Source of the DNA: a virus
Virus record (IMG/VR): IMGVR_UViG_3300049491_000357
Span: 1-64,000 of that record
Direction: 5' to 3' (one strand)
DNA length: 64,000 bases
Shown here: one piece after another, positions 1 to 64,000 of the stretch
Layout: each line of letters opens with the position of its first letter
Numbering within the stretch: the first letter of the stretch is position 1
Position numbers and translations under genes: made by a program
The notes under the pieces: generated by a model
The model's database searches: none
The model's input: the letters and a program-made list of their open reading frames with translations, nothing else
Told to the model about the DNA's origin: nothing

Positions 1-569
1 AGCCCCTTGACATAGACTTTCTTCTTCGCGTTCTTCGGGTCTGGTTGCATACCACCCCCAAAGTCCCAATCTCGAACAAGAATGGCGTAGTTAAGAATGA
101 GTATGACCTTTTCTGGGCCCCCGTAGCCAGCCCAGGTTCGGTAGATTTCCTCCCGTTCCGCAGCAGAGCCGGAAACCACGAAGACCTTGATGCCCTCAGT
201 GAACCTCTCAGTCTCACTCTCCCACTGTCTGATGGCAGCCTTTGGGGCCACTACAATGACCTTGTTGTCTGGCTCTTTACCCCAACAATGACAGAGAGCC
301 GCCAATGCCTGAACAGTCTTCCCCAAACCCGTCCCATCACCAAGAATCAAACGCTTCATGAGCATCATATGCGCGATGCCCTGGCTTTGGTAGTACCTGG
401 GTCTGAAGGGCGAGAGCTTTTTATCCGGCCCCAAGACCTCCTTACGGAGCAATGGGGTATCCTTCAACGATATCGTTTTTGAAGCCCGGATCTCAAGCAG
501 TCTAGGGTAGAGTGCTTGAATCTCTGGGGCGTAGACTACACGAATCTCATCCGTCTCAGACGCCGTCAT
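1..569 (-). CDS. SNF2-family (SF2) helicase/ATPase, N-terminal part; runs off the left edge
   Basis: Absent from the ORF track because it has no stop in the window. Manual translation from ATG 569 gives MTASETDEIRVV...FRPRYYQSQGIAHMMLMKRLILGDGTGLGKTVQALAAL...KVIVVAPKAAIRQWESE, i.e. Q-motif, Walker A (LGDGTGLGKT) and motif Ia (VVAPxxxxxQW) typical of SNF2 ATPases. Confidence 0.88.
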   Translation of the reverse strand, partial: MTASETDEIRVVYAPEIQALYPRLLEIRASKTISLKDTPLLRKEVLGPDKKLSPFRPRYYQSQGIAHMMLMKRLILGDGTGLGKTVQALAALCHCWGKEPDNKVIVVAPKAAIRQWESETERFTEGIKVFVVSGSAAEREEIYRTWAGYGGPEKVILILNYAILVRDWDFGGGMQPDPKNAKKKVYVKG

Positions 570-604
570 CCCAGGATGCTACACCAAAGAACTGGAAGCG
601 GCTC

Positions 605-1135
605 TCAAATTTTGCAGGACTTTGGTGGAGTGGGATCAGGCACGCCTTTCCAAAACGTAGAGATCAGAGTGACGGTGCCATTCCCTATGCTCTGAAACAC
701 AATCTTCAGCTTAGACTTACGATCCACCCATTCGATCTTGTGCCCGTCTTCGAGCATGCTCCCCATGTTCTCGAAAGCCTTGTTTTGGGCAGCCTTCCAA
801 GCTTCCATCTGCTTCAAGAAGTCCGCTAGGCAAGACCGCACATCATCTACCCGGATTGAACGAAGGTCCATTCTATACTGAGCATGGCTAGTGATCTGCA
901 CTTGCTTGATGGGCCCCACTCCTGGTTCACGGCCAACCACATAGACCTTGGCGGCATCAGGGTTTGAGAGGTCTTCCCCCTTCTCAACGTCTTGAATGAG
1001 GTCTTGCCTCAAGTTGGGGTTACGTACCGACTTATCAATGCGCTGGACCACCTGACAGGGCCCTCCAGGTTTTCCCAGCGGAGGGCTCAGGTCAGCTTGC
1101 AGATAACGCGAGACGATACGTTCTAGGTTGGCCAT
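605..1135 (-). CDS. Hypothetical protein with DUF4258-like (RelE/BECR-fold, possible RNase) domain
   Basis: Contains ITSHAQYRMDLRSIRVDDV...LKIVF...VTLISTFW, resembling the HAxxRMxxRxI motif and terminal strands of DUF4258-type proteins. ATG overlaps the upstream TGA (TGATG). Confidence 0.5.
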   Translation of the reverse strand: MANLERIVSRYLQADLSPPLGKPGGPCQVVQRIDKSVRNPNLRQDLIQDVEKGEDLSNPDAAKVYVVGREPGVGPIKQVQITSHAQYRMDLRSIRVDDVRSCLADFLKQMEAWKAAQNKAFENMGSMLEDGHKIEWVDRKSKLKIVFQSIGNGTVTLISTFWKGVPDPTPPKSCKI

Positions 1136-2241
1136 CACTTCATCTGAGCCGCTGCCGCTTCAAGTGTCTTCTGGACATCAGCCGGGAGACTCGACAGATG
1201 CTTGGCCATTTCGGTCAGGAATTTCTTCCCGTCTTTCGAACGAGTCAGATTCTTTTTGGTGCCATCATACAGGCGGTCCCCGAAGATAGCCCGCTTGAAC
1301 CCGCTTCGAAGAAACTTGCTTGTGTCTTTCTCGTCAAGCCAGTGAGCCTTGCCGTTGACAATCACTTCCACCCCTTCGAAGTCACTGGAGAACTCGTAAG
1401 GAGGCTTCCCGTACACGATCTTGTAGTGATTGGGCGCCTCATTCCACCCCCGAGTGTACTTGACCTCGATGACGTGTTTGCGTCCTTGCACCCGAGCATC
1501 GTCCTCAGAAACGGCACCAGAGCTGGCCAACCAGTGCTTGATGCTTGTCTCCCCCCCACGAGGGAACTTGTCAGAAAAGGTCCACCCCTTCGCGTCCGTT
1601 ACCTTGGAGTTGAAACGAGCTTCTGACCCTACCAGTTTCAGAACCTTAACCACATTCCCAAAAAGCCACGCTGGCTCCAGCCCCTCCTCCCCCTTGATAG
1701 GGAAGTCGAGCGATTTCATTGACCACAAGTCTTTCCCGCCAGCCCCCCCAACAAAGTACTCTTCCTTCACGAAGTGCCGGACGCCAACGAACACATGGGC
1801 ATGCTCTGTCTTACCGTAGACCACCCAAGCGATATCTGAACGATGGAACTCGTCAGAGGAGTACCCGACCCCTCTTTGTGCTGAGGTCACGAACTGCCAC
1901 TCCACCCCACTCGGGATGCCCGCCTTCGATTTAGCCTCGTCAAAAGAGACCTCCTCCTTTTTGGGGGGCTCCCACCTGGTTTGAGGTTGGGGGCTTGGAG
2001 ACGAAGGAGCATCAGAACGATCGTACGTGGGACGTTGCTTACCAAGAAGTACATCCTGAGCAACGTTTAGTTCCACCATTTTCTCTGAAGAGCCCCCTTG
2101 GTCAGGGTGCACCTTCATCACCTTATCCCGCAACGCTTTTCTAACTTCAGAGTCTGAAGGAGACTCATTAGGGGCAAACCCCAAAAGAGCCTTGGCTTCC
2201 TGAAGACTCATCGAGAGCAGGAGAAAAGAGTAATGGTCCAT
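1135..2241 (-). CDS. J-domain (DnaJ-like) protein
   Basis: N-terminal MSLQEAKALLG...EVRKALRDKVMKVHPDQGGSSEKMVELNVAQDVL with an intact HPD motif. Start is ATG 2241 or ATG 2211, not 2382. Ends TGA. Confidence 0.8.
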   Translation of the reverse strand: MDHYSFLLLSMSLQEAKALLGFAPNESPSDSEVRKALRDKVMKVHPDQGGSSEKMVELNVAQDVLLGKQRPTYDRSDAPSSPSPQPQTRWEPPKKEEVSFDEAKSKAGIPSGVEWQFVTSAQRGVGYSSDEFHRSDIAWVVYGKTEHAHVFVGVRHFVKEEYFVGGAGGKDLWSMKSLDFPIKGEEGLEPAWLFGNVVKVLKLVGSEARFNSKVTDAKGWTFSDKFPRGGETSIKHWLASSGAVSEDDARVQGRKHVIEVKYTRGWNEAPNHYKIVYGKPPYEFSSDFEGVEVIVNGKAHWLDEKDTSKFLRSGFKRAIFGDRLYDGTKKNLTRSKDGKKFLTEMAKHLSSLPADVQKTLEAAAAQMK

Positions 2242-2243
2242 GA

Positions 2244-2519
2244 TCAAGTCCCAGGGATGAAGGAGGCGGCGACGATTACGTTTGTGAGCGGTGATACCCC
2301 ACACCGGGCCCCGGTGTACTGAGTTGCCAGATAATCTGGTGCACCAGTCACTTGCCATGTTCTGTACACAACCCCACCGCAATCGGGGTCACGACCAACC
2401 ATGATGAAAACTGTGGCTTGGGCAACACCTTCAGCACCCGGCGTCAAAAGGAAAGAGCGCTGTGTTGATACGGCAGGGGTATACGACCAGGCTCTCAAAG
2501 TGCCATTCGTGTTTGCCAT
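2244..2519 (-). CDS. Hypothetical protein (91 aa)
   Basis: ATG 2519 (MANTNGTL...) shares its A with the in-frame TTA ending the upstream gene (TTATG). Ends TGA. Confidence 0.65.
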   Translation of the reverse strand: MANTNGTLRAWSYTPAVSTQRSFLLTPGAEGVAQATVFIMVGRDPDCGGVVYRTWQVTGAPDYLATQYTGARCGVSPLTNVIVAASFIPGT

Positions 2520-3670
2520 AACGATGGAACCACTCCGCTCCATTTAATGGCGAAAATCTCACCGGTTGAACAGACCATGTAATCTCTGGTGTTTGTTCCT
2601 GTAGTACTAATGGTATCTTTCTTGTTCCGACTCACCATGATGAGTTTGAAGAACGTGCTTGTCCCCTTCCAGCCTCTGGGTGCAGTTGCGCTGGCTATAC
2701 GAGCCCAGTTCATTCCGATGGCAACGTCATACCCAGAATAGGCGTCAACGCCAAAGAACGCTTGTGTTCCCGCCCCACCTTGACAGTACGGGCCGACAAC
2801 ACCAATAGTCACAAATCCTTCACCACCGAGTCCCTTTTTGTGGTATCCCTTGGTGAAGGATGTCGTGGTCGTGACTCCCATGTTACCCGATTCGTAGATA
2901 CCGAAACCAGCCCCGAAAACATAAGGGTCTACGTCGGCTGAATCGAATGTACCAGAGACCATGGGGTCCATGAAGACCCCGTCTCCGGCAGTCCCAGTCC
3001 CGTTTGCAATGAGGGCAAACCCATAGGGGGTCGCGTTATCACACGCCACTAGAGCGGTCATACTTGTAGCATCAACAAACAGCAGCGTCCCGGCTGCCGT
3101 TCCGTCAAGGATAACCTGACTACCGGTCGCTGTCGGAACTGCCGTGGTCGAACCGCCAGTGGAGAACGCAGTCGAGTACGAGTAACGGATATTCCAGTAT
3201 TGGTCGCCCGTTGTTCCGCGCTGAAAGACCAACTCACGATTTACGCTGTTGGCGGTAGGCATTTGGAGTCTGATCCAGGCACCAGAAGTTCCTGCAATAC
3301 CAGTCGTCGTCCACCAGTCATATGAAACGACACCACCGGTCGCAAGGGTGCCGGTTCCGCCTGAGCAGCCGGTAAACGTCGTAGCAGTCTTTCCTGTGTA
3401 GGTAATGGTCTGTGCTGCGTTGGCGTTATTGTAGATCGTGATTGTCCCAGATGTAGGGAAATTCGTGGTGCTGACCACATTGATTGTGGCCTGAGGAAGG
3501 GCTGCACCGTTTGAACCGGCAGCAATGGTCGTTGATTGTGTGAACGAACCACCTGACCCACTGCTAGAACCCATGAGCTTCCACCCGTTGGCCACCAGGG
3601 TGTCCTTCAGGAGCTTCATGATCGTGCCTGGGTCGGCCGCCGAAATGTTTGAAGAGTATTGAATAGCCAC
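2519..3670 (-). CDS. Thr/Gly-rich probable virion/tail-associated protein; ends at putative TTA stop
   Basis: GTG start with GAGGT upstream. Beta-rich T/G/S composition like phage fibre or decoration proteins. In-frame TTA at 2519-2521 after ...KWSGVVPS. Confidence 0.6.
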
Positions 3671-3677
3671 GATTACC

Positions 3678-4163
3678 TCACGAGTAGACTACTTTGAGTC
3701 CAGCCCATCGAATAACTGCGGCATCCGTGGGGCCAGGGGTTCCAGATGAAATTCGATATCTGACGTCGTATAGTATGGAACTGTTGGGGAGGGACGTGGG
3801 CACAACCAGGTTCGAGGTCACCAAAGACACAATTGAGTTCGTCGAAGTAGTCAGAGTGGCAGCAGAAACGACTGCCCCATCTGTTACGTTGAAAAGGGTA
3901 AACTCTGCTGTCATCCCAGAGGTCGCAAAGCCCAGGACCATGAAAGTGATGCCTCTGGTTGTGTTGCCTTGTGAAGTTGGGAAAGAAGCAGGATTGAACA
4001 GAATGCTGCCTGCCGAAACGTTGGAGGTTGAGTTTGTCGCTTGTGTCCCAGATACGGCAGGAAGGTCTTGAGAGGTCCCCAATGGCGACACATACAGAGT
4101 ATCTGTATCGGGTACAGCAGTCACCACGCCAGAAATTACAGCGACAGGTCGACGAGCTGTCAT
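3678..4163 (-). CDS. Hypothetical virion-associated protein
   Basis: 161-aa ORF, AAGGTG upstream, ends TGA, beta-rich, fits the operon packing. Confidence 0.6.
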   Translation of the reverse strand: MTARRPVAVISGVVTAVPDTDTLYVSPLGTSQDLPAVSGTQATNSTSNVSAGSILFNPASFPTSQGNTTRGITFMVLGFATSGMTAEFTLFNVTDGAVVSAATLTTSTNSIVSLVTSNLVVPTSLPNSSILYDVRYRISSGTPGPTDAAVIRWAGLKVVYS

Positions 4164-4200
4164 TGTACACCTTTAAGTTCAAGCTGCGTCATCTTCTTCC

Positions 4201-4800
4201 TCACCACAAAGCAAAAGATATAGCACCGTGGGGGTTATGCTGCCAAGAGCCCCAAGTCACAGCATAACCAAGGTACAAACCCATGTTTTTTGTGATATCG
4301 AAGCCAATTCCTGCTCCCCCAGCACGAAAACCGATATAGGCGTTTAGATTAGACCAAGAGAGGAAAAAAGGTTCGACCAGGACTCCAGCATCAAGTCCCG
4401 CGTACCCGTCTTTCTTGTCTAGGGCAACCAGCGGAAGATGCCCTATTGCAGCTTTGGGGCGAAAACGAAACCCATAGCTAGGCTCAACTCGTTGGGCAGC
4501 CTGCAAGGTCACCTGACCTTTGGCCTCAACCTCATAGTTACACCACTTCAGCTTGACTGTGTATGGCTTTGGGGCACTACCTGAGCCATAGATACGGCCA
4601 TCACGGTCGACCACGATGGTGATAGGATCAAGCTGAAGTGTTGGCGGAGTCTCATCTCGGCACTTGAAGTCTCTGGCTAGTCGTAGGAAGGTCTGCAAGT
4701 CCTCCTTTGCGACACACGTTGCCCCATCAGAGCACTCTTGTCCCCGAGCCTCAGAAGCGAACAGAAGAAGTCCTACGCACACCAAAGAACTAGGTTTCAT
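4201..4800 (-). CDS. Secreted/outer-membrane-like protein (signal peptide; C-terminal amphipathic beta strands ending in Trp)
   Basis: N-terminal MKPSSLVCVGLLLFASEARG signal-like peptide; C-terminal alternating strands (GAGIGFDITKNMGLYLGYAVTW...HGAISFALW). ATGA overlap with upstream gene. Confidence 0.55.
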   Translation of the reverse strand: MKPSSLVCVGLLLFASEARGQECSDGATCVAKEDLQTFLRLARDFKCRDETPPTLQLDPITIVVDRDGRIYGSGSAPKPYTVKLKWCNYEVEAKGQVTLQAAQRVEPSYGFRFRPKAAIGHLPLVALDKKDGYAGLDAGVLVEPFFLSWSNLNAYIGFRAGGAGIGFDITKNMGLYLGYAVTWGSWQHNPHGAISFALW

Positions 4801-5078
4801 CCTTGGTAGTCCTTTGATCCGAGGTCAAACTCTGACGCAAGAGCTTTCGCCTCTTTGTGGAACTTCTCGAATCGTTCCTTCAGGGCGGTAACTCTCTTGA
4901 AGTTGTCCTGTACATGCCTGTCGTGGGTTGATCGGGCCATCATCGCAAGCTGACTGTGGAGCCCCTTCACGGCTGCCTCCGCACGAACTAGATCGTGGTC
5001 CACTGTATGAAGAGCCCGAGCGGTGTTCTTCAGAACGTTTGCGGGAGAGTCCGCAGCTTGTCGACGATCGTAGGTCAT
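4797..5078 (-). CDS. Small helical hypothetical protein (MTYDRR N-terminus)
   Basis: ATG 5078 two nt after the upstream TGA; coiled-coil-like; ends TGA. Confidence 0.65.
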   Translation of the reverse strand: MTYDRRQAADSPANVLKNTARALHTVDHDLVRAEAAVKGLHSQLAMMARSTHDRHVQDNFKRVTALKERFEKFHKEAKALASEFDLGSKDYQG

Positions 5079-5080
5079 CC

Positions 5081-5359
5081 TCACACCCCTACGGCAATAC
5101 TTCCATCACTGTCCGCTTCGAGCCAACGAAAGACCGACAAGTTGATGAGATCCTTCAGTACGGCCTTGGACATACGAGGGTTACGTCCGATACCCTTGAA
5201 CTCAATGACGTACCCATGGTTTCCATCCCAGGCCACGTAAGGTCTGAACCCATTGGGGGAGAGAATGTCGATGACTTTTTGTTGTTCCTTGGGGATGTCT
5301 TTCAGATCAATCTTAGACGCACCTTGAGCACTGAATCCAGCTCGTCGATCGTAGGTCAT
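5081..5359 (-). CDS. Small hypothetical protein (MTYDRR N-terminus)
   Basis: ATG 5359 one nt after the upstream TGA; ends TGA. Confidence 0.65.
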   Translation of the reverse strand: MTYDRRAGFSAQGASKIDLKDIPKEQQKVIDILSPNGFRPYVAWDGNHGYVIEFKGIGRNPRMSKAVLKDLINLSVFRWLEADSDGSIAVGV

Positions 5360-5360
5360 T

Positions 5361-5888
5361 TCATTCCCCATACTTTTTCAGAAGGTCATCGACCTTCGAG
5401 GCCACTACACCAGAGGTATCTTTCACCGTGACAACGAATTTGTCTGGCTGAACGATGACCACCTTATCCACGTCTTTGGCTTGCACCCCGTCAGGAAGTT
5501 GCACCTCAATGAGCTTATCCGCCCCAGGAGGCGTGAACTCGACAGTAGTTGGATTTGAGAACAAACCAGGGTCCTTGATTGGGACTACTACAACTTGGGT
5601 AACCCCTTTCGAATCTGGGGTCCCGGGAAGAATGAGGTTCCCGTTCTTGTCCACACGGTCTGGGTCAACTGAGTTCGCAACATCCGCTTTGTGTTCCGGG
5701 TCTTTCTTCCCAAACAGCTTAGCCAAAAGACCCCCAATCTGTAGTTCCTTGGCCCCCATCGAGACAAGGAGGATGGCACCAAGGACCAACAGCAAAGCTG
5801 CCCCAGGAGCAAGAAGATTCAGGCCAATCCAACGAAAGACCATCTTCATCCGCTCCCAGAACTGGGTCCAGAATGAGGGTTTTTTCAT
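5361..5888 (-). CDS. Membrane-anchored protein (single N-terminal TM segment)
   Basis: Hydrophobic WIGLNLLAPGAALLLVLGAILLVSMG followed by a soluble domain; TGATG coupling to the holin-like gene. Confidence 0.6.
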   Translation of the reverse strand: MKKPSFWTQFWERMKMVFRWIGLNLLAPGAALLLVLGAILLVSMGAKELQIGGLLAKLFGKKDPEHKADVANSVDPDRVDKNGNLILPGTPDSKGVTQVVVVPIKDPGLFSNPTTVEFTPPGADKLIEVQLPDGVQAKDVDKVVIVQPDKFVVTVKDTSGVVASKVDDLLKKYGE

Positions 5889-6328
5889 CACGCCGCTGGG
5901 GGAAGTTCAGGAGGCGGAAGTTCGGGATTTGCTTCTGGTTCAGTAGGCTTTGGGGCTGGGGGGAGAACCTTGACCACAGACTCAGGGACTTGGTCGTTCG
6001 TTGCCATCGCTTTCAAGACTGATCGGAATCGGTTGTACACCCACCCCGAGGCCAACCCACAAGATGCCCCATAGAAAACCTTTGCCCACAGGTTGTCTGC
6101 CACCGGCATAGGCCAAGGGTAGGATTTGGCGAAGTACCCAAGGATGGCTCCCGTTCCAATGGGACCCATCGGAAGAAGTACTTCGGTCCACCACTTGTTG
6201 GTCTTTGATCCGCTCCAAGCAGTCTCGACAACTCGGCGGATACCATACGTGCCCAAGAAGATTCCCAAACACAGCAAAAGAGTCTGCCAGTTTGCGAAAA
6301 CCTCAAATCCCTTGTCGAACTGTTCCAT
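5888..6328 (-). CDS. Putative holin (about 3 TM segments, Pro-rich charged C-terminus)
   Basis: Three hydrophobic stretches (WQTLLLCLGIFLGTYGI; VLLPMGPIGTGAILGYF; VFYGASCGLASGWVY) in 146 aa, downstream of the tail-fibre genes; GAGGT SD. Confidence 0.55.
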   Translation of the reverse strand: MEQFDKGFEVFANWQTLLLCLGIFLGTYGIRRVVETAWSGSKTNKWWTEVLLPMGPIGTGAILGYFAKSYPWPMPVADNLWAKVFYGASCGLASGWVYNRFRSVLKAMATNDQVPESVVKVLPPAPKPTEPEANPELPPPELPPAA

Positions 6329-6350
6329 GGAGTTACCTCACCCCATGGAA
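6323..6350 (-). promoter_or_regulatory. Stem-loop covering the start codon and SD region of the holin-like gene
   Basis: Minus strand TTCCATGGGG-TGAGGTAA-CTCCATGGAA: 10-bp stem with one G-U; ATG lies in the 3' arm and GAGGT in the loop. Confidence 0.55.
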
Positions 6351-6352
6351 AA

Positions 6353-6361
6353 CGATAAAAG
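6353..6361 (-). promoter_or_regulatory. Candidate late-promoter motif CT(T/C)TTATCG, copy 1
   Basis: CTTTTATCG about 25 nt upstream of ATG 6328; the same motif occurs at 18963-18971 and 24546-24554. Confidence 0.45.
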
Positions 6362-6372
6362 GACCCGCTATC

Positions 6373-6678
6373 TCAGTCCGACTCTGCCACCGTCAACGAC
6401 TCAACAATAGTCACCTGATGGGCAACAGGGGCTTGCGCTGGGGCAGCAGAGGGTGGTGCCGGAAGAGCCTTCACGACAACGGGCTTTGCCTGTGTTTCAG
6501 GCAAAGCACCCTTTTCCCACAAGTCCAAGTTGAGCATAGCCTTGAGGGTATCGTTTTTTTGTTCGGCTGTTGCGAACGGATGGCTCAACAGTGCGGAAAG
6601 TCGGTGGCGAGCCTCGGCAGCCCCCTTTTTCCGCATGTCAGGGGGCAAGTCCTTGTAACTGATGTGTTTAACAGCCAT
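6373..6678 (-). CDS. Hypothetical protein (101 aa) ending in an ESLTVAE motif
   Basis: ATG 3 nt after the upstream TGA; helical N-terminus, Pro/Ala linker, C-terminal VTIVESLTVAESD. Confidence 0.65.
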   Translation of the reverse strand: MAVKHISYKDLPPDMRKKGAAEARHRLSALLSHPFATAEQKNDTLKAMLNLDLWEKGALPETQAKPVVVKALPAPPSAAPAQAPVAHQVTIVESLTVAESD

Positions 6679-6681
6679 GGT

Positions 6682-9600
6682 TCAAGGCCGAAGCGGCGGG
6701 AGAATTCGCCGCGTGAGGGTGATGTTGGACGGGTCAATCGTGACCTTTCGGAAGTCGTTCACGATGGGTTTCCCCTCGATGTGATACAGATCTGCGGCGG
6801 AGTTACCTTCTGCCGTACCGTTTGTGCTGACCACCGTGTACCACCCCTGAGGGTCTACAGGGCTTGTCAGATAGTATGCCGTCGTTTGAATGAGCATCAT
6901 CAGCTCGTTTCCGGCCGAAACCTCAGCAAGCCCAAGGTTCGTCACGGTGTTTCGAACGAGGTAAGCCCGTCCAACAAGTACGGTGACTCGTGTGTCAGCC
7001 CCTCCAGGAGGAGCATGCAAGGCACGTGGATAGACAGCAGCCACCTCACCTCCAGGGTAAGGACCAGAAGCCGCGAAAAGAGAGCCTCCGCGGTTTACAC
7101 GGTAGTTGGTAAGGAGCGAGTAGTTACCCTGGTTGCCGTCAACGTGGGCCACAAAAGTCCCAGTCGCTCCCCCAATGTCGGAGTTCCCCAATGGAATTTG
7201 GGTCTCCTCGACATTCGACTGTCGTTGGATCGAAGTGAACAAAGCCTTGAAGGTATCGTTGTGGTACCTGAATCCGGTTGCTGCATCCGGCATGTACGAG
7301 TTTCCACGGAAGTCCTTGTCGCGGAAGAGAGCCCCCAACGGAAGGCGTTCTGTGCACCCGAGATAGGATTGACCTGGAGGGAAACCTTCATCACCCTGAA
7401 GAGCATCCAGTTTGATGGGGGGACGTGGGGATACGGGGTTTGCAGGAGGCCAAGGTGCTGCATCCTTGGCCTCAAACCCGACTTGGCCTGGATTTGGGTC
7501 AATGCTGTACGACGCAACGGGCAGTCGGCCAGTACCCAAAGTTGTGGTGAACCCTGTCTCAGCCAACACCTCAAGCACTTTTTGATTGGGTCGGGTGAGT
7601 GCGTCCTGATTGAGACCTTGACTCATAAGAGCCACAACCTCTCCCGATTGAAGTGGGCCAGGCGCATATCCAATGTCTTGATACACCGTCTGGCTCCCCC
7701 ATGCATCGCCTTGGTAAGGCGTTCTGGAGAAGTTGATCAAGACCTCATCGGAGTTGGTCACAGGTGACGGGACAATCAACTCAGGGGCATCGATAGATGC
7801 CGTGATGTTTGACGCTCGAACTGGCGAAACCGCTTCCGAACGCTGGCGGCTGAGCACCAACCGGAATTCCTTGCTGTTATTGAAAGCGTCACGATCAAAG
7901 CCGTAGATTGAAGCCTCGATGACGTAGTTCCCAGCCGCAAAGTTCGCGATGGGATTCACGGTGGACTTCGTAAGGTCCAGTGCCTCCGCATTCAGGATGA
8001 ACGTCGAGTCCCCATCGTCATCAAGCTCAATCCAGAAGAGGGGGACGTCGCAGTTTTGACGAAGTAGGTTCTTGGCAGCCGAGAGTGATCCCGTTGGGGC
8101 TCGGTCTCCAGCCCCGAAGGCAGAACCATTGATCTTGTAGTCATTGGCTTCGTAGACCGCCCAAAGACGAGCGGGCCCATAGAACGGAGGTAGCTCCAGT
8201 CCCTGTCGCCCCAACCCACGAGGGTCTGTGAACTTTCGGATGCCCGCGTACTGCTTGCCTCCAAATGTGAAGGTCCCGTTGTAAGGGGCAGGGTTGGTGC
8301 CGGGCGGAGTGAGGTCTAGGGTCGAGAAGCTGGCGTAGCTAAATGCCCCATAGCTGAACGGGATGTAGTTCTTTTCGGCATTCGCGAATGGACCAGCCCC
8401 CGAAGGTACGTTCAGGAGGTAGTTCATACCCTGGCTGAACGGTACCTGGTCCTGCCAAAGGAGAGGCAGGTCGTACTCTCCCCAACTCGGGACAAGCCCA
8501 CGTGGGAAAGTGATGTAGATGTTCTTTGTGGCTGGCGTGGGATCTGTCGTTCCCGAAAAGATACCCAGCGGGTCTGTCGTCGTGTACTTGGGGGTTACGC
8601 CATCTACTTTGAATAGAGGCATGAGCCCCTGTCCCTTAAAGACCGCGAAGTTGGCTCCCACAAAAGTCGGTACTGGGCGATCCAATCCCACTGTGTCGTT
8701 TGGGACGCCAGTGGTAAAGATACTCGTGATCACATACCGTCCAGGCTGAGGACCACCCGAGATAACGATCGAGTCTCCGACAGCTGCACCTGCTGTGACA
8801 AAGTTGACGCCAGCACCCTGGAACTGAGATGCCGAAGCATTTCCAGTTCCCGTAGCGAACGAGGTAGGACGCTGATTTGGAGAAGTCCCATCGAATGTGA
8901 TAACGCTGTCTGGAAGGTCAATTCTCCGAAGTGGTTGGAGAACAAGCGTCTTTGACCCCAGATCTGTGTACGCTTCTGAGGTGACAGGGATGCGAGGGGC
9001 ATCTCCGTTAGCGTACTTACCCCAAAATGGTACCCAGGTCGTTCGAAGACTGAAGCTGTTCGTTGCAACTTGTTGCTGGTTCAACAGCAAGTCGGCAGAA
9101 GGGAACAGCAAAGAGACCGAGTGAAAACTATCTGGGCGGCGTGAGAGCCCTCGTCCTGCACCATAGATGCAGTGGACGACAAGATAGAGCCGTTGTGCTG
9201 TCGTTGGGAAAGAGGGGCCAAACGTAACGACAAGGTCATCCGAAGAGGTCGGATTCGTTGGGGTGATCGTGTAGCAAGAAGGATCAAGCGGAGACGTCTC
9301 CCCGTCAACACGGAGCGAGAAGTTTACTGCTTGGCCGTCGAACATCCAACGTACCTGGTCCGCATCGCCTCCAGGAAGCCCAGCCTTCAACTGGTTCACG
9401 GGGATGGTGAGTACGTCTCCGGCCCCAAAAACGTTACCTACGGACACCTTGGTGGTGAGGTTCACCTGAAGCGCCAAGGACCACGACTCGTTAACCGGGA
9501 CAGGAGCGGCAGCAGCCGTTGGCTTGACAATCACCTCAATTCGTTGAGGGCAAGCGGCATCCGAAAAGATCGACCTGATGTTATCAGGGCCGTCAAGTTT

Positions 9601-11007
9601 GGTGATGCCTGTTGCAGCCGAACCGTTCGTGATCTTGTCTTGGTAGAAGACAAACTTCCCTTGAGTCCCACTACCCGAACGCTTCCAGTTTGTTCGAAGC
9701 TGACCCTGAAGTAGACGGTCCAGGTTCTCCGACAAGAGAGCGTTGTAATCGAACCCATTGCCGCTCACAACGTGCCGCAAATCAAGCACATCATTGAGAG
9801 CTACTTGGTCCGAGAACAGCCCATCAGGTCGGCCAGAAATCACCTTCACTGGAGTCCCAGCTTTGTGTGCTTCTGCACGAGACCCGTTCACACCACGAGC
9901 CAGGATGGTCATGACCCCACCCCCAGTGATGCTCTGGTACTGAAGCTGCTCATCTCCAATCTGGATGAGCACAGGAGTCAGCGGGGTCAGCGGCAACGGG
10001 ATGTTGGACGCAGAGGCCAACGTTGCCGACAGAGATGTTGCCGACAGGTCCACAGAAAGAGCAGGGTCTGTCGAGAACGTGGTAACTCCCGTACGATCCA
10101 CCGCAGTAGGGTTACGGTCGAATCCACCATTGAGGTTCTGGCTAGGGTCACCTGTCCAGACAATCGAGTTTCGACGGAAAACGGCAGCGATGGGGATCGC
10201 ATACACATACCCATCAACCGTCCCAAGACCGTTGGTCGTGCCGTCCCCTGCCCGCCAAAGTCCTGCATCCCCAAGCGCCTGACGCATGTTCTGAAACGTG
10301 AATGAGGTGGGGGTCGAGGCAGCACCCTGTGCCTTGACGGTAGCGGGGTCGAATCCGTCAGGGTTCGACGTGAGACCCACAAGCCCCTTCACAACTCGGA
10401 TGCGGTACTGAATTTGAACCCGCTGTGACGTCTCGAACCCTAGAGCAGGGTCCACCAAGTCATCAGGGAGGAACGAGTATCCTCCTTCAACGTTGCCGTA
10501 ACGGTAGACGGCAGAAGCAGAGGGCTTGTTGGTGCTCGAAGGGTTTGGCGGGATACGAGCTTGCCAAACCTCAAGAAACACGTAGTCGATACGAAAGTCA
10601 CCCGCATTGCTCGGAGGAGGGTCGAGAGCAATCTTGTTCCAGGTGTCAGCGTCGTCAGGACTTCCAGGAGGCGTACCCGTTCGGGTGCCCGTCACAGGAA
10701 TCAACCAACCATTCACTGCCGCCCAGAGAACCGGCTTTTGTTCCGCTGGACGCTGCTTACCAAACTTGAACCAGTTAGACCACCTGGCATTCGTGTCGTA
10801 AACAGCGCTGGAGTTCGTGTCGTTACCCAGCCACCCTGAAGGCATGCCACGCAGGGTGGCCTTCCGGGTGTAGTTGACCCCTAGTTCTTGGAGCAGATTG
10901 AATTCTGCGTCCATCGGGGGTTTACCCTGTTGAAGGATGACCTCAACGTACTCTGTCGCGTCGGGGTTCAGAACACGAGAGACACCTGGACCAAGGTTGT
11001 TCGCCAT
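6682..11007 (-). CDS. Large tail/baseplate structural protein (1441 aa), paralog of 21205..23796
   Basis: N-terminal VILQQGKPPMDAEFNLLQE (DUF4815/DUF6519-like baseplate-fibre attachment motif) and RVQIQYRIRVV...GLWRAGDG...GTVDGYVYAIPIAAVFRRNS, both shared with the paralog. Ends TGA. Confidence 0.75.
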   Translation of the reverse strand: MANNLGPGVSRVLNPDATEYVEVILQQGKPPMDAEFNLLQELGVNYTRKATLRGMPSGWLGNDTNSSAVYDTNARWSNWFKFGKQRPAEQKPVLWAAVNGWLIPVTGTRTGTPPGSPDDADTWNKIALDPPPSNAGDFRIDYVFLEVWQARIPPNPSSTNKPSASAVYRYGNVEGGYSFLPDDLVDPALGFETSQRVQIQYRIRVVKGLVGLTSNPDGFDPATVKAQGAASTPTSFTFQNMRQALGDAGLWRAGDGTTNGLGTVDGYVYAIPIAAVFRRNSIVWTGDPSQNLNGGFDRNPTAVDRTGVTTFSTDPALSVDLSATSLSATLASASNIPLPLTPLTPVLIQIGDEQLQYQSITGGGVMTILARGVNGSRAEAHKAGTPVKVISGRPDGLFSDQVALNDVLDLRHVVSGNGFDYNALLSENLDRLLQGQLRTNWKRSGSGTQGKFVFYQDKITNGSAATGITKLDGPDNIRSIFSDAACPQRIEVIVKPTAAAAPVPVNESWSLALQVNLTTKVSVGNVFGAGDVLTIPVNQLKAGLPGGDADQVRWMFDGQAVNFSLRVDGETSPLDPSCYTITPTNPTSSDDLVVTFGPSFPTTAQRLYLVVHCIYGAGRGLSRRPDSFHSVSLLFPSADLLLNQQQVATNSFSLRTTWVPFWGKYANGDAPRIPVTSEAYTDLGSKTLVLQPLRRIDLPDSVITFDGTSPNQRPTSFATGTGNASASQFQGAGVNFVTAGAAVGDSIVISGGPQPGRYVITSIFTTGVPNDTVGLDRPVPTFVGANFAVFKGQGLMPLFKVDGVTPKYTTTDPLGIFSGTTDPTPATKNIYITFPRGLVPSWGEYDLPLLWQDQVPFSQGMNYLLNVPSGAGPFANAEKNYIPFSYGAFSYASFSTLDLTPPGTNPAPYNGTFTFGGKQYAGIRKFTDPRGLGRQGLELPPFYGPARLWAVYEANDYKINGSAFGAGDRAPTGSLSAAKNLLRQNCDVPLFWIELDDDGDSTFILNAEALDLTKSTVNPIANFAAGNYVIEASIYGFDRDAFNNSKEFRLVLSRQRSEAVSPVRASNITASIDAPELIVPSPVTNSDEVLINFSRTPYQGDAWGSQTVYQDIGYAPGPLQSGEVVALMSQGLNQDALTRPNQKVLEVLAETGFTTTLGTGRLPVASYSIDPNPGQVGFEAKDAAPWPPANPVSPRPPIKLDALQGDEGFPPGQSYLGCTERLPLGALFRDKDFRGNSYMPDAATGFRYHNDTFKALFTSIQRQSNVEETQIPLGNSDIGGATGTFVAHVDGNQGNYSLLTNYRVNRGGSLFAASGPYPGGEVAAVYPRALHAPPGGADTRVTVLVGRAYLVRNTVTNLGLAEVSAGNELMMLIQTTAYYLTSPVDPQGWYTVVSTNGTAEGNSAADLYHIEGKPIVNDFRKVTIDPSNITLTRRILPPLRP

Positions 11008-11079
11008 CGAGCTATCTTTCTGATCTGATTAGTAGGTTCTCATTCTTCTTAGCTGGTTTGACACAAGTCACCCCAAATC

Positions 11080-11712
11080 TAAGTAAAGAAGAGCCCAAGA
11101 AGCTACACGCAGTGGACGAGTCGGCAACGTGGTGACGTTGGTGAGACGTATGATGAACTGATTCCCCTGTCCAATCAAGGGGATATTGAGCATCCCCCCA
11201 TCCGTGGTAGGGTAGAAGTGGCCCCCGTTATCAAAGCTCACGTCACACGTGAAGTTCGACGGGCTACTCGCCTCCTCGATATACGTAGCCCCTACCCTAG
11301 AAAGTGAACTGTCGTTGTAGGCTAGGGAGAAGGTTTCAAAGGTTACCACGGCTTGACCGGGAGAGGCCAAAAGAGGAACTACCGTCGACTGGAACGTTGC
11401 CCCAGGGAAAATGTTGACAATGTTTCGGTCCCCAAAAGACCCGCTCACATTTGGAGCCCCTAGGTCCACGTCGATGAGATCAAGAAGATCATCAAAAACG
11501 ATGTTTGGGTATCCGGCATTGTAGGCCAAGAGCGCTTGGTGCTTCTTGGTAAGCAAATTGGACAAGTCGGCTGGATTTTGCACCGACAAATAGTCGGGGA
11601 CCCGGACAACGATGTTCCCGTTGGTTGTGGCATCAGGCCCCGACCGCACATCGAGAATCTTTGCTGTGGGGATCGGGTTACCAAACAGGTCAACCATGTA
11701 CAAGGTGCTCAT
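11080..11712 (-). CDS. Tail-associated protein; ends at putative TTA stop
   Basis: TGATG coupling at the start. C-terminus ...LRVASWALLY then in-frame TTA (11080-11082); standard-code TGA lies 4 codons later. Confidence 0.65.
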
Positions 11713-14700
11713 CAGCTCATCCTATGTCGGAGGTTGTCTCTCACGTAACCAGCTCCTGGTTGAGCCTTCCTACCATAGGGATGATGCCCAGAGGAAGTCA
11801 CATTTGCATACGAAGGCAAACTTACCTTCCCGGCTGGCGTCATGAGACGGTGATTGTACTGCGGCAAACGTGTTTGGGCGCCTACATTCGAGTAGGTGAC
11901 GTTCGTTGGGTCACCCCACGTTTGACCCGCAGCTTGCCAGATTGGCCGCCCCATATTGGGCCACGATTCCTCGATGTCCGTAGCACCTCCACCGATGACA
12001 ACGTTCTCGATATGCACGTTGTCTGCGTCTTCGATGATGAGGCCCGTCGCAGTCTGACCCACCGTCCAACAGACCACGTCTTCTCGTGCAACCGCAAAGA
12101 CCGAGTCACCCACGACGAACGATGGGATATCTGTGTCTGTGGCGTCAACGATGAGGGTGTTGTAGGTCGGCCCTGGCCCGGACAGGCTCAAGATGGTGAC
12201 CACAGCTTTAGGTACACCACCAGCACTCACGATCATGATCTTCATCCCCGGCTGCCATGCTTGCGAGGCAACCGAAAGCTGAAGGGTACGACCAATCCAA
12301 GAAGCGATAGTCGACGGACCGCTCAGGAACACGCCTTGTGCTGGGTAGACCCCTGGAGAGGAGGAGTTGCTGTCGTACCAGAGGATAGAGGCAGCAACGA
12401 GCCAACGGCTCAGGCGAGGGTTCCACCGAACCTTCATCTGAGACACGAAGGGGGCAACCGGTTGTGTACCCGTCCCATTGCTCTTGGCCCCATACCCTGT
12501 CGGGTATGACCCGTAACCTGGGCCAGGAATCTGTCCAACGGCATTTCCGAAAAGGAAATCTCCACTGGGAGGGTTTTACGTGTTTGGGTGCAAGACCGCT
12601 GAGCCTACCTCGCCAAAACGGCTGTTCAACAGCTTGGCTTGAAGTTGCGCCTTGGACGTACCCAACTGAAGCATGGGCATAACAACCAAGTAATGTGAGC
12701 CATTCCAGGCAACATCTCCACGCTGGAACGGTACCTCAACAGGAGGGTAGTTCAAAACCACTTCTGGGGTCGTGGCTCGGACACTTGGCTTGAACCCGTA
12801 AAGAGCTAGCTGAGAACCACCATTCGTAACTAGAACAGCGAACTCATCCTCTACCTCATTGTAGGTAACACCATGCAGGATACTGGTCTGTGGCGAAGAG
12901 CTGTTTGCCCACGTAGGGTTTTGAATGAGAGCCCCTCGCGTAGTAACCCCAGCTTTGGTGGATTCCAAAGACCCGGCATTGTCGTAATCCGACATACCAC
13001 CGCCACGGATTTCACCGTAGATGGCCTTACCCCCCAGCACATTGATGTCCCCAGAGTTAAAGAGACCCTGAACGATAAGCTGGTGCCGCCGTGGGTCGTA
13101 GTTGATGACGGGGTACACCCCATTCGAGTCGACGGAAGTCACCAGGGTGTTGGTGTCCATGACCCTGGTAACCACAAGCTGGTCACCAGGCTGAACGTTT
13201 GCCTGCTGGTAGCGGAGCACGACGTAATTGACACCAGCAGTTCCTGTTCCGAACGTGCTGCTGGACGCTGCGATATTGATGTCTGTCGCAGTCACAACAT
13301 CAATCATGTAGATGCCCTGATCAGCACCGCTGGTGACTACCAGGTAGTCTCCTGGGCGAACACCGCGAGTCAAGAAAGTTGCAGCACCATCCGTGAACAG
13401 GGATGAACCTACGTTTGTGACGCCAGTTGCTCCTGATGCCACGAACGGGCTGACTTGATTCCCGAAAAGCTGGATGACCGTGTAGGCAGCACTATAGAAA
13501 GGCGCAGCCCCTGTCGCCAAAGTCCCCGACTGACAGGCATACCCGAGTGAGTGCACCCCACCCCCAGAGCCCAACGTTGTGGTTGAGAAGGGCCCATTCG
13601 ACCCAGGGTAGGACGTCGGATACCCAGCTCCAGTTTGAAGCCCCTCACTCGACATCTGACGAGTAGGTTGCGGCCTTGCCCCACCGTCCTCAGGCATTGT
13701 CGTGAAAAAGACAGTACTGGACAAGGTAGGTGGGCTAGCGGTATCCGTCGGAACCACTACTTCGTAGAAAACCGTGAACCGGCTGCCATCCCAAAGGACC
13801 TTTGGGTTCTGGAAAGCCCCAGGTTCCGTCGACTGGTCAATCACGTAGGTGGTTCCACCTCCACCAAAACCAGGGAATGGGCCACTTCCAGGGAACTGCC
13901 CTGCCGATGCAGCAGCATCCATGTTGAAGAGAGTCACCCCGATGGTGGACCCTCGCATGCTTGGGGCCGTCGAGTCATACTGAGGAACCATACCGGCCGC
14001 CCAGACAACTGCATAGACTTTGCCCGAAAATGCAGCCTCACAGACAGAGACGGTGTTGTTTTCGTTTGGGGTCGGGGCTTGGCCGCCCTCTCCAGAGAAC
14101 CCGGTACCATCTGAGATGTGGACGGCCGAGAGCGGGAACTGAGCCATCAGCCCCCCAAAGGATGATGCAGCCTCGTACGGGTCAACCAACTCACCCGTCT
14201 GCATGTGAGTATCCTCACTGCCCGGCAAGTAGCTCATACACAGATAGTAACCTACAGCTGCATCCGACGACCCCACCAAGAGCGTGGTAGCATTGGCCTT
14301 CTCCACCCAGAAGATCACGAACCTTTGGCCGTCCCAGATGACCTTTGGCCCTACCCCTGGTGCCAAATAACGAGGAGGGTTATTGGCAATATTCTCGTAA
14401 GAGGGGTCAGTTGGCCACGACGATAGATCGCCACGAGCGAGCGTAGGCCCATCTACATAGACAGGGTTGTTACCCTTTGCATCTGTGTACACAGCCCCGA
14501 TGATGCTCGTTTCAGGGACCAACGTAGGGGCGTACGGAGCATAGATACGAGACGTTGGGAAAACGAAGACGTTTCTGAATCCGTCTGTATCGAAGGACAG
14601 AGTGGATGCAGTAGGGGCCAAGTGCCTTGTGTAGACATGTGCCTTACTGAGCATCTCAACACTGCTTGAAGGGGTAGCCTCAACAGCTAGGTTTCTCAAC

Positions 14701-17700
14701 GTGACGTTGTACGGACCAAACGTCTGCCGGAAAAACTCTACGGAGTTGGATGGAGACGACTCGTCCCCTGCCATGCGGTCAACAAGTCCGTAGAAGCTTT
14801 CGCCCCAAGCAATAGCTACCGTAGAGCTTTCGCCCAACGCCCTTCGTCCAATCCCTTTCGGACGACCTGGGGCAACGCCCCGGAAGCCGACGTTTGCCTT
14901 GTATCGGCTTGTAGGCTGAAGACGATCAGCACTTTGCCCAGCAAGTGTACCCGATACTTGAGAGGGGTAATTGCCGCCCTGTGCTTGAGGACGCCGCATC
15001 AGTTCGACTTCACGAGGCACACTCGAAAGGTCGCTCGGTTGATCCGCCCACGTGATGAAGTCCGTGGAGGTGATGACCTGGCCATCAGAGCTGATACGGA
15101 AGCCCTGATTCTTGGCTCCTGCCGCCAAGGGGTACTCAGGAAGCAGAAGGTACCACTCTTTGCCCGTGATTGCGGCGGCACCAAGAGGTTGCCCCGTCAG
15201 GTTTACCGTGTGTTCGTCAGCCACAGACACAATCGGCAACGTGAGTGCTACCGGAACTCCAGGTTGCACAGGAACGTAGATGGCGGCCCCTGTTGGGATC
15301 GTCTGTCGGAGAGTCCAACCGAAGTTTGCAGTCCCCGCTGCATCCGAACCAAAGTAAAAGAGAGGGTCGGTGAACCACGAATTAAGCCCGTTGACCTGGT
15401 AGTTACCCGTGAAGCTGTGGATGCTGTTCTTGGAAGGGCTAACAGCAACCCAATCTTGTCCCGTCCAGGTCACGTCAGGGATACAAGACTCCACTCCCGC
15501 CATGGTCCAACGGTAGGAGAAGTTCAAGAAACTGACCTCACGAGCGTGATTGTACGGGATACGTACGCCACGCTGATGGTTAGGTCGTTCCGTAATGGGA
15601 GTCCTGGTCCCAAGGCTCTTCAGCGAGACTTCAAGGTCACGAGAGATACGCCCAGGGAACTGAGGGTCTACCTGGCTGGTAAGAACCCCAGTCCATTCGT
15701 TACCAGCACCTGCGGGGAGATAGTTCTTTTGAGTTGGATAAACCTGCTGCCCATCGTCCCGAAGAACAACAGAACAGGTAGAGACATGTTCGCGGTACAC
15801 AGCGGAAATGTCGTTCGAAGGGATATCCCCACCTGGGAAAGCGCTTCCAGACCACGTGGGACCGCTTGCTGTGACTCCATTGTCGAAGTTCTTGACTCGT
15901 GGGTACGACGGAACGCAGTGGGTATTGAACCCTTGGAAAACCACACACCAGTTGGAGGCACCTCGTGAGATACGAACATAGTCCGGCTCACGCATCTCCA
16001 TTTGGTATAGGCTGACTTGATTTGCAGCTACCACCCCAACATCCAACCCTGCCTCAGTGATGACTCCAGCAGACTGACGTACACGACGACCCCGGATGAC
16101 GCTCGAAGGCGAAACCGCCCACGTCACTCCAGCTTCAGCAAGGAAGTCTGATGCTCCCTCCCATTTGATGAAGAGGTTTGCACCTGCGATGCTGGTTACG
16201 ACCCCAGAAAGGCCCTGCTGGACCGTGGGGAACGTTGGGCTCACCAGGACATGAACCTTCGACCCCACCTTAACCCCAGAGGTTGCCCAAGCTGGATAAC
16301 CAGGGTCCGTCAGGAAGCTGGTTGCTCCGACGGTGATGGTGCCCCCAGCGTCCAGGTAAAGAGGGTGATTCTGGATCGACCAAACAGCCATGAATCCGCC
16401 CAGCTCATCAGCTTCAACCGAGGTCGAAGAGACGATGGCAGTAGACGGGATACCTGCTGTTGAAGAAGTGGAGGTGAATACCGCCCCCGCTTTGATGTAC
16501 CTACGATCCACCTGAGAGGCTGTAGGAGTGTTGCCCGTGTAGTTGTATGTCCAGTACACGAGGCAAGCAATGTAGTCCCCAGTCGCCGAGTAGTTCTCAG
16601 ACGCAATACTAGGGTGATCCGAGAAGTTGTTCGTCGTGACAGGATAAAGGGTGGCGTCCGTATAGATAATCTCCCACCCTTCTTGAGACGTGTCGGTGTT
16701 CAGCTGAAACTGCCGAAAAGCAACCCGACCACCAGAATTGGGTCCTACGGTGTGCTCCTCTACCCAACAGATGGTGTACTCGTTTGCGTGCTCACTGTAC
16801 GCCAATCTAGGATAGTGCCCCCCAGAATGCCACTGCCCTCCAGTAGAAAGGCGTCCAAACAGCGGATTTGCATTGTCCTTGATGTTGACCCCAATCCCAG
16901 GGAAAACCTTAGACCCATCCTCTCGAATCTCGTTGAAGAGGATCTCGCCCGTCGTCAACGACCCGTAAACGGTTGCCCATACTCGACGTACTGGGTTCCA
17001 AACCGTATCTGTGCCTTCGACTTTTTCGAAAGCCGCCAACGTGGTCACGGTGGGAGAGATGTTGGTCCCCATCCAAGCCAAAGGATCAGGCCAAGAAGAG
17101 GCGTCATACACACCCCAAGTTGTGTTGGGGCCGACCTTAATCGGACCTGACACAGACGCAACCATAGAGCCGACAGTCGAGTCGAAGTTCCTGTAGATGA
17201 GCCGAGTCCCAGCGCCTTCACCTTCGATGGTCGTGCCAGGCGGGACCATGATGGCGTTCTGGATGTAGTAACGACCCTTCTTGAGATGAACGGTCCCAAA
17301 AGGGGTGGTCGTGAGTTGAGCATGTAGGGTGGTCGTGAGCCCTGCATCCAAGTGTGACCGAATGCCCCTCGCATCACCCCCGAACGTGCTCAGAGGGTTC
17401 ATGTTTGCAGCCGCGTTTGCAGGACCGCCTGCATCCGAAACTGTAAAGGCAGTCTTATCTGCCACAAACATCTCTGTGTCGGGGTACCCAAATGTAGCAA
17501 AGAACTCAGAGGTCTTTGCTAGGAACCGCCATTGCTGAGAGTCTTGACGATACGAGAAGTACCGCAAACCCCTTGTGGAGAGAGAACTCGTAACCTCCGT
17601 GGTCCCAAATTCCGCAGAAGCTCTCCGCCATGGGGGCAGGAACGGATAAGAAGTTGGGCTAGAAACCTGAACGTCCGGAGCACCAAGAGCCTTCACATAG

Positions 17701-18935
17701 GCATCATCACCTAGTGCGGTTGCTCCAATTTGGAACCCCTTATACACAGAGTTGTTGGCGATAACACCCGAGTTGTTAAACTGGATCTTCCCTGCCGCGA
17801 ACGATTGGAAGTCGTCACTACGAGGAAAGTACACTCCCCGAGAGCTGCCTTTGGTCAAAGACAAGTCGATAGACCAGAAAACAGCATAGAGCTGGATGCG
17901 CCCCGTCGTTACGTTGACACCTCCAGCAACTTTGATGTTGCCCCCAAGTTGAGGAGCACAAGAGAATCTTACCGTTCCAGCACGGTAATCGATGGTCATC
18001 CGCTGATCTGTAGCGGGGATAGCCGGGTCAATTACCGGATTGAGGGTTGTGATGGGCTTGGTGTAATCGGGCCCAGTGCCTGCACCATTCGAGGGGTAGA
18101 GAACAACGCGATACCCCAAAGTATCAAGACTAGAACGCAAGACAGAACGAAGAGTCCCGTTATCAAAAACGAAATCCGCCCTATCGTTGGCAGACTCTTG
18201 TGGTCGTACAATGTTTTGAACACGTTGAGCATTGATGGCGGCAAGTGACGGGTTGAGCTGGTTGTGGATGGCACCTGGCCCCACCATCAGAAACGTCTGT
18301 TCGTGTCCCTTGGGGCCAGACCCCGGGACAGCAAAAAGCTGCATCGCCTGAGGACGCACGATGACGTAGGAGAAAAGATCTCCTGCTCCAAAATCGAAGG
18401 CGTTCGTCACCGTACCTGGATTCCAGATATCCGATACTGTGAGGGTGTTCGGAGCCACCACCGTAATGGTGCCTACTACGTTAGCATTCAGCTCTCCAAC
18501 ACCACTGGAAGGCTTGATGCAGAGAATATCTCCGGGCTGAACCCCAAGAACAACAAAATTGGTGACCAGGGTATTGTCTTGCCAAGTCCCAGCTGCTGTA
18601 GCAAAGCCAGACAGATGAGAGTCGAAAACCCCCAGAGGGCCCCACCATTTCACGGTCTCTGAGATCAACGCCCCAAGAGCGGTCTTTGTTGTAAGGCCAG
18701 ACCCAGGAAGTTGAGGCGGGGTGATCGGATAAACGTCATCGAGATTGACCGTCGGCCCAGAGTAGAAAGGCTCCGTCTGAACGTTGCCCGGCCCCACCAC
18801 GCCCTCAGGGGGCAAAGCAGAATCCCCTACAGTGAGAGCCTTACCACCCGCCTCGAAATCCGCTCGGCGAAGCTGCTCTAGCTCCAGACGAGTGAGGTTC
18901 GAGTATGTACCCGTTGACGTGTAGGCTCCAGCCAT
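11712..18935 (-). CDS. Giant tail fibre / receptor-binding-like protein (about 2407 aa if the in-frame TAA at 12576-12578 is read as sense)
   Basis: ATG 18935 (MAGAYTS). ORF-track pieces 12576..19004 and 11712..12446 are in the same frame, separated by one TAA and 43 open codons. Beta-helix-start motif GTVHLKKGRYYIQNAIMVPPGTTIEGEGAGT upstream; W(N/D)x repeats continue on both sides of the TAA. Confidence 0.7.
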
Positions 18936-18962
18936 CTGATTTAGTTCCTGTCTACGTGAGCC

Positions 18963-18971
18963 CGATAAAAG
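18963..18971 (-). promoter_or_regulatory. Candidate late-promoter motif, copy 2
   Basis: CTTTTATCG about 28 nt upstream of ATG 18935, in an intergenic gap. Confidence 0.45.
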
Positions 18972-18988
18972 CCAAAGCGAATAAGCGC

Positions 18989-21202
18989 TCAGGCAGGAAG
19001 CCACTCGACTTCATCGATGAAGGCGTTCAAGGGGACCGCCCCAGCGTTGATGAAGCCTACCGCAAGGAATATAGGGTATTCACCAGCACCATTGTCTGCG
19101 GTGTAAGCACCCATGTCGTACGTCACGAAAACGTCAGGCCCAACCGTTGTGATACTGGTCTGACACCCATACCCATCAACGTTGTTTGCAAGCACTGGAT
19201 TTCCAAGAGGACGGCCAAGATCGAGCCTGCTTGTTATCCCAGGGATGGCGATTTGAAGTACAACCCCATTGGGGTGATCCGTAACGGTGTTACCCGCAAA
19301 CGGGACGATACTCTCAAAGAATGTTGCAGCCAGCCCTCGAATACGGAATTTGCCTGTACTACGAGCTGCCCCTGTATCGAACGCCCTAAAGTAAACTCGA
19401 ATCCAGTTGACCCCATCCCCGGCCAAAACTGCTGCATAGTCGGGCTGACCAACAGGTTTGGCGATCGTGTAATCAGTTTGCGGGTAAACGAGGCGATCCC
19501 CCGCAACCTGAAGATGATCGGCAGTAGGGCCAGGGAAAGAAGTCAAAACAGCAGTCGAGTCATACTTATTGATGGGAGTGGGCTCAACCGTAAGAGTGGG
19601 GTTAAGCGCCACCAGCTTGTAGCGAAACCGCTCGTCACGGAAAGGCTCATATGTACTGGTTGAGGATCCTGCTACACCAGGGGCTGTCTGAGGCCACGAG
19701 TTGAAGATCCATCGATCTCCTTGAGCATCAGAGTCCGAAGACCAAGGCCGATTTGAGTTGACCCTGATACGAGAACGCCCAAAATCACCGGGGAACGTGT
19801 ATGGGGTTGGGGAGGTGATCGCCAAAACAGGAGTCAGGTCTTGTACCTGATGCCCAGGAAGGGGGGCCGCAGCTGCTGTGTAGAGGGCTCCCCCTGTTGG
19901 TCGGAGCTGGTAGTAAGCCCTACCTGCCTTGCCTCCACCAAAGTCGACAAAGTCGAATTCAATGGGGTCTTCAGTCGTTACAAAGTCCGCTGGGAGATTG
20001 GGTCCTGAAATCTTTCCAGGCAACCACCCATTACCCACCAAGCCGTTAACCCGAAGGTCACTGTTCCACTGAAGGTCTACAGCCCCATTGCTGTAGTGAG
20101 CGACGCCTGAGATCAGCACCGTTGAGGGTACGCCAACCGGAGTGGCTGTCCAAGACGCGACAGCAGGAACCGTCGCCGACAAGATATCTTGAAAGATATA
20201 ACGACGATTGAGGGCGCTAAGTCCAGGGTCGTCTGTTGGAACAGCATCGTACGAAGTCGTTGTCGGGTCTGCCGAATACACATTTGCTGCCGTAAAGTTA
20301 ACGGCCAAAGCAGCAGATGCGATGGACGCATCAGACACCACATACGTTTCCCGCCAGTGCACAATCAGATAGGACCCATTGGAACCGGCTGAGATACCAG
20401 GTAGGGTAATAACGTACCGTGCGATTTGGTAAGCAAAGAAGTCTGACGAGAAGTCGACGTAGCTGTAGGCCGTGAGATCCCGTTGGTACCCAGTTCGATC
20501 CGACAAGCTAATCTGGTCCAAACCAACGTTAGCCGAGGTGTATGCAGGTTGGGCTGTTGTTCGTAGCAGATCACTGAAATCCGCTGAAGGGCAGGTCAGG
20601 GCTCCCGGACGATTTACCGTAGACCCCAACCAAAGGGCGGCGTAGAGACTTGTCGTACCAGCGTTGGCGAAATCCCCATCGGTGGAGAAGTAAACAGCCA
20701 AAACGCCACGATCAGCTGGATACAGAAATGCCTCGAATCCCGTAGGAGGAGTTGCTCCAACGGGCCAGATGAAGTGTGAGAAAACAGCGGCTGCTCCAGA
20801 TGTCCAAGCTCCACCTTGCACGGAAGGAGTCGTCAACGTGTCCCAGTATGGGACTCCCGAGTTCGGGATGACAAATGGAGTCGTCTGATTGAACCCTGCC
20901 CGATTAGGCCGAATCGGGAACAAATCCTTAGCCTGAACGATGAAGTCCAGAACAGACTCTCCGTCTACTGTCCCCCCAACAGAGGACAACACAAGCTGCC
21001 CTGTTGTGGCGTCCGTCGGGTTAACCCCAATCGCTGACGCCATGTGGGCATCAACAGGGTCGTTGATGTGCGCCAAAAGGGCTGCATTGCTTCCACCCCC
21101 ACCACCGCCAGGGATGATGAAAGCTGATGCGTTTACTACCCCGGCAGGAAGCTTACCAGGACCAGGATTGACAGAAGTGAGAGGGTCTTTGGAGGACGGC
21201 AT
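18989..21202 (-). CDS. Tail-associated structural protein (737 aa)
   Basis: N-terminal LLAHINDPVDAHMASAIG, a His motif common in phage fibre proteins. ATG 2 nt after the upstream TTA; ends TGA. Confidence 0.7.
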   Translation of the reverse strand: MPSSKDPLTSVNPGPGKLPAGVVNASAFIIPGGGGGGSNAALLAHINDPVDAHMASAIGVNPTDATTGQLVLSSVGGTVDGESVLDFIVQAKDLFPIRPNRAGFNQTTPFVIPNSGVPYWDTLTTPSVQGGAWTSGAAAVFSHFIWPVGATPPTGFEAFLYPADRGVLAVYFSTDGDFANAGTTSLYAALWLGSTVNRPGALTCPSADFSDLLRTTAQPAYTSANVGLDQISLSDRTGYQRDLTAYSYVDFSSDFFAYQIARYVITLPGISAGSNGSYLIVHWRETYVVSDASIASAALAVNFTAANVYSADPTTTSYDAVPTDDPGLSALNRRYIFQDILSATVPAVASWTATPVGVPSTVLISGVAHYSNGAVDLQWNSDLRVNGLVGNGWLPGKISGPNLPADFVTTEDPIEFDFVDFGGGKAGRAYYQLRPTGGALYTAAAAPLPGHQVQDLTPVLAITSPTPYTFPGDFGRSRIRVNSNRPWSSDSDAQGDRWIFNSWPQTAPGVAGSSTSTYEPFRDERFRYKLVALNPTLTVEPTPINKYDSTAVLTSFPGPTADHLQVAGDRLVYPQTDYTIAKPVGQPDYAAVLAGDGVNWIRVYFRAFDTGAARSTGKFRIRGLAATFFESIVPFAGNTVTDHPNGVVLQIAIPGITSRLDLGRPLGNPVLANNVDGYGCQTSITTVGPDVFVTYDMGAYTADNGAGEYPIFLAVGFINAGAVPLNAFIDEVEWLPA

Positions 21203-21204
21203 TT

Positions 21205-23796
21205 TAACACGCCCTTGTTGAGAAGGCGCCCTTTGATATTGAAGACTGCCGCAGTGGTCGTATTGATGAGCAAGGGCTCAAAGGAGACCCCATTATTGGG
21301 GTCAAAGAATGCTTCACGAAGCAGCAACACAAGAACAAGTTGGCCTGCATGCCCAAAAGTCGAACTTGGGATCAGTTCCGCAATCATCGGAACGATATTT
21401 CGGTGTCTCTTGGCGTCGGAGAGCTGCTGAGCAAAAGCATTGGGGATATACCCCACAGGGACCGACTTGAAGTACGAACGTCCTTCAATGTCAGTGTCCC
21501 CGAGTCCTCGATCAAAGGTCACTTCCTCTGGGGCAGGAGTGTACCCTACGAAGGCCGGAAGACGCAAGAGGCCGTTGGTAGAACTGAAGTCCGTCACAGC
21601 CAAGTCGGCCGAAGCTGAGAGTTCATGGTCTCCGTTGAACGTACCTACCGACGAAGGGTAGATCCCACCCATCTGCACGTAGTTCACAGGGAACGGGTAG
21701 GCTTCGTTTTCAGAACCTGACCCTACCGCAAGGCAATAGACCGCATCCCCAACAAATCGAGGGATGACCGTCAAGGTCGTTCCTAGAGAACTAGACCGAA
21801 TGGTTTGAGGGGCTCGTGCCTCGTAGTAGATCGTCATCTGCTCATTGTTTTGAGGCAAAGGACGGATCGCCGTATACGTGACCTGTAGGGTATCCCCAGG
21901 CACCGTAAAGTCGAGAGGATTGGTAAAGGTGACGTATCTCCCCGAGGGGTCGAGAAGCGTGCCTCCGATGATGGGCACAGCATTTTTGAGCACGGCGACA
22001 ATCGTGTCGACTCGCTCAGGCAACATGAAAAAGTCGTAAGGCCCTGGAGCCTCCGAGTTCGACTCAAAAACAGCCGTTGTGATGTTGGTCGTCACATACT
22101 GAAGCTGAACTTCTCTGTGCGGAGCGTCGATGGTATTGCTTGGGGCCAGGGCAGAAAAGCTGACTGGTGCCGCCGCAGGTAGTTGGCCCGGGTTGTTGAC
22201 AAAGAAGGAGCCCGCAAACGTGTCTGTGGGGGTTCGGGTAAGACCTTCGCCTCGCGGATAAGCCACCACCAAAGTCAAGTACAGGGGTTCGGTCGAGAGA
22301 CCAAACCCTACAATGTTGCCAACGGTTACGGTCAGAGGAGCAAGGGGCACCGTCCCAAAGCCCGTCACGCTGGTCAGCAGCATCTGACGGGTTACCTGAC
22401 CCGGTGTACCAACCCACCACCCATCAACCAGGTCAACGAACTGTACTCCAGCAGAGTTGTAGGCAGCCCAGTTAAAGGGGGCAAAGGGGGAGATCTCCAG
22501 CGCTGTAGGCTGCACAGTCACCACTGACCCGGGTAGCCAACCACCACCTGGGGCATTGATTTTGACTACGACCGTCTCATACACACACCGGTCTGAGAAG
22601 AACCGCCGGGTTGCATCAAACTGCCCGATCAACGTCCCACCAGGGGTATCCCCCGTGATGATCCCGTCTCCGCCGTTTGCGTTCGAGATACCAATCTCAT
22701 CCGCTGCAAAGACCGAGTGCCCGTCGTAGCCCCCGCCTTGTAGGGCGTTCGTCCACTCAGTACGGATCTTGTTGTCGAAAAGGAAGTTGAGATTCTTGGT
22801 TAGAATCTCGCTAAAATCCCACCCGTTCGGGGTCACACCCGTTCGGAGGTCAGCGATATCCCGAGGCACAAAGATGTCGTAGAACAAGCTATCTGGTCGA
22901 TCACTCGGACCAGGGGAAGCTACGCCGCCGTTTTGATTGGTGTTGCGATCAAAGGCATTGGAGTTACGTCGAAACACGACCGCCAAAGGGATCGCGTACA
23001 TGTACCCATCTACCGTACCAAGAGCGTTCGTAGGGATACCATCCCCTGCCCGCCAAAGACCTGCGTCCCCGGCTGCATCCTGGCTAACATAGGGGAAGAT
23101 GGTTGCAACTCCATCCGGGGTTGCAGCGTTCGGAGGAACCGAGTTAGCCACCACCGTAGGGTCATTGATGACCAGAGGGAACGCGAAAGGATCGACTCCC
23201 TGGATGACTCGAAGTCGATATTGAATCTGTACTCGTTTGGTAGACTCCGATCCCAACGTCGCATCTTTGATGTCATCAGGGAAATTCAGGAGGGCATCAT
23301 CTGCGGGGGAGATCTTAACGTTACCGTCTCGCCAAATACGACCTGACGGGCTCTTACCGTCAAGAGAAGGAGCTGCCGTAAGCAGCCGTCGCCAAACCTC
23401 CAACACGACGAAGTCAGCTCGCTTAGCCCCGGGGCCAACAGGGGCAAGCCCCATATCGATCGTGTTCGTCCCGTCGTTTTTGCCTGTGTTTTGGACAGGG
23501 ATGATCCACCCATTCACATGGGACAGAAGCGTAGGTGAGGCGTAAAAATTCGCAGTGGGGGACGGAAGGAAGATGGCCTCCGACATGTCACTGGAGGCCA
23601 AAAAGTCCGCCGACAGCCACCCAGAGGGCATGGCCACACGAAGAGCTAGTTGTCCTGCACCCCCATCAACATCCTGCTGAAGGTTTAGCTCTGTGTCGAG
23701 AACTGGCTTTCCGGCCTGAAATACAGTCGTCTCCCACGCACGACCATCCGGGTTCAGGTAGCCGCTTACACCAGGTCCGAAGTTTTTGGATCCCAT
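21205..23796 (-). CDS. Tail/baseplate structural protein, paralog of 6682..11007; ends at putative TTA stop
   Basis: MGSKNFGPGVSGYLNP...VFQAGKPVLDTELNLQQD matches the N-terminus of 6682..11007. In-frame TTA at 21205-21207 after ...IKGRLLNKGV. Confidence 0.75.
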
Positions 23797-23870
23797 GTTT
23801 TACACCCTGGCTTCTGTAACAGAAGACCTTCGATGATGGTCGATGCATACGGTCTTCATACGACGCCGAC

Positions 23871-24515
23871 TAAGAAGGAAAGCCGCCAGACGATCGTGAG
23901 CGTCGAAGTTGCAGGCTTGTTGATGACAGGAAACGTCAAGTAGTTGACCAACGTCTCTTTGGTGGTGAGGTCTACGGTAGGGTTGTACGGACCGTTTGGA
24001 GGAGAAACGGGGTTCTTGATCGACAGGTTCGTAGAGACGTTACCCCCGATGATCCCCATCTCAACCAAAGGTCCAACCGCCTCGGCTTCCGTGAACGTTG
24101 TTTGGAAGTCGACGACATTGGTCGGGATGGCTACCGGAAGCCCACCCCCGTCGATGAACTGAGTATTCGAGAAGGTTTTTCGAGTGATCTCAGCGTACAG
24201 GGCTCGTTGGGTGTTCGTTGGAGCCGGAGGAGCCATGGGGTTCCACCCGGTATCTCCTGTACCCACAGCCAAGCAAAAACACCCGTGAGGGGGTTCCTGC
24301 GAGTCCTTCATCAGACGTGCGATCAGGATCGAAGCATCCTTGACGACAAGATTCCGCTTCTCCCACTCATGTTGAAGCTCACCTGTAGCCCCGTCATGCA
24401 TCTTGATGAAAACGTCTCCCCGAATGTAGAATCGGGCGTTTTCATCGTACTTTGGAGATAGGACTACCCCCAAGTTACCTTCAGTGGTTGGAGAAAAAGC
24501 CTCGACATTTTTCAT
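23871..24515 (-). CDS. Baseplate/tail-collar-type protein; ends at putative TTA stop
   Basis: ATG 24515 (MKNVEAF) with GAGGG upstream. Motifs NLVV...LAVGTGDT...L..EITRK...EMGIIGG...TFPVINKPATSTLTIVWRLSF are typical of this phage family, which ends on the xWxxxF strand; TTA follows immediately. Confidence 0.75.
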
Positions 24516-24545
24516 CTGTATTTCCCTCTGTGCATCTGAAGGGTC

Positions 24546-24554
24546 CGATAAGAG
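24546..24554 (-). promoter_or_regulatory. Candidate late-promoter motif, copy 3
   Basis: CTCTTATCG about 31 nt upstream of ATG 24515. Confidence 0.4.
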
Positions 24555-24564
24555 GAACCGCGGT

Positions 24565-25743
24565 TCAGGGCTGTAGAATGATGGTTGTGGTGGGTCCTGG
24601 GGGGATAGGCCCCAGATTGTTGGCGCAGATGAAGACAGGAGGCGTGGCCATACTCGTGTTGTCAAACAATAGCCAGGCTGAATTGTTGAGCAGTGATACA
24701 AAAGATGGGTCCCAAGGCTCGGTAAACGTAGCTGTGCATGGCCCATCCACAGCTTGAGGGCCAACATCCACATGTTGAACCTGAAGGTTTGTCCGCGCCT
24801 CAACCAACCTGGGGAAGGCAGCCCACAGCACAGTCTGGCTGTTCAGAGAGCCTGCCAGAGCTGCGGAAGTCCCGAATGTGTAGAGGACCGGGGGGTCCGC
24901 CATCACGGGAAACGCGTAAACATCAAACGCCTTCGTACAGACCTCAACCGAGTCGACCTGGATGATCGAGTCGCTGACCGCAGCATCCAGAGCGGGGCTG
25001 AAGTAAACGAGACCTGCGTGATCCGTCAGAAGGCCGCTTTGAACTTCGCCCGAAAACTTGGCAATTGGGATGGATGTTGCCAGCGTAGGCTCAATCCACT
25101 GAAGCTTCTGGGTCGCAGGCACGACCGTCAGACCAGAGATTGCCGAAACAATCCCGGGACCGACCGTCGTGACGTACCACTCAGCCGCCGTCATGTCTGT
25201 CCCCAAGAGGAGCACAACCGCCCGAGGGTTAGAAGCCCCCTGTTCGGACGTAACCGACGTAACGGGGACCACGTTGCCTTGGATATCCGTGACCAGGTAC
25301 GAGGCAGGGTCAAGAATCGCAACGTTCAACAACATCGGTTCCGAGAACACCAGACGAAGGCGAGTTTTTCGAACGCCGACCGGCAAGTACTGGGGAATCG
25401 ATGGGACGCCTGTAAACGTGGCAGTTTTGAAGAGCGGGTTGAGAATGGCACCCGACTGGCTCAAAGCCGCCGTTACGGTAACCGTGTACACCCCGAACAG
25501 CTGAACCGACGTTATCAGCCTGATGGTTGTCGCATTGTAGACCTGTACGGCAACAACCGTTAGACCAGGGATTGAGTAATTCGCAGAGTCTAGGATTGGA
25601 GGGAACCCTAGATTCAGAGGGAGAGAGAATTGAACAAGGACCGTCGTGGGGTCTAGCGCCAAGGCCCCAATAACACGAAACGAATCTGCGGCACTCCCAT
25701 AGGGGCTTGACCCGTACTCGTCTTGTCCAAAAGCTCCAGCCAT
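24565..25743 (-). CDS. Ig-like-domain virion protein
   Basis: Two VxFSxP...LDxAxY Ig-like (SbsA/Big_5-type) repeats; N-terminal FGQDEYGSSPYG; ends TGA. Confidence 0.65.
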   Translation of the reverse strand: MAGAFGQDEYGSSPYGSAADSFRVIGALALDPTTVLVQFSLPLNLGFPPILDSANYSIPGLTVVAVQVYNATTIRLITSVQLFGVYTVTVTAALSQSGAILNPLFKTATFTGVPSIPQYLPVGVRKTRLRLVFSEPMLLNVAILDPASYLVTDIQGNVVPVTSVTSEQGASNPRAVVLLLGTDMTAAEWYVTTVGPGIVSAISGLTVVPATQKLQWIEPTLATSIPIAKFSGEVQSGLLTDHAGLVYFSPALDAAVSDSIIQVDSVEVCTKAFDVYAFPVMADPPVLYTFGTSAALAGSLNSQTVLWAAFPRLVEARTNLQVQHVDVGPQAVDGPCTATFTEPWDPSFVSLLNNSAWLLFDNTSMATPPVFICANNLGPIPPGPTTTIILQP

Positions 25744-25759
25744 AAGTCCATGTCCGATG

Positions 25760-28700
25760 TCATGAGTCGATGGAGATTAGCACAGAAGCCGTTGCTGGGT
25801 CACGAGTTAGTTTGTAGTCGTGGAACGCTCCGTCGTACCAATCGAAGGGGATGCCACCCAACACTGCGAGAGTATTTTGGTCGACGAGCAACACATACCG
25901 TTCGCCTAGCGGAGTCGTCACGAAAGCAAGGCTCAACGTGAATCCAGCGGAAGACGAGAAACCAAGACGTACCTGAGAGTCCCCAAGGCCCAACGTGGTG
26001 TCCTGAAGAACCCGCATCCGGAATTTCACCTCTGTCACCAGAGACAGAGAGTCCGGCAAAGACGTTGGGTTACGGTAAACCGTTCGAGTAGGGCCCGTTG
26101 TTGCGTAGGTCAGCACCCCAGAGAACGGAGTTGCTGACACGTTGGCGGGAACATCAGAGACGAGCTGCCATGCAGGCGTGTTTCCCGAGTTCTCAGGAAG
26201 AACAGCCCCGTCGTAAACCAGGCAGACCTCTTTCGTCCAGTACAACGTACCCCAGTCGGGGGTCTCACAAGAGTCACAGAATGGGGTGATGAGATTCTGT
26301 TCGCCGACACTCTTTTCGGTGACTACCAGGCTCGTATAGAGCACATCATCAGGGATTTTGAGGGTGTGTCGAACAGACCCGTCGTTGAACTTGAAGTCCC
26401 CGTCAAAGTTCATCAAGTCTTCGATGCTATTGAACGAAGAGACGAACTCAGTGGTAGGTGTTGGGACCTGTACATCAGTCGATTGCGTCGAGGGAACCAG
26501 CGGCGTCCCCTCATTCAAAAGCGTGTAGGCAACCAGAAGAGGGTTCTGGAAAAAGTCGGGAGTTGTTTGGGGAGGGATCCCCGTTGAGCTGCTCCAATAG
26601 TCGGTATGGCTGTGAGGGATGCTCGTGTAGAGGTGTTCCGGGGAAGCCATCACATTCCGCTGGTTAAGAATCTGATGGTGCGGGGCAATCCTCAGCTCAG
26701 ACGGAGAACGGGTGATGCCATACCGGACGAAGTCCCAAAGAGTTGAGGACAAGTTCGTTGGGTCAAACGCTCCCCAAGCGATACAGGGGAGGCCCCCAGA
26801 CAAGACTGTGGGTACACCAGCGCTTGACGGCGGGACTTCGAGTTCGTTGTACCCAATGGTGATGAGAGGCTGTGGCGTCGAGTCCAGAATAAGGGTGAGA
26901 TTCCCATCAGGCACTCTTGCAATGCGGTACTTGTGGGGTACCGTCCAATCAACCTCCTGGGGGACTCGGTAGTTAACGATCGAGGGCTGCACCGGAAAGG
27001 TTATAACCGAGGAGACCGTGAGAGTTGTCGGGGTCACCGATCCAATCGTGTAGACCCCCTTGTTTGAGCCGTTGTCAATAACAAGTTGGTCTCCGACCAA
27101 CACCCCTGCGACAACGAAATCAGCAAGGGGGTCATTCAGAACGTTCCCAACAACGGCTGCTCCAACTCCGTTTGCTGTCAGCGGGAGATGGTACCCAATC
27201 AGCGAGTCTGAGTCGGTTCCTTTCCAGAAACCTACCCACTTTTGGGTGCTAGGCAGGACACGCCAGATGTTGGCGTAAAACCAATCTACGTTCGACGTTG
27301 CGCCCATAGAGATGGGTGTAGATGAACCCCAAGAGATAATACCGGTGGCAGGCCCCACCACACCAGAGAAGTTGACGTAAGGTACTGTCCCCAGGAGTGC
27401 ACCATCTGCCATGACGGTGATGGTGCCCCCAGTCTTGACCATTCGGAGGATGTGGGGTTCATCGTCATCCCACTCAAATGGGAACTGCACCGGACCAGGG
27501 AGAAGGCTACCCTCAGAGTGGGGGGCAACGTATCTCACTCCCGCGATGTCGAGGAACAAGAGCCCAAGATCTCGGCTTCCGTCGTAGACACTGCACTGAA
27601 CCCCAGAAAAGCCGCCCGGATCAGGGGTGTGGGATCGGACATGGCACTTGAACTCAAACATCCAGTCCGTGGTGGCGTCCACGATTCTAGCGTCAGTGCC
27701 GACACCAGCCACATCGTCTCGGAAGTACACCCGACCATCCGTCAACGACGTGTCGTTGATACGCAGGGTCCGTCCAATCATCTCTACCGCTGAGCCACCA
27801 AGAGGGGTCCAGGGGGTGGGCAGGAAGTCTTGAGGGAAGCTTCGACCCCCATAGGAGAATTTCGGAGCTGCTTTTCCTGGGAAAAAACAGAGTTGGAGAA
27901 GGCGTTTACCGTCATCGATGGCAGCCATCACAGCATTGGGAGTAATCCCATGCGTCTCCGTAAGGAGCTGAACATTTACGTCCAGGATGACATCGCTGGA
28001 TACCGCCAAAAGAGGCTCAATCCTTAGGAATCCTCTGAAGTCACCCCCTACCAACCCAACTGCTGCCTCCGTGGCTAGGTCCGTGGCGGAAGTGGAATCC
28101 ACCTGGAGGGCGCTCGACGTTACAATGGACTCGTTTCCGTGGTAGCCCACTGGAGTCCATGGAGGGGTAGCCGTCTCGGGGAAGTCGTTGCCCTCGTAGG
28201 ATACGAAAACACTGGGAGCGGTTTGGTAGGGGTTCGTCGGGAGAATGAGGTACCGGACGAAGTCCCACGTGCTCTGGTTGACTGCGGGCCGAGAAAGGCT
28301 TCCGAAGTATACGTTTTGAACTTGATTGAAGGGGTCGTTTAGCTCCTCCAGGAAGGGGAGTTCATCCTCCAATACGCGTAGATTCTCGACGATTTCCCCG
28401 TCAAAATAGACCCTAACTACCCCGTTGGCCTGGAAGATGCGGAAACTGTGGAGAAGGGTCCAGTCTAGGTCCGCCGGAAGGCCAGTTGAGGTGTTACCCG
28501 AAAGCCCACCAGTCCAGGCAGTTACCTGAGACGGGTCGTTACCGAAGCCCCTCTTCAAGATACCAACCTGTTTGACGCCAGCCACCTCGACATAGCCAAC
28601 GACGATTGCTTTTTTAGAGTCCGAGAATCCAACAGCCAAGCCCGACCATACACCCTCAAATACCGTCACTGCATTGATTTGGACTTGCCAAGTAGCTGCA

Positions 28701-31387
28701 AAAACGGCTGGGAAGGTGAGGTCGATGGGCCGCGCCCAGTAAAGGGGTTCACCACTGGGGAAGGGTCCTGTGGTGGTGTCCCCAACGACCAGTTGGTCGA
28801 AAACAATATTCGCTGTACCTGCCCCTTTTCGCTCCCAAGGTGCAGGAGATGCCTCAGGGAGCACAGTTGGCAGATAATTGATGAACGACGATTCAACCGT
28901 ACGCTCCAAAGGAGGGTACGCAATGTGGTGGTAGGGCGAGTTGAAAAGCAGGAGGTTGGGGTCGTTCCAAAGAGCACTGTAGGCTCTCTCGTAGGCCCTG
29001 TACTTCAAGTCACGTTGGAGAGGCTGAGCCAACGTGGCCTGCATGTCATCAGCCGTGTAGTTGCTCGGCGTAATGAGCACGTTGTTGAACCGATAGTGGT
29101 GCCCCGCCACATCGTGGGGGTACCCTTGATCTCGATTCCAAGCGTTGAGTCGAAATTCCTTTGAATTGAGTCGACGAACTTCAACCGTAGGATTACAGAG
29201 GTAGGAGTAGTCCACCTTCACGTCGTCGGTAGACGACGGAGGGGCCGCCAAGACAATCTGCCCCAGAAGCCCGATAACGGCCAAAACTGGGGTGATGACG
29301 TTATTGATCCGAACCACTACATCTGCGGGGTCATCGGCAATTTCCCCGTTCCGTGGGTCGTAAACCTCCCAAGTTGTAGCGGCCTGCATTCCATCAGGGG
29401 AGTGCAGGTTGGCCTTTACTCGGATCTGCGTCGGAGAGAGCCACGCTGAGATCTGGAACGTCCCAGAGTTAGCTGCGCTGACCCCCAATATGATGTAGAG
29501 CCCGACCACAGTCGGAGAAAGAGAACCCCCCGTCAACGTCAACGTCGTAGGGTCATTGATGACCACCCCAAGACCCGTCTGAATCGTCAAGGGTGGCTTC
29601 GAGATGGGCCCACGATCAACGAAGATAGATCGTATGGTTAGAGGTACACTCGTCGTGAAAGCCGCTGCGTTATACGAGGGATCGAGCGGGTTGCCTGCAA
29701 TGTCCTTCGGCGTACCTGAGGCATTGACGAAAACCTCGTAGAAGCCAACCCCAAAGCCGATCGTCTTCAAAAAGACAGAAGAGTCGTCCAGGGTCTCCAC
29801 CGATTGAACGGTGACTGAGGTAGGACCAGAGATGGTGTACTCAGCCGGATCTGTGAGAGCAAAGTCCGCCCTCATTGGCTGATCGAACGTAACAACAACC
29901 CCACCCTCCTCAGGTTCGAACTCGATCCCCAGTACCCTAGGCTGAGAGGATACGGCAGCGAACTCCGTGTGGAACGAGAGGGTCCCAGTCTGCTTTTTAC
30001 GGAGGTCGTCCGCAGCCAGCTCATACCTCTTCCCATTCGTTGGCTTGCTAATGGTGAGGATGACGGCCTGAACTGCTCCCGACAATACCCACGTAAGTTG
30101 CCCATTTCGAGGGTCAGACGTGAAGAAGGGGAGGTCTACAGCTAGACGAGTCGGAGTGAGGACGTCCTCAACCCGAGCCAGGACATTGGGGTTGTACTCA
30201 GAGTCCTCGAAAAATACGTAGTCCCCCACTTCCACAAAGCCCAAGGGAAGATCCCTGAGTTCTAGAAACTGAGAGTGGATTGGAAGTGACGGTGACTCAG
30301 CATCCGTAATCGTCAGAAGGTCTCGACGATGGATGATGGCCAAAGATTCATGTACGGTAAGACGCTCTCCAAGCGTGACTCCCGTCCCAGTGACGGGGGG
30401 AGCATCATCAATGACCCCCTGAACCCCCTTGACCTTTGCACGCTGGATGGGGGTTACACGGTCAATACGAATCGGGACACCCCCATCCACGGGCCGGAGA
30501 CGATAACGAAGAAGATCAAGCGCATCTTCGATTCGAATTTCAGTCGGGAATGTGAGGCGAAGCGTGAAGTCGTCCAAGGACTCCACGAAGATGGCCTCCA
30601 ATGCCACCACTTCAGCGATCGAAAGACTTTCCTGGGGCCCTACCGTAAGGGATGCCACAGGGGTTGCCCCCTCTGTTACGACAAGGGACTCTGCGATCTG
30701 AACGACATTCTCAACCAGCAGCATCTCTGTGATGCTGAGGGTCTCTGAGACCACTACCTCGCCACCTTCTGTGGCATCAGAAAGTTCGGTGATGGTCAGA
30801 GACTCTGACAATGGAACAAGGAATGTCCCACCTGTCGGAACCATCGCTTCCGTGATGGTCAAAGACTCCGCAAGCCCAACAGGCGGAGCACCCTTCGTGC
30901 CTGTAACCCCCTCAGTGATCGTCAGAGACTCAGAGAAGTTATGTACGTTCGGGAAGAACGCCTTCTGGGTCTCCGTGATGGTAAGAGACTCGAAGATGTT
31001 GACCGGAGGATGAACGACTGGGGGGATAACTACACCCCCAATATCGAGCGTAAACGCCCCCAGCTTACCCGCAGAGAAGCTTGTGGCTTCAATCGTGTAC
31101 GACCCAGGAGGCAGATGCGGAATCTGGATAAGAGCTTGAAATCCAGGCCCTGAGTCATCGTCTTCGTAAAGAACCGTTCCCGTGAAGCTGGTCCCCTGAA
31201 GCAGGTACAGGTAGGTGTCCGTGAACCCCGTACCCGTCATCTGAATAACTACATCAGTGGCCCCATTGGTGACCGTGAACGTGTAGAACTTGGCGTATGC
31301 TGCCCTGTGCGTCGAGGAACAAGTTGCCGTCAACGCATCCGAAATCGGACCGCCATTGACAGAAATAGGAGTCAGAGCACACGCCAC
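25760..31387 (-). CDS. Large multidomain baseplate/tail protein (1875 aa) with N-terminal PPC-like domain, ESLTITE repeats and Ig-like domains
   Basis: DTYLYLLQG...YEDDDSGPG...PGSYTIEATSF is a pre-peptidase C-terminal (PPC)-like motif; VTFDQPM...PAEYTI is Ig-like; GTG start; ends TGA. Confidence 0.7.
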   Translation of the reverse strand: MACALTPISVNGGPISDALTATCSSTHRAAYAKFYTFTVTNGATDVVIQMTGTGFTDTYLYLLQGTSFTGTVLYEDDDSGPGFQALIQIPHLPPGSYTIEATSFSAGKLGAFTLDIGGVVIPPVVHPPVNIFESLTITETQKAFFPNVHNFSESLTITEGVTGTKGAPPVGLAESLTITEAMVPTGGTFLVPLSESLTITELSDATEGGEVVVSETLSITEMLLVENVVQIAESLVVTEGATPVASLTVGPQESLSIAEVVALEAIFVESLDDFTLRLTFPTEIRIEDALDLLRYRLRPVDGGVPIRIDRVTPIQRAKVKGVQGVIDDAPPVTGTGVTLGERLTVHESLAIIHRRDLLTITDAESPSLPIHSQFLELRDLPLGFVEVGDYVFFEDSEYNPNVLARVEDVLTPTRLAVDLPFFTSDPRNGQLTWVLSGAVQAVILTISKPTNGKRYELAADDLRKKQTGTLSFHTEFAAVSSQPRVLGIEFEPEEGGVVVTFDQPMRADFALTDPAEYTISGPTSVTVQSVETLDDSSVFLKTIGFGVGFYEVFVNASGTPKDIAGNPLDPSYNAAAFTTSVPLTIRSIFVDRGPISKPPLTIQTGLGVVINDPTTLTLTGGSLSPTVVGLYIILGVSAANSGTFQISAWLSPTQIRVKANLHSPDGMQAATTWEVYDPRNGEIADDPADVVVRINNVITPVLAVIGLLGQIVLAAPPSSTDDVKVDYSYLCNPTVEVRRLNSKEFRLNAWNRDQGYPHDVAGHHYRFNNVLITPSNYTADDMQATLAQPLQRDLKYRAYERAYSALWNDPNLLLFNSPYHHIAYPPLERTVESSFINYLPTVLPEASPAPWERKGAGTANIVFDQLVVGDTTTGPFPSGEPLYWARPIDLTFPAVFAATWQVQINAVTVFEGVWSGLAVGFSDSKKAIVVGYVEVAGVKQVGILKRGFGNDPSQVTAWTGGLSGNTSTGLPADLDWTLLHSFRIFQANGVVRVYFDGEIVENLRVLEDELPFLEELNDPFNQVQNVYFGSLSRPAVNQSTWDFVRYLILPTNPYQTAPSVFVSYEGNDFPETATPPWTPVGYHGNESIVTSSALQVDSTSATDLATEAAVGLVGGDFRGFLRIEPLLAVSSDVILDVNVQLLTETHGITPNAVMAAIDDGKRLLQLCFFPGKAAPKFSYGGRSFPQDFLPTPWTPLGGSAVEMIGRTLRINDTSLTDGRVYFRDDVAGVGTDARIVDATTDWMFEFKCHVRSHTPDPGGFSGVQCSVYDGSRDLGLLFLDIAGVRYVAPHSEGSLLPGPVQFPFEWDDDEPHILRMVKTGGTITVMADGALLGTVPYVNFSGVVGPATGIISWGSSTPISMGATSNVDWFYANIWRVLPSTQKWVGFWKGTDSDSLIGYHLPLTANGVGAAVVGNVLNDPLADFVVAGVLVGDQLVIDNGSNKGVYTIGSVTPTTLTVSSVITFPVQPSIVNYRVPQEVDWTVPHKYRIARVPDGNLTLILDSTPQPLITIGYNELEVPPSSAGVPTVLSGGLPCIAWGAFDPTNLSSTLWDFVRYGITRSPSELRIAPHHQILNQRNVMASPEHLYTSIPHSHTDYWSSSTGIPPQTTPDFFQNPLLVAYTLLNEGTPLVPSTQSTDVQVPTPTTEFVSSFNSIEDLMNFDGDFKFNDGSVRHTLKIPDDVLYTSLVVTEKSVGEQNLITPFCDSCETPDWGTLYWTKEVCLVYDGAVLPENSGNTPAWQLVSDVPANVSATPFSGVLTYATTGPTRTVYRNPTSLPDSLSLVTEVKFRMRVLQDTTLGLGDSQVRLGFSSSAGFTLSLAFVTTPLGERYVLLVDQNTLAVLGGIPFDWYDGAFHDYKLTRDPATASVLISIDS
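30610..30995 (-). repeat. Seven imperfect E(S/T)L(T/S/V)(I/V)(T/A)E protein-level repeats
   Basis: FESLTITE, SESLTITE, AESLTITE, SESLTITE, SETLSITE, AESLVVTE, QESLSIAE spaced about 17-22 aa apart. Confidence 0.8.
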
Positions 31388-31401
31388 CTAGCGGCCTCAG
31401 C

Positions 31402-31932
31402 TAACGTGATGGTCGAAGTGTACGTCACAGACAAGGTGTCGTTCGTGTTGAGCGTCCTTGTTGCAAACTGGACCTCATGAGCCATGACCCCGCCGACATT
31501 CGCATCGAAAACAGCGGACTTCTGTACGCCTTGTGGGGGGATACCGAGGTACGTGAACATGTAGGCGATCGTCGTCTGATTCGCAGGGACGATAGGCAGC
31601 GTCACCGTAGCCAGGGCTCGGGTCAACCCGCTACCCGCCAGCTCTGCGGGCAAACTCGTGTCTGTCGCCAGAGGAGCCGCAGCATCGTTCGACAGACCGA
31701 TGTAGTTGAACCCACCTCCAAGTGAACCACGGGTCGGAACCGAAGCTGCCGTGGCATAAATGTAGGCGTGGATTCGAACGAGTCCCGCATTGGTGACGAG
31801 GTTGTCAACCACCTGATCTTCATCCACCTGACGGTACACGTACAGCCCACGCTTCTCGTCGAAGTCGTATGCCTGCTCATGGTGGATTCGAACACGGGCC
31901 CTTGGACGAAGCGTTTCAGTGACGATATGCAT
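31402..31932 (-). CDS. Tail-collar/baseplate-type small protein; ends at putative TTA stop
   Basis: Strong SD TAAGGAGGAGG before ATG 31932 (MHIVTETL). Motif NLVTNAG...YIGLS...TDTSLPAEL...TLNTNDTLSVTYTSTIT, then TTA at 31402-31404. Confidence 0.7.
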
Positions 31933-31984
31933 AGCTGCCTCCTCCTTAGGAGGTGATGAAAGGGTTAGGGGTAGACGGCAAAGG

Positions 31985-32800
31985 TCAGAAGTCAAAAGAG
32001 TGATCTTCAGCCGAAACTGTCTTGTTGACCTTTGTGCCCAAACGGTCACGATCCCGAATACCCTGACAGTACATGCGGAAATCGTCGTAGTAGTACGACG
32101 ACATGTACCAACGCATGGCATCAAGAATTTTCCCAAGGGGATCGTTGGGGATGTACTTGTCTTGGAAGAGGTACCTTAGACGATACAGGGTATGGGCAGG
32201 CCGGACAATGTCGAGAATTGCTCTGGTGGCAGAGTCGGCGGCGAAAAGATCCGGGGGGAACCCCCCGCCTATCGGGATAACCACGTCGACGTCAAAGCCG
32301 AACTGGTCGGAAATATCCAGCCCAGAAGCACCCTTTCGGATGAGGATGAAGTTCTCTCGGACAAGGATATCCCCCTTGATGAAGAGGCTGGCCACATCCC
32401 CCATAGACTTGGGGATTGAACCCTGGAAGTAGATGCGGATGAGGTTGATGAGTACGTCCCGGAACTGATCGTCGGACCATTGAAGGTTGGGGATAGCCCC
32501 ATTTTGGAAGAGGAAGTACCCGATGATCGAGTACAGGAAGTCCGACCGAGTGGTGTCTACGGTACGGTCCCAATCAACATCCTCAAGGGCCAGCTCTAGC
32601 CGTGCCAGTTCGACCGCTACCGCCTTCAACTCGTTCGTATAGTTTGGGCCCTGGACAGCCGAGATATAGTTGCTGGCAAGCAAGTTGAGCAACGTGGTGA
32701 AAATTGGTTGGGCTCGCTGGAGAAGTCTGAGATTGTACTCTTTTCCAGTTTGGGAGACGGTGTAATTGATCCGAGATGGGTCACGAACGAAACGAGCCAT
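31985..32800 (-). CDS. Baseplate wedge protein (gpI/T4 gp7-like)
   Basis: Follows the baseplate J-like gene; FRDVL..LIRIYFQGS and ILDIVRPAHTLY are characteristic of P2 gpI-like wedge proteins. Confidence 0.6.
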   Translation of the reverse strand: MARFVRDPSRINYTVSQTGKEYNLRLLQRAQPIFTTLLNLLASNYISAVQGPNYTNELKAVAVELARLELALEDVDWDRTVDTTRSDFLYSIIGYFLFQNGAIPNLQWSDDQFRDVLINLIRIYFQGSIPKSMGDVASLFIKGDILVRENFILIRKGASGLDISDQFGFDVDVVIPIGGGFPPDLFAADSATRAILDIVRPAHTLYRLRYLFQDKYIPNDPLGKILDAMRWYMSSYYYDDFRMYCQGIRDRDRLGTKVNKTVSAEDHSFDF

Positions 32801-32804
32801 CAGA

Positions 32805-32981
32805 TCACCCGCACTTCCTGATGGGGTTCACCATCGATGCTGCCAGGCACTGCACGCACACGCGACGGTGCTTCTCGACGTCCTTTGGCCACTCAGTCCA
32901 TGGAGTCCCGACGACCCCGTTGATGACAGGGAGAGCCCTCTGATTCTGCCCATGCTTTTCGCAATCAATCGTGAGATTCAT
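32805..32981 (-). CDS. Small Cys/His protein (58 aa, possible Zn-binding); missed by the ORF track
   Basis: MNLTIDCEKHGQNQRALPVINGVVGTPWTEWPKDVEKHRRVCVQCLAASMVNPIRKCG-TGA fills the gap with 3-nt and 4-nt spacers; CxxH...CxxC. Confidence 0.6.
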   Translation of the reverse strand: MNLTIDCEKHGQNQRALPVINGVVGTPWTEWPKDVEKHRRVCVQCLAASMVNPIRKCG

Positions 32982-32984
32982 GGG

Positions 32985-35900
32985 TCAGTCCACTTCAGAG
33001 TAAGTGATCGTCAATTCCCCTAGGCTCAAGAACTCGACTGCTGCTGCTGCGAAGTCCTTTGCCCCCTTGTCTCCACGAACGACATAGGAACACGCATAGC
33101 TGTGGTTGCCCGGGTCATCTGGGGGAAGAACGGTAGCCACCAAGGCCACAACGATGTGATTGGCGGTTCGACGAAGCCTTTCAGCCGCTCTGGCTTCAGG
33201 GGTCGTAAATCCAGCAGCCGTGAGGGTTGCATCGTCTGAGTAGCCATTGATGACCGCACCATCAGCTCCAATGATGTATGCCTGATTTGGCCCCGATGCC
33301 ACGGACGTAAGAACCGAGGCCATCGTCATAGCCACATCGTCTTGGAAGACCCCGTGGTGCTCAGTTGGGAGCCCACCCCCATCTGTCGTTGGGCTAGTCA
33401 ATGGGTTGGTAAGGATGTACGCCCTTTGAGCCCCAATATCAAGCGTTGCAAGACGAACGTGAGTCGAAAGGATCCCCTCTCGGATACGACGACTCCCATC
33501 AGAGTAGGCCATCTTAGCCAGGGGCACAATCTCGAAATCAACTCCTGCGGAGGAGTCCACAGCGTTGATCACATCAGACTGGGCGGCACCCTGACCAATG
33601 AGTCTCTTGTCGAGATCGATCGAGACATTTGAACGAATCCCAGGGTCTGTGCGGTCTTTCGTTGCCCCCTTCAAAAGCTGAACGGTGGTTTCAATGTCAA
33701 TCGGATTGTCGATTGTTTGCTTCACCAAAACATCAGCCGTGACGTGACGTCGGACATTGACGACCTGCTGAAGCTGCTGGAGAAGGTCGTTGATGACGTA
33801 CGTGACGTTGAAGTTTTCGTCGTGTACGTAGTCCACCGACACTAGCTGACCGTTGGCGATAACAGAGCTAGCCGTTCGAACAATCTTGGCAGGCTTGGTG
33901 GCCGTTCCCTCCACGATGTCGAAGTCCGGGAGAGTCGTTTCTGGGCCGTTGTACTCAACCGTACGTGCCTGATTGAAGACCCTGATGGTCTTCGTGTTGA
34001 TGCCGATCGAGTCAAGAGGCTCCTGGACGAAGCCAATCAACACGTGTTGTTCGTCGTTGACCGTAAACTGAGAACCCGAAGGCTTCCCAGCAAATTGCGT
34101 CACCTGGAGGTAGTCTTTGGCGATTGTGCTCTCACCCTCAAGAAGCGGGTCTTCTGTCTTGTACAGCAGATAGTTCGAGTTTGGGACGAGAGGGCCAGAA
34201 ACAGCCCCCACCACAGAGACAACCCTGCGTACTGGTTGGAAGGTGAAGAAGAACTTGTTGATAGACCGGAAACGGTAGTCCGCCAATATGACGTCATCGA
34301 TGAACGTCACCGGTTGGGGGATAGCCGTGTTTATCCTGAAGGTGTTGTAGTCAAGGATGATCACACCTGTCAGGTCGTAATCTGCCCCAAGTGTTGCGTT
34401 TCTGACCCCAAGACCTTGAGCCGGGTTGTTCAAGATCTCGATGATCGGATTCTGCGGCGTCACCCGAGAGTCGAGTACTCGGAATGTCAACGTCAACAGA
34501 TCGATAACCTGACACAGGATGTCGCGAGCGATCTCGAACTGGAAAGCAAAGTTCTCCGTGATTGTGCGTTCTCGGAGGCCCTGCACCCACAGGTCAACCT
34601 TGCCCCCAATGTGCTTCTTTCGAATCGGGTCCCAGTCACGCATCATGAGCGAGTCCCCAGACTTCACGACTTTGGCCTTGATGATGCCACTCTGCTCAGC
34701 AGCCGTTTGGTAGTACCCACCTTCAGTGCCCGTGTCGACCGAGGCAAAAGAAAGGATACACCATGCCGCTAGTTCGGCATTGGACTGGATGTCCGTACCA
34801 AAGACTGTGGCTTCGGTGTTCTTGACCAGCACCCCAGGGATGTTGATCGACTTGATCGATCCTGCTGGGCGGTTGCCGTTTTCTCCGATGGCTTCTGCCG
34901 ATATGTCGACAGTCAGCTCATACAACTTGGTGTTGAAGTTGTAGTACGCATCCGCGTTAGCGGCGGAGATGATGTAGGACCCCCCGATGCGAAAGCGAAC
35001 CGCTGGGAGGTTGTTTACTGTGTCGGTCTCGGTCGATACGAACGAGCCCGCGGGGATAGGGATGTCAGCAGTCGGTCGGGTAGGGGTGTAAACAACTGCT
35101 TGCCCTACAGCAGCCCGTCCGGGGAGTCTGTCCTTGTTGACGTTTTTGGCCAGCTTGTCAAATTGCTGGTTGATGAGGTTTTGCGTTGCCTCATCGCTCG
35201 TGTACCCGACCGCAGCTCGAAGAGCGGTCTTGTAGGACGACGCCGAAACAGGGTCCGAAATACCATCCCCATTGGCATCATCAATCTGAAGGAGAGTCAG
35301 GAAGCTCTGGCTACGATGGATGAAGTCAAGCAAGAACCAAAGACGATCCGCCTCCGACGAGAAAGGATCGATCGAGACATCACGCGTGGTCGAACCTGGG
35401 TTCAACGTGATAGCCTGATTGACTCTCACGATCGCGGTCACATAGTCCGTGACGATCTGAAGTCGTTGACGACTTGGAAGGTCTCGGATGCTGGTATCCA
35501 GCGTGAGAGGGGTCCCCAACACCTCTTGTGAGTAAGGGGTCTCTATCTCCTGTGATGTCGAGGGGTCGAAGTAAACCCCGGTGAAGACATAGTAGAGAGG
35601 GAGGGCAGAGTTGACGTTGACGAATTGATCGGAGTTGATGATCCCAGCCCCGCCAGCACGATCATGCACAAACTTCGAAAACTTGGTGATGACGTAACTC
35701 TCGACAGTCGAGGTGAAACGAATGCTGTCGAAATAGGCGCTCACATCCTCGACAACATCGAGACGTGTGCCGAGGACATTTTCGAACTCGTCCTCTTCCT
35801 GCACCACAATACGAAGGTTTTGGAGCTTACCGTCACTCCAAGTGGTCTTCTCTGTGGTCGTGGAGAGAACATCCTCTTCAAAGGTAGAGTCCGCCTCCGT

Positions 35901-36434
35901 GATGAGGCTCTCGTTGATCCGGAAGTACCCCGTTGTCCCACCAGGCGAGGACGACGCGTAGAGGTTGAACCCTAGAAAGTCAGGGGTCGCAGTGATATTG
36001 CCCGAAGACCCACGGATTGGGAGAGGGATGGCGGAAAGCAGCGTGACGGTATTGCGGTTCCTACGAGCCCTAATCCCGCTAGGAATCTGAACCCCTACAA
36101 GCGAGATCTCCCGGACACGGGTAACGTTTACCGTAGCCGCAGGTGAGATCTTGCCAAGGATGTCAATGACCCGAAACTGAATGGTATTAACCCCAAGATC
36201 AAGGAGTTGCCCCTCAGGGTAGACGTTGGGGTTAGGGAAAGTGAACTTGTCGAGGTCCAGTTTGATGAGGTTAGGGTCTGTGACAAAGGCGCCCCCATTA
36301 ACACTCACCTGGATGGTAGCGATGTTCAGCTCGACTTTACCGTAGACAAAGATTGCCTCCTGGTTCGTCGAAAAGACGAGATTTGTAGTATAGCCGGAGC
36401 TATCGCGAAATTGGATTTGCGGTGTAGTGGCCAT
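32985..36434 (-). CDS. Baseplate J-like wedge protein (T4 gp6-like), 1149 aa
   Basis: PGSTTRD...FDKLAKN..KDRLPGRAAVG..V...IPAGSFVST...AEAIGENGN...GTDIQSNAEL...GTEGGY...GGKVDLWV follows the Baseplate_J pattern. Confidence 0.8.
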   Translation of the reverse strand: MATTPQIQFRDSSGYTTNLVFSTNQEAIFVYGKVELNIATIQVSVNGGAFVTDPNLIKLDLDKFTFPNPNVYPEGQLLDLGVNTIQFRVIDILGKISPAATVNVTRVREISLVGVQIPSGIRARRNRNTVTLLSAIPLPIRGSSGNITATPDFLGFNLYASSSPGGTTGYFRINESLITEADSTFEEDVLSTTTEKTTWSDGKLQNLRIVVQEEDEFENVLGTRLDVVEDVSAYFDSIRFTSTVESYVITKFSKFVHDRAGGAGIINSDQFVNVNSALPLYYVFTGVYFDPSTSQEIETPYSQEVLGTPLTLDTSIRDLPSRQRLQIVTDYVTAIVRVNQAITLNPGSTTRDVSIDPFSSEADRLWFLLDFIHRSQSFLTLLQIDDANGDGISDPVSASSYKTALRAAVGYTSDEATQNLINQQFDKLAKNVNKDRLPGRAAVGQAVVYTPTRPTADIPIPAGSFVSTETDTVNNLPAVRFRIGGSYIISAANADAYYNFNTKLYELTVDISAEAIGENGNRPAGSIKSINIPGVLVKNTEATVFGTDIQSNAELAAWCILSFASVDTGTEGGYYQTAAEQSGIIKAKVVKSGDSLMMRDWDPIRKKHIGGKVDLWVQGLRERTITENFAFQFEIARDILCQVIDLLTLTFRVLDSRVTPQNPIIEILNNPAQGLGVRNATLGADYDLTGVIILDYNTFRINTAIPQPVTFIDDVILADYRFRSINKFFFTFQPVRRVVSVVGAVSGPLVPNSNYLLYKTEDPLLEGESTIAKDYLQVTQFAGKPSGSQFTVNDEQHVLIGFVQEPLDSIGINTKTIRVFNQARTVEYNGPETTLPDFDIVEGTATKPAKIVRTASSVIANGQLVSVDYVHDENFNVTYVINDLLQQLQQVVNVRRHVTADVLVKQTIDNPIDIETTVQLLKGATKDRTDPGIRSNVSIDLDKRLIGQGAAQSDVINAVDSSAGVDFEIVPLAKMAYSDGSRRIREGILSTHVRLATLDIGAQRAYILTNPLTSPTTDGGGLPTEHHGVFQDDVAMTMASVLTSVASGPNQAYIIGADGAVINGYSDDATLTAAGFTTPEARAAERLRRTANHIVVALVATVLPPDDPGNHSYACSYVVRGDKGAKDFAAAAVEFLSLGELTITYSEVD

Positions 36435-36437
36435 ACA

Positions 36438-37577
36438 TCATCCAGTGAGTGCGTACTTCTGAAGGGATTCTCGGAAAATCCCTTGAGCCTGGGTGGACCC
36501 AAGAAGGTCGTGGGGCAGAGGGACCCTGACCCCGCGATCAATCTGAACGGGCTTCTGGGACCTGTTCTGTACAGTGGTATTGATGAAAATGACCGTGGGG
36601 TCTTGCTGGCTTTGTTGTAGGTCAACCGCCAGCAGACGAAAGGGAAACTCTTCGTCTGTAACGATTTGGCCCACAGCATCTTCCTGCTGCCGCTTGATGC
36701 TTTGCCACCGATTGAAAGCTGTGTAGATATCCGACACGATGGTGTTCTGAAGGATGCCCCCCATCGTGAGCTTCTTACCGATTGACTCGGAAATGATCGT
36801 CCCATACCAGGTGTAGAATGGGTTCGTGCCTCGGACTGTGTAGAAAAGTTTGAGGTGCTCTTGGATGAGGAGCGCTTCGTCCGTTACCTGGATAACCTCC
36901 CCTGTAGTCCCGTAAACCCAGTCGTTCTCAACCCCCAGCCCACCACAACGACGGCACTCCTGCTGAAGTGTCACGTAGTTGATCTCAGCGTAGTCCCCAA
37001 ACCCCTTCAAGGGCTCGTCAAATACAATGAGGCGTGTGGGTCGATCAAGGAGCGTGTTGGGGTCGTTAATCAACGTCCACCCCGGTACTACCTGCTTACC
37101 TCGCCAGTGTCTGGTGGTGGGGATCCCCAGAACAGACGCCAAAGGGGAGTCGGAGGGGATAAAAGCCGTTGCTTGTTTCCCCTCGCGGTCGGTTTGGAAT
37201 CCTACCCTACGTTCATCGACGAAGAACTGGGCCCCACGAATCTGAGCTGAAAGTTGGGCCACAATCAGCTCGGGGGTGATCTTCAAACCCCCGTTGATGA
37301 CCGCCACCTGCATCGGACCCTCATTGACCTGAATCCGGAATGTATCCGAGACCCCTGTTTGAACCTTGTAGGGGCCCTCTTTCGATCCCACCGTACGGGC
37401 TGGCGTAGCAACCCCCGGAGAAGGCACAGTGATCGCGCTGTTCAACCGAACCTCAACCGAGTTGGAAGAGGAAATCGGTCGTAGAGGTTGCACCACAGTA
37501 CCTGAGGCATCGAGGTAGATTGCTTCCTCGACAACCCGATGAGGGCAGACCTGGTCCAGCTTTCGATCGTAGCTCAT
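36438..37577 (-). CDS. Baseplate gp25/GPW-like (sheath initiator) protein with N-terminal extension and CxxCxGxG motif
   Basis: C-terminal LFYTVRGTNPFYTWYGTII matches the gp25 lysozyme-like signature; CRRCGGLG; directly upstream of baseplate J. Confidence 0.65.
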   Translation of the reverse strand: MSYDRKLDQVCPHRVVEEAIYLDASGTVVQPLRPISSSNSVEVRLNSAITVPSPGVATPARTVGSKEGPYKVQTGVSDTFRIQVNEGPMQVAVINGGLKITPELIVAQLSAQIRGAQFFVDERRVGFQTDREGKQATAFIPSDSPLASVLGIPTTRHWRGKQVVPGWTLINDPNTLLDRPTRLIVFDEPLKGFGDYAEINYVTLQQECRRCGGLGVENDWVYGTTGEVIQVTDEALLIQEHLKLFYTVRGTNPFYTWYGTIISESIGKKLTMGGILQNTIVSDIYTAFNRWQSIKRQQEDAVGQIVTDEEFPFRLLAVDLQQSQQDPTVIFINTTVQNRSQKPVQIDRGVRVPLPHDLLGSTQAQGIFRESLQKYALTG

Positions 37578-38314
37578 ACAGTCTCTCCTGGATCAATCGC
37601 CCCTGTGGTGCCTGTGTCTCTACCGTAAAGGTCATCTGGAGCACGATCAGGTCCAGCAGCATATGGTTTGAAGGGAGCGTAGATTTTCTTCCCCATCGCA
37701 TCCTTGCCCTTGTCATCGTAGATGGCCCGATAGACAGGATCGTTGATAAGGTCGGTGATAAGCTTGAAAACGTTTTCAAACGACCCCTCTACATCGCCTG
37801 CCGAAGCAACAAGAGTCAAGTAGTTGATCTCATCCTCAAGTTGCTCAGCATAGTCGACCGCCTTTCGGATCTTGTGTTCTAGGTAGTCCCTGCGAAAGTC
37901 GATCGTGTCATCCAGCCAAGCTCTTGCGTTTTCCATCAGCTCAGCAGACTTAGCGTCAGCCAGACCAGGCTTAGGCAAAACCTCCCCATTGGAGAGGAGC
38001 TGAGCAGGCGTCCCTTCGTCCCCAGCAAGCAGGTAGACCGCTTGTGCTTTTGACCTGATGTTGAGGTCAAAGAACGGGTCACCCCCCAGGACTTCGTATG
38101 CCGCCACCAGTTTTCCGATGTAGCTGGTGTCGTCAGGAACATATGTGGTGGGGACACCCCCTGAATCGAAGGCAAAGGCAAGAGAACCCACCCGAGTCTG
38201 CTCAAAAGCCAAGTGGTTGATCCTACCCGCCAAATCGGCCTTCTGGGCACGTGCGAACGCCACAAACCGTGTGAACAGGCTCGAATTGAACGTTCCCTTA
38301 AAATCCCAAGCCAA
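37574..38314 (-). CDS. Hypothetical baseplate-region protein
   Basis: TTG start with GAGGAG SD; ATGA overlap with the next gene. Confidence 0.65.
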   Translation of the reverse strand: MAWDFKGTFNSSLFTRFVAFARAQKADLAGRINHLAFEQTRVGSLAFAFDSGGVPTTYVPDDTSYIGKLVAAYEVLGGDPFFDLNIRSKAQAVYLLAGDEGTPAQLLSNGEVLPKPGLADAKSAELMENARAWLDDTIDFRRDYLEHKIRKAVDYAEQLEDEINYLTLVASAGDVEGSFENVFKLITDLINDPVYRAIYDDKGKDAMGKKIYAPFKPYAAGPDRAPDDLYGRDTGTTGAIDPGETV

Positions 38315-38355
38315 GGCTGAACTCCTCGGTAATAGTAAGCGTACAAGTGGGATCG

Positions 38356-40695
38356 TCAGAATATCGCCGAAAAGGCAGCCTCAAATGCAGCGACATCGAC
38401 AGCTAGGTAAGCCAACGTGATGCTGGCTGTGTAGCCGCTTGGCCCAGAGGGGGGCTCGTTTTGAGCCACGTCCAGTGCATCGAACCACTGCCCCACATCT
38501 CCGGTGAGCCCCGTCACAGACAAGAAGTAAAAGCCAGCGGAAAGGCTCTCGATGTAGTTCAGGATTTCAATGAGGAACTGAATGAACCGCTCAAGCACAT
38601 CAATTTTGCGGATCAACAACTCAATAAACGCCTTCAGCTCCTCAATGACCCCCTTGAAGGCATCATACAGGGCTTGGATTTTGGCCAATAGGTCATAGAG
38701 CAGTTGGCCTGACCAAGGCAAGATATCCCGAAGAAGGCTGAGCTGGATCCAGTTGGGAGGGACACCCTGGTACCCCAGAGCCAACAGGTAGTTTACAGCT
38801 CGTAGGACATTCTTACGGACGATGGGGTCACTGAAGGCTGACCCATAGGTTGCTGCGGTGTTTTGGTCTACTGTTGAAGTCCCAAACACATCGGTTGAGA
38901 ACACATCCGTCTCAAGTGCTGCTGAAGCGGCCTTTCCAACAGCGCTCTGTTCGAAGTCAACCTTCGTCAAAGCAAAGACAACTTGCTCCAAGGTAGTCAG
39001 ACCAGTGAGCGTTCCTCCTGTGGTCGGCACACCGGCAGGCAGATTATTCTGCATGAGTTGCCGGAAATTCTCCGCGAGGGTCGAGTCCACCTCAAGGAAG
39101 ACTCCCGCGAACTTCACCGCAAGACGTGCCGCTGCGTACCGAACTCTTTTCAACTGCCAAGGCATCTGGGGTAGTTGACCCGTTGCCGGGTTCGCAACGT
39201 ACTGTACAGACCCCAACTGGCCATCCAGGTCAATGACGGGCACCGAGGTGTAAGATCCAAGGGCCCCCGCCAAAGTGGTCAGGGAGTTCCGGCCGATGTC
39301 CGTAGTGGTCAGCGGAGGGAGAGGATCACCGTTGGCCGCAAACTGCGGCTTATACACAGTGTACCCCTGGGCATCCAAAACGTCATGCCCCAAAGCGTCC
39401 TTCAAAGGTGTTGCTGGGGGGAGAGGGAGATGGAAGTTGAGACTGAACGCGGTCAAGAAGAGGCGCCGAAGGACCTCAACCACATCGAACTTGGGATTGA
39501 ACTTGGGTACCTTACCCCTGACGATCGGGGAAGGTCGACCAACAATGACGGGATCATTGGGGTCTTTGGACGGCCACTCAAAGTACAACGTACCCCCATC
39601 GTTCATATTGGGGGTGATAGCGGTCAAGGGGTAAGAAAGACTCCCAATCGAAGCATTTTCAGCGAAAGACAAATTACCGCTGTATGCCCTGACACGATAG
39701 AAGTAGGTCTTGTCCACTTCGACATTGGTGTCGATGAAGCGGAATGTCCCGAGTTGACCCAAGAAGAACGAAGCAGGGTTGTTTCCAGGGGAGATAACAG
39801 CATACGCCTGGAATTTAATGAAGGGGTCCCCGTTTTGGTCCTTGACTTTGACCTTCCTTGGGATCTGTTTGTTGGCAGGCACCCCAGGAGCTGGACGAGG
39901 ATTGATGAACCCCGTCATCACAGTCCCAGTGACTTGGCCCGCCTCAGCCGGGTCTCCAATCTGATCTGAACGAACCTCGTTGTTAAGAGGGATCGCCGAA
40001 CGTTCAATGAGCCACTTAGGGGGAAAGAATTCTTGAGATAGTTCTGTGGCCAACCCCTGGAAGGCAGGGTCAGCGGACGGTAGATTCGTCGGCAAAGACC
40101 ACTCAATCGCCAGAGCCTTTACCTGATTCTTGAAGACCTTGGTGACGGCCAAGATTGGGTCACCCTTCTCCCCAACTGGAACCACCCTGACATTCGAGGG
40201 TGGTTGGTACTTGGGCTTCAAGAACTCCTGCCCGAAGAAGCGGAGGAGGATTTTAACCAGGGCAATCAGCTTAGCAGGGCCGTTAGCATCCGCGACGATG
40301 ACAACGTATCCGCCCTTGAGTGCCCCCGCGATGGGTTGCGGGCGGTTAAAGTCCTGAGCATCAACCAACGACCCCTTCCATCGGAGTTTGAACCGTTGGA
40401 AACCACCTGCATGCCGAAGAAGCTTGGGGTCGAGAAACAGGTCTGGGGTATCGAACAGAGCGTAGATGCCTGTCCGCTTCAAGGCTTCGATGAGCGTGTT
40501 GATCAGATTGAGGAGAGCCTCAAGAAGGGTCTTGAGAGGATTCCCAAAGTCCTTCAAAAACGCCTTGACCGTCTCTAGAAACGTTTTGATGACCTCCAGG
40601 TAGACCAAGAGGGTCTCAAGGATATTCCTAGCCTTTTTGAGCAGATCCTTCCCAGGGACCTGAATCGCTAGAGACTTCCAAGCGGGACCAGCCAT
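38356..40695 (-). CDS. Virion protein with N- and C-terminal amphipathic helices and a central FN3-like segment
   Basis: ILETLLVYLEVIKTFLETVKAFL... and LLYDLLAKIQALYDAFKGVIEELKAFIELL... helices; FIDTNVEVDKTYFYRVRAYS. Confidence 0.65.
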   Translation of the reverse strand: MAGPAWKSLAIQVPGKDLLKKARNILETLLVYLEVIKTFLETVKAFLKDFGNPLKTLLEALLNLINTLIEALKRTGIYALFDTPDLFLDPKLLRHAGGFQRFKLRWKGSLVDAQDFNRPQPIAGALKGGYVVIVADANGPAKLIALVKILLRFFGQEFLKPKYQPPSNVRVVPVGEKGDPILAVTKVFKNQVKALAIEWSLPTNLPSADPAFQGLATELSQEFFPPKWLIERSAIPLNNEVRSDQIGDPAEAGQVTGTVMTGFINPRPAPGVPANKQIPRKVKVKDQNGDPFIKFQAYAVISPGNNPASFFLGQLGTFRFIDTNVEVDKTYFYRVRAYSGNLSFAENASIGSLSYPLTAITPNMNDGGTLYFEWPSKDPNDPVIVGRPSPIVRGKVPKFNPKFDVVEVLRRLFLTAFSLNFHLPLPPATPLKDALGHDVLDAQGYTVYKPQFAANGDPLPPLTTTDIGRNSLTTLAGALGSYTSVPVIDLDGQLGSVQYVANPATGQLPQMPWQLKRVRYAAARLAVKFAGVFLEVDSTLAENFRQLMQNNLPAGVPTTGGTLTGLTTLEQVVFALTKVDFEQSAVGKAASAALETDVFSTDVFGTSTVDQNTAATYGSAFSDPIVRKNVLRAVNYLLALGYQGVPPNWIQLSLLRDILPWSGQLLYDLLAKIQALYDAFKGVIEELKAFIELLIRKIDVLERFIQFLIEILNYIESLSAGFYFLSVTGLTGDVGQWFDALDVAQNEPPSGPSGYTASITLAYLAVDVAAFEAAFSAIF

Positions 40696-40700
40696 ATCAG

Positions 40701-40946
40701 TAAGGACCCATACGTGAGCTTGTCCAGTTTCCGACGGAGAAGGTCAAGCTCTGCATTCGAGACCTCGATCGTGCCCCGAACCACTTCCTTCAGTTTCGTG
40801 TGGATGCCAAATTCGTTCTTGAACTGCCATTGAGCCCGTGGGGGGTCGGCATTTTCTTCCGAGCCCGATCCCTCCTCCGTTACGGGAGGGATCTTTTCGG
40901 TGTCTGGAGACTCGTCCTCCAATGTGGGATCTTCTGGGCCACTCAT
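40701..40946 (-). CDS. Small acidic protein (81 aa); ends at putative TTA stop
   Basis: ATG 40946 two nt after the upstream TGA; ...KLDKLTYGS then TTA at 40701-40703, 5 nt before ATG 40695. Confidence 0.6.
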
Positions 40947-40948
40947 CG

Positions 40949-43900
40949 TCACACCGTTGTCTGCACTGAAAGGATCTTCAAAAGGTCGTTGTACAGTTTG
41001 GTTGTAGCCGCAATGCGGTTAGCCACAGCGCGCTGGATGACATACAAACTGCCTGTTTCAAGATTCGTTCTCGCGTCAATCCAAGCATACCTCTTGTCGT
41101 AGAGCTTGTCTCTAGTTTTCACGATGGCTTCAACTTTGACGACAGGAGAGGCTGTGGGGCTGGTTACCACTGCGGTTCGGGCCGCCACCGCTGCCGCCCG
41201 TACGGGCAAGGTAGTCGAAGACAAGGGGTTTGCGTAAATGAAGGGGTCGATAACCCCAGGAGGGACGAAGACATTGGTTGTAGCAGTGATGATCCCCAAA
41301 AAGCTCTGTGTGTCAGACGAAAAAGACTGAGCATCCGCTCGGATTTGGAAGAGGTCTTGAAGGGCCAACAGGCCCACCCCAAGAGTCTGCACGATGCGGT
41401 AGGTCACAGGACCAACGACAGGGAACGGGGTCGTTATGGTGAGCTGGGTGGGAGAAACGACAGAGTCCACCTGATAGAAGCCTGCATCAGCCCCCGTCTC
41501 AACGTAGACGAAGTGAGAAGCATTGACCCCAGCCGCGATGAAGTCCTGAGAGAGATCCGTTAGCGTCGATCCGGCCACATTACCGGGATTGAGGGTCGGA
41601 GTAAGAAGATCCGTTAGCACCCCGTACGTTGTTGGAGGTAGAGGGTGCCCCTCAAAGAATCGGTCAATCGCGATGCTGACCGCATCTACAACAGACGGAG
41701 TGATGTCGTGGTCATTCACGGTGAGCACGTTAACCTCGGTCAACGTAGCCCCAGAAACCGCACTCCAGTTGGAGTAGGTGCACAGATGGTTCGACACACG
41801 ATAATTCGTAGCCACCAAAAATGGCACGGGGTGGTCAAGCTGGAGTTGGGTGGGGGACAACCGAGCTACTACCTGACGGCGCACTCCGGCATTTGCTCCC
41901 GTCGTCAAAACCACCGTATGTCCAACCTGAATGGCAACGCTCAACCCAGGGTCATCCAAGGTCGTGGCCGACGGAAACGTTGCCGTACCTGTAGCGAGGT
42001 TGGTGGTTGCTGTGATGACTGCATTTCCTACCGAGCTAGGATTCGGGAAAGCTGAGTCCACCGTGACGGTAGTGGGACCTACAGCCGTGATTCTACGGAA
42101 ACCAGACCCTGCGTTTGGTCCGGTGATGAACTCCACCAGATCGAACACTTGAGGCAAGGGGGCCGGGAAGACACCCGTATAGGTCAAGACAGTGCCCGTC
42201 ACCCCCACCGTAACACCCACAAGCGTAGTTGGAGTGGTAGTGTCCGACAGTACCGACGCGATTGCAGTGGCCTCTAGGGTGAGAGCAGAGACCTCTTGGG
42301 TAGGAGCGGGGCTCAGGATTGGGATGCTTTGATCATTGCAGTCAGATCCAGTCCCCCCATACAAGGCCGGGAATTTGTACGGGGTCTTCGCAACCTGAAG
42401 GATCCCCACAGAGTCCATCTCTAGAAACTCGCCTGCGTTGGGAGTTTGGATCTGCAAAGGGGCAGGAACCAACGGGGTAGACCCGTCAAATGGCGGGTAT
42501 GGCTTCACATAGATGAGCTGCCCCTCATTTGAGTCCACCGCGATATCAAACCCCTGTCGATAGAGCTTCCAGTACACCGTGTCGGGGGTTAGTCCCGTAT
42601 TGCAGAGGTAAACCGTTGCCCCACGAGGGATGGGGATAGGAAGAGGCCCTACCTGAATCCGTTCCGGGGAAGCTAGTACAGCAGTCACCGTCAGAGGGGT
42701 AGCATCGGAAATCAAGACGACCCCGTCACGATTCGTGATGACCACCTTCATCCCGACAGCAAAGGAAGGCCGGAAGAACGTTGAGGTTCCTTGAGCGTTA
42801 TCGACAAATAGCGTGGTGTCGCCCGTTGCAGCGTCAGACGTGATGTGTGCTCTGGGGAGTCGTCGGTAGATCGTATCGGAAAGAGAAGTCAGAGACTTCT
42901 GGGCCAAGTCCTCGATCCTGTCTCCCGTGTTAGCTCCCGTGTTGGCCCCACCCGTAGTCACCCCAAAAAGATGGGCTTTGGCTGTTGGGTACAGACGAGA
43001 AAACCCGGAGGGCTGGTACAACGCGAGGTACGTGCCCACATACGTTAGAGCCAGGGGCGGAAAGGTAAACGTGACTGGATAATCCGAGATTTTGAAGACG
43101 TCATCAATCTCGTTCGTCACCGTTGCGTAGGAGGTCCTAACCGGATTGGTGACGCTCCCATCAAAACGAAAACGACCATTCACATCCCCAATGATCCGAC
43201 CGTCTTCGTCTTCGAGAACATCCTCAAGTCGATTCGTGTTGTCGTTGAAGAACTTGAGATATGACCGGCTCACATAGTCGACGTTAGCCATGTGTCCCTC
43301 AGTAAAGAACAGAGACTCTCGTCCTTGTTGGTACAACGTAGGGGTAGAGGCATTTGAGGTTGTAGGTCCACCAGAAGGGGAACTTCCTTGTGCACTCTGT
43401 TGCAACTCTTGCAGAACCTCCCCAGAGAAGTTCGTCAGAGTCTCAACCCGATAGTAGAAAGAGTCCTCTGAGACCAAGGAATAGTCAGCTTTGAGTATCT
43501 GTCCTTCCAGCCCGTTTGAACTAGAAGGTGTGATCAAAGCCACATAGCTTGCCCGCAAACGAACACCAGCTTGTACGATGCGGTACCCGGTGTACAGAAT
43601 GCTCAAAGACTCGTTTACCCGAAGCGTCTGAGCATAGGTCAGCGTTCCGCTGGCATCGAGTTTGTACTCTGACGGGCTGGACAGGATTTCCCCTGGCTGC
43701 CCTTCAGTCCGCCTGAAGACCGTCACCACCTCAGACCCCAAGGGGACGTTCTTCGTGAAGGCTTGGGTCACCCCATCCTCAATGATGGGCCGCACAGACC
43801 GCTTCAAAATCATCGAGTTTGGCGTGTACTGCCGCAGTGCATTCTGAGTGAAAACGACCGTGGTTACGCCATCTTTGAACGTTGCCCCAGACACGTAGTA

Positions 43901-46900
43901 GAAGTCATACGTGGTAGCATTGTCCGTGAATAGTATGATTGTCCCTGTCGGGTAGTTGAGCGTTTGGTCTCCGGCCAGAAGCACGCGAGGCATACCCCTA
44001 GGCACTGTCTGGACCGAAGACATTTCGATCACGAAGTAACTAGGGAACGAAGGCGAAGGCGAAGTTCGGACAAGCCCAGAAGACAGGTAAAGCCGCGGGT
44101 TCACAAAATCGTCCGCAAATGTCGCCCCAAAAGCCAACGTGATCGTTGTCTGATCTGACCCCGGGTCGTAAACAGAGGACCCGATGAGGTAAACCTGTTC
44201 CTTCTCGATGCGAAGCAGGTAGTTGGGGGGGAATGTTGCCGTCTGATCCCCAACGAGTACGAATCCAGGAGCGCCACTAGAGATAGACACCTGAGCGGCA
44301 AAAATCGGAGGCTGAAGAACCGTGAAGGTCTTCTCTCCCCCAACCGCCTCGTACACGTAGTAGTCCACCAGGATGCGCTCATCGACTTCGACAACGTTCC
44401 CTGACGGGAGAGCGTTGGTCATGAACCCGACATTAGCTAGGAACTGAATCGTCGAGGTGGCACTGTGGATCGTGATCTGAGAGCTATCCTGCGGTCTGCC
44501 CCCACGAAAAACAGCAGGAGCAGGGTTGTCAGCTACGGTTCGTCCCGCAGGGTTGAACTGCACTGTGTCTGTGACCGCAAGACGAGGGTAGGGAAGAGTC
44601 AACTCTTTTCGGATGAGAAATCGGACGCGCTCTTCAACTGGAGGCAAAACGCCAGTTGAAGTCACAGGTCGATAGGTGATGAACATCTCATCGTTCGTAA
44701 GCAAACGTTCGGTCAGCTCAACGAAACCAAGGTCTTTGCTGACCCTGTAGTCAATCTGTAGTTTTAGCGCACGCGCCCAAAAGACCGTCACCCCACTCGT
44801 GATATCAACCGTAGAGAAGTTTAGATCCCCCGTCTCCAGGGATACCTCAACCGTACCCGCAGGCAGCAGACCAGGAGCAGTGAAGACAGAGTTGGTAGCT
44901 ACCTGTACAAGAGAGGCGAAAATCAAACCGAGCCGGATTCTCGTCGTTGCGATGTAGTTCACCGGTACACGTAGCCGCCGTTCGATCTGGTAGTTAGCGC
45001 TAGGATAGGACGTAAACGCTCTATCGACCGTCAGCGTACTAGCCTCGACAATCGTAACCGTACGATAGCTGTTGCTATCTGGCCCAGAGGTCAGCCGTAC
45101 CGTATCCCCAGGGAGAACTCCATCCACAACAAAGTCTGTGGAGGTGTCAGTCATCGTTGTGGGGGTGTCAAAAACGCCTGGATTCACCCCAGTAAACACC
45201 ACGACACTATTGACGATGGGCCCCAAACTACGGACTTTTTCGATCTTAGTGTTGGGATCGACCGGAACCGTCTCTTGGAAGAAACGATCGGCAATGACCT
45301 CACTGCCAGATCGAACTTCGTAAGGGGTTGCCCCAACAGGGATAGGAGAAGGTACGTCGGTCGTAAGGGTGGTGGCAGTGACAGTCGTAACACCATAGAC
45401 CCCAGCCGCCGATCCAGTTGCGATGACCAGAAGGGCTCCTGGGGTCACCCCAGAGGTGATGAAGTTGACCGAAGTATCAGTCAGGGTACTGCCAACGAAT
45501 GCTGTTGCAGTACTGTCGACAACAAGCGTCCCGAACTGATCCGTGAGAGTCACGATCGCAGTAGCAGGGTCAAAAAACGCAGTCGACCCAAGACCCAAAG
45601 GGTTAAAGATCCCCGTCCCAGGGCCCGTCTCCAACTCAAGAAGTAGATTCTCTGGCCGAACAGGTACATCCTGTAGTTGGATTGTGCCGCCCGGCTCTTG
45701 GAACGGTACTAGTTGATTGACCTTCCGCTGAGCGAAAAGAAGCTGTTTTGCCTCATAGTCGAGGATATACCCAAGGCCAACAGGGGGAGCCGGGACCCCA
45801 AGATCTGGGAGAACGCCCGTGAAGCTCCCTGTTCCTTGCTCCACATAAATGGAGATAGGGTACCCAGGATCTTGCAAGGGGGTAGCGGGAAGAAGGACGT
45901 AGGGTACCTGAATGATGGGAGAGGCAAAGACAGCCCCTTGTGTCGTGTACAGAAGAGATACGTCTTTGACGGAGGGGTCCGTGCCGTCCAGATTGACAGG
46001 AGAGCGAAAGAACCGCATCGCTACGCCACGTTCAATGGGCAGGTCACCTCTTGTGACAGTAACCGTCGTTGCTCCGTATTGAGCTTGGTCTGCGGCTGAG
46101 AACTGCACCGCCCCATCGGTTCGAAGCTGCACCTCTCCGGCCGTCCCAACGTCAAAAACCGTGACCCGTCGAACGGAGGGGAACTGGTACCCTGAGGGCA
46201 ACCGGAATATGAGATCTCCCCCAGGTGCGGGAACGGGTAGAACCGGAAGTGGTACGAGTACTGTTCCGCCAGGTGCGGAGGGGAGAGGGATCTTCCATCC
46301 GAAAAGCGTACCATCGTAGTACACAGGCTTCCCAGCGTTAGCCAGTACATCCCCAGAGTTGAGCTTGATGCGCCCCGTATTAAGCGCCCACTCAACGGTT
46401 CCGGCCACAGGATCTGGGGAGAACCCTCCCTCTGTTGCCACCTGGATAGGCGTCAGGTGAAATCCAAACCCAAGTCGGATGAGCGGGAACTGCCCAGCTC
46501 CCGGCAAAGGGTTCAGGATCAGAATGGTATCCTGAGTCAACCCAATGCGGCCAGAAGAATCCGTATAGTCGAAGTAGCTTTGCTGTTGGAACCTGACTTG
46601 TTGCCCAAGATAGGTAACCAAGTCAGCTGCCGCCCAGTTGAGATTCCCCGTTGCTTGAGACAGCTCAACTGATCCTGGGACTGGAGCACCGAAGGCCCCG
46701 TCATTGGGGACCAGAAGAACGTTAAACGTCGTCCCAGATCCAGCCCCTACGGCCAACCTGAATGGGTCATCCACTAGTACCCCAATCGGGGGTAGTACCC
46801 TCAACCTGGCTGTATTGGCGTCAGACTGCAATTCCCCAACGAGTGTCGGGCCAGATCCCGGTAGAGGCTTAAAGAGTCCGTCAGACCCATTATAGTCGAA

Positions 46901-47146
46901 GCGGCGGACCACCGCAGTCGTGGTCCCCTCATTTTTAGTCCACCCAAAGGTGGCCTGAACAAGAAGGCCCTCCGTTTGAACCACTACGAGGTAGTCCGTT
47001 CGAGAGACGCCTTCTACCCCTGGAGTGTAGTAGGCGTCAAAAGCCCCCTGGTCCTCAATGAAATCGTTAGGGGTGAAAGTAAACGGAGAGTTCGACGCCC
47101 CAACACGAGGGGGCTCCAAACAGTAACCCTTGTTGGAAAGTCCCAC
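40949..47146 (-). CDS. Very large baseplate/tail structural protein (2065 aa)
   Basis: Long beta-rich ORF between spike and wedge genes; repeated TLTD...F...GV.PGD.....G...G.Y modules; ends TGA. Confidence 0.7.
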   Translation of the reverse strand: MGLSNKGYCLEPPRVGASNSPFTFTPNDFIEDQGAFDAYYTPGVEGVSRTDYLVVVQTEGLLVQATFGWTKNEGTTTAVVRRFDYNGSDGLFKPLPGSGPTLVGELQSDANTARLRVLPPIGVLVDDPFRLAVGAGSGTTFNVLLVPNDGAFGAPVPGSVELSQATGNLNWAAADLVTYLGQQVRFQQQSYFDYTDSSGRIGLTQDTILILNPLPGAGQFPLIRLGFGFHLTPIQVATEGGFSPDPVAGTVEWALNTGRIKLNSGDVLANAGKPVYYDGTLFGWKIPLPSAPGGTVLVPLPVLPVPAPGGDLIFRLPSGYQFPSVRRVTVFDVGTAGEVQLRTDGAVQFSAADQAQYGATTVTVTRGDLPIERGVAMRFFRSPVNLDGTDPSVKDVSLLYTTQGAVFASPIIQVPYVLLPATPLQDPGYPISIYVEQGTGSFTGVLPDLGVPAPPVGLGYILDYEAKQLLFAQRKVNQLVPFQEPGGTIQLQDVPVRPENLLLELETGPGTGIFNPLGLGSTAFFDPATAIVTLTDQFGTLVVDSTATAFVGSTLTDTSVNFITSGVTPGALLVIATGSAAGVYGVTTVTATTLTTDVPSPIPVGATPYEVRSGSEVIADRFFQETVPVDPNTKIEKVRSLGPIVNSVVVFTGVNPGVFDTPTTMTDTSTDFVVDGVLPGDTVRLTSGPDSNSYRTVTIVEASTLTVDRAFTSYPSANYQIERRLRVPVNYIATTRIRLGLIFASLVQVATNSVFTAPGLLPAGTVEVSLETGDLNFSTVDITSGVTVFWARALKLQIDYRVSKDLGFVELTERLLTNDEMFITYRPVTSTGVLPPVEERVRFLIRKELTLPYPRLAVTDTVQFNPAGRTVADNPAPAVFRGGRPQDSSQITIHSATSTIQFLANVGFMTNALPSGNVVEVDERILVDYYVYEAVGGEKTFTVLQPPIFAAQVSISSGAPGFVLVGDQTATFPPNYLLRIEKEQVYLIGSSVYDPGSDQTTITLAFGATFADDFVNPRLYLSSGLVRTSPSPSFPSYFVIEMSSVQTVPRGMPRVLLAGDQTLNYPTGTIILFTDNATTYDFYYVSGATFKDGVTTVVFTQNALRQYTPNSMILKRSVRPIIEDGVTQAFTKNVPLGSEVVTVFRRTEGQPGEILSSPSEYKLDASGTLTYAQTLRVNESLSILYTGYRIVQAGVRLRASYVALITPSSSNGLEGQILKADYSLVSEDSFYYRVETLTNFSGEVLQELQQSAQGSSPSGGPTTSNASTPTLYQQGRESLFFTEGHMANVDYVSRSYLKFFNDNTNRLEDVLEDEDGRIIGDVNGRFRFDGSVTNPVRTSYATVTNEIDDVFKISDYPVTFTFPPLALTYVGTYLALYQPSGFSRLYPTAKAHLFGVTTGGANTGANTGDRIEDLAQKSLTSLSDTIYRRLPRAHITSDAATGDTTLFVDNAQGTSTFFRPSFAVGMKVVITNRDGVVLISDATPLTVTAVLASPERIQVGPLPIPIPRGATVYLCNTGLTPDTVYWKLYRQGFDIAVDSNEGQLIYVKPYPPFDGSTPLVPAPLQIQTPNAGEFLEMDSVGILQVAKTPYKFPALYGGTGSDCNDQSIPILSPAPTQEVSALTLEATAIASVLSDTTTPTTLVGVTVGVTGTVLTYTGVFPAPLPQVFDLVEFITGPNAGSGFRRITAVGPTTVTVDSAFPNPSSVGNAVITATTNLATGTATFPSATTLDDPGLSVAIQVGHTVVLTTGANAGVRRQVVARLSPTQLQLDHPVPFLVATNYRVSNHLCTYSNWSAVSGATLTEVNVLTVNDHDITPSVVDAVSIAIDRFFEGHPLPPTTYGVLTDLLTPTLNPGNVAGSTLTDLSQDFIAAGVNASHFVYVETGADAGFYQVDSVVSPTQLTITTPFPVVGPVTYRIVQTLGVGLLALQDLFQIRADAQSFSSDTQSFLGIITATTNVFVPPGVIDPFIYANPLSSTTLPVRAAAVAARTAVVTSPTASPVVKVEAIVKTRDKLYDKRYAWIDARTNLETGSLYVIQRAVANRIAATTKLYNDLLKILSVQTTV

Positions 47147-47149
47147 AGC

Positions 47150-47392
47150 TCACGCCCCAAAAGGACCAGAAGAAGCCTGAAGATCGATCCCATTCGCATC
47201 ACACGTAAGGCGAACCAAGGCATCAAAGGTTTCCTCGGATACTTGCACCTCGTGTGGAGATCCCCCCAAGTCGAAGACAGCAAATCGACGATGTTCACCT
47301 GGTACCAGGTCCCCATCAATGAGCTTTATGTCCCGAGACTCTCTCAGGTCAGTTACTGGAACAAGCAAGGAGGTTACTTTGATGTCGTTCAT
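47150..47392 (-). CDS. Small hypothetical protein (80 aa)
   Basis: ATGA overlap upstream, 3-nt gap downstream. Confidence 0.6.
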   Translation of the reverse strand: MNDIKVTSLLVPVTDLRESRDIKLIDGDLVPGEHRRFAVFDLGGSPHEVQVSEETFDALVRLTCDANGIDLQASSGPFGA

Positions 47393-47958
47393 ACGATCTT
47401 TCCGGTGCCGGAACCAGCACCAGGGGAAGGGCCAGAAGGTCCTACGATTGGTATCGGAGAAGTAAAAGCTGCAAAAGTCTTATCGAAAGCCAGCCCCAAA
47501 GCCAAGGCCATTTGAGCTGAGGTAGGACCGACCATACCCAACGTCGCAAAAGCCTGCTGAAAACTCGTGTATGCGGGAGGAGATGTAACACGTACTACAC
47601 CGGATCCGGACCCTACTCCGACAACAGTGGCCAACAAAATGCCTTGTACGAGGGCTGCCGATAGACCGTTAGCCAACCCGAGAGCCGTAAGGGGACTGAA
47701 AGGACCGTGTATACCAAACGACAAGAAGCTGGTCTGAAGATTGGCCAAAAGAAGGGGCTGAGGCACCAGAAGAGGCAAGGTAGCTACTCCGGTCCCGTTC
47801 GTTCCAGCTCCTGTGACGCTGACGGTTGCTTTAGTAGACCAAATCGATACCCCCAGAGCTACCCCCTGGGCAAACTTTGGCATGACCACCCCTATGTGCC
47901 CAGTCGCAACCAAGTTTGTGCCCAAAATAATGGCTACCGCAGGTGGAGCGAGCGGCAT
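47389..47958 (-). CDS. Gly/Ala-rich spike-associated protein
   Basis: TGATG-coupled directly downstream of the spike gene; ends GAGSGTGKIV. Confidence 0.55.
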   Translation of the reverse strand: MPLAPPAVAIILGTNLVATGHIGVVMPKFAQGVALGVSIWSTKATVSVTGAGTNGTGVATLPLLVPQPLLLANLQTSFLSFGIHGPFSPLTALGLANGLSAALVQGILLATVVGVGSGSGVVRVTSPPAYTSFQQAFATLGMVGPTSAQMALALGLAFDKTFAAFTSPIPIVGPSGPSPGAGSGTGKIV

Positions 47959-50153
47959 CAGTTAGACATGACCGTGAGAGAGCCAAGTAGTGGCGTACCT
48001 GTGATGGGGTCCAACGTTGGAGTGCCAGGAGGAAGGGAGGGTATTCCTCGACAGACGCCCAGAACAGCCGAGGGTCCCCCAAGCTGAATGAGAGGAGCCA
48101 CCATCGAAACGAGAGCCCCTGAGGTCAAGGTGATGGCCAAGCCAGCCGTCAACGTGAGTGCAGCTCCGGCCGTTATTGATACCGCTCCAGCACCCGCCGT
48201 GATTGCTACAGCACCTGCTGCAGCGGTCATCGTCAAAGCCCCACCCCCAACGTTGACGAGGTACCCACCCGCTCCGATGTTCGTTACCTGTCCACCCACT
48301 CCGATGTTCGTTACCTGTCCACCCGCAGCGATGGTTTCGATCAAACCACCAGCTAGAATGGTAGACACTTTACCCCCAGCGATGATCGTCTCCAGTACAA
48401 CCAGAGCATGATTGTACTGGGTCTTACCCGCAACAAGGATGTCCATGCTGCTGAGCATCGCTGAGTAACCTTGCAGAGCGTTTACGTTGATTCGATCTGC
48501 CTGGAGAGCATACCCACCATTGACCGTCGTGCTCTTAGCCCCATTGATCGTTTCAATGAAGTCCCCAGAGGTGGCCAGCCCATAGTTGCCCTGAATGTCT
48601 TCGCTTTTAGCGAAGCCGTCTTCGTTAGCCACTCCAGATTGGTAGTTGACCGCAACACCAGAGTGGAACGTAATATCGATGGCGTTACCGGTGTCCTTGT
48701 TGTGTCCAACTTCGGCTTTGATACCGCCTTGCAGAAATGCCTGGATACTCGTGTTGTTTTTGTCTGAACCCCCGATGAACATCTTGAGGGCCCCCAACAA
48801 GTTCATCTCCACAGAGATACCAGAGTCGTCAGGATACCTTTCGACTGTAGGCTTGGGAACGTTGATGTATACTTTGCCTTGTTTTTCAACAGACACCGCG
48901 AAAGGATTGTCGTCCGTAGCTCCGTAAGGGCACCAAATGCGAAAGAGGTATGCTGCTGCTGACGTGAGAGTATTGGTGTCCCCTTTTGCTGCCCGCTCTA
49001 CCTCGGACAGCAAGAATTTCCCCGGGCCATCCGTCGAAAAACTCTGCCACAGTTCTGGCTGAAGAACTTTGCCGTATTGCTTAAGCCCTTGAGTTCCAGT
49101 CGTGTCGTTACCTACGACAGTCCCGTAGACCCGCTCGATGAACGGGCGTCGTTTCACGATCGCAAAACCATCAACCTCAGACAGCACCTCTTGCACGAGA
49201 TCCGTGTCGTGGGCCATCTCCATACGGTCTTCTGTAAAGGCGTTCCCAGGACCTGCTTCCCCATCCTCGATCCCCGTAGCGTAAACAGTTGAGGGGTAGA
49301 AGACCCTCTTACCATTGGAGTATGTTGTTGGGGGGTAAGTGGCGGTATCATTGAAAAAGTCGAGCACGACCCCAGACGAGTTTGCGTACTTCGTTGGGGA
49401 ATCAGGGATGCCAGGCCCAAGAGCTTTAAGCTCATCCGAACCAAAGTAACGATCTGCTTCTCCCTTGAGCTGACGACCCGTTTTGAAGATGTCCTGAGGG
49501 AGAAAGTTCTCAATACGACGAGCCGGACCCGAAGTGTACTTGATGCCCGAGGTAGAGTCGAAGCGATGGATAGCTTGCGTGACAAGCGTTCGCTCAGCAT
49601 CTCGAAGTTCAATGAGGTCACCTGCCCGGTTACTCATCCGAACATCTTTAGCTAGGACAAACTCAGCACCATCAGAGGACATGCCCCCCACATTACCGGA
49701 CCGGAGCTTTAGACGCTTGTGTCGAACCGTTCGGCCGATGAACTGGTCGTAGATGCTCTTTTCAGCGGGATCTGTAGGGACATCTGAAGGGTTCGTAGGC
49801 GAGAAAGGGTCATAACGAAGCCCGCTTTTGTTGCCCACGGGGATGAACCCAAGGATCACGGGCTCCCACACCTGTTTGTGCTTCATCCGATAGGCCAAGA
49901 CAACAAGGGAGTTGACCTCGGGAACCCCTCCCCAAAAAGACCTTGGGCCACACATCGCCTGAGTGAGATCAACCTCCGGGACTGTTTGTCCACCGCGAGT
50001 GATGACCTTGACATCACCCTTCATGTTGATCTCGTCGATCCGCGTAAGAATTCCTACATGGAGCCCTTGGGGGAAACCATTGTCTCCGAATCCCTTTCCA
50101 GGCGTATGCCCAGTGGGGTACTTTTTTCGGAAGTCTCCTACACGGATAGTCAT
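47958..50153 (-). CDS. Baseplate central spike (gp5/gpV/VgrG-like)
   Basis: N-terminal OB-fold-like region (GGVPEVNSLVVLAY...PVILGFIP) and C-terminal 9-residue Gly-rich beta-helix repeats (GGQVTNIGV, GAVAITAGA); follows the hub gene. Confidence 0.7.
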   Translation of the reverse strand: MTIRVGDFRKKYPTGHTPGKGFGDNGFPQGLHVGILTRIDEINMKGDVKVITRGGQTVPEVDLTQAMCGPRSFWGGVPEVNSLVVLAYRMKHKQVWEPVILGFIPVGNKSGLRYDPFSPTNPSDVPTDPAEKSIYDQFIGRTVRHKRLKLRSGNVGGMSSDGAEFVLAKDVRMSNRAGDLIELRDAERTLVTQAIHRFDSTSGIKYTSGPARRIENFLPQDIFKTGRQLKGEADRYFGSDELKALGPGIPDSPTKYANSSGVVLDFFNDTATYPPTTYSNGKRVFYPSTVYATGIEDGEAGPGNAFTEDRMEMAHDTDLVQEVLSEVDGFAIVKRRPFIERVYGTVVGNDTTGTQGLKQYGKVLQPELWQSFSTDGPGKFLLSEVERAAKGDTNTLTSAAAYLFRIWCPYGATDDNPFAVSVEKQGKVYINVPKPTVERYPDDSGISVEMNLLGALKMFIGGSDKNNTSIQAFLQGGIKAEVGHNKDTGNAIDITFHSGVAVNYQSGVANEDGFAKSEDIQGNYGLATSGDFIETINGAKSTTVNGGYALQADRINVNALQGYSAMLSSMDILVAGKTQYNHALVVLETIIAGGKVSTILAGGLIETIAAGGQVTNIGVGGQVTNIGAGGYLVNVGGGALTMTAAAGAVAITAGAGAVSITAGAALTLTAGLAITLTSGALVSMVAPLIQLGGPSAVLGVCRGIPSLPPGTPTLDPITGTPLLGSLTVMSN
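48272..48324. repeat. Exact 26-nt direct repeat with 27-nt period inside the spike beta-helix
   Basis: CTCCGATGTTCGTTACCTGTCCACCC at 48272-48297 and 48299-48324. Confidence 0.9.
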
Positions 50154-50171
50154 AAAAGGTACGGCTTTAGG

Positions 50172-53100
50172 TCAAAGCTGTTGGAGTTTGAATTTGTCGT
50201 CTGTGATCTGCTGGATGAGCTTCGCTTGGGAAGCTTGGGCGTTAGCCAACTGCGTTTGCAACGAAGGGGAGGTGATGATCTGTGCTCCACCTTTTTGGGA
50301 CTCAATGTCCTTTTGCAGTCGCTGGATCTCTGTGTTGGTGGCACCCAGTTCTTTCTCTGCCATTTTGATCTGGCCCTCTATTAGGGCTCGATCCGTGTTT
50401 TTCTTGAGATTGGTCCCGAAGTCTGACCACTGCTTAACGAGGTCAGACTTCGCAGAGTTTGCTTGAGCCGCGAAGGCTGCCGGGTCCCCGACTGCCAACC
50501 GATTGGCTGGGTTGAAAGGGGGACTTAGTTCAGGGTCAGGGTTACCCGGTTGCCCGAATCGGACTTCCTCTGCGGAAGGAAATTTGATGTCCAGAGTTTC
50601 ACCCCTGAGGGCTGACTCTAGTGCTTCATGGGGGGTATCTAGGGCCTCATACAAACTGAAGAGGAACTGATCAATCTGGAGTAGAGCATTCTTCCCGCCA
50701 AAGGCTGCCCGGTATTGTTCGTCCGTAACGGGGGTACTCCCCCTGATGGCGTCCTGGATAAGCTGATTTCCTCCAATGACAGTTGGAGGAAGAACTCGTG
50801 CCGTCCCAGCTCCCCCAGGCAAGGTGCTGCTGTCAGGAGCTACACCGCCCATCGTATTTACGTTCAACGGTTTAAGCTGGTACCCAACATTCATGAAGGC
50901 CAAGTCGGACCGGCCTGAAAGACACGAACATTGTGAGTCTTGTTGCCCAGGGTCTCGTACAATGTTCAGTTCCGCGATCGTCAAGGCACGGCTTAGCTGA
51001 CCAGCTTCCACCGAGAGGGGCATGCCTTTTTGCTCTGGGGAGCCGAGCGGAGCAGAGTCCACAAAGTTGGTGCCTGCCCCGATGAACGACTGTTGAATGG
51101 ACCCAGCAGTTGGTTCGTTTTGCGTACCAGCTGTTTGAAGATCCTCAGGCTGAAGACGGGTGATGGCGTCAATGGGGTTGGCGTACGTCGTTGTGAGGGT
51201 AGTGATGCCCTGGGATTGGGCTGAAAGGCTTGCAAACAGGTCTCCCGCCAGAGCCACCTGAAGGTCTACCGAAGCCGCCTTGTTCTTCTGATTTGGGTCA
51301 TACACAAGACGCCCATCACGAAGAGCCAAACCACGCCCATATCGGAAGTGCCCTACAACCTCAAAGCCACGCTCGTCTGACACTGGGCGCAACATTCCGG
51401 TTGACCCACTGCCAAACAGATTTGCCGTAGTGGCACTCCCGTCGTACTGAACCGTGACGTTCTTGTTGGGGATGAACGTCACTTCTCCAAAAACCTTGCT
51501 TTGATCGTGGACGTAAATGAACACGCCAGCAGAGTTCAGCCCGTATTGGTACCGGTTGTTGAGTAGGCTATCTCGTGCCTTGTCCACCTCAGAGGCAACG
51601 TTCTTTTTTCCAATGTCCGCCTGAAGCTGTTGGAAAGCCTGTTTGGCTACAACTGGGGTGATCGTTTTCTTGATGTAGTTGCTGACGTTTTTCGCACTCT
51701 GCCCTGCGTTGGCCCCAAGTTGATCCTTGGGTGGCGCAAACGGGCGTGTGTAGATCATGTTGACGTTGGGGTACCCAACAACACGTCCAGTCTTAGGGTG
51801 CCGCAAAATCAGAGGGGCGTAAGGATTGTCCTTGGCGAAAGACTGGAGCTGATCAATCGTCGGAGGGGTGGTGGCCGCCAACCCAACGTTGACGGTAAAC
51901 TTTCCGCTTTGGGCGAGTTGCCTAGACGTGTACTTGAACGGGAGGAGGCTTGAAGGTGATGGAGTCGCCTTTTGATTGCTCTCAGCATTTTTTGTCCCAG
52001 GCTGAGGCTTTTTGGAAGCGGCCTCCTTCGCCGTGGGACCCGTATAGCTGGTCATGTAGATACGCCCAATACCTCGGGGGGCCAAGAACTTTTGCCTCTT
52101 TGCCGTCAAGGTCAAAGTAGTCGTAGCTCTGCCGCCAAACGCGAGATTGTGCGAGATCCCTTGGATGTACCAAATCTGATCAAGAGGGGCTACGTAGATA
52201 GGGAACCCCAACCGAAGCTCAGGACGCATCGGGATGGTGACTGTTGCTCTGTGCCGCTTCGAGTTGATGCGGTCTAGGATGTCCATCCCGTGGTAGAACA
52301 TGAGCTGTGTGTCGCCCATGAACTCGGAGTTGAACGTGTGCGTTCGCCATCCGTACTTCCGAAGAAGATGGTAGTCCGTAACTGAGGTAAACGGCGTGAC
52401 ATCCTCTGGGAACCCATAGTCTACGTTGCCCCCAAACGAACCCTGCATCGTAAGCTGGGTGACTACCTCAGCCTCAGACTCCGAGAAGTCCCAGTTGATT
52501 ACATCAATGTCCTGGATCCAGGACACCGGCTTGTTGGAGAGAATGTCTAGGTTGTAGAATGGGGGCTTAAAGACAATGTCCCCCGTCACATCCATGAAGA
52601 ACTCGTACCCGATGGCCTCTTTTGCGGCGTTAGCAAGTTCCAACTTGGTCTGGAATTCGCTGGACCAAAAGTTGACCTGCCCTGCCTGGCTAAACTGAGT
52701 TCGAAACGCCACAACTGACTTGTCGGTCGGGTCAAACACCATTTGACCGGCGTTAGGTCCTCCGTTGGCGTTACGAACCGCAGTAGAGGCAAAGGGCTTT
52801 GAGAACTCCCCTTTCTTCTGCTTATTGAACGACTCGTAGAGGGTATCCCCACGGACAGCAACGCCGTTCGTGCCGTACAGAAGTAGGTTCGAGCGGACAC
52901 GAGAGAACCTTTGCTCCCAGTACGCCATGATGTCACCAAGAGCTTCAGTGAACACCTGTCGTTGACCGTTCTCTTTGACCAAGCTGACGAGCGATCCAGA
53001 CCCTACAACAACGTCCCCGAATGCCTGTTGGGCACAAGACCAAATCACATCGAACGGATTCATACCAAAGAACACGTTCCCGAAGATGTTTCGGCCTTCC

Positions 53101-53579
53101 TGCCCGGCTGCGGCTGTAAGGGCAGGGTTGACACTCATCTTGCACAACTCCCACCACTTTAGGATGTCGTTGGCTTGGATACTTACTGTGTGCTCACCGT
53201 TGTCGTAGGAGTTACCCACCTCAGTGACAATACCCCAAAAGACCGGATAATATTGAGGGACACCTTCAACTAGGTAGAACCCTTTGGCAAAGACCTCAAT
53301 CTCCATCATGGGAGAGATGAGGGGATTCCCTTCAAAGTAGAAGTCGTCCACGGAGTGTCGTGGGATCGCCATGCTGACCGAAGCCGATCCAGGAGCGGAC
53401 TCAACTGAAAGGTCGATCGTGACGTTGGTGATGTAGGAGTTGAAGTCAAACTTACGTCGACAACTAGGGCAACCAATAACATCCGACTCCCCATTGATGT
53501 AGACAAGCACATCCGGCCCATGGACAATGGTTGGCCGAATGTTCGGCTGGTATGTACCCTGAAAAGGTCCGCGAGGCAT
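50172..53579 (-). CDS. Baseplate hub protein (T4 gp27 / gpD-like) with long C-terminal extension
   Basis: TKLELA...IGYEFFMDVTGDIVFKPPFYN, ATVTIPMRPELRLGFPIY...WYIQGISHNL..GGRATTTLTL are hub-type motifs; lies between tube initiators and spike. Confidence 0.7.
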   Translation of the reverse strand: MPRGPFQGTYQPNIRPTIVHGPDVLVYINGESDVIGCPSCRRKFDFNSYITNVTIDLSVESAPGSASVSMAIPRHSVDDFYFEGNPLISPMMEIEVFAKGFYLVEGVPQYYPVFWGIVTEVGNSYDNGEHTVSIQANDILKWWELCKMSVNPALTAAAGQEGRNIFGNVFFGMNPFDVIWSCAQQAFGDVVVGSGSLVSLVKENGQRQVFTEALGDIMAYWEQRFSRVRSNLLLYGTNGVAVRGDTLYESFNKQKKGEFSKPFASTAVRNANGGPNAGQMVFDPTDKSVVAFRTQFSQAGQVNFWSSEFQTKLELANAAKEAIGYEFFMDVTGDIVFKPPFYNLDILSNKPVSWIQDIDVINWDFSESEAEVVTQLTMQGSFGGNVDYGFPEDVTPFTSVTDYHLLRKYGWRTHTFNSEFMGDTQLMFYHGMDILDRINSKRHRATVTIPMRPELRLGFPIYVAPLDQIWYIQGISHNLAFGGRATTTLTLTAKRQKFLAPRGIGRIYMTSYTGPTAKEAASKKPQPGTKNAESNQKATPSPSSLLPFKYTSRQLAQSGKFTVNVGLAATTPPTIDQLQSFAKDNPYAPLILRHPKTGRVVGYPNVNMIYTRPFAPPKDQLGANAGQSAKNVSNYIKKTITPVVAKQAFQQLQADIGKKNVASEVDKARDSLLNNRYQYGLNSAGVFIYVHDQSKVFGEVTFIPNKNVTVQYDGSATTANLFGSGSTGMLRPVSDERGFEVVGHFRYGRGLALRDGRLVYDPNQKNKAASVDLQVALAGDLFASLSAQSQGITTLTTTYANPIDAITRLQPEDLQTAGTQNEPTAGSIQQSFIGAGTNFVDSAPLGSPEQKGMPLSVEAGQLSRALTIAELNIVRDPGQQDSQCSCLSGRSDLAFMNVGYQLKPLNVNTMGGVAPDSSTLPGGAGTARVLPPTVIGGNQLIQDAIRGSTPVTDEQYRAAFGGKNALLQIDQFLFSLYEALDTPHEALESALRGETLDIKFPSAEEVRFGQPGNPDPELSPPFNPANRLAVGDPAAFAAQANSAKSDLVKQWSDFGTNLKKNTDRALIEGQIKMAEKELGATNTEIQRLQKDIESQKGGAQIITSPSLQTQLANAQASQAKLIQQITDDKFKLQQL

Positions 53580-53582
53580 CAG

Positions 53583-55775
53583 TCATTTCCCAGGAGGGGC
53601 TTTGGGCCCAGAGGTTTTCGGCTTACCTAGAGTGGTGGAGATGAACTCGCCCTTCTCAGGTTGCTTGGATAGCCCAAAACTGGACTCCGTTTCTGCGGCG
53701 GCAAAAGGCGAAAATGGGGTCCCAGTCAGGTCTGTTTTCTCCAAGAGTTTCTGCCTGTACGCCAATTCCACATCAGAGAGCGGCCGAGAAGGAGTACCTG
53801 AAGCGCTAAGCGTCGCGGAGTCCGTTGGGATAGTATTTTGACCACGTTGGAAATTCGTCGCGAAGAGCGAAGAGGCCCCGTAGTTTTCTTTGGGGTCAGG
53901 GATTCGGTCTAGTTCGAACTTGGCTCGCACGGTGAAGGAGTAGTCATACTCCAACGAGAACGGTTTGTCGTCGGTCTCGTTGACATTTAGCGAGTCAAAC
54001 GAACCGATGTACAACACGTTGTCGTAGTAGATGTACACGGAGCCTACAAGGGCCAAATTGTTGGCTGTAGGGTCCTTACGGGCAAAGTCCTCCAACCAGA
54101 TCGTTCCGTTGTTACGGTAGATCAAATAGAGGGAGAGGAAGTTTTGGTAGGAGGCAGAGAAGTTTCTCGCCATCCGGGTTAGCCCTGGGGACGTCCCAGA
54201 GGCCCCATTGGGAGACCCCCCGATGTCTAGGGAGAAGAATCCGGCCAACTTACCAGATGCCGTCAACTTTGCCTGAGCCTCTCCCCAGTGCTCAACAAGG
54301 GGGCCAGGACCATTTCGACCGTAGCTACCGTCAGCTATGATCTTCTCTTCCGATACTTTGAAGCTGGTTGGATTGACCAACATTCGTAGTGGGGGTGTAC
54401 GACGCATCTGCTCAATGGCAATCTGAAGGGCCAAGATGTAGTCCTTCTGAGCACCCTGAAGCTGTTGCCCTAGCTCAGATAGGTTAAGGTCTCGGTCTGC
54501 TGCCTTATCGGCGTCCTTAGCTGCCTTGCTGGCCGCATCTGACCCTTTCCCCGCCCATGACGTCGGAGAACCATTCGGGTCGACAGGTGGGGCCTGCACG
54601 CTCAAAGAACAGGCATCATTGTAGTACGAGTACTTGGTGAATCTGTTGGTGGAAGCGGTGTACGCCGCCTGATTTGTTTTTGGTGTGATACCCTGTTCAG
54701 TTATAAAGGCAGGGGGACTAGCCTTTCCAGAAAGGGCTGCCTTCGTCCACCCTACCCGATTTCGGTAGTCCACAGAGTACTCACGAAATGCACACGAATC
54801 TGGGGCATTGGTCGGAAGGCCACTAACATCCCACGAAGGGCCGCCCGCCTTCTTGACCCCCGCCGACGCCTCCTTCAACAGGGCTGGGAAAAGACCCTCC
54901 TTCGGGGACTTACTGGTTCCATGATAGTAGATCTCAACGGACTCCCCGTAGTACCCGCCTTGGGCCAAAGACGTCATGTAACCCATGACGTCTCCCGACT
55001 GTGCCGCCGCCCTTGTGTTTGGGTTCCCGTATACGTGCCGGATCATTGCAACCGCCCCGGTGGCGGTACTTTCGTAGGTGTTGAAGTATGATCCGTTCTT
55101 ATTCAAGAACGTACCAGGTTTGGCTTTAGGGTAGTTCCCAATGAATCCAGGGTTATTGTTTGGCCACGCCCCACTGGTCTCACGCATCGACTGTGCTGTG
55201 ATGAAGAGCATTTCAGTGGGGGAAGGCTCGTGTCCAAATACCTTCACGTAAGCATCATGGAAAATGTGATACATCTCACCAGGCGAGTGTTTGGTGATCA
55301 CGGGCGGCCCCATGTCCTCACCCGTAGCTCCAGGTTGGATTGGGATACCCGTTGTATTAGCCCCCCCAGAGGGCTGGATCTGGTACCCCGGTACGGTAAC
55401 AATGTACCCCGCAGAGGCGGAGGATGCTGCGGATACCCCACTATTTTGAGGAAGCGGTTCTGAGACATCTACGTTCTGAGCAAGGCCGTTCCTGTTGGCA
55501 ACGGTAGCTGAACGGTCCAGTAGTCTCCCCGTAACATTGGCCGAAGGCGGCAAAAGACCAATGATGAATAGCTTAGTATCCCGTGAGCTTCGACGGGGTA
55601 CGTCAGTCAGGGGGATGAACTGGCTCGCCAGAGAGTCAGACTCTGCATTCCAGTTCGCACGCTGGAATGTCAGCAGGTCGTATAGTTCCGGAGGAAAGAA
55701 ATCAGCAAGCCCCTCGATCTGTTCGTAGGTTCGAGCGGAAGGGGGTGCTGGGGAGGGGGCTGTGTTGTCAGCCAC
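53583..55775 (-). CDS. Tail tube-initiator-like protein fused to a GH73 (FlgJ-like) peptidoglycan hydrolase domain
   Basis: FITAQSMRETSG..PNNNPGFIG...FNTYEST..GAVAMIR...YMTSLAQGGYY resembles GH73; C-terminal LRMLVNPTSFKV...VEHWGE...YIGSFDSLNVNETDDKPFSLEYDYSF is paralogous to 55768..56562. Confidence 0.6.
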   Translation of the reverse strand: MADNTAPSPAPPSARTYEQIEGLADFFPPELYDLLTFQRANWNAESDSLASQFIPLTDVPRRSSRDTKLFIIGLLPPSANVTGRLLDRSATVANRNGLAQNVDVSEPLPQNSGVSAASSASAGYIVTVPGYQIQPSGGANTTGIPIQPGATGEDMGPPVITKHSPGEMYHIFHDAYVKVFGHEPSPTEMLFITAQSMRETSGAWPNNNPGFIGNYPKAKPGTFLNKNGSYFNTYESTATGAVAMIRHVYGNPNTRAAAQSGDVMGYMTSLAQGGYYGESVEIYYHGTSKSPKEGLFPALLKEASAGVKKAGGPSWDVSGLPTNAPDSCAFREYSVDYRNRVGWTKAALSGKASPPAFITEQGITPKTNQAAYTASTNRFTKYSYYNDACSLSVQAPPVDPNGSPTSWAGKGSDAASKAAKDADKAADRDLNLSELGQQLQGAQKDYILALQIAIEQMRRTPPLRMLVNPTSFKVSEEKIIADGSYGRNGPGPLVEHWGEAQAKLTASGKLAGFFSLDIGGSPNGASGTSPGLTRMARNFSASYQNFLSLYLIYRNNGTIWLEDFARKDPTANNLALVGSVYIYYDNVLYIGSFDSLNVNETDDKPFSLEYDYSFTVRAKFELDRIPDPKENYGASSLFATNFQRGQNTIPTDSATLSASGTPSRPLSDVELAYRQKLLEKTDLTGTPFSPFAAAETESSFGLSKQPEKGEFISTTLGKPKTSGPKAPPGK

Positions 55776-56562
55776 TTCTCGTTCCTCCCGTTGAAGCGTT
55801 GGCTACGCCGATAGTTGGACCCGCCGCCCCAGATCCAGTAGCGGACACAGGTACAGCTCCGTTGGGGTTTGTCCTGAGTGCGTTTTGCGTTTGAAACTGT
55901 GGGACTTGGATACCAGTAGGCACAAAGCTCCGACGGACCCCCTGCACATTCGCCTGATCCCTGGGGACTACCTGTCCAGGGATCTTCACCAACGTCTGTT
56001 TGACCTTGAAGCTCCAAGACAACTTGAAAGCGAACGGGCTCTCTTCCGTCTCCTCGTAGTCGAACGAACGGAAGTACCCAAGGAACGTTCCCCGATCGTA
56101 CATCAGCATCACATTGCCCTGGAGGACGATATTCCCGAACGGGTCGTATACGCTACCGTTATTGTGGAACACGTCATAGAGATCACGGAACCGATCCCAG
56201 GCAATCGTTCGTTGGCGCAACACAGAGGTCACCCCTGTGTAGATGTTCATAAACGCCCCTGTGGACCCATCCGCCGAGATCTCAGATAGGTCGTCGGGCC
56301 AATGCTGTTCGACGAAGCCACCACGCGTCTGAAATCGCTCAATCTTCTTGGTGTGAGTCTCTGAAAGAGACGAGGGGTTGACATGCATCACAAGAGCATG
56401 CGGAAGAAGAGCTTTGGTGCCGTCGAATGGACTGGTGATCTGGAACGCCATCGGGATGGGGCCCCGACGAGCCTCAGCCCCATGCTGGTACCTTGGAGGA
56501 CCAGGAGCATCCAACCGAGGACTGTTGGGGTTAGGCGAACGGATAATAGGAGTTCCAGCCAT
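55768..56562 (-). CDS. Tail tube initiator-like protein (gp48/gp54-like)
   Basis: MHVNPSSLSE...QTRGGFVEQHW...FLGYFRSFDYEETEESPFAFKLSWSF; directly downstream of the tape measure gene. Confidence 0.65.
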   Translation of the reverse strand: MAGTPIIRSPNPNSPRLDAPGPPRYQHGAEARRGPIPMAFQITSPFDGTKALLPHALVMHVNPSSLSETHTKKIERFQTRGGFVEQHWPDDLSEISADGSTGAFMNIYTGVTSVLRQRTIAWDRFRDLYDVFHNNGSVYDPFGNIVLQGNVMLMYDRGTFLGYFRSFDYEETEESPFAFKLSWSFKVKQTLVKIPGQVVPRDQANVQGVRRSFVPTGIQVPQFQTQNALRTNPNGAVPVSATGSGAAGPTIGVANASTGGTRSG

Positions 56563-56567
56563 GGGTC

Positions 56568-59500
56568 TAATCTGTTCTTCATGGCAGCCATGTGCTCAAC
56601 CACGACATTTTGAGCTGTGGCTTCGACGAACTGCTTAAGATCCCCCTTCAAGGACAACTCCACTCGCACCTGACCACCTCCGCCCCCTCCTCCTCCGGCG
56701 GGAACGATACGTTCCCCCTTGCCAATGGACGTAAGACCCTCCCCTGGGGCAGGACTGATCTTAGCCAAACCTCCAGCCACAGACGATACCATACCTCCAG
56801 CTGCGTTGGCTTTAATGCCATACTCATCCTCATGTTTGCCCGCATACTCCCCAGCAAACTTCATAGCAGACTTGGGATCACTGACCCCACCTTCAGCGAA
56901 GTCATCCTTCCACCCCTTCACCTTGTCTGAGAAGGCGAGCATGGCGAATTCAAAGAGAGCCACTCGAAGAGAGTTGAGGGTTGATTCCTCAATCATCTTC
57001 GCCATTTGATTCTCCATGAAGGACTTGTTCAGTTTGATGCCCTTGTTCTTGAGGACGTTCTCAATCTCACCCAAAGTCCCCAGGGTTGCCTCCTGTGCTT
57101 CCACCCCAGTTTCCATGACTCCAGTCTGAGTTTCAGGAGCAGCGGTGCCTCCAAATGTGGCTTTGATGGCATCTTCGACATGAGTGTCGTGGGTGTATGC
57201 TGTAGAGTTTGTGGTTAGCGCCTTCCCAGCCTCTTCTGTGTTGGGGAGTGCCTTTGCAACACCATCTCCAACAGCGGCTGACTGTTCCTCTTTGGTGAGA
57301 GCAGAGGGGCCGCCCACTTTTGCTGTATCCCCCAATAGCTTAACAAGGTCTGTGGGCATCATTCCACCAAGAGCGGACTCACGCGCTTTGGCTCGATCAC
57401 CCCCAAAGTCAGAATCAATGTCTCCCTCCCCATAACGATCTTCAAGAGTCTTCTGAACCAATGCTTGTTTCTGATCTAGGGCGTCAGCTTCTTTCCTCAA
57501 CGCATCGCTTTTGGCTTTAGCTCTAGCTGCTTCAGGCCCAGTAGCCCCATATGCCTCTCGATCAACATCCTCAGCCTCAGCTCGTTTGGATGCCCCAGCT
57601 TCCCCCTTCGCCATCTTAGATAGCTTCTCAACCTCCTTGAAAGCATCCGTTTGCTTCAGCGCTTTATTTTGATCCCGCCAATCCTTGTTATCTTTAACGG
57701 CAGCAAGGATTGCAGGATCTTTTGTCTTTTGAGCCTCCATTTTTGTCTTAGAGGAAGAACTGGCCCCAGGCAATCCGGTAAGAGTTTCCCAGATACCAAT
57801 GATCGCTTCGTAGAAGGTGTGCATCATCCAGTCGATGAACACCTGAAGTTGCTCCATGATACTCTGGACCCGAGTGCCCATTCGCTTGTTAGCTTCCTCC
57901 TGGGCATCTTTCCCGTCGGCTGTATCTTTTGTGGCTTGGTCCATGGTGTCGTAGATCTTGGTCCAAGAAGCATCCTTCGCTTCTTGTGCCGACATCTTCC
58001 CCCGTTTGACCAACTCCTCTCGTTGCTCCGCAATCTGCTCTGCCATATTTTGGTATAGCTGACGCGTTTCATCATCTAGTCCAGCCAAGGAGTCACCGGC
58101 TATACTACCCAAATGTCCCTCATCGCTACCAAAACGTGTAGTTTCGGCATACTTGTGTTCAGCCGCAGCCACCACGCTAACTTTGGAGAGTGCTCTGGCA
58201 TTTCCTACCAAACCCCCCTTAGCCATTCTCTTCTCGGCGTTCAGGCTGGAGACGGCCTCCTTCAGGGTGCCTACCTTTGACTTATCCCCTGACTCAGCGA
58301 CCTTTTTGATCATATCTCGAACAGCGTCTTTACCCGCCGGGCCAGCTTCAAGAGCCTTCTTGACATCCTGGACAGTGCCCCCACCAGCATCTGCAATAGC
58401 CTTCGCGATGGAGCTGTTTTTTGATGCAATGTCCTCCGCAACAAGTTTGGCAGTCTTGGCAGGCCCTGCGAGTAGGGAGGACTTGACCTTGTCTTGGAAG
58501 CTAGCTCCCTTGTATGCATTCATAGCGGACTGCATGAATTTCTGAGCATTTCGTGGGCTCATCACCTTACCAAGCTTACCCAAAAGCTTGACCGCATCTT
58601 CAAGACGAGTGTTGTATAGACTAAGGTCAGCGGACACTCCTCGGATCATGGCGTAAAACTTATTGCTGGCGATCCCAGAATCTTCAGCACTTCTCGTAAT
58701 CATGCGAAACGAATCAACCGTCTGACCGAGACTTTGCCCCAGCTCAGTCATCATCTCAGCCTGGAAGCCCGTAACCTCCTGCAAAGAGATACCCATCGAG
58801 CGGGAGTATGCCACCGCTGCTTGAGTCACTGAGCCAAAATCCTTAGAAAACGCAGCGGACTTCTGGTTTAGTTGCCCAAACTGCTGCTCCAACGCCGTAA
58901 GCTGCACACCTTCCGCCTGAAGACTAGAAAGCACTTCTTTATGAGTGTCCGCAGAGATCCCCCAATCCAAGTTATTGGACGCATTGTAAGCTGACTCACG
59001 GATGTTTCTCAGTGAGTCATCCATCTTACTCAAGCCTTCCTCAACATTACCCATCGATCCCGAAAACCACTGAGCTGTTCCAGCAGAAGCCAAGATGTCC
59101 TTGTTGAACTCTTTGACCATGGCCTCGGCGTCAACGAACATCTTCACGAGCCCGAAGATCGAACCCCCCAAAGTGCCCAGAAGTGGCCCGAGTTTGGATA
59201 CGGTTGAAATGACCGGCCCCATCTTGCCTGCGATTGCCCCAAGCCCCTTAAGGGCTGCCCCCATCGCTGCTTCAGGTCCCCCACCCTTTGCTTGAAGTGC
59301 AGCACCCTTGGCGGACAACGACCCACCAACCTTGCTCAGCTTCCCACCAAGGTGTCCCCCGGCTGCCTTGAGGCCCCTGCCAGCAAGCTTAGCAAAGCTC
59401 TTCCCCGCCCCTTCAACATCCTTGTGCAACAAGGCTGAAAGCGGTTCAGCCAGCTCCTTACCAGCCTCAAGAGCGGCCTTCGTGAGTTCATTGCCACTGA

Positions 59501-59984
59501 ACTCGAACTTCAGGTCATTGACCTTGTCGGAGAGGTCTTCAGCCTTTCTTTGGATAGACTCGAAACTCTTTTGAGCTGCTTCAGTTCGCTTTTTATACGC
59601 CTCGACAGCCTTCTTCGACTCATCCAACGCAACTTGATGGGTTGCCTTCTCTGCCTCAGACAGCTTCTCAAAGTCTCTCGTCTGTTGGCGAAGGAGCTTC
59701 GACTTCTCCTTGAACAGACTCTCCTCTTGCTTGTATGCTTTTCGAGAAACAAGGAGCTGTGCGTTGTACAGCTTCAGAGACTTCTCGGCCTTCTTGACAA
59801 GTTTAGGAACCTTGTTGAAGCCGTCAGACATCTTGGACAAGAAGCCGCCAATAGCCCCCTGGCCCTCTTTTTGTGCCCTCTTGGCACTCTTTTCCATGTC
59901 GTGAAACGACTTCTCATACGACCGACGAAACTTGTCGGCCTTCATCTCTACGCTTAGAGATAGCGTAATGTCTTCGGTAGCCAT
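56568..59984 (-). CDS. Tail tape measure protein (about 1138 aa); ends at putative TTA stop
   Basis: Long Ala/Lys-rich helical protein with a Gly/Ala hydrophobic stretch, after tube and chaperones; typical TMP C-terminus (NAAGGMVS...GKGERIVPAGGGGGGG..VRVEL). TTA at 56568-56570, 5 nt before ATG 56562. Confidence 0.85.
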
Positions 59985-61267
59985 CACTGTCTCCAGGGCT
60001 TGCCCGGCGTTTTAACCGGAGGCAGGGGAATTGCGGTCTCAGGATCCTTGTCAGAGGTTCCCACAGTTGTCGACACACCAGGGGCAATACCCCAACGATC
60101 CATAAAGCGTTCCATCTTTTCGCTTTCCTCTGGCGTTGGCTGTACAAAACCCTGAGATACTCGTTGTGCTTCGATTTGCTTTTGGCGAGCAATTCTCTCT
60201 TGCACCTGTGCCCTGGTAAGCCCAATCGTATCAGACCCCCCATAGATAGTCTGACCACGGAATGACTCCTCAGAGGCTTTCGCTGCTGCAACAAGTTGTT
60301 CGCGTTGTGCCGCAACACGGTCTTTGATCCGCTGCTCATGAGCATCAACAACTTCATCGTGCCAGTCTTTTTCGCCCTTCAGGGACTTGGCCACCTGATC
60401 TGCAAGCTGCTCTGTTGTTTGAGCGAGAAGAACTACCTGCCCATCACGAAGAGTTGGCCCTTCGTCCAAAGAGATACCCTCATAGACATGCCGAAGAAGG
60501 CGATCTTTTCTAGCAATCTTGTCCTGCATCTCTTTGCGGTGGCGATCATGATCTCGGTTGTAGATCTTCTGAATGCCCTTGCCTGCCATACACGACCCAA
60601 CAAATTTCGCGTTTTCCCACTCCCGCTCTGCGGCAGCCGACGTGTCTTCAAAGTAGTTGATGGCTCGCCATGTAAGCTGAGCCCAGTTCAACCCCAGGTC
60701 AGCCGTCCCCGCTATACCAGTCACCGCCGCCAATGAGAGGTCCAACCCGTGAAGCTGAGCCCACCTGTAGCGAGAATAGTTTTCCATCGCATACGCCTCA
60801 ACAAGCACCGTAGCGTTTGAGGCTCGACGGTTTAGTTCCGACAAATGACGGATGACCTTGGCCCTGGCTGTGGGCTGCATGTCACGAAACATGTTGGCGA
60901 TTTTCGGCATCCACCTTTGCCGGTCCACGAGTACATTCTGACCATCCACCATGAATACACCAAACGCCAAAAAGAGGTCCCAAAACCTAGAGGTCACCCT
61001 ACCTTCGTTGGCGAATCCGCCCATCAGGCGAGTCAATTCAAACTCGTGCTGATTGAGGCTCTTGAACACAAAGAGGACGTCGTTGATTTCCGCGGTACTC
61101 GTCAAGAATCCGCGAAAGAGCACTGATGTAACATCCTTGTATACCTCAGGATTAACTTCTGGGGCCTGAGGGATGACCGTGCGAAGGTCGTCAGGGTCAT
61201 CCTCTCCCTCCGACTTGCGGCGGAGTTTTTCTTGTTCTTCTCCGTATTGCTCCGCAGTCTGAGTCAT
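59984..61267 (-). CDS. Probable tail assembly chaperone 2
   Basis: Between tube and tape measure; FVFKSLNQHEFE; TGATG-coupled to the TMP. Assignment mainly from synteny. Confidence 0.5.
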   Translation of the reverse strand: MTQTAEQYGEEQEKLRRKSEGEDDPDDLRTVIPQAPEVNPEVYKDVTSVLFRGFLTSTAEINDVLFVFKSLNQHEFELTRLMGGFANEGRVTSRFWDLFLAFGVFMVDGQNVLVDRQRWMPKIANMFRDMQPTARAKVIRHLSELNRRASNATVLVEAYAMENYSRYRWAQLHGLDLSLAAVTGIAGTADLGLNWAQLTWRAINYFEDTSAAAEREWENAKFVGSCMAGKGIQKIYNRDHDRHRKEMQDKIARKDRLLRHVYEGISLDEGPTLRDGQVVLLAQTTEQLADQVAKSLKGEKDWHDEVVDAHEQRIKDRVAAQREQLVAAAKASEESFRGQTIYGGSDTIGLTRAQVQERIARQKQIEAQRVSQGFVQPTPEESEKMERFMDRWGIAPGVSTTVGTSDKDPETAIPLPPVKTPGKPWRQ

Positions 61268-61275
61268 AGGTCACC

Positions 61276-62361
61276 TCAGATTTTGGAGGGCGGGCGGAAC
61301 TTCGGATTCACACCACCCAAGGAACTTGGGTGGGAGTCCAAAATCCCAGAAAGTTGTTCGTTGGCTTGTTGTTCTGTGAGCAAAGCCATGGGGCGTAGTT
61401 CCACCGCTTCAGACCGAACCACAGGAACCCCATGCAACGTGTGATCTGCCAACACCCCTGCTACATCAGCATCCCCCTCTAGAGCCGCCAACTCAGCCGC
61501 TCTAGACGAGACGGACGTTTGCTTGGGGGCCTGATGAGTTGGGGTGGGCTGATGGGTTTGGGCAGGGGCCGGAAGAGGGGCTTTAGGGACAATACGCTCA
61601 GGCGGCGGAACAGGCACTTGTTGATGCAAGGGCTTGCGGTTGGCCATGATGCTGGCTGCTGATACCACCCCAGGCTCAGGCTCAGGCTCTGGGGGTGAAG
61701 CTTCTTTTGTCGGTTCCGGTTGAGCCGCTGCTTCCTCTTCTCGACGCACCTTGTCGAGAATCTCCTCAGCATGTTTCATCTCTGCCAAGGTAGACTTTCG
61801 AATCAAACCATAGTCGTCAAGAATCTTGGCAAAAAGAGTGGAGGGTAGGTCATCTTCCAACTCCACAGCTTCCCCTAGAAGGCGACGAATGCGCTCCTCC
61901 ACCGACTCCTCAGCTTGGGCAAACTGAATTCCCTCTCTGGCAGCAGTTGATGCCTTCAGGGTGCAGTCTCCAATTTTAAGGTACGTTAGGTGGATAGCGT
62001 CAGGACCCCAAGACGAAAGGATCTTGTCCATCAGCCACTTGTGGCGTTCGACTCGGACCTTGCGCGTTGACCCTGGTTTTTTGGGATCAGGCTCCTCATC
62101 ATCGATGAAGTCTACAGCTCTTAGATCCACACCATCAAACTCAACCAAACCTCGGGCCACATGTTCCCCTTGGTACACGTTGAGGTATGTGAGATCTTCA
62201 AGTCCCTTACAGGAAGCAAGAACTGCCTCTACTTCCGTTGGTCGAAGATTGCGAACTACAAGGCTGTGACCAAGAATTTCGAACGGCTCCTCGGTGACAC
62301 CCATATCGAGTGCCTTACCAAGGGAATTGATGAGGTCTCTCGCTGAAACACTGCTACCCAT
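61276..62361 (-). CDS. Probable tail assembly chaperone 1 with Pro-rich C-terminal linker
   Basis: First gene after the tube; LVVRNLRPTEVE; AAGGAG SD. Assignment mainly from synteny. Confidence 0.5.
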   Translation of the reverse strand: MGSSVSARDLINSLGKALDMGVTEEPFEILGHSLVVRNLRPTEVEAVLASCKGLEDLTYLNVYQGEHVARGLVEFDGVDLRAVDFIDDEEPDPKKPGSTRKVRVERHKWLMDKILSSWGPDAIHLTYLKIGDCTLKASTAAREGIQFAQAEESVEERIRRLLGEAVELEDDLPSTLFAKILDDYGLIRKSTLAEMKHAEEILDKVRREEEAAAQPEPTKEASPPEPEPEPGVVSAASIMANRKPLHQQVPVPPPERIVPKAPLPAPAQTHQPTPTHQAPKQTSVSSRAAELAALEGDADVAGVLADHTLHGVPVVRSEAVELRPMALLTEQQANEQLSGILDSHPSSLGGVNPKFRPPSKI

Positions 62362-62388
62362 TTTGATCTCCTTTGATTTGATCTAAAT

Positions 62389-62469
62389 GGGGGTTCGGTA
62401 TTTCGTTTGAGACCTACACCTGCTCAAAAGAAGTGTATTGGTTTGATCTCATCTGAACTACCGACCCCC
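62389..62469 (-). promoter_or_regulatory. Long imperfect stem-loop between tail tube and chaperone genes
   Basis: Minus strand GGGGG-TCGGTA..TGAGATC..TACACTT-CT-TTTG-AG-C-AGGTGTA-GGTCTCA..TACCGA-A-CCCCC: nested complementary arms over about 80 nt. Confidence 0.6.
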
Positions 62470-62482
62470 AGTAAACGCCGAC

Positions 62483-63199
62483 TCAGAACGTAGGCGCCGC
62501 AGCACCACCAGAGCCGAACCGAACCGAGAAGCCCTTGCCCGCAGCACCATTGGCCGCAATCGGAGCCAACCCAGTATCGATGAACTCACCGTACTGACCA
62601 AGCCCATCGATGATGTCGGTCACAGTCACGGAGGAGTTCTCAGAGACCATCGCAGCATCCGACGTAAAGCTCGCCCCATACGAGTTGAACCAGCAACCCT
62701 CAAAGTACGTGAAGAGGGCTGTGATTGGAGTCAGAATGTTGTCCGCAGTACCAGAAGTACCACCCGAACCTGGCTGGATTGTGGCGCCCGGAGTCGAGTT
62801 GCCATCCAGCTTGCCCGCGATTTCCGAGAAGACCAGTTCCTGCTTGATGTCGAACGGCCAACGGTGGTGACGCAAAGACCGAACGAGTCCGTCAATGCCT
62901 CCCTTGTATCCAACCATCTGGAAGAGGTTGGCTGTGTATAGGAGCGTCTTGTTGAGAGTCAGGGTCATCGGTTCAGTGACGCCTGGCACCAACTCAGCGA
63001 TCATATCGCCAAAGCCAACACCACGAACTGGGTCAATCGTACGAGACTCGTCGAAGCCGAACTCGCTGATCGCTCCAAGCTGCTGAAAGCCCTTGGCCCC
63101 CGTGGAGTAGCCGAACACCTTGTTCTTTTGAGAGACAGCCGAACGAGTGTTCGGGGCCGTTCCCATCCTGTAAATGTAATTTTTGTTGTCGACAGGCAT
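62483..63199 (-). CDS. Tail tube protein (contractile tail)
   Basis: LGAISEFGFDESRTIDPVRGVGFGD.IAELVPG...LTLNKTLLY...PFDIKQE...YFEGCWFNSYGASFTSDAAMVSENSSVTVTDI is a myophage tube pattern; GGGAGA SD. Confidence 0.8.
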   Translation of the reverse strand: MPVDNKNYIYRMGTAPNTRSAVSQKNKVFGYSTGAKGFQQLGAISEFGFDESRTIDPVRGVGFGDMIAELVPGVTEPMTLTLNKTLLYTANLFQMVGYKGGIDGLVRSLRHHRWPFDIKQELVFSEIAGKLDGNSTPGATIQPGSGGTSGTADNILTPITALFTYFEGCWFNSYGASFTSDAAMVSENSSVTVTDIIDGLGQYGEFIDTGLAPIAANGAAGKGFSVRFGSGGAAAPTF

Positions 63200-63217
63200 C
63201 TGATGTCTCCCTTGTTC

Positions 63218-64000
63218 TCAGAGCTTGGCATTGGCGAAGAGAGCGTAAAGACCCTCACACTTCTTCGCCAACTTTTGAAGGTCACCTGTGACCCACGGTT
63301 CAGCAATGTCCACCTGACGAAGTACGTCCTGGAGGTTTGCCGTAACAAGATGCAAGTCAGTGCGAGCTTTCGAAGCATTGAACTTCCTGCCAGCAGTCAC
63401 GAGTGCATCGATCTTGACATCCGTCTCAGCCACCTGGGAGATGATCTCCTCAGCTAGCTTGAGATTTGCCTGGAACGTAGCAAAACTCGCACTCTTACCA
63501 AGAGGGTGAGTGACTGCCGAAGGTGGGGTATACGCCCCGGGGTCCTCGACGGTGTCCACCTTTGGTGCACCCATACCGTAGAACGCATCGTTCTTCGATT
63601 GGTCCCCAACCTCAAGAAGCTTGATTGAGGCAACCGAGGTTTGCAGTGCTGTGGCGCCCTCTGGTGTGGGGTTGGACGCCAAGTTCTGAATGACTTGCTC
63701 AATCTCTGCGAGCTTGTTGACGAATGCAGCCTTGTCCATGTGGTATGTACCTCGAAGTGGAACGACGTCTCGATCAGTTGCCTCGATAAGTGAAGTAGTG
63801 GAAGGGAGGACGGCTGACCAACGAGACCTTTTCGGAGTCAGGAACTGGAAAAGGGCGTCCGTGTTCAGGACCACCATGACCTTCCCCTCCTTCAAAAACT
63901 CGTCAAGAGCATTTCGACGTGTTTGAAGACCAGGGATGAGTTTTGTGACCAGTTGAAGAATTGAGGTCGCACCAAGTGCGTAGCGAACTCCATCAGGGGT
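63218..64000 (-). CDS. Hypothetical protein, 5'-truncated by the window edge
   Basis: Frame is open from 64000 (TPDGVRYALGATSILQLVTKL...FLKEGKV) to TGA at 63218. Confidence 0.65.
   Translation of the reverse strand, partial: TPDGVRYALGATSILQLVTKLIPGLQTRRNALDEFLKEGKVMVVLNTDALFQFLTPKRSRWSAVLPSTTSLIEATDRDVVPLRGTYHMDKAAFVNKLAEIEQVIQNLASNPTPEGATALQTSVASIKLLEVGDQSKNDAFYGMGAPKVDTVEDPGAYTPPSAVTHPLGKSASFATFQANLKLAEEIISQVAETDVKIDALVTAGRKFNASKARTDLHLVTANLQDVLRQVDIAEPWVTGDLQKLAKKCEGLYALFANAKL

Follow-up and report, generated by a model that had tools for sequence, protein, structure and literature searches.

UUA as a probable fourth stop codon in a lineage of giant uncultured phages

Introduction

Where does a protein end when its gene carries, in frame and just where the protein should stop, a TTA triplet that normally encodes leucine? 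The question is raised by G000, an 86.8-kb contig from a giant uncultured phage, and in particular by a 64,000-nt stretch of this contig (hereafter the window), in which seven genes show this feature. The original prediction made from this DNA was that TTA acts as a stop codon. We followed it up by gene calling and by comparison with relatives, among them the 251-kb G001. The results indicate that this phage lineage probably uses UUA as a signal for the end of translation, which would add a fourth stop codon to UGA, UAA and UAG.

Results

TTA closes genes and is absent inside them

All seven TTA triplets are found at the predicted coordinates, in frame near the 3′ ends of long open reading frames (ORFs; Table 1). 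The minus strand carries every gene, so the sites read as TAA on the plus strand and as TTA in the coding frame. The close spacing to the next start that had been described for five of the sites is also borne out, and the two others have longer spacers. If TTA is read as Leu, the coordinates imply tails that reach 16-175 nt into the next gene, the range that had been claimed; the upper figure belongs to the 1139-aa gene.

Table 1 Genes of the window that end at TTA. The start of the gene at 31402 was placed by homology, with its Met aligned to the start of the G001 gene; the ORF listing gives 32136.
Protein	Coordinates	Strand	TTA	Next start	Codons from TTA to next standard stop
383 aa	2519..3670	-	2521-2519	ATG sharing the A of TTA (TTATG)	8
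210 aa	11080..11712	-	11082-11080	72 nt downstream	4
863 aa	21205..23796	-	21207-21205	ATG after 2 nt	23
214 aa	23871..24515	-	23873-23871	74 nt downstream	5
~176 aa	31402..31932	-	31404-31402	GTG after 14 nt	10
83 aa	40701..40952	-	40703-40701	ATG after 5 nt	11
1139 aa	56568..59987	-	56570-56568	ATG after 5 nt	60

Gene calling with TTA as a stop yields 63 genes and 28,135 codons across the contig. A count by position in the gene, which the original prediction had called for, places in-frame TTA exclusively at gene ends: there is none among the gene-body codons, and 12 genes are closed by it, including the seven in the window. The junctions that follow these 12 triplets are compact (-1, -1, 2, 5, 5, 10, 12, 14, 30, 62, 72 and 74 nt). 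TTA is the sole sense codon absent from gene bodies, with 0 observed where position-specific base frequencies predict ~188; the only other absent codons are TAA, TAG and TGA, and the next rarest, ATA, occurs 47 times in the 63 genes. Since GC3 is only 0.60, base composition does not explain this absence, which is far beyond chance.

The window gives the same picture. When called with TTA as a stop it contains 38 genes and 20,557 codons with no internal TTA, and its genes end with TGA (29), TTA (7) or TAA (2). The five largest genes (2065, 1875, 2119, 1441 and 1149 aa), which had been described as free of internal TTA, remain whole when translated with NCBI table 23, in which TTA terminates. 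In standard-code translation, the window's 34 long ORFs (20,818 codons) include 12 in-frame TTA, which comprise the seven predicted sites, one triplet in the tail behind 56568 and four upstream of the likely start; the other two frames of the long ORFs contain 186 and 103. Among the 24,295 codons that lie within HSPs there are eight TTA: two are terminal, and six precede true starts, where the alignments continue across stop codons of the subject. Separately, one isolated in-frame standard stop appears as an exception under table 11, a TAA at 12576-78.

Several standard-code relatives with 55-65% GC likewise use TTA rarely or not at all. Depletion by itself is therefore weak evidence, and it is the placement at gene ends that carries the argument.

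Homologues stop at the TTA column

The prediction that homologues should stop where the phage genes have TTA holds at all seven window sites: each of the 22 alignable homologue ends falls at the TTA column, with TGA, TAG or TAA, and the C-terminal extensions past TTA are not conserved. The six database homologues of the 383-aa protein (382-391 aa, 63-86% identity) all end in VP(S/A) exactly at this column and have no counterpart of the eight-codon tail. All seven homologues of the 863-aa protein end there as well, G001 with TGA, LR745208.1 with TAA and L149-L153 with TGA or TAA, the L149-L153 ends having been obtained by combining match ends with ORF ends. In the 214-aa gene, IVWRLSF followed by TTA corresponds to IVWRLSF followed by TGA in G001, and L149-L152 stop at offset 0 with TAG or TGA (4/4). 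The remaining genes pair with G001 in a similar way: SWALLY + TTA with SWAVVY + TGA at 11080 and VTYTSTIT + TTA with VTFTLTLG + TAG at 31402, both in the same column, KLTYGS + TTA with KLQRGG + TGA at 40701, and AAMKNR + TTA with ALARLR + TGA at 56568.

Two TTA-ended genes outside the window behave alike. At 69655, a standard stop occupies the column in 50 of 59 HSPs, lies one codon later in 7 and is replaced by TTA in 2; at 78815, a standard stop is at the column in 36 of 40 HSPs, TTA in 2, and the end comes 19-21 codons later in 2. As a control, the ordinary stops of G000 were compared in the same way, and coincidence was seen for TGA in 124 of 243 HSPs and for TAA in 72 of 152. For 3 of the 12 TTA-ended genes (86386, 85813 and 83919), we found no informative homologue. 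As far as comparison of gene ends can tell, these alignments show that coding ends at TTA and that TTA encodes no amino acid here. Absence from gene bodies and placement at the stop columns of relatives together make a fourth stop codon the most likely explanation.

The bases themselves were confirmed at two sites by identical contigs from a second study, X2 across 31122-31497 and X3 across 40469-40743, so the TTA sites are not an assembly artefact.

The trait is shared by close relatives

The nearest relatives also use TTA at gene ends, sometimes at the same ends: a 1,411-aa gene ends in TTA in G000, L020 and G001, and the 450-aa gene at 78815 does so in G000, L092 and G001. These four genomes cluster together in the tree, and by this comparison the use of TTA at gene ends is common to a clade. 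Exchange is also seen in reverse: G001 has TTA opposite two TGA stops of the window, at 24565 and 32985. G001 has 2 TTA in 23,029 aligned codons, both terminal, and its GC3 falls from 0.90 before TTA (n=600 codons) to 0.66 after it (n=119). At one G001 junction, two genes that are separate in G000 share a reading frame and are parted by TTA ... TTA alone, followed by AGGAGA and an ATG. Counting against the proposal, a plus-strand ORF of G001 (47106..48026), a putative gene, has a TTA 22 codons before its end, with a coding-like GC3 of 0.95 after it. More distant relatives contain internal TTA that aligns mostly to Leu (59/91, 35/53 and 22/43). Such alignment to Leu, which would have counted against the original prediction had it been found elsewhere in this genome, is confined to these more distant, standard-code relatives.

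Release factors and tRNAs

A search for genes with an RF-1 domain returned none in G000, G001 or five large relatives, four of which are complete. G000 is ~18% and G001 ~53% complete, so a phage-borne release factor could sit in unsampled DNA. There are no tRNA genes in the window or in the whole G000 contig, and the main tRNA array of G001 has no tRNA(UAA). A G001 tRNA with anticodon UAA (Rfam tRNA, 47.3 bits) does lie 37 kb from this array. It is atypical (76 nt, class I, G73, two anticodon-stem mismatches) and would, if functional, read UUA. A tRNA(UAA) is carried by 4 of 5 standard-code relatives. G001 also encodes a tmRNA. Two MAGs chosen by tmRNA-tag likeness alone, which does not imply that they are hosts, have an RF2 with the usual Ser-Pro-Phe tripeptide.

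Discussion

The strongest competitor to a fourth stop codon is that UUA is simply unassigned: a host without a reader would stall at this hungry codon, no release factor would act, and rescue or drop-off would liberate the peptide. The notion of unassigned codons in high-GC bacteria is not new, and such a codon would account equally for the internal absence and the terminal placement of TTA; the phage DNA examined yielded no release factor, and G001 has its tmRNA. We nevertheless consider this unlikely. Stalls in 12 of 63 genes, large conserved virion-region genes among them, would be costly, and tmRNA rescue marks products for degradation. The TTATG overlaps and 2-5 nt spacers would place the next start beneath the stalled ribosome. 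The same gene-end TTA is kept at only 72% protein identity and at 54% versus 68% GC, and TTA interchanges freely with TGA, TAG and TAA among relatives, as neutral stops do. A dual meaning appears a little less probable again: UUA would be mainly a stop, but late in infection conditional readthrough (for example by the odd phage tRNA(UAA)) would yield C-terminally extended or fused proteins. After TTA, a standard stop comes no sooner than after ordinary stops (median 10 versus 14 codons), the tails are conserved in no homologue and in G001 lose the coding GC3 signature, and the G001 tRNA(UAA), with its weak anticodon stem, may be a relic. What speaks for readthrough is the presence of this tRNA, encoded apart from the main array, the tRNA(UAA) genes of the standard-code relatives, and two junctions at which the next gene is in the same frame with no intervening standard stop. 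The original prediction had offered a related alternative, a hungry, bldA-like UUA with conditional C-terminal extension, which is likewise disfavoured: by the same medians backup stops are not enriched, some junctions lack any backup stop, and TTA and standard stops swap between relatives. Nor does the contig resemble bldA-type control, in which a regulated tRNA decodes internal TTA as Leu in a subset of genes: each of its 12 TTA closes a gene, and none is internal.

Recoding at a slow UUA, either by a +1 shift onto a TTAG or TTAA stop or by bypassing or frameshifting into the next gene, is very improbable. G or A follows 7 of the 12 terminal TTA, creating an out-of-frame TAG or TAA, and 8 of the 12 downstream genes are in the same relative frame class. 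However, the other five sites have no overlapping stop (TTAC three times, TTAT twice), and neither feature clearly sets TTA apart from ordinary stops, which are followed by G in 16 of 51 cases (TTA, 6 of 12) and show the frame class in 23 of 50. The homologues are separate genes ending at the TTA column, so no fused product is expected; with frame classes that are undistinctive, we rejected bypassing or frameshifting that makes one product from two ORFs. The least probable reading of all is that nothing special occurs: TTA would be a very rare Leu codon with real or harmless tails, placed by chance or by a TAA-to-TTA error in assembly or processing. It is true that many relatives whose GC is similar or higher seldom use TTA and that a single TAA-to-TTA change lengthens a protein merely to the next stop, but chance or error would have to produce 12 terminal and no internal TTA together with 22 coincidences in 22 homologue ends, the same usage in independently assembled relatives from other samples, and identical bases in contigs from another study. 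The contig also retains 398 TAA trinucleotides and 8 TAA stops, so TAA was not converted wholesale.

If UUA is a fourth stop, its reader would be the machinery of the infected cell, the likeliest candidate being the host termination apparatus. We infer that this is most likely an RF2-type class-I release factor whose recognition of the second base is widened, acting in a cell that would lack an efficient UUA-decoding tRNA. The phage code would follow that of the host: in-frame TTA would have been purged from phage genes, after which TAA, TGA and TTA could drift into each other at gene ends. We give about even chances to the fuller proposal that UUA is a fourth stop in the host bacterium itself, recognised by a widened RF2 in the absence of tRNA-Leu(UAA), and that the megaphage clade has adapted to this.

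The familiar form of stop-codon recoding in phages assigns an amino acid to TAG or TGA. Here too genes are mis-called under table 11, and an interplay of tRNAs and release factors is expected. The direction is the opposite, however: stop-to-sense changes fragment genes, whereas the present one gives junk tails and fused genes. Stop-to-sense recoding was itself considered for this contig and set aside, as table 11 leaves ORFs as long as 2,142 aa uninterrupted.

The closest parallels are organellar. According to PMC12574857, labyrinthulean (Thraustochytrium) mitochondria (NCBI table 23) terminate at UUA, a change tied to a conserved-Ser substitution in mtRF2a, and peDinoflagellate plastids do the same, tied likewise to a conserved-Ser substitution in an RF2-type factor; these cases provide a precedent for the mechanism proposed here. 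The labyrinthulean case, as described there, involves the same codon changing from Leu to stop, absent within genes and found at homologue-defined ends, and table 23 keeps every long window ORF intact. It concerns, however, an organelle that imports a release factor of its own and whose genome is small and AT-rich, whereas we are dealing with a phage clade of 54-68% GC, a bacterial host and TGA as the dominant stop. In the plastids, the same paper also reports UCA as a stop, RNA editing that removes in-frame cases and an identified modified pRF2; here TCA is an ordinary sense codon (n=241 in the gene bodies of the contig). The mitochondria of Marsupiomonadales and Pseudoscourfieldia (PMC12574857) use both UUA and UUG as stops with a modified mtRF1a, likewise a Leu-to-stop change that includes UUA, but TTG is a common sense codon here (n=543). 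A further comparison is with Streptomyces, where UUA-triggered bypassing has been proposed for a phage terminase gene (PMC10732093). The bldA and terminase cases share a high-GC host-phage setting and a scarce UUA with a regulatory or recoding role; in them UUA is internal, and the protein extends beyond it once the codon has been decoded or bypassed, whereas here none is internal and homologues end at the codon.

In the literature searched, sense-to-stop reassignment is described only in mitochondria and, since 2025, in plastids (PMC12574857), and our searches found no phage or bacterial precedent. If the proposal is true for the host, this would be the first sense-to-stop code change in a free-living cell. 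If UUA termination in the phages holds, the standard set of three stops would not be fixed among bacteria and phages either. There is a practical side as well: gene callers that use table 11 give such proteins junk C-terminal tails or fuse neighbours, and database entry P0001 already lists 391 aa for a 383-aa protein. The difference in code could serve as a host-range barrier or marker, and the lineage would offer a natural test case for how a codon falls out of use and is then taken over by a release factor.

TTA is confined to gene ends

At each of the seven sites where the original prediction had genes of the window end at UUA, the plus strand reads TAA and the coding, minus strand reads TTA, in frame with a long ORF and 4 to 60 codons ahead of the next standard stop. 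The spacing to the next start is as claimed, namely a TTATG overlap and gaps of 2, 5, 5 and 14 nt, with 72 and 74 nt at the remaining two sites. The predicted absence of TTA inside genes also holds across the whole virus record: a count of in-frame TTA found none in gene bodies. In stop-to-stop ORFs of the record, in-frame TTA appears only in the last 1-60 codons or in 5′ stretches that precede a likely start or overlap the previous gene.

Gene calling on the record with TTA as a stop yielded 63 genes comprising 28,135 codons, and all giant ORFs stay unbroken under table 23. The only codons missing from these gene bodies are TAA, TAG, TGA and TTA, whereas base frequencies at each codon position predict about 188 TTA; ATA, which follows it in rarity among sense codons, occurs 47 times. 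GC3 is merely 0.60, and CTA (189), GTA (326) and TTG (543) show ordinary usage. Out of frame, TTA is frequent (186 and 103 occurrences in window ORFs), and the coding strand of the record holds 415 TTA trinucleotides. Genes of the record stop at TGA (39), TTA (12), TAA (8) and TAG (4), TTA closing about one gene in five; in the window the counts are 29 TGA, 7 TTA and 2 TAA.

The pattern is not an assembly artefact. Logan contigs of a freshwater-sediment run, the probable source sample, are identical to the window over 21150-39363, and contigs of two freshwater runs from a different study, whose coverage leaves several bins empty, are identical over 31122-31497 and 40469-40743, which reproduces the TTA bases at sites 31402 and 40701. 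Relatives with TTA ends originate from other samples, and both TAA trinucleotides and TAA stops persist in the record. The change respects the reading frame, which points to selection at translation.

An activated-sludge relative that is about 91% alike has none of its listed differences between 21185 and 21238, and its TTA at 21205 appears to be kept, an observation to which we attach no weight. At window positions 40696-40700, where a 5-nt spacer separates TTA 40701 from the following ATG, it lacks two single bases; this loss alters the frame of the two genes relative to each other, which is what one would expect of an untranslated spacer.

Homologues end at the TTA columns

Depletion of TTA is not diagnostic on its own, since TTA is often lacking altogether in relatives whose G+C exceeds about 60%. 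Distant relatives do carry TTA inside genes, mostly opposite Leu of the record (59 of 91 in L030, 35 of 53 in L029 and 22 of 43 in L078). We therefore rely on where homologues end. At the seven window sites all 22 aligned homologue ends fall on the TTA column (Table), which bears out the prediction.

Table. Gene ends, RNA genes and a split gene in the virus record and in G001, its 251-kb relative IMGVR_UViG_3300036715_003906.
Feature	Sequence	Coordinates	Strand	Observation
TTA gene end	window	2519	minus	C-terminus ...VP[S/A] coincides with the TTA column in all six database proteins (63-86% identity)
TTA gene end	window	11080	minus	G001 TGA in same column
TTA gene end	window	21205	minus	7/7 homologues end one residue past the same aligned Gly, at TGA or TAA: G001 (68% G+C, 57% identical), 485-kb LR745208.1, metagenome contigs L149-L153 (68-73% identical)
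TTA gene end	window	23871	minus	G001 and L149-L152 end ...IVWRLSF or equivalent at the exact column, 5/5
TTA gene end	window	31402	minus	G001 TAG in same column
TTA gene end	window	40701	minus	G001 TGA in same column
TTA gene end	window	56568	minus	G001 TGA in same column
2,119-aa gene	window	11712-18935	minus	gene end, TAA at 12576-12578
tRNA, anticodon UAA	G001	248035-248110 (L017:8035-8110)	+	37 kb from tRNA array, other strand
tmRNA, one-piece	G001	200303-200654	minus	adjoins tRNA array; tag ANDNVALVALAA

Two TTA ends beyond the window behave in the same way. The 1,411-aa protein (TTA at 69655) has the C-terminus ...TFNLRAR[I/L/V]; 60 loci extend that far, and directly behind it stand TAG in 22, TGA in 16, TAA in 12 and TTA in 2. 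Seven others have one extra residue before the stop, one meets the end of its contig, and the count of tblastn alignment segments (HSPs) agrees. For the 450-aa protein that ends at 78815, 40 HSPs place a standard stop at the column in 36 cases and TTA in two, the last two ending 19-21 codons later. In a control that compared ordinary stops of the record with homologue stops, TGA coincided in 124 of 243 HSPs and TAA in 72 of 152. By this measure, canonical stops define gene ends no more sharply than TTA does.

Eight TTA codons of the record lie inside tblastn HSPs, two of them terminal and six at a 5′ alignment edge. We rejected the six as internal coding TTA: the alignments extend upstream of the real start, the subjects carry stop codons within these stretches, and the conserved N-termini (MPRYVFECQ, MKSG) start past the TTA. 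Judged by these alignments, the six are non-coding.

One standard stop of the window interrupts a longer frame. Past the TAA of the 2,119-aa gene, the frame continues for 288 codons to a TGA at 11712, and both parts form a single ORF in relatives (2,426 codons in L152 and L153, 2,515 in G001). This TAA may have arisen by nonsense mutation, may mark a gene that is split, or may be a site of read-through. Elsewhere in the record TAA is a true stop, as at 74500, in 63 of 63 HSPs.

A megaphage clade that exchanges TTA with standard stops

The virus record totals 86,838 bases, of which the window is the initial 64,000, and has a completeness (CheckV-type) of 18%. The window has 54% G+C and long ORFs on the minus strand only; no tRNA genes were found in it. 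Seven of its proteins are longer than 1,100 aa, the top two having 2,119 and 2,065 aa, and Pfam and PHROG matches are nearly nil: a Pfam search with three giant proteins gave a single PPC domain, a PHROGs search with 10 proteins a single weak baseplate-hub match, and a Pfam search with the seven TTA-ended proteins and the 1,411-aa protein two sub-threshold matches only. On these results we give the proteins neither a 'sheath' nor a 'tape measure' label. The uncultured phage LR745208.1, a 309-kb Tunturiibacter phage (tail-fibre protein) and Bacillus phage G (gp211) all have matches to one window protein. The conserved 1,411-aa protein, encoded just beyond the window, has 73 IMG/VR relatives, whose contigs reach 512 kb, and four of five large relatives searched have terminal repeats and a 100% completeness rating. 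From the protein matches, the size of these relatives and the completeness of the large ones, we infer that the window belongs to a megaphage and is a piece of its virion-gene region.

TTA behind the 1,411-aa gene recurs in L020 (84% identical, 65% G+C) and G001, and TTA at the 78815 column is common to L092 (82% identical) and G001. In a midpoint-rooted FastTree phylogeny of 44 copies of the 1,411-aa protein, given without support values, the record, L020, L021 and G001 cluster together, and L067 and L022 are their neighbours. The 23,029 G001 codons aligned to the record hold just two TTA, both terminal. The ORFs of G001 itself hold at least eight additional TTA, 1-39 codons from the ORF end, and GC3 goes from 0.90 before these codons to 0.66 after them. 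On this distribution, ending genes at TTA is a property of a clade.

The window TGA stops at 24565 and 32985 match G001 TTA at offset 0, and exchange between TTA and standard stops thus runs in both directions among relatives. At the counterpart of 24565, G001 reads ...TTTITLVA TTA GCC CTC TTA, after which come an AGGAGA motif and the ATG that starts the next gene; this gene lies in the same frame, and no standard stop occurs for 234 codons. If that TTA were read as Leu, two proteins that the record encodes separately would become one. Beyond the window, the genes at 86386 and 85813 share a frame, and TTA is their sole separator.

In G001 ORF 47106-48026 (plus strand), 22 codons separate an in-frame TTA from the TAG, and GC3 after the TTA is coding-like (0.95). 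This ORF is the clade's one candidate for an internal sense TTA, and may equally be spurious, on the non-coding strand.

How TTA may end translation

Together, codon counts and homologue ends show, at the level of genes, a translation that selection has shaped to stop at TTA and that never has to decode this codon. That TTA ends translation as a stop signal is, in our view, probable. A plain stall at an unassigned UUA would account equally well for the sequence pattern, but we rate it lower: about one gene in five would have to end in this way, deeply diverged genomes keep TTA at corresponding gene ends, and the starts that overlap in TTATG would lie beneath the stalled ribosome. Nor is there a surplus of nearby backup stops, the median distance being 10 codons after TTA versus 14 after ordinary stops. 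A shift of the ribosome onto a TAG or TAA overlapping the TTA suits 7 of the 12 TTA sites, but not the others, and the base after TTA (+4) and the frame of the next gene are not clearly different from those at ordinary junctions; of the backup-stop, +4 base and downstream-frame signals, none is clear at TTA junctions.

If TTA is a stop signal, the phage DNA does not obviously supply its reader. PF00472, the class-I release factor or ArfB-type domain, is absent from the record and from G001, which is about 53% complete, and a search of five large relatives, four of them complete, gave only a 15-bit sub-threshold match in G004. The UUA reader is therefore probably the host's, and host release machinery would probably read UUA as a stop; we give about even chances to the host cell itself using a UUA-stop code. 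TGA is read by RF2 only, and its dominance fits an RF2-centred termination system, which is only suggestive. For organelles, a 2025 plastid paper links the Leu-to-stop change of UUA to RF2-type factors in which a conserved Ser is replaced; the factors it links with UUA/UUG stops are altered ones of the RF1 type (PMC12574857).

G001 encodes 33 tRNAs and one tmRNA. The Leu anticodons of its main array (32 genes, 201-212 kb) are CAA, GAG and CAG, and UAA is missing; the separate tRNA(UAA) (Table) is a class I tRNA of 76 nt with an encoded CCA (Rfam, 47.3 bits), has G rather than A as discriminator and contains two non-pairs in the anticodon stem. A tRNA(UAA) is present in four of five standard-code relatives; in three it belongs to the long-arm Leu type, and in G003 it is a 76-nt form that has discriminator A and is 73% identical to the G001 copy. 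The G001 tRNA(UAA) is perhaps a relic in decay, perhaps a device for conditional read-through.

The tmRNA tag of G001 stops at TGA, not TTA. A pattern from its tag-coding part, searched against genome contigs, matched 36 loci, mostly permuted alphaproteobacterial tmRNAs. The two one-piece tmRNAs, of L112 and L121, are just 62% and 56% identical to that of G001; RF2 of these two MAGs has the ordinary Ser-Pro-Phe tripeptide, and two other actinobacterial MAGs, of unstated completeness, gave no RF2 match. No host emerged from this tag search and RF2 check.

Relation to known codes and to annotation

Among known systems, UUA stops of organelles come closest, namely those of table 23, peDinoflagellate plastids and Marsupiomonadales mitochondria. 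The record shares with these the absence of the codon inside genes and its presence at homologous stop positions. Control of the bldA type, stop-to-sense phage recoding and UUA bypassing do not fit what we find. Searches of full-text literature located no phage or bacterial UUA stop, and the 2025 plastid paper terms its own case the first outside mitochondria (PMC12574857). Codetta is by design blind to sense-to-stop changes.

The change has consequences for public annotation. The product of the gene ending at 2519 (P0001, window 2495-3670) is entered with 391 aa, including the eight-residue tail behind the TTA, and this tail of the table-11 product is without counterpart in the six homologues. 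P0001 exemplifies how gene calling with table 11 mis-annotates this clade.

What the first reader, a model, noticed from the sequence alone, without database searches (positions are those of the whole stretch)
2495..2521. TTATG stop/start overlap, the TTA analogue of TAATG/TGATG coupling
Seen: minus strand ...CCA TCG TTA TG GCA AAC: the A of the in-frame TTA is the A of the next ATG (2519). The window uses TGATG coupling at 1135, 5888, 11712, 47958 and 59984, so TTA occupies the slot of a stop codon. This is the most diagnostic single site, and it is not explained by a +1 shift onto TAG/TAA.
Basis: seen in the sequence. Interest (0 to 1): 0.7.

Follow-up and report, generated by a model that had tools for sequence, protein, structure and literature searches.

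The report
TTA acts as phage stop codon
In this uncultured giant phage the leucine codon TTA sits exactly where related phages have an ordinary stop codon overlapping the next gene's start, one site of a genome-wide pattern showing that TTA is used as a fourth stop signal, a change of the genetic code published so far only for mitochondria and plastids.

Summary
The site is real. On the minus strand the in-frame TTA (2521-2519) of a 383-codon gene shares its A with the ATG (2519-2517) of a conserved 91-codon gene.

All 6 full-length homologues of the upstream protein end at the residue before the TTA, and none has the LWQTRMAL tail. Three related contigs have TAATG, TGATG and ATGA at the same junction.

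Genome-wide, every in-frame TTA lies at an ORF edge. In a test anchored on the ends of orthologues, TTA fills the stop slot in 5 of 25 ORFs of this genome and in 0 of 265 ORFs of four relatives. Two related fragments at 40% and 49% GC also lack internal TTA. One of them has lost the tRNA-Leu(UAA) gene from its conserved place in the tRNA array.

No release factor or host was found, so the mechanism is inferred. I put TTA = stop at 0.85. The scan's earlier notes reached the same reading on this genome and on other phages. Those notes are leads, not evidence.

The parts
2519..2521 (-). TTA codon in the stop slot of the upstream gene (gene A). Its A is the A of the next ATG.
   Evidence: 6 of 6 homologues end at the preceding residue. 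Relatives have TAA, TGA or TGA at this position.
2517..2519 (-). ATG start of the downstream gene (gene B), overlapping the TTA by one base (TTATG).
   Evidence: The homologous ATG overlaps the stop in L003 (TAATG), L004 (TGATG) and L005 (ATGA).
2519..3670 (-). Gene A: 383 codons plus TTA. A virion-module protein of unknown function whose glycine/threonine-rich N-terminal part is shared with many ~600-aa phage proteins.
   Evidence: No Pfam or PHROG family. The Atlas gives only unnamed phage clusters.
2244..2519 (-). Gene B: 91 codons plus TGA. A small conserved protein of unknown function.
   Evidence: Homologues directly downstream of gene A in L003 (82% identity), L004 (49%) and L005 (51%; there it ends ...AAKFIP-TTA).
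2495..2518 (-). The 7 codons plus TGA that table 11 adds to gene A (WQTRMAL*). Read here as not translated in that frame; the stretch is the first 24 bases after the A of gene B's ATG.
   Evidence: The tail is absent from 6 of 6 homologues. Between the window and L003, the 4 substitutions in this stretch are all synonymous in gene B's frame. In gene A's frame 2 change the residue and 1 removes the TGA (read from alignment A3).
11080..11082 (-). TTA stop of the 210-codon gene 11080..11712.
   Evidence: 11 of 13 database homologues end at the preceding Y. The two with tails (the window and P0129) both continue with L. 4 of 4 relatives end there. The L004 orthologue also ends in TTA.
21205..21207 (-). 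TTA stop of the 863-codon gene. It removes a 67-nt overlap; the next ATG is at 21202.
   Evidence: Orthologues end within 0-3 residues of it in 4 of 4 relatives.
23871..23873 (-). TTA stop of the 214-codon gene.
   Evidence: Exact in 2 of 4 relatives and within one residue in the other 2.
31402..31404 (-). TTA stop. It removes a 16-nt overlap with the gene that starts at 31387.
   Evidence: Orthologues end 2-5 residues before it.
40701..40703 (-). TTA stop of an 83-codon gene, 5 nt before the next ATG.
   Evidence: The G002 orthologue ends exactly there, at 83 of 83 residues.
56568..56570 (-). TTA stop of the 1,139-codon gene. It removes a 175-nt overlap; the next ATG is at 56562.
   Evidence: The one hit that reaches the C-terminus (G005, 1170 of 1170) ends at the residue before the TTA.

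Best explanation
In this phage lineage UUA is read as a signal to end translation, not as leucine. Ribosomes translating gene A terminate at the UUA at 2521-2519. Because that codon shares its A with the AUG of gene B, they can restart at once, as at the UAAUG, UGAUG and AUGA overlaps that relatives carry at the same junction (termination-reinitiation coupling).

Shown here:
- TTA occupies the stop slot here and at several other genes.
- It is absent from gene interiors in three related genome pieces of 40-54% GC.
- More distant relatives still use TTA inside genes.
- One TTA-free relative lacks the tRNA-Leu(UAA) gene at its conserved place in the phage tRNA array.

Inferred, not shown: UUA lost its reader first (codon disappearance plus tRNA loss). 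A class-I release factor of the RF2 type with relaxed reading of the second base then releases the chain. That factor would be host-encoded, or phage-encoded in the roughly 80% of the genome not in this record. The precedent is the organelles where UUA is a stop (PMC12574857, passages read).
For: This site:
- 6 of 6 full-length homologues end at the residue before the TTA.
- The junction is TAATG, TGATG and ATGA in L003, L004 and L005.
- The start of gene B is conserved.

Other sites in this genome:
- The TTA lies one codon past the last aligned residue, while the relative's ORF ends at its own last residue, in 4 of 4 relatives at 78815, at 69655 (tail sheath) and at 11080.
- The same holds in 2 of 4 relatives at 23871, and in the single full-length hits at 56568 and 40701.

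Controlled test:
- The codon in the stop slot is TGA 14, TTA 5, TAA 1 and other 5 in 25 ORFs of this genome.
- In 265 ORFs of G001, G002, G004 and G005, TTA fills that slot 0 times. p = 3e-6.

Sheath orthologues: of 65 scored, the slot holds TGA 27, TAG 20, TAA 9 and TTA 1. The one TTA is in the closest relative, L112, at 84% identity.

Database homologues of the 210-codon gene: 11 of 13 stop at the slot. The 2 that run on both start their tails with L.

Interior absence:
- L005 (GC 40%): 0 internal TTA in 2,597 codons, where family members of like GC would give 26-63.
- G007 (GC 49%): 0 internal TTA in 8,134 codons, with 8 TTA all at edges.
- Both have TTA exactly at orthologues' stop slots.

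tRNA: Leu(taa) sits beside Thr(ggt) or Thr(tgt) in the arrays of the TTA-using relatives L196, L199 and L200. It is missing from that slot in L005, which keeps Leu(caa), Leu(gag) and Leu(tag).

A PHROG virion-protein family of 140 positions ends at the TTA that splits the apparent 335-aa fusion.
Against: - No machinery was found. There is no RF-1 domain in this record or in G001-G005. The one phage RF1-like gene found (G006, L196) belongs to phages that read TTA as sense.
- The host is unknown.
- There is no protein or RNA evidence. No RNA run holds the stretch.
- Depletion of TTA in this genome alone is weak evidence. The four relatives have only 1-6 TTA per ~19-21 thousand aligned codons, which gives P(0) of 0.27 to 0.0009.
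- 5 of the 11 TTA stops are followed by G and 1 by A, so a +1 slip onto TAG or TAA is not excluded at those sites.
- Most TTA stops have an ordinary stop 1-12 codons later, which would also suit a leaky signal.
- G006 lacks tRNA-Leu(UAA) among its 49 tRNAs yet uses TTA as a rare sense codon. Loss of the phage tRNA alone therefore does not make UUA a stop.
- Only 12.2 of the 14.0 kb of L005's contig could be read.
Confidence: 0.85

Rival explanations
1. UUA is an unassigned ('hungry') codon with no dedicated release factor. With no tRNA to read it, ribosomes pause. They are then released slowly by near-cognate RF2 action, by rescue systems or by slipping. The TTA sites would work as leaky or regulated gene ends, with the nearby ordinary stops as back-ups.
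For: tRNA-Leu(UAA) is missing from L005's array. No release factor was found in any phage record of the TTA-free group. Most TTA sites have an ordinary stop 1-12 codons downstream. Relatives carry tmRNA genes.
Against: The tail sheath, which must be made in bulk, ends in TTA both here and in L112. Stalling would be costly there. At 86386 there is no ordinary stop for 190 codons and the next gene follows in frame. At 56568 the back-up is 59 codons away, inside the next gene. TTA ends at least 11 of 65 genes.
Confidence: 0.09
2. The standard code holds. TTA is leucine, gene A really ends at the TGA at 2495 with an 8-residue tail that overlaps gene B by 25 nt, and this is a harmless TAA-to-TTA stop-loss mutation.
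For: A single base separates TTA from the TAA of L003. An in-frame TGA follows 7 codons later. TTA is rare in the whole phage family, so few internal TTA are expected anyway.
Against: It would need the same specific stop-loss in at least 11 of 65 genes, with no comparable excess of any other sense codon in the stop slot: 5 TTA against single ATC, AAA and TGC on the coding strand. There are none in 265 ORFs of relatives. It would fuse two genes at 86386. It does not explain 0 internal TTA at 40% and 49% GC. The tail is not conserved, and its substitutions are synonymous only in gene B's frame.
Confidence: 0.04
3. Artefact: an assembly or base-calling error, or a modified base read as T, turns real TAA stops into TTA.
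For: TTA and TAA differ by one base. The record is a metagenome assembly.
Against: An independent Logan assembly of X1 agrees over 2082-7885 with 0 differences. Runs X2 and X3, from another study, show in total 1 and 4 differences from the window, none of them A>T. The same pattern appears in contigs from other samples and projects (L004, L005, L112, G007). An error would not remove TTA from gene interiors.
Confidence: 0.01

Closest known systems
UUA = stop in labyrinthulean (Thraustochytrium) mitochondria and in peDinoflagellate plastids (PMC12574857, passages read; 'NCBI table 23' is recalled, not from a call)
   Same: UUA is absent inside genes and found where homologues have stop codons. 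Apparent gene fusions resolve when it is read as a stop. There is no cognate tRNA gene (here: missing from L005's array).
   Different: Those are organelle genomes, and the change is tied to a Ser204 substitution in the organellar RF2. Here it is a giant phage of an unknown host and no release factor was found. UCA, also a stop in the plastids, stays a sense codon here (195 in-frame TCA).
UUA and UUG = stop in Marsupiomonadales and Pseudoscourfieldia mitochondria, via altered mtRF1a (PMC12574857 and PMC6821328, passages read)
   Same: A leucine-to-stop change of the UUR box, with loss of the tRNA.
   Different: UUG remains an abundant sense and start codon here (403 in frame). L005 keeps tRNA-Leu(CAA).
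Overlapping stop/start junctions (TAATG, TGATG, ATGA) used for translational coupling in bacteria and phages (established knowledge)
   Same: Same geometry, same strand, and the same junction in relatives. There are five TGATG elsewhere in the window.
   Different: The terminating codon is TTA.
Stop-codon recoding in phages (TAG or TGA read as an amino acid; crAss-like and Lak phages). PMC7886860 and PMC8346664: search listing and start of abstracts only.
   Same: A phage-associated departure from the standard code in large phages with their own tRNA sets. Relatives here carry suppressor-type tRNAs.
   Different: The direction is opposite (sense to stop). No in-frame TAA, TAG or TGA is needed to read this genome's genes.
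bldA-type control by rare TTA codons in Streptomyces (recalled, no call)
   Same: TTA is very rare, and its decoding is a special case.
   Different: There TTA is a sense codon that can lie anywhere in a gene of a high-GC genome. Here it lies only in stop slots, also at 40% GC.

Membership tests
Genetic codes with UUA as a termination codon (sense-to-stop) | UUA absent from internal, conserved positions of coding sequences | tested here: met
   Among 24,468 codons of this genome aligned to relatives there are 5 TTA, all at ORF edges. L005 has 0 in 2,597 codons at 40% GC and G007 has 0 in 8,134 at 49% GC.
Genetic codes with UUA as a termination codon (sense-to-stop) | UUA found where homologues have a termination codon | tested here: met
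   This site: 6 of 6 homologues and 3 of 3 DNA junctions. Genome-wide: 5 of 25 against 0 of 265.
Genetic codes with UUA as a termination codon (sense-to-stop) | No tRNA able to read UUA | tested here: inconclusive
   There are no tRNA genes in this 86.8-kb record. L005's array lacks Leu(taa) at its syntenic slot, but 1.9 kb of that contig is unseen. The host's tRNAs are unknown.
Genetic codes with UUA as a termination codon (sense-to-stop) | Release factor altered in the codon-reading loop (RF2 Ser204 / SPF in the organelle cases) | not testable with these tools
   No RF-1 domain in G000 or G001-G005. The host is not identified. CheckV rates the record 18% complete.
Genetic codes with UUA as a termination codon (sense-to-stop) | Protein C-termini shown to end before UUA | not testable with these tools
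   Needs proteomics. No RNA holder is listed either.
Stop/start overlap for translational coupling | Stop codon of the upstream gene shares bases with the start codon of the downstream gene on the same strand | tested here: met
   TTATG at 2521-2517. This is met only if TTA is the stop. Relatives have TAATG, TGATG and ATGA.
bldA-like rare-TTA regulation | TTA is a sense codon scattered within regulated genes, in a high-GC genome with a tRNA-Leu(UAA) | tested here: not met
   TTA occurs only at ORF edges. The pattern holds at 40% GC. The tRNA is absent from L005's array.
Stop-to-sense recoded phages (TAG or TGA as amino acid) | In-frame standard stop codons inside conserved genes | tested here: not met
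   All long genes are open under table 11. No convincing same-frame ORF pair is split by TAA, TAG or TGA.

The most novel reading that the evidence does not exclude
The four-stop code is carried by the virus and not inherited from a recoded host. TTA-stop phages of this lineage span 40-65% GC, which suggests different hosts. They bring large tRNA sets of their own, and at least one has dropped tRNA-Leu(UAA) from that set. A phage-borne, still unidentified activity would then silence the cell's UUA reader and release chains at UUA. That would give a virus its own sense-to-stop genetic code during infection.
Probability: 0.25. Interest if true: 0.95.

Novelty: new variant of a known kind. Interest (0 to 1): 0.85.

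Why it matters
**Novelty.** Changes that turn an amino-acid codon into a stop are published only for organelles. The 2025 plastid case is called there the first outside mitochondria (PMC12574857, passage read). My four full-text searches found none for a phage or a bacterium.

**Annotation.** A phage lineage that ends a sixth or more of its genes with TTA means standard gene callers mis-annotate it. They add false tails, create false overlaps of 16-175 nt and fuse genes. Tools such as Codetta cannot see this, by their authors' own statement (PMC9825746).

**Tractability.** It offers a testable case of how a sense codon becomes a stop in a bacterial-type translation system. Close relatives still read TTA as leucine (G006 against G007, 60-80% protein identity), so the steps (codon loss, tRNA loss, release-factor change) can be ordered.

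**Use.** It is also of interest for engineered codes and for phage-host incompatibility.

Tried and rejected
**Searches that gave nothing usable**
- DNA of 1135-6700 against GenBank phages: no match.
- Gene A alone against IMG/VR: none. The gene A alignment there gave only two irrelevant loci, L001 and L002, which I kept as codon-usage controls.
- P0131 (on a 385-kb NCBI contig) against GenBank phages: none. The cluster look-up gave no names or accessions.
- Pfam and PHROGs gave nothing for genes A and B. The Atlas gave unnamed phage clusters for A and nothing for B.

**Host**
- The one scan of species genomes with the gene A alignment hit only a repeat domain (residues ~40-130) in 13 MAG contigs.
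- Those loci have TTA inside long ORFs, or too few TTA to judge.
- RF2 of the 5 genomes I checked has the ordinary SPF loop, 5 of 5.
- The sheath profile found nothing in 401 genomes of the phylum of G011 (its record title names Myxococcota) or in 401 of the phylum of G012 (title: Acidimicrobiales). The tool itself warns that an empty answer shows nothing.
- The nearest cultured relative of the sheath is Tunturiibacter phage Tunturi_5 at 33% identity. That is too far to name a host.

**Machinery**
- No RF-1 domain in this record or in G001-G005.
- The truncated RF1-like gene of G006 looked promising. It is shared with L196, and both phages read TTA as sense, so I dropped it as the cause.
- The 73-nt spacer at the empty tRNA slot of L005 shows no remnant of tRNA-Leu(UAA): local score 7-9 against a shuffled maximum of 10-13.

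**Expression:** no RNA holder listed.

**Ideas rejected**
- A TAA/TTA swap of meaning: TAA still ends genes that are followed by spacers.
- RF1-independent termination as a general rule: L005 ends 9 of 16 genes in TAA.
- Huge phages L009-L028 as kin of the TTA-free group: they use TTA at 12-60 per 1,000 codons.

**Rows left out before counts**
- In one search, 15 of the 80 sheath loci were left out because the match stopped short of the last residues. L115, which ended at residue 1407, was kept and counts among 'other'.
- In one search only hits with at least 100 bits and at least 30% identity were used.

Supplementary files of papers were not asked for. They may hold codon tables that bear on the literature claim.

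Full report
**1. The observation**

Read on the minus strand, window 2530-2495 is GTT CCA TCG TTA TGG CAA ACA CGA ATG GCA CTT TGA.
- Under table 11 this is the end of ORF 2495..3670 (391 aa...VVPSLWQTRMAL).
- The TTA is 2521-2519. Its A begins an ATG (2519-2517) that is in frame with ORF 2244..2543 and gives a 91-residue protein.
- With TTA read as a stop, gene A is 2519..3670 (383 aa).
- An independent assembly of run X1 matches 2082-7885 without a difference.

**2. What the window is**
- The window is the first 64 kb of one 86,838-bp IMG/VR virus record. GC is 54.4%, nearly all genes lie on the minus strand, and there are no tRNA genes. CheckV rates it 18% complete.
- Few genes match a family: a helicase, a minor tail protein, a virion protein and a weak DnaJ domain in the gene after gene B.
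- The 1,411-aa protein at 69655..73890 is a tail sheath by its annotated relatives.
- Most genes have orthologues at 30-75% identity in IMG/VR records of 111-529 kb (G001, G002, G004, G005). This is therefore a piece of a giant phage.

**3. The junction in relatives**
- A database search found six full-length homologues of gene A at 63-86% identity. All six end at ...WSG[VA]VP[SA], the residue before the TTA, and none has the tail.
- Three metagenome contigs hold the junction as DNA: L003 (79% identity) ...GCG TAATG GCG..., L004 (67%) ...GCC TGATG GCT..., and L005 (63%) ...GCATGA CAA....
- Gene B follows in all three and starts at that ATG.
- Between the window and L003 there are four substitutions in the 24 bases after the TTA. 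All four are silent in gene B's frame. In gene A's frame two change the residue and one removes the TGA (read).
- The TTG at 2498, which would make a TTGA overlap with the table-11 stop, is CTG in L003.

**4. The same thing genome-wide**
- In 36 long minus-strand ORFs of the window (20,845 codons) there are 11 in-frame TTA. Seven lie 4-60 codons before the table-11 stop. Four lie 12-84 codons after the first possible start, upstream of the likely true start. The other two frames hold 189 and 103 TTA, and CTA occurs 153 times in frame.
- The remaining 23 kb shows the same pattern.
- Reading TTA as a stop removes overlaps of 67, 16 and 175 nt and splits a 335-aa 'fusion'. The first half of that fusion matches a 140-position virion-protein family to its end.
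- A simple gene call gives TGA 41, TTA 11, TAA 8 and TAG 5 in 65 genes.
- Against the four relatives, the TTA lies one codon past the last aligned residue, where the relative's ORF ends, in 4 of 4 relatives at 78815, at 69655 and at 11080. Other sites are exact or within a few residues.
- In an all-against-all version with controls, the codon in that slot was TTA in 5 of 25 ORFs here and in 0 of 265 ORFs of the relatives. p = 3e-6.
- Of 13 database homologues of the 210-codon gene, 11 stop at the slot. The two that run on begin their tails with L.
- Of 65 sheath orthologues, one has TTA in the slot, and it is the closest (L112).

**5. How strong the depletion is**

For this genome alone it is modest. 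The four relatives (GC 58-64%) have only 1-6 TTA per ~19-21 thousand aligned codons, and those are scattered inside long genes. The expectation here is therefore 1-7 by their rates, or 75 by the rate of L008 at GC 52%.

The strong cases are two relatives of lower GC.
- L005 (40% GC) has no internal TTA in 2,597 codons. Family members of like GC would give 26-63.
- G007 (49% GC) has none in 8,134 codons.
- Both have TTA exactly at orthologues' stop slots.
- G006 shares 60-80% protein identity with G007 and still has TTA inside conserved genes, with none in stop slots. The change is therefore recent within the group.

**6. Machinery**
- L005 carries 22 tRNA genes. For UUR it has Leu(caa) only.
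- In L196, L199 and L200, which use TTA, a Leu(taa) gene sits next to Thr(ggt) or Thr(tgt). In the syntenic array of L005 that slot is a 73-nt spacer with no remnant.
- No release-factor domain is present in this record or in G001-G005.
- G006 and L196 have a truncated RF1-like gene, but both read TTA as sense.
- The host is unknown.

How UUA is read is therefore inference. The published organelle cases point to an RF2 whose codon-reading serine is replaced (PMC12574857).

**7. Literature**

Full-text searches for TTA or UUA with stop-codon reassignment, sense-to-stop and phage terms found only organelle cases. I read passages of PMC12574857, PMC6821328 and PMC9825746. Other papers I saw only as listings.

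**8. Earlier notes of this scan**

Notes on this genome and on other phages report the same reading, and some name candidate host lineages. I used them as leads only. Everything claimed above rests on my own calls. The host leads were not confirmed for this phage.

**9. Verdict**

TTA most likely ends translation in this phage, and TTATG is a stop/start overlap. My confidence is 0.85. What remains open is the mechanism, and whether the code belongs to the phage or to its host.

Noticed in passing
G004 123254-123328; G001 282622-282713; G006 288775-288850 and 228801-228949; L194: Relatives that read TTA as sense carry suppressor-type tRNAs: anticodon UUA (reads UAA) in G004, G001, G006 and L194, and two with anticodon CUA in G006. 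G006 ends 133 of 169 long ORFs in TGA. Whether TAA or TAG is read through there was not examined.
   Followed up: no
G006 260529-261056 (-) = L240 1453-1980; L196 3134-3790: A truncated RF1-like gene. It has the end of the PCRF domain plus the RF-1 domain, matches prfA profile positions 157-330 of 347, has a PPT loop, and has Q where RF1 has a conserved H. An in-frame TTA sits at the conserved VAV[L] position. In L196 a second piece matches in another frame, which hints at a frameshift.
   Followed up: partly
G006 c[265523-265618]; L200 tRNA array: ARAGORN calls two tRNAs with four-base anticodons, (gttc) and (gaag).
   Followed up: no
G004 175160-175517; G006 c[162403-162774]: Phage-encoded tmRNA genes with the tags ANDNGTVITALKAAA and ANDNGVAPLALAA.
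   Followed up: no
window 24549-24551 (minus strand): A TTA in the spacer between the TGA at 24565 and the ATG at 24515 lines up with a TTA in G004 and G001. It may be part of a conserved upstream signal and not a codon.
   Followed up: no
window 5076-5369 and 6370-6497: A ~90% identical relative in activated-sludge runs (X4). It lacks 292 nt that cover the small gene 5081..5371, and it has 125 other letters at 6370-6497.
   Followed up: no
window 12576-12578: The TAA that ends the 2,119-codon gene is followed in the same frame by the 244-codon gene, which starts 43 codons later. This is probably coincidence.
   Followed up: no
window 1135-2241 and 3-569 (minus strand): After gene B come a protein with a weak DnaJ domain (25.5 bits, below Pfam's cut-off) and, at the window's start, the N-terminus of an SNF2-like helicase, named by eye from its motifs.
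   Followed up: partly
G006, many ORF starts (e.g. 35830-36744, 70336-73404, 137055-140129): In G006 many stop-to-stop frames have a TTA within the first two codons after the preceding in-frame stop. This suggests a TTA-containing motif in the spacers before genes.
   Followed up: no
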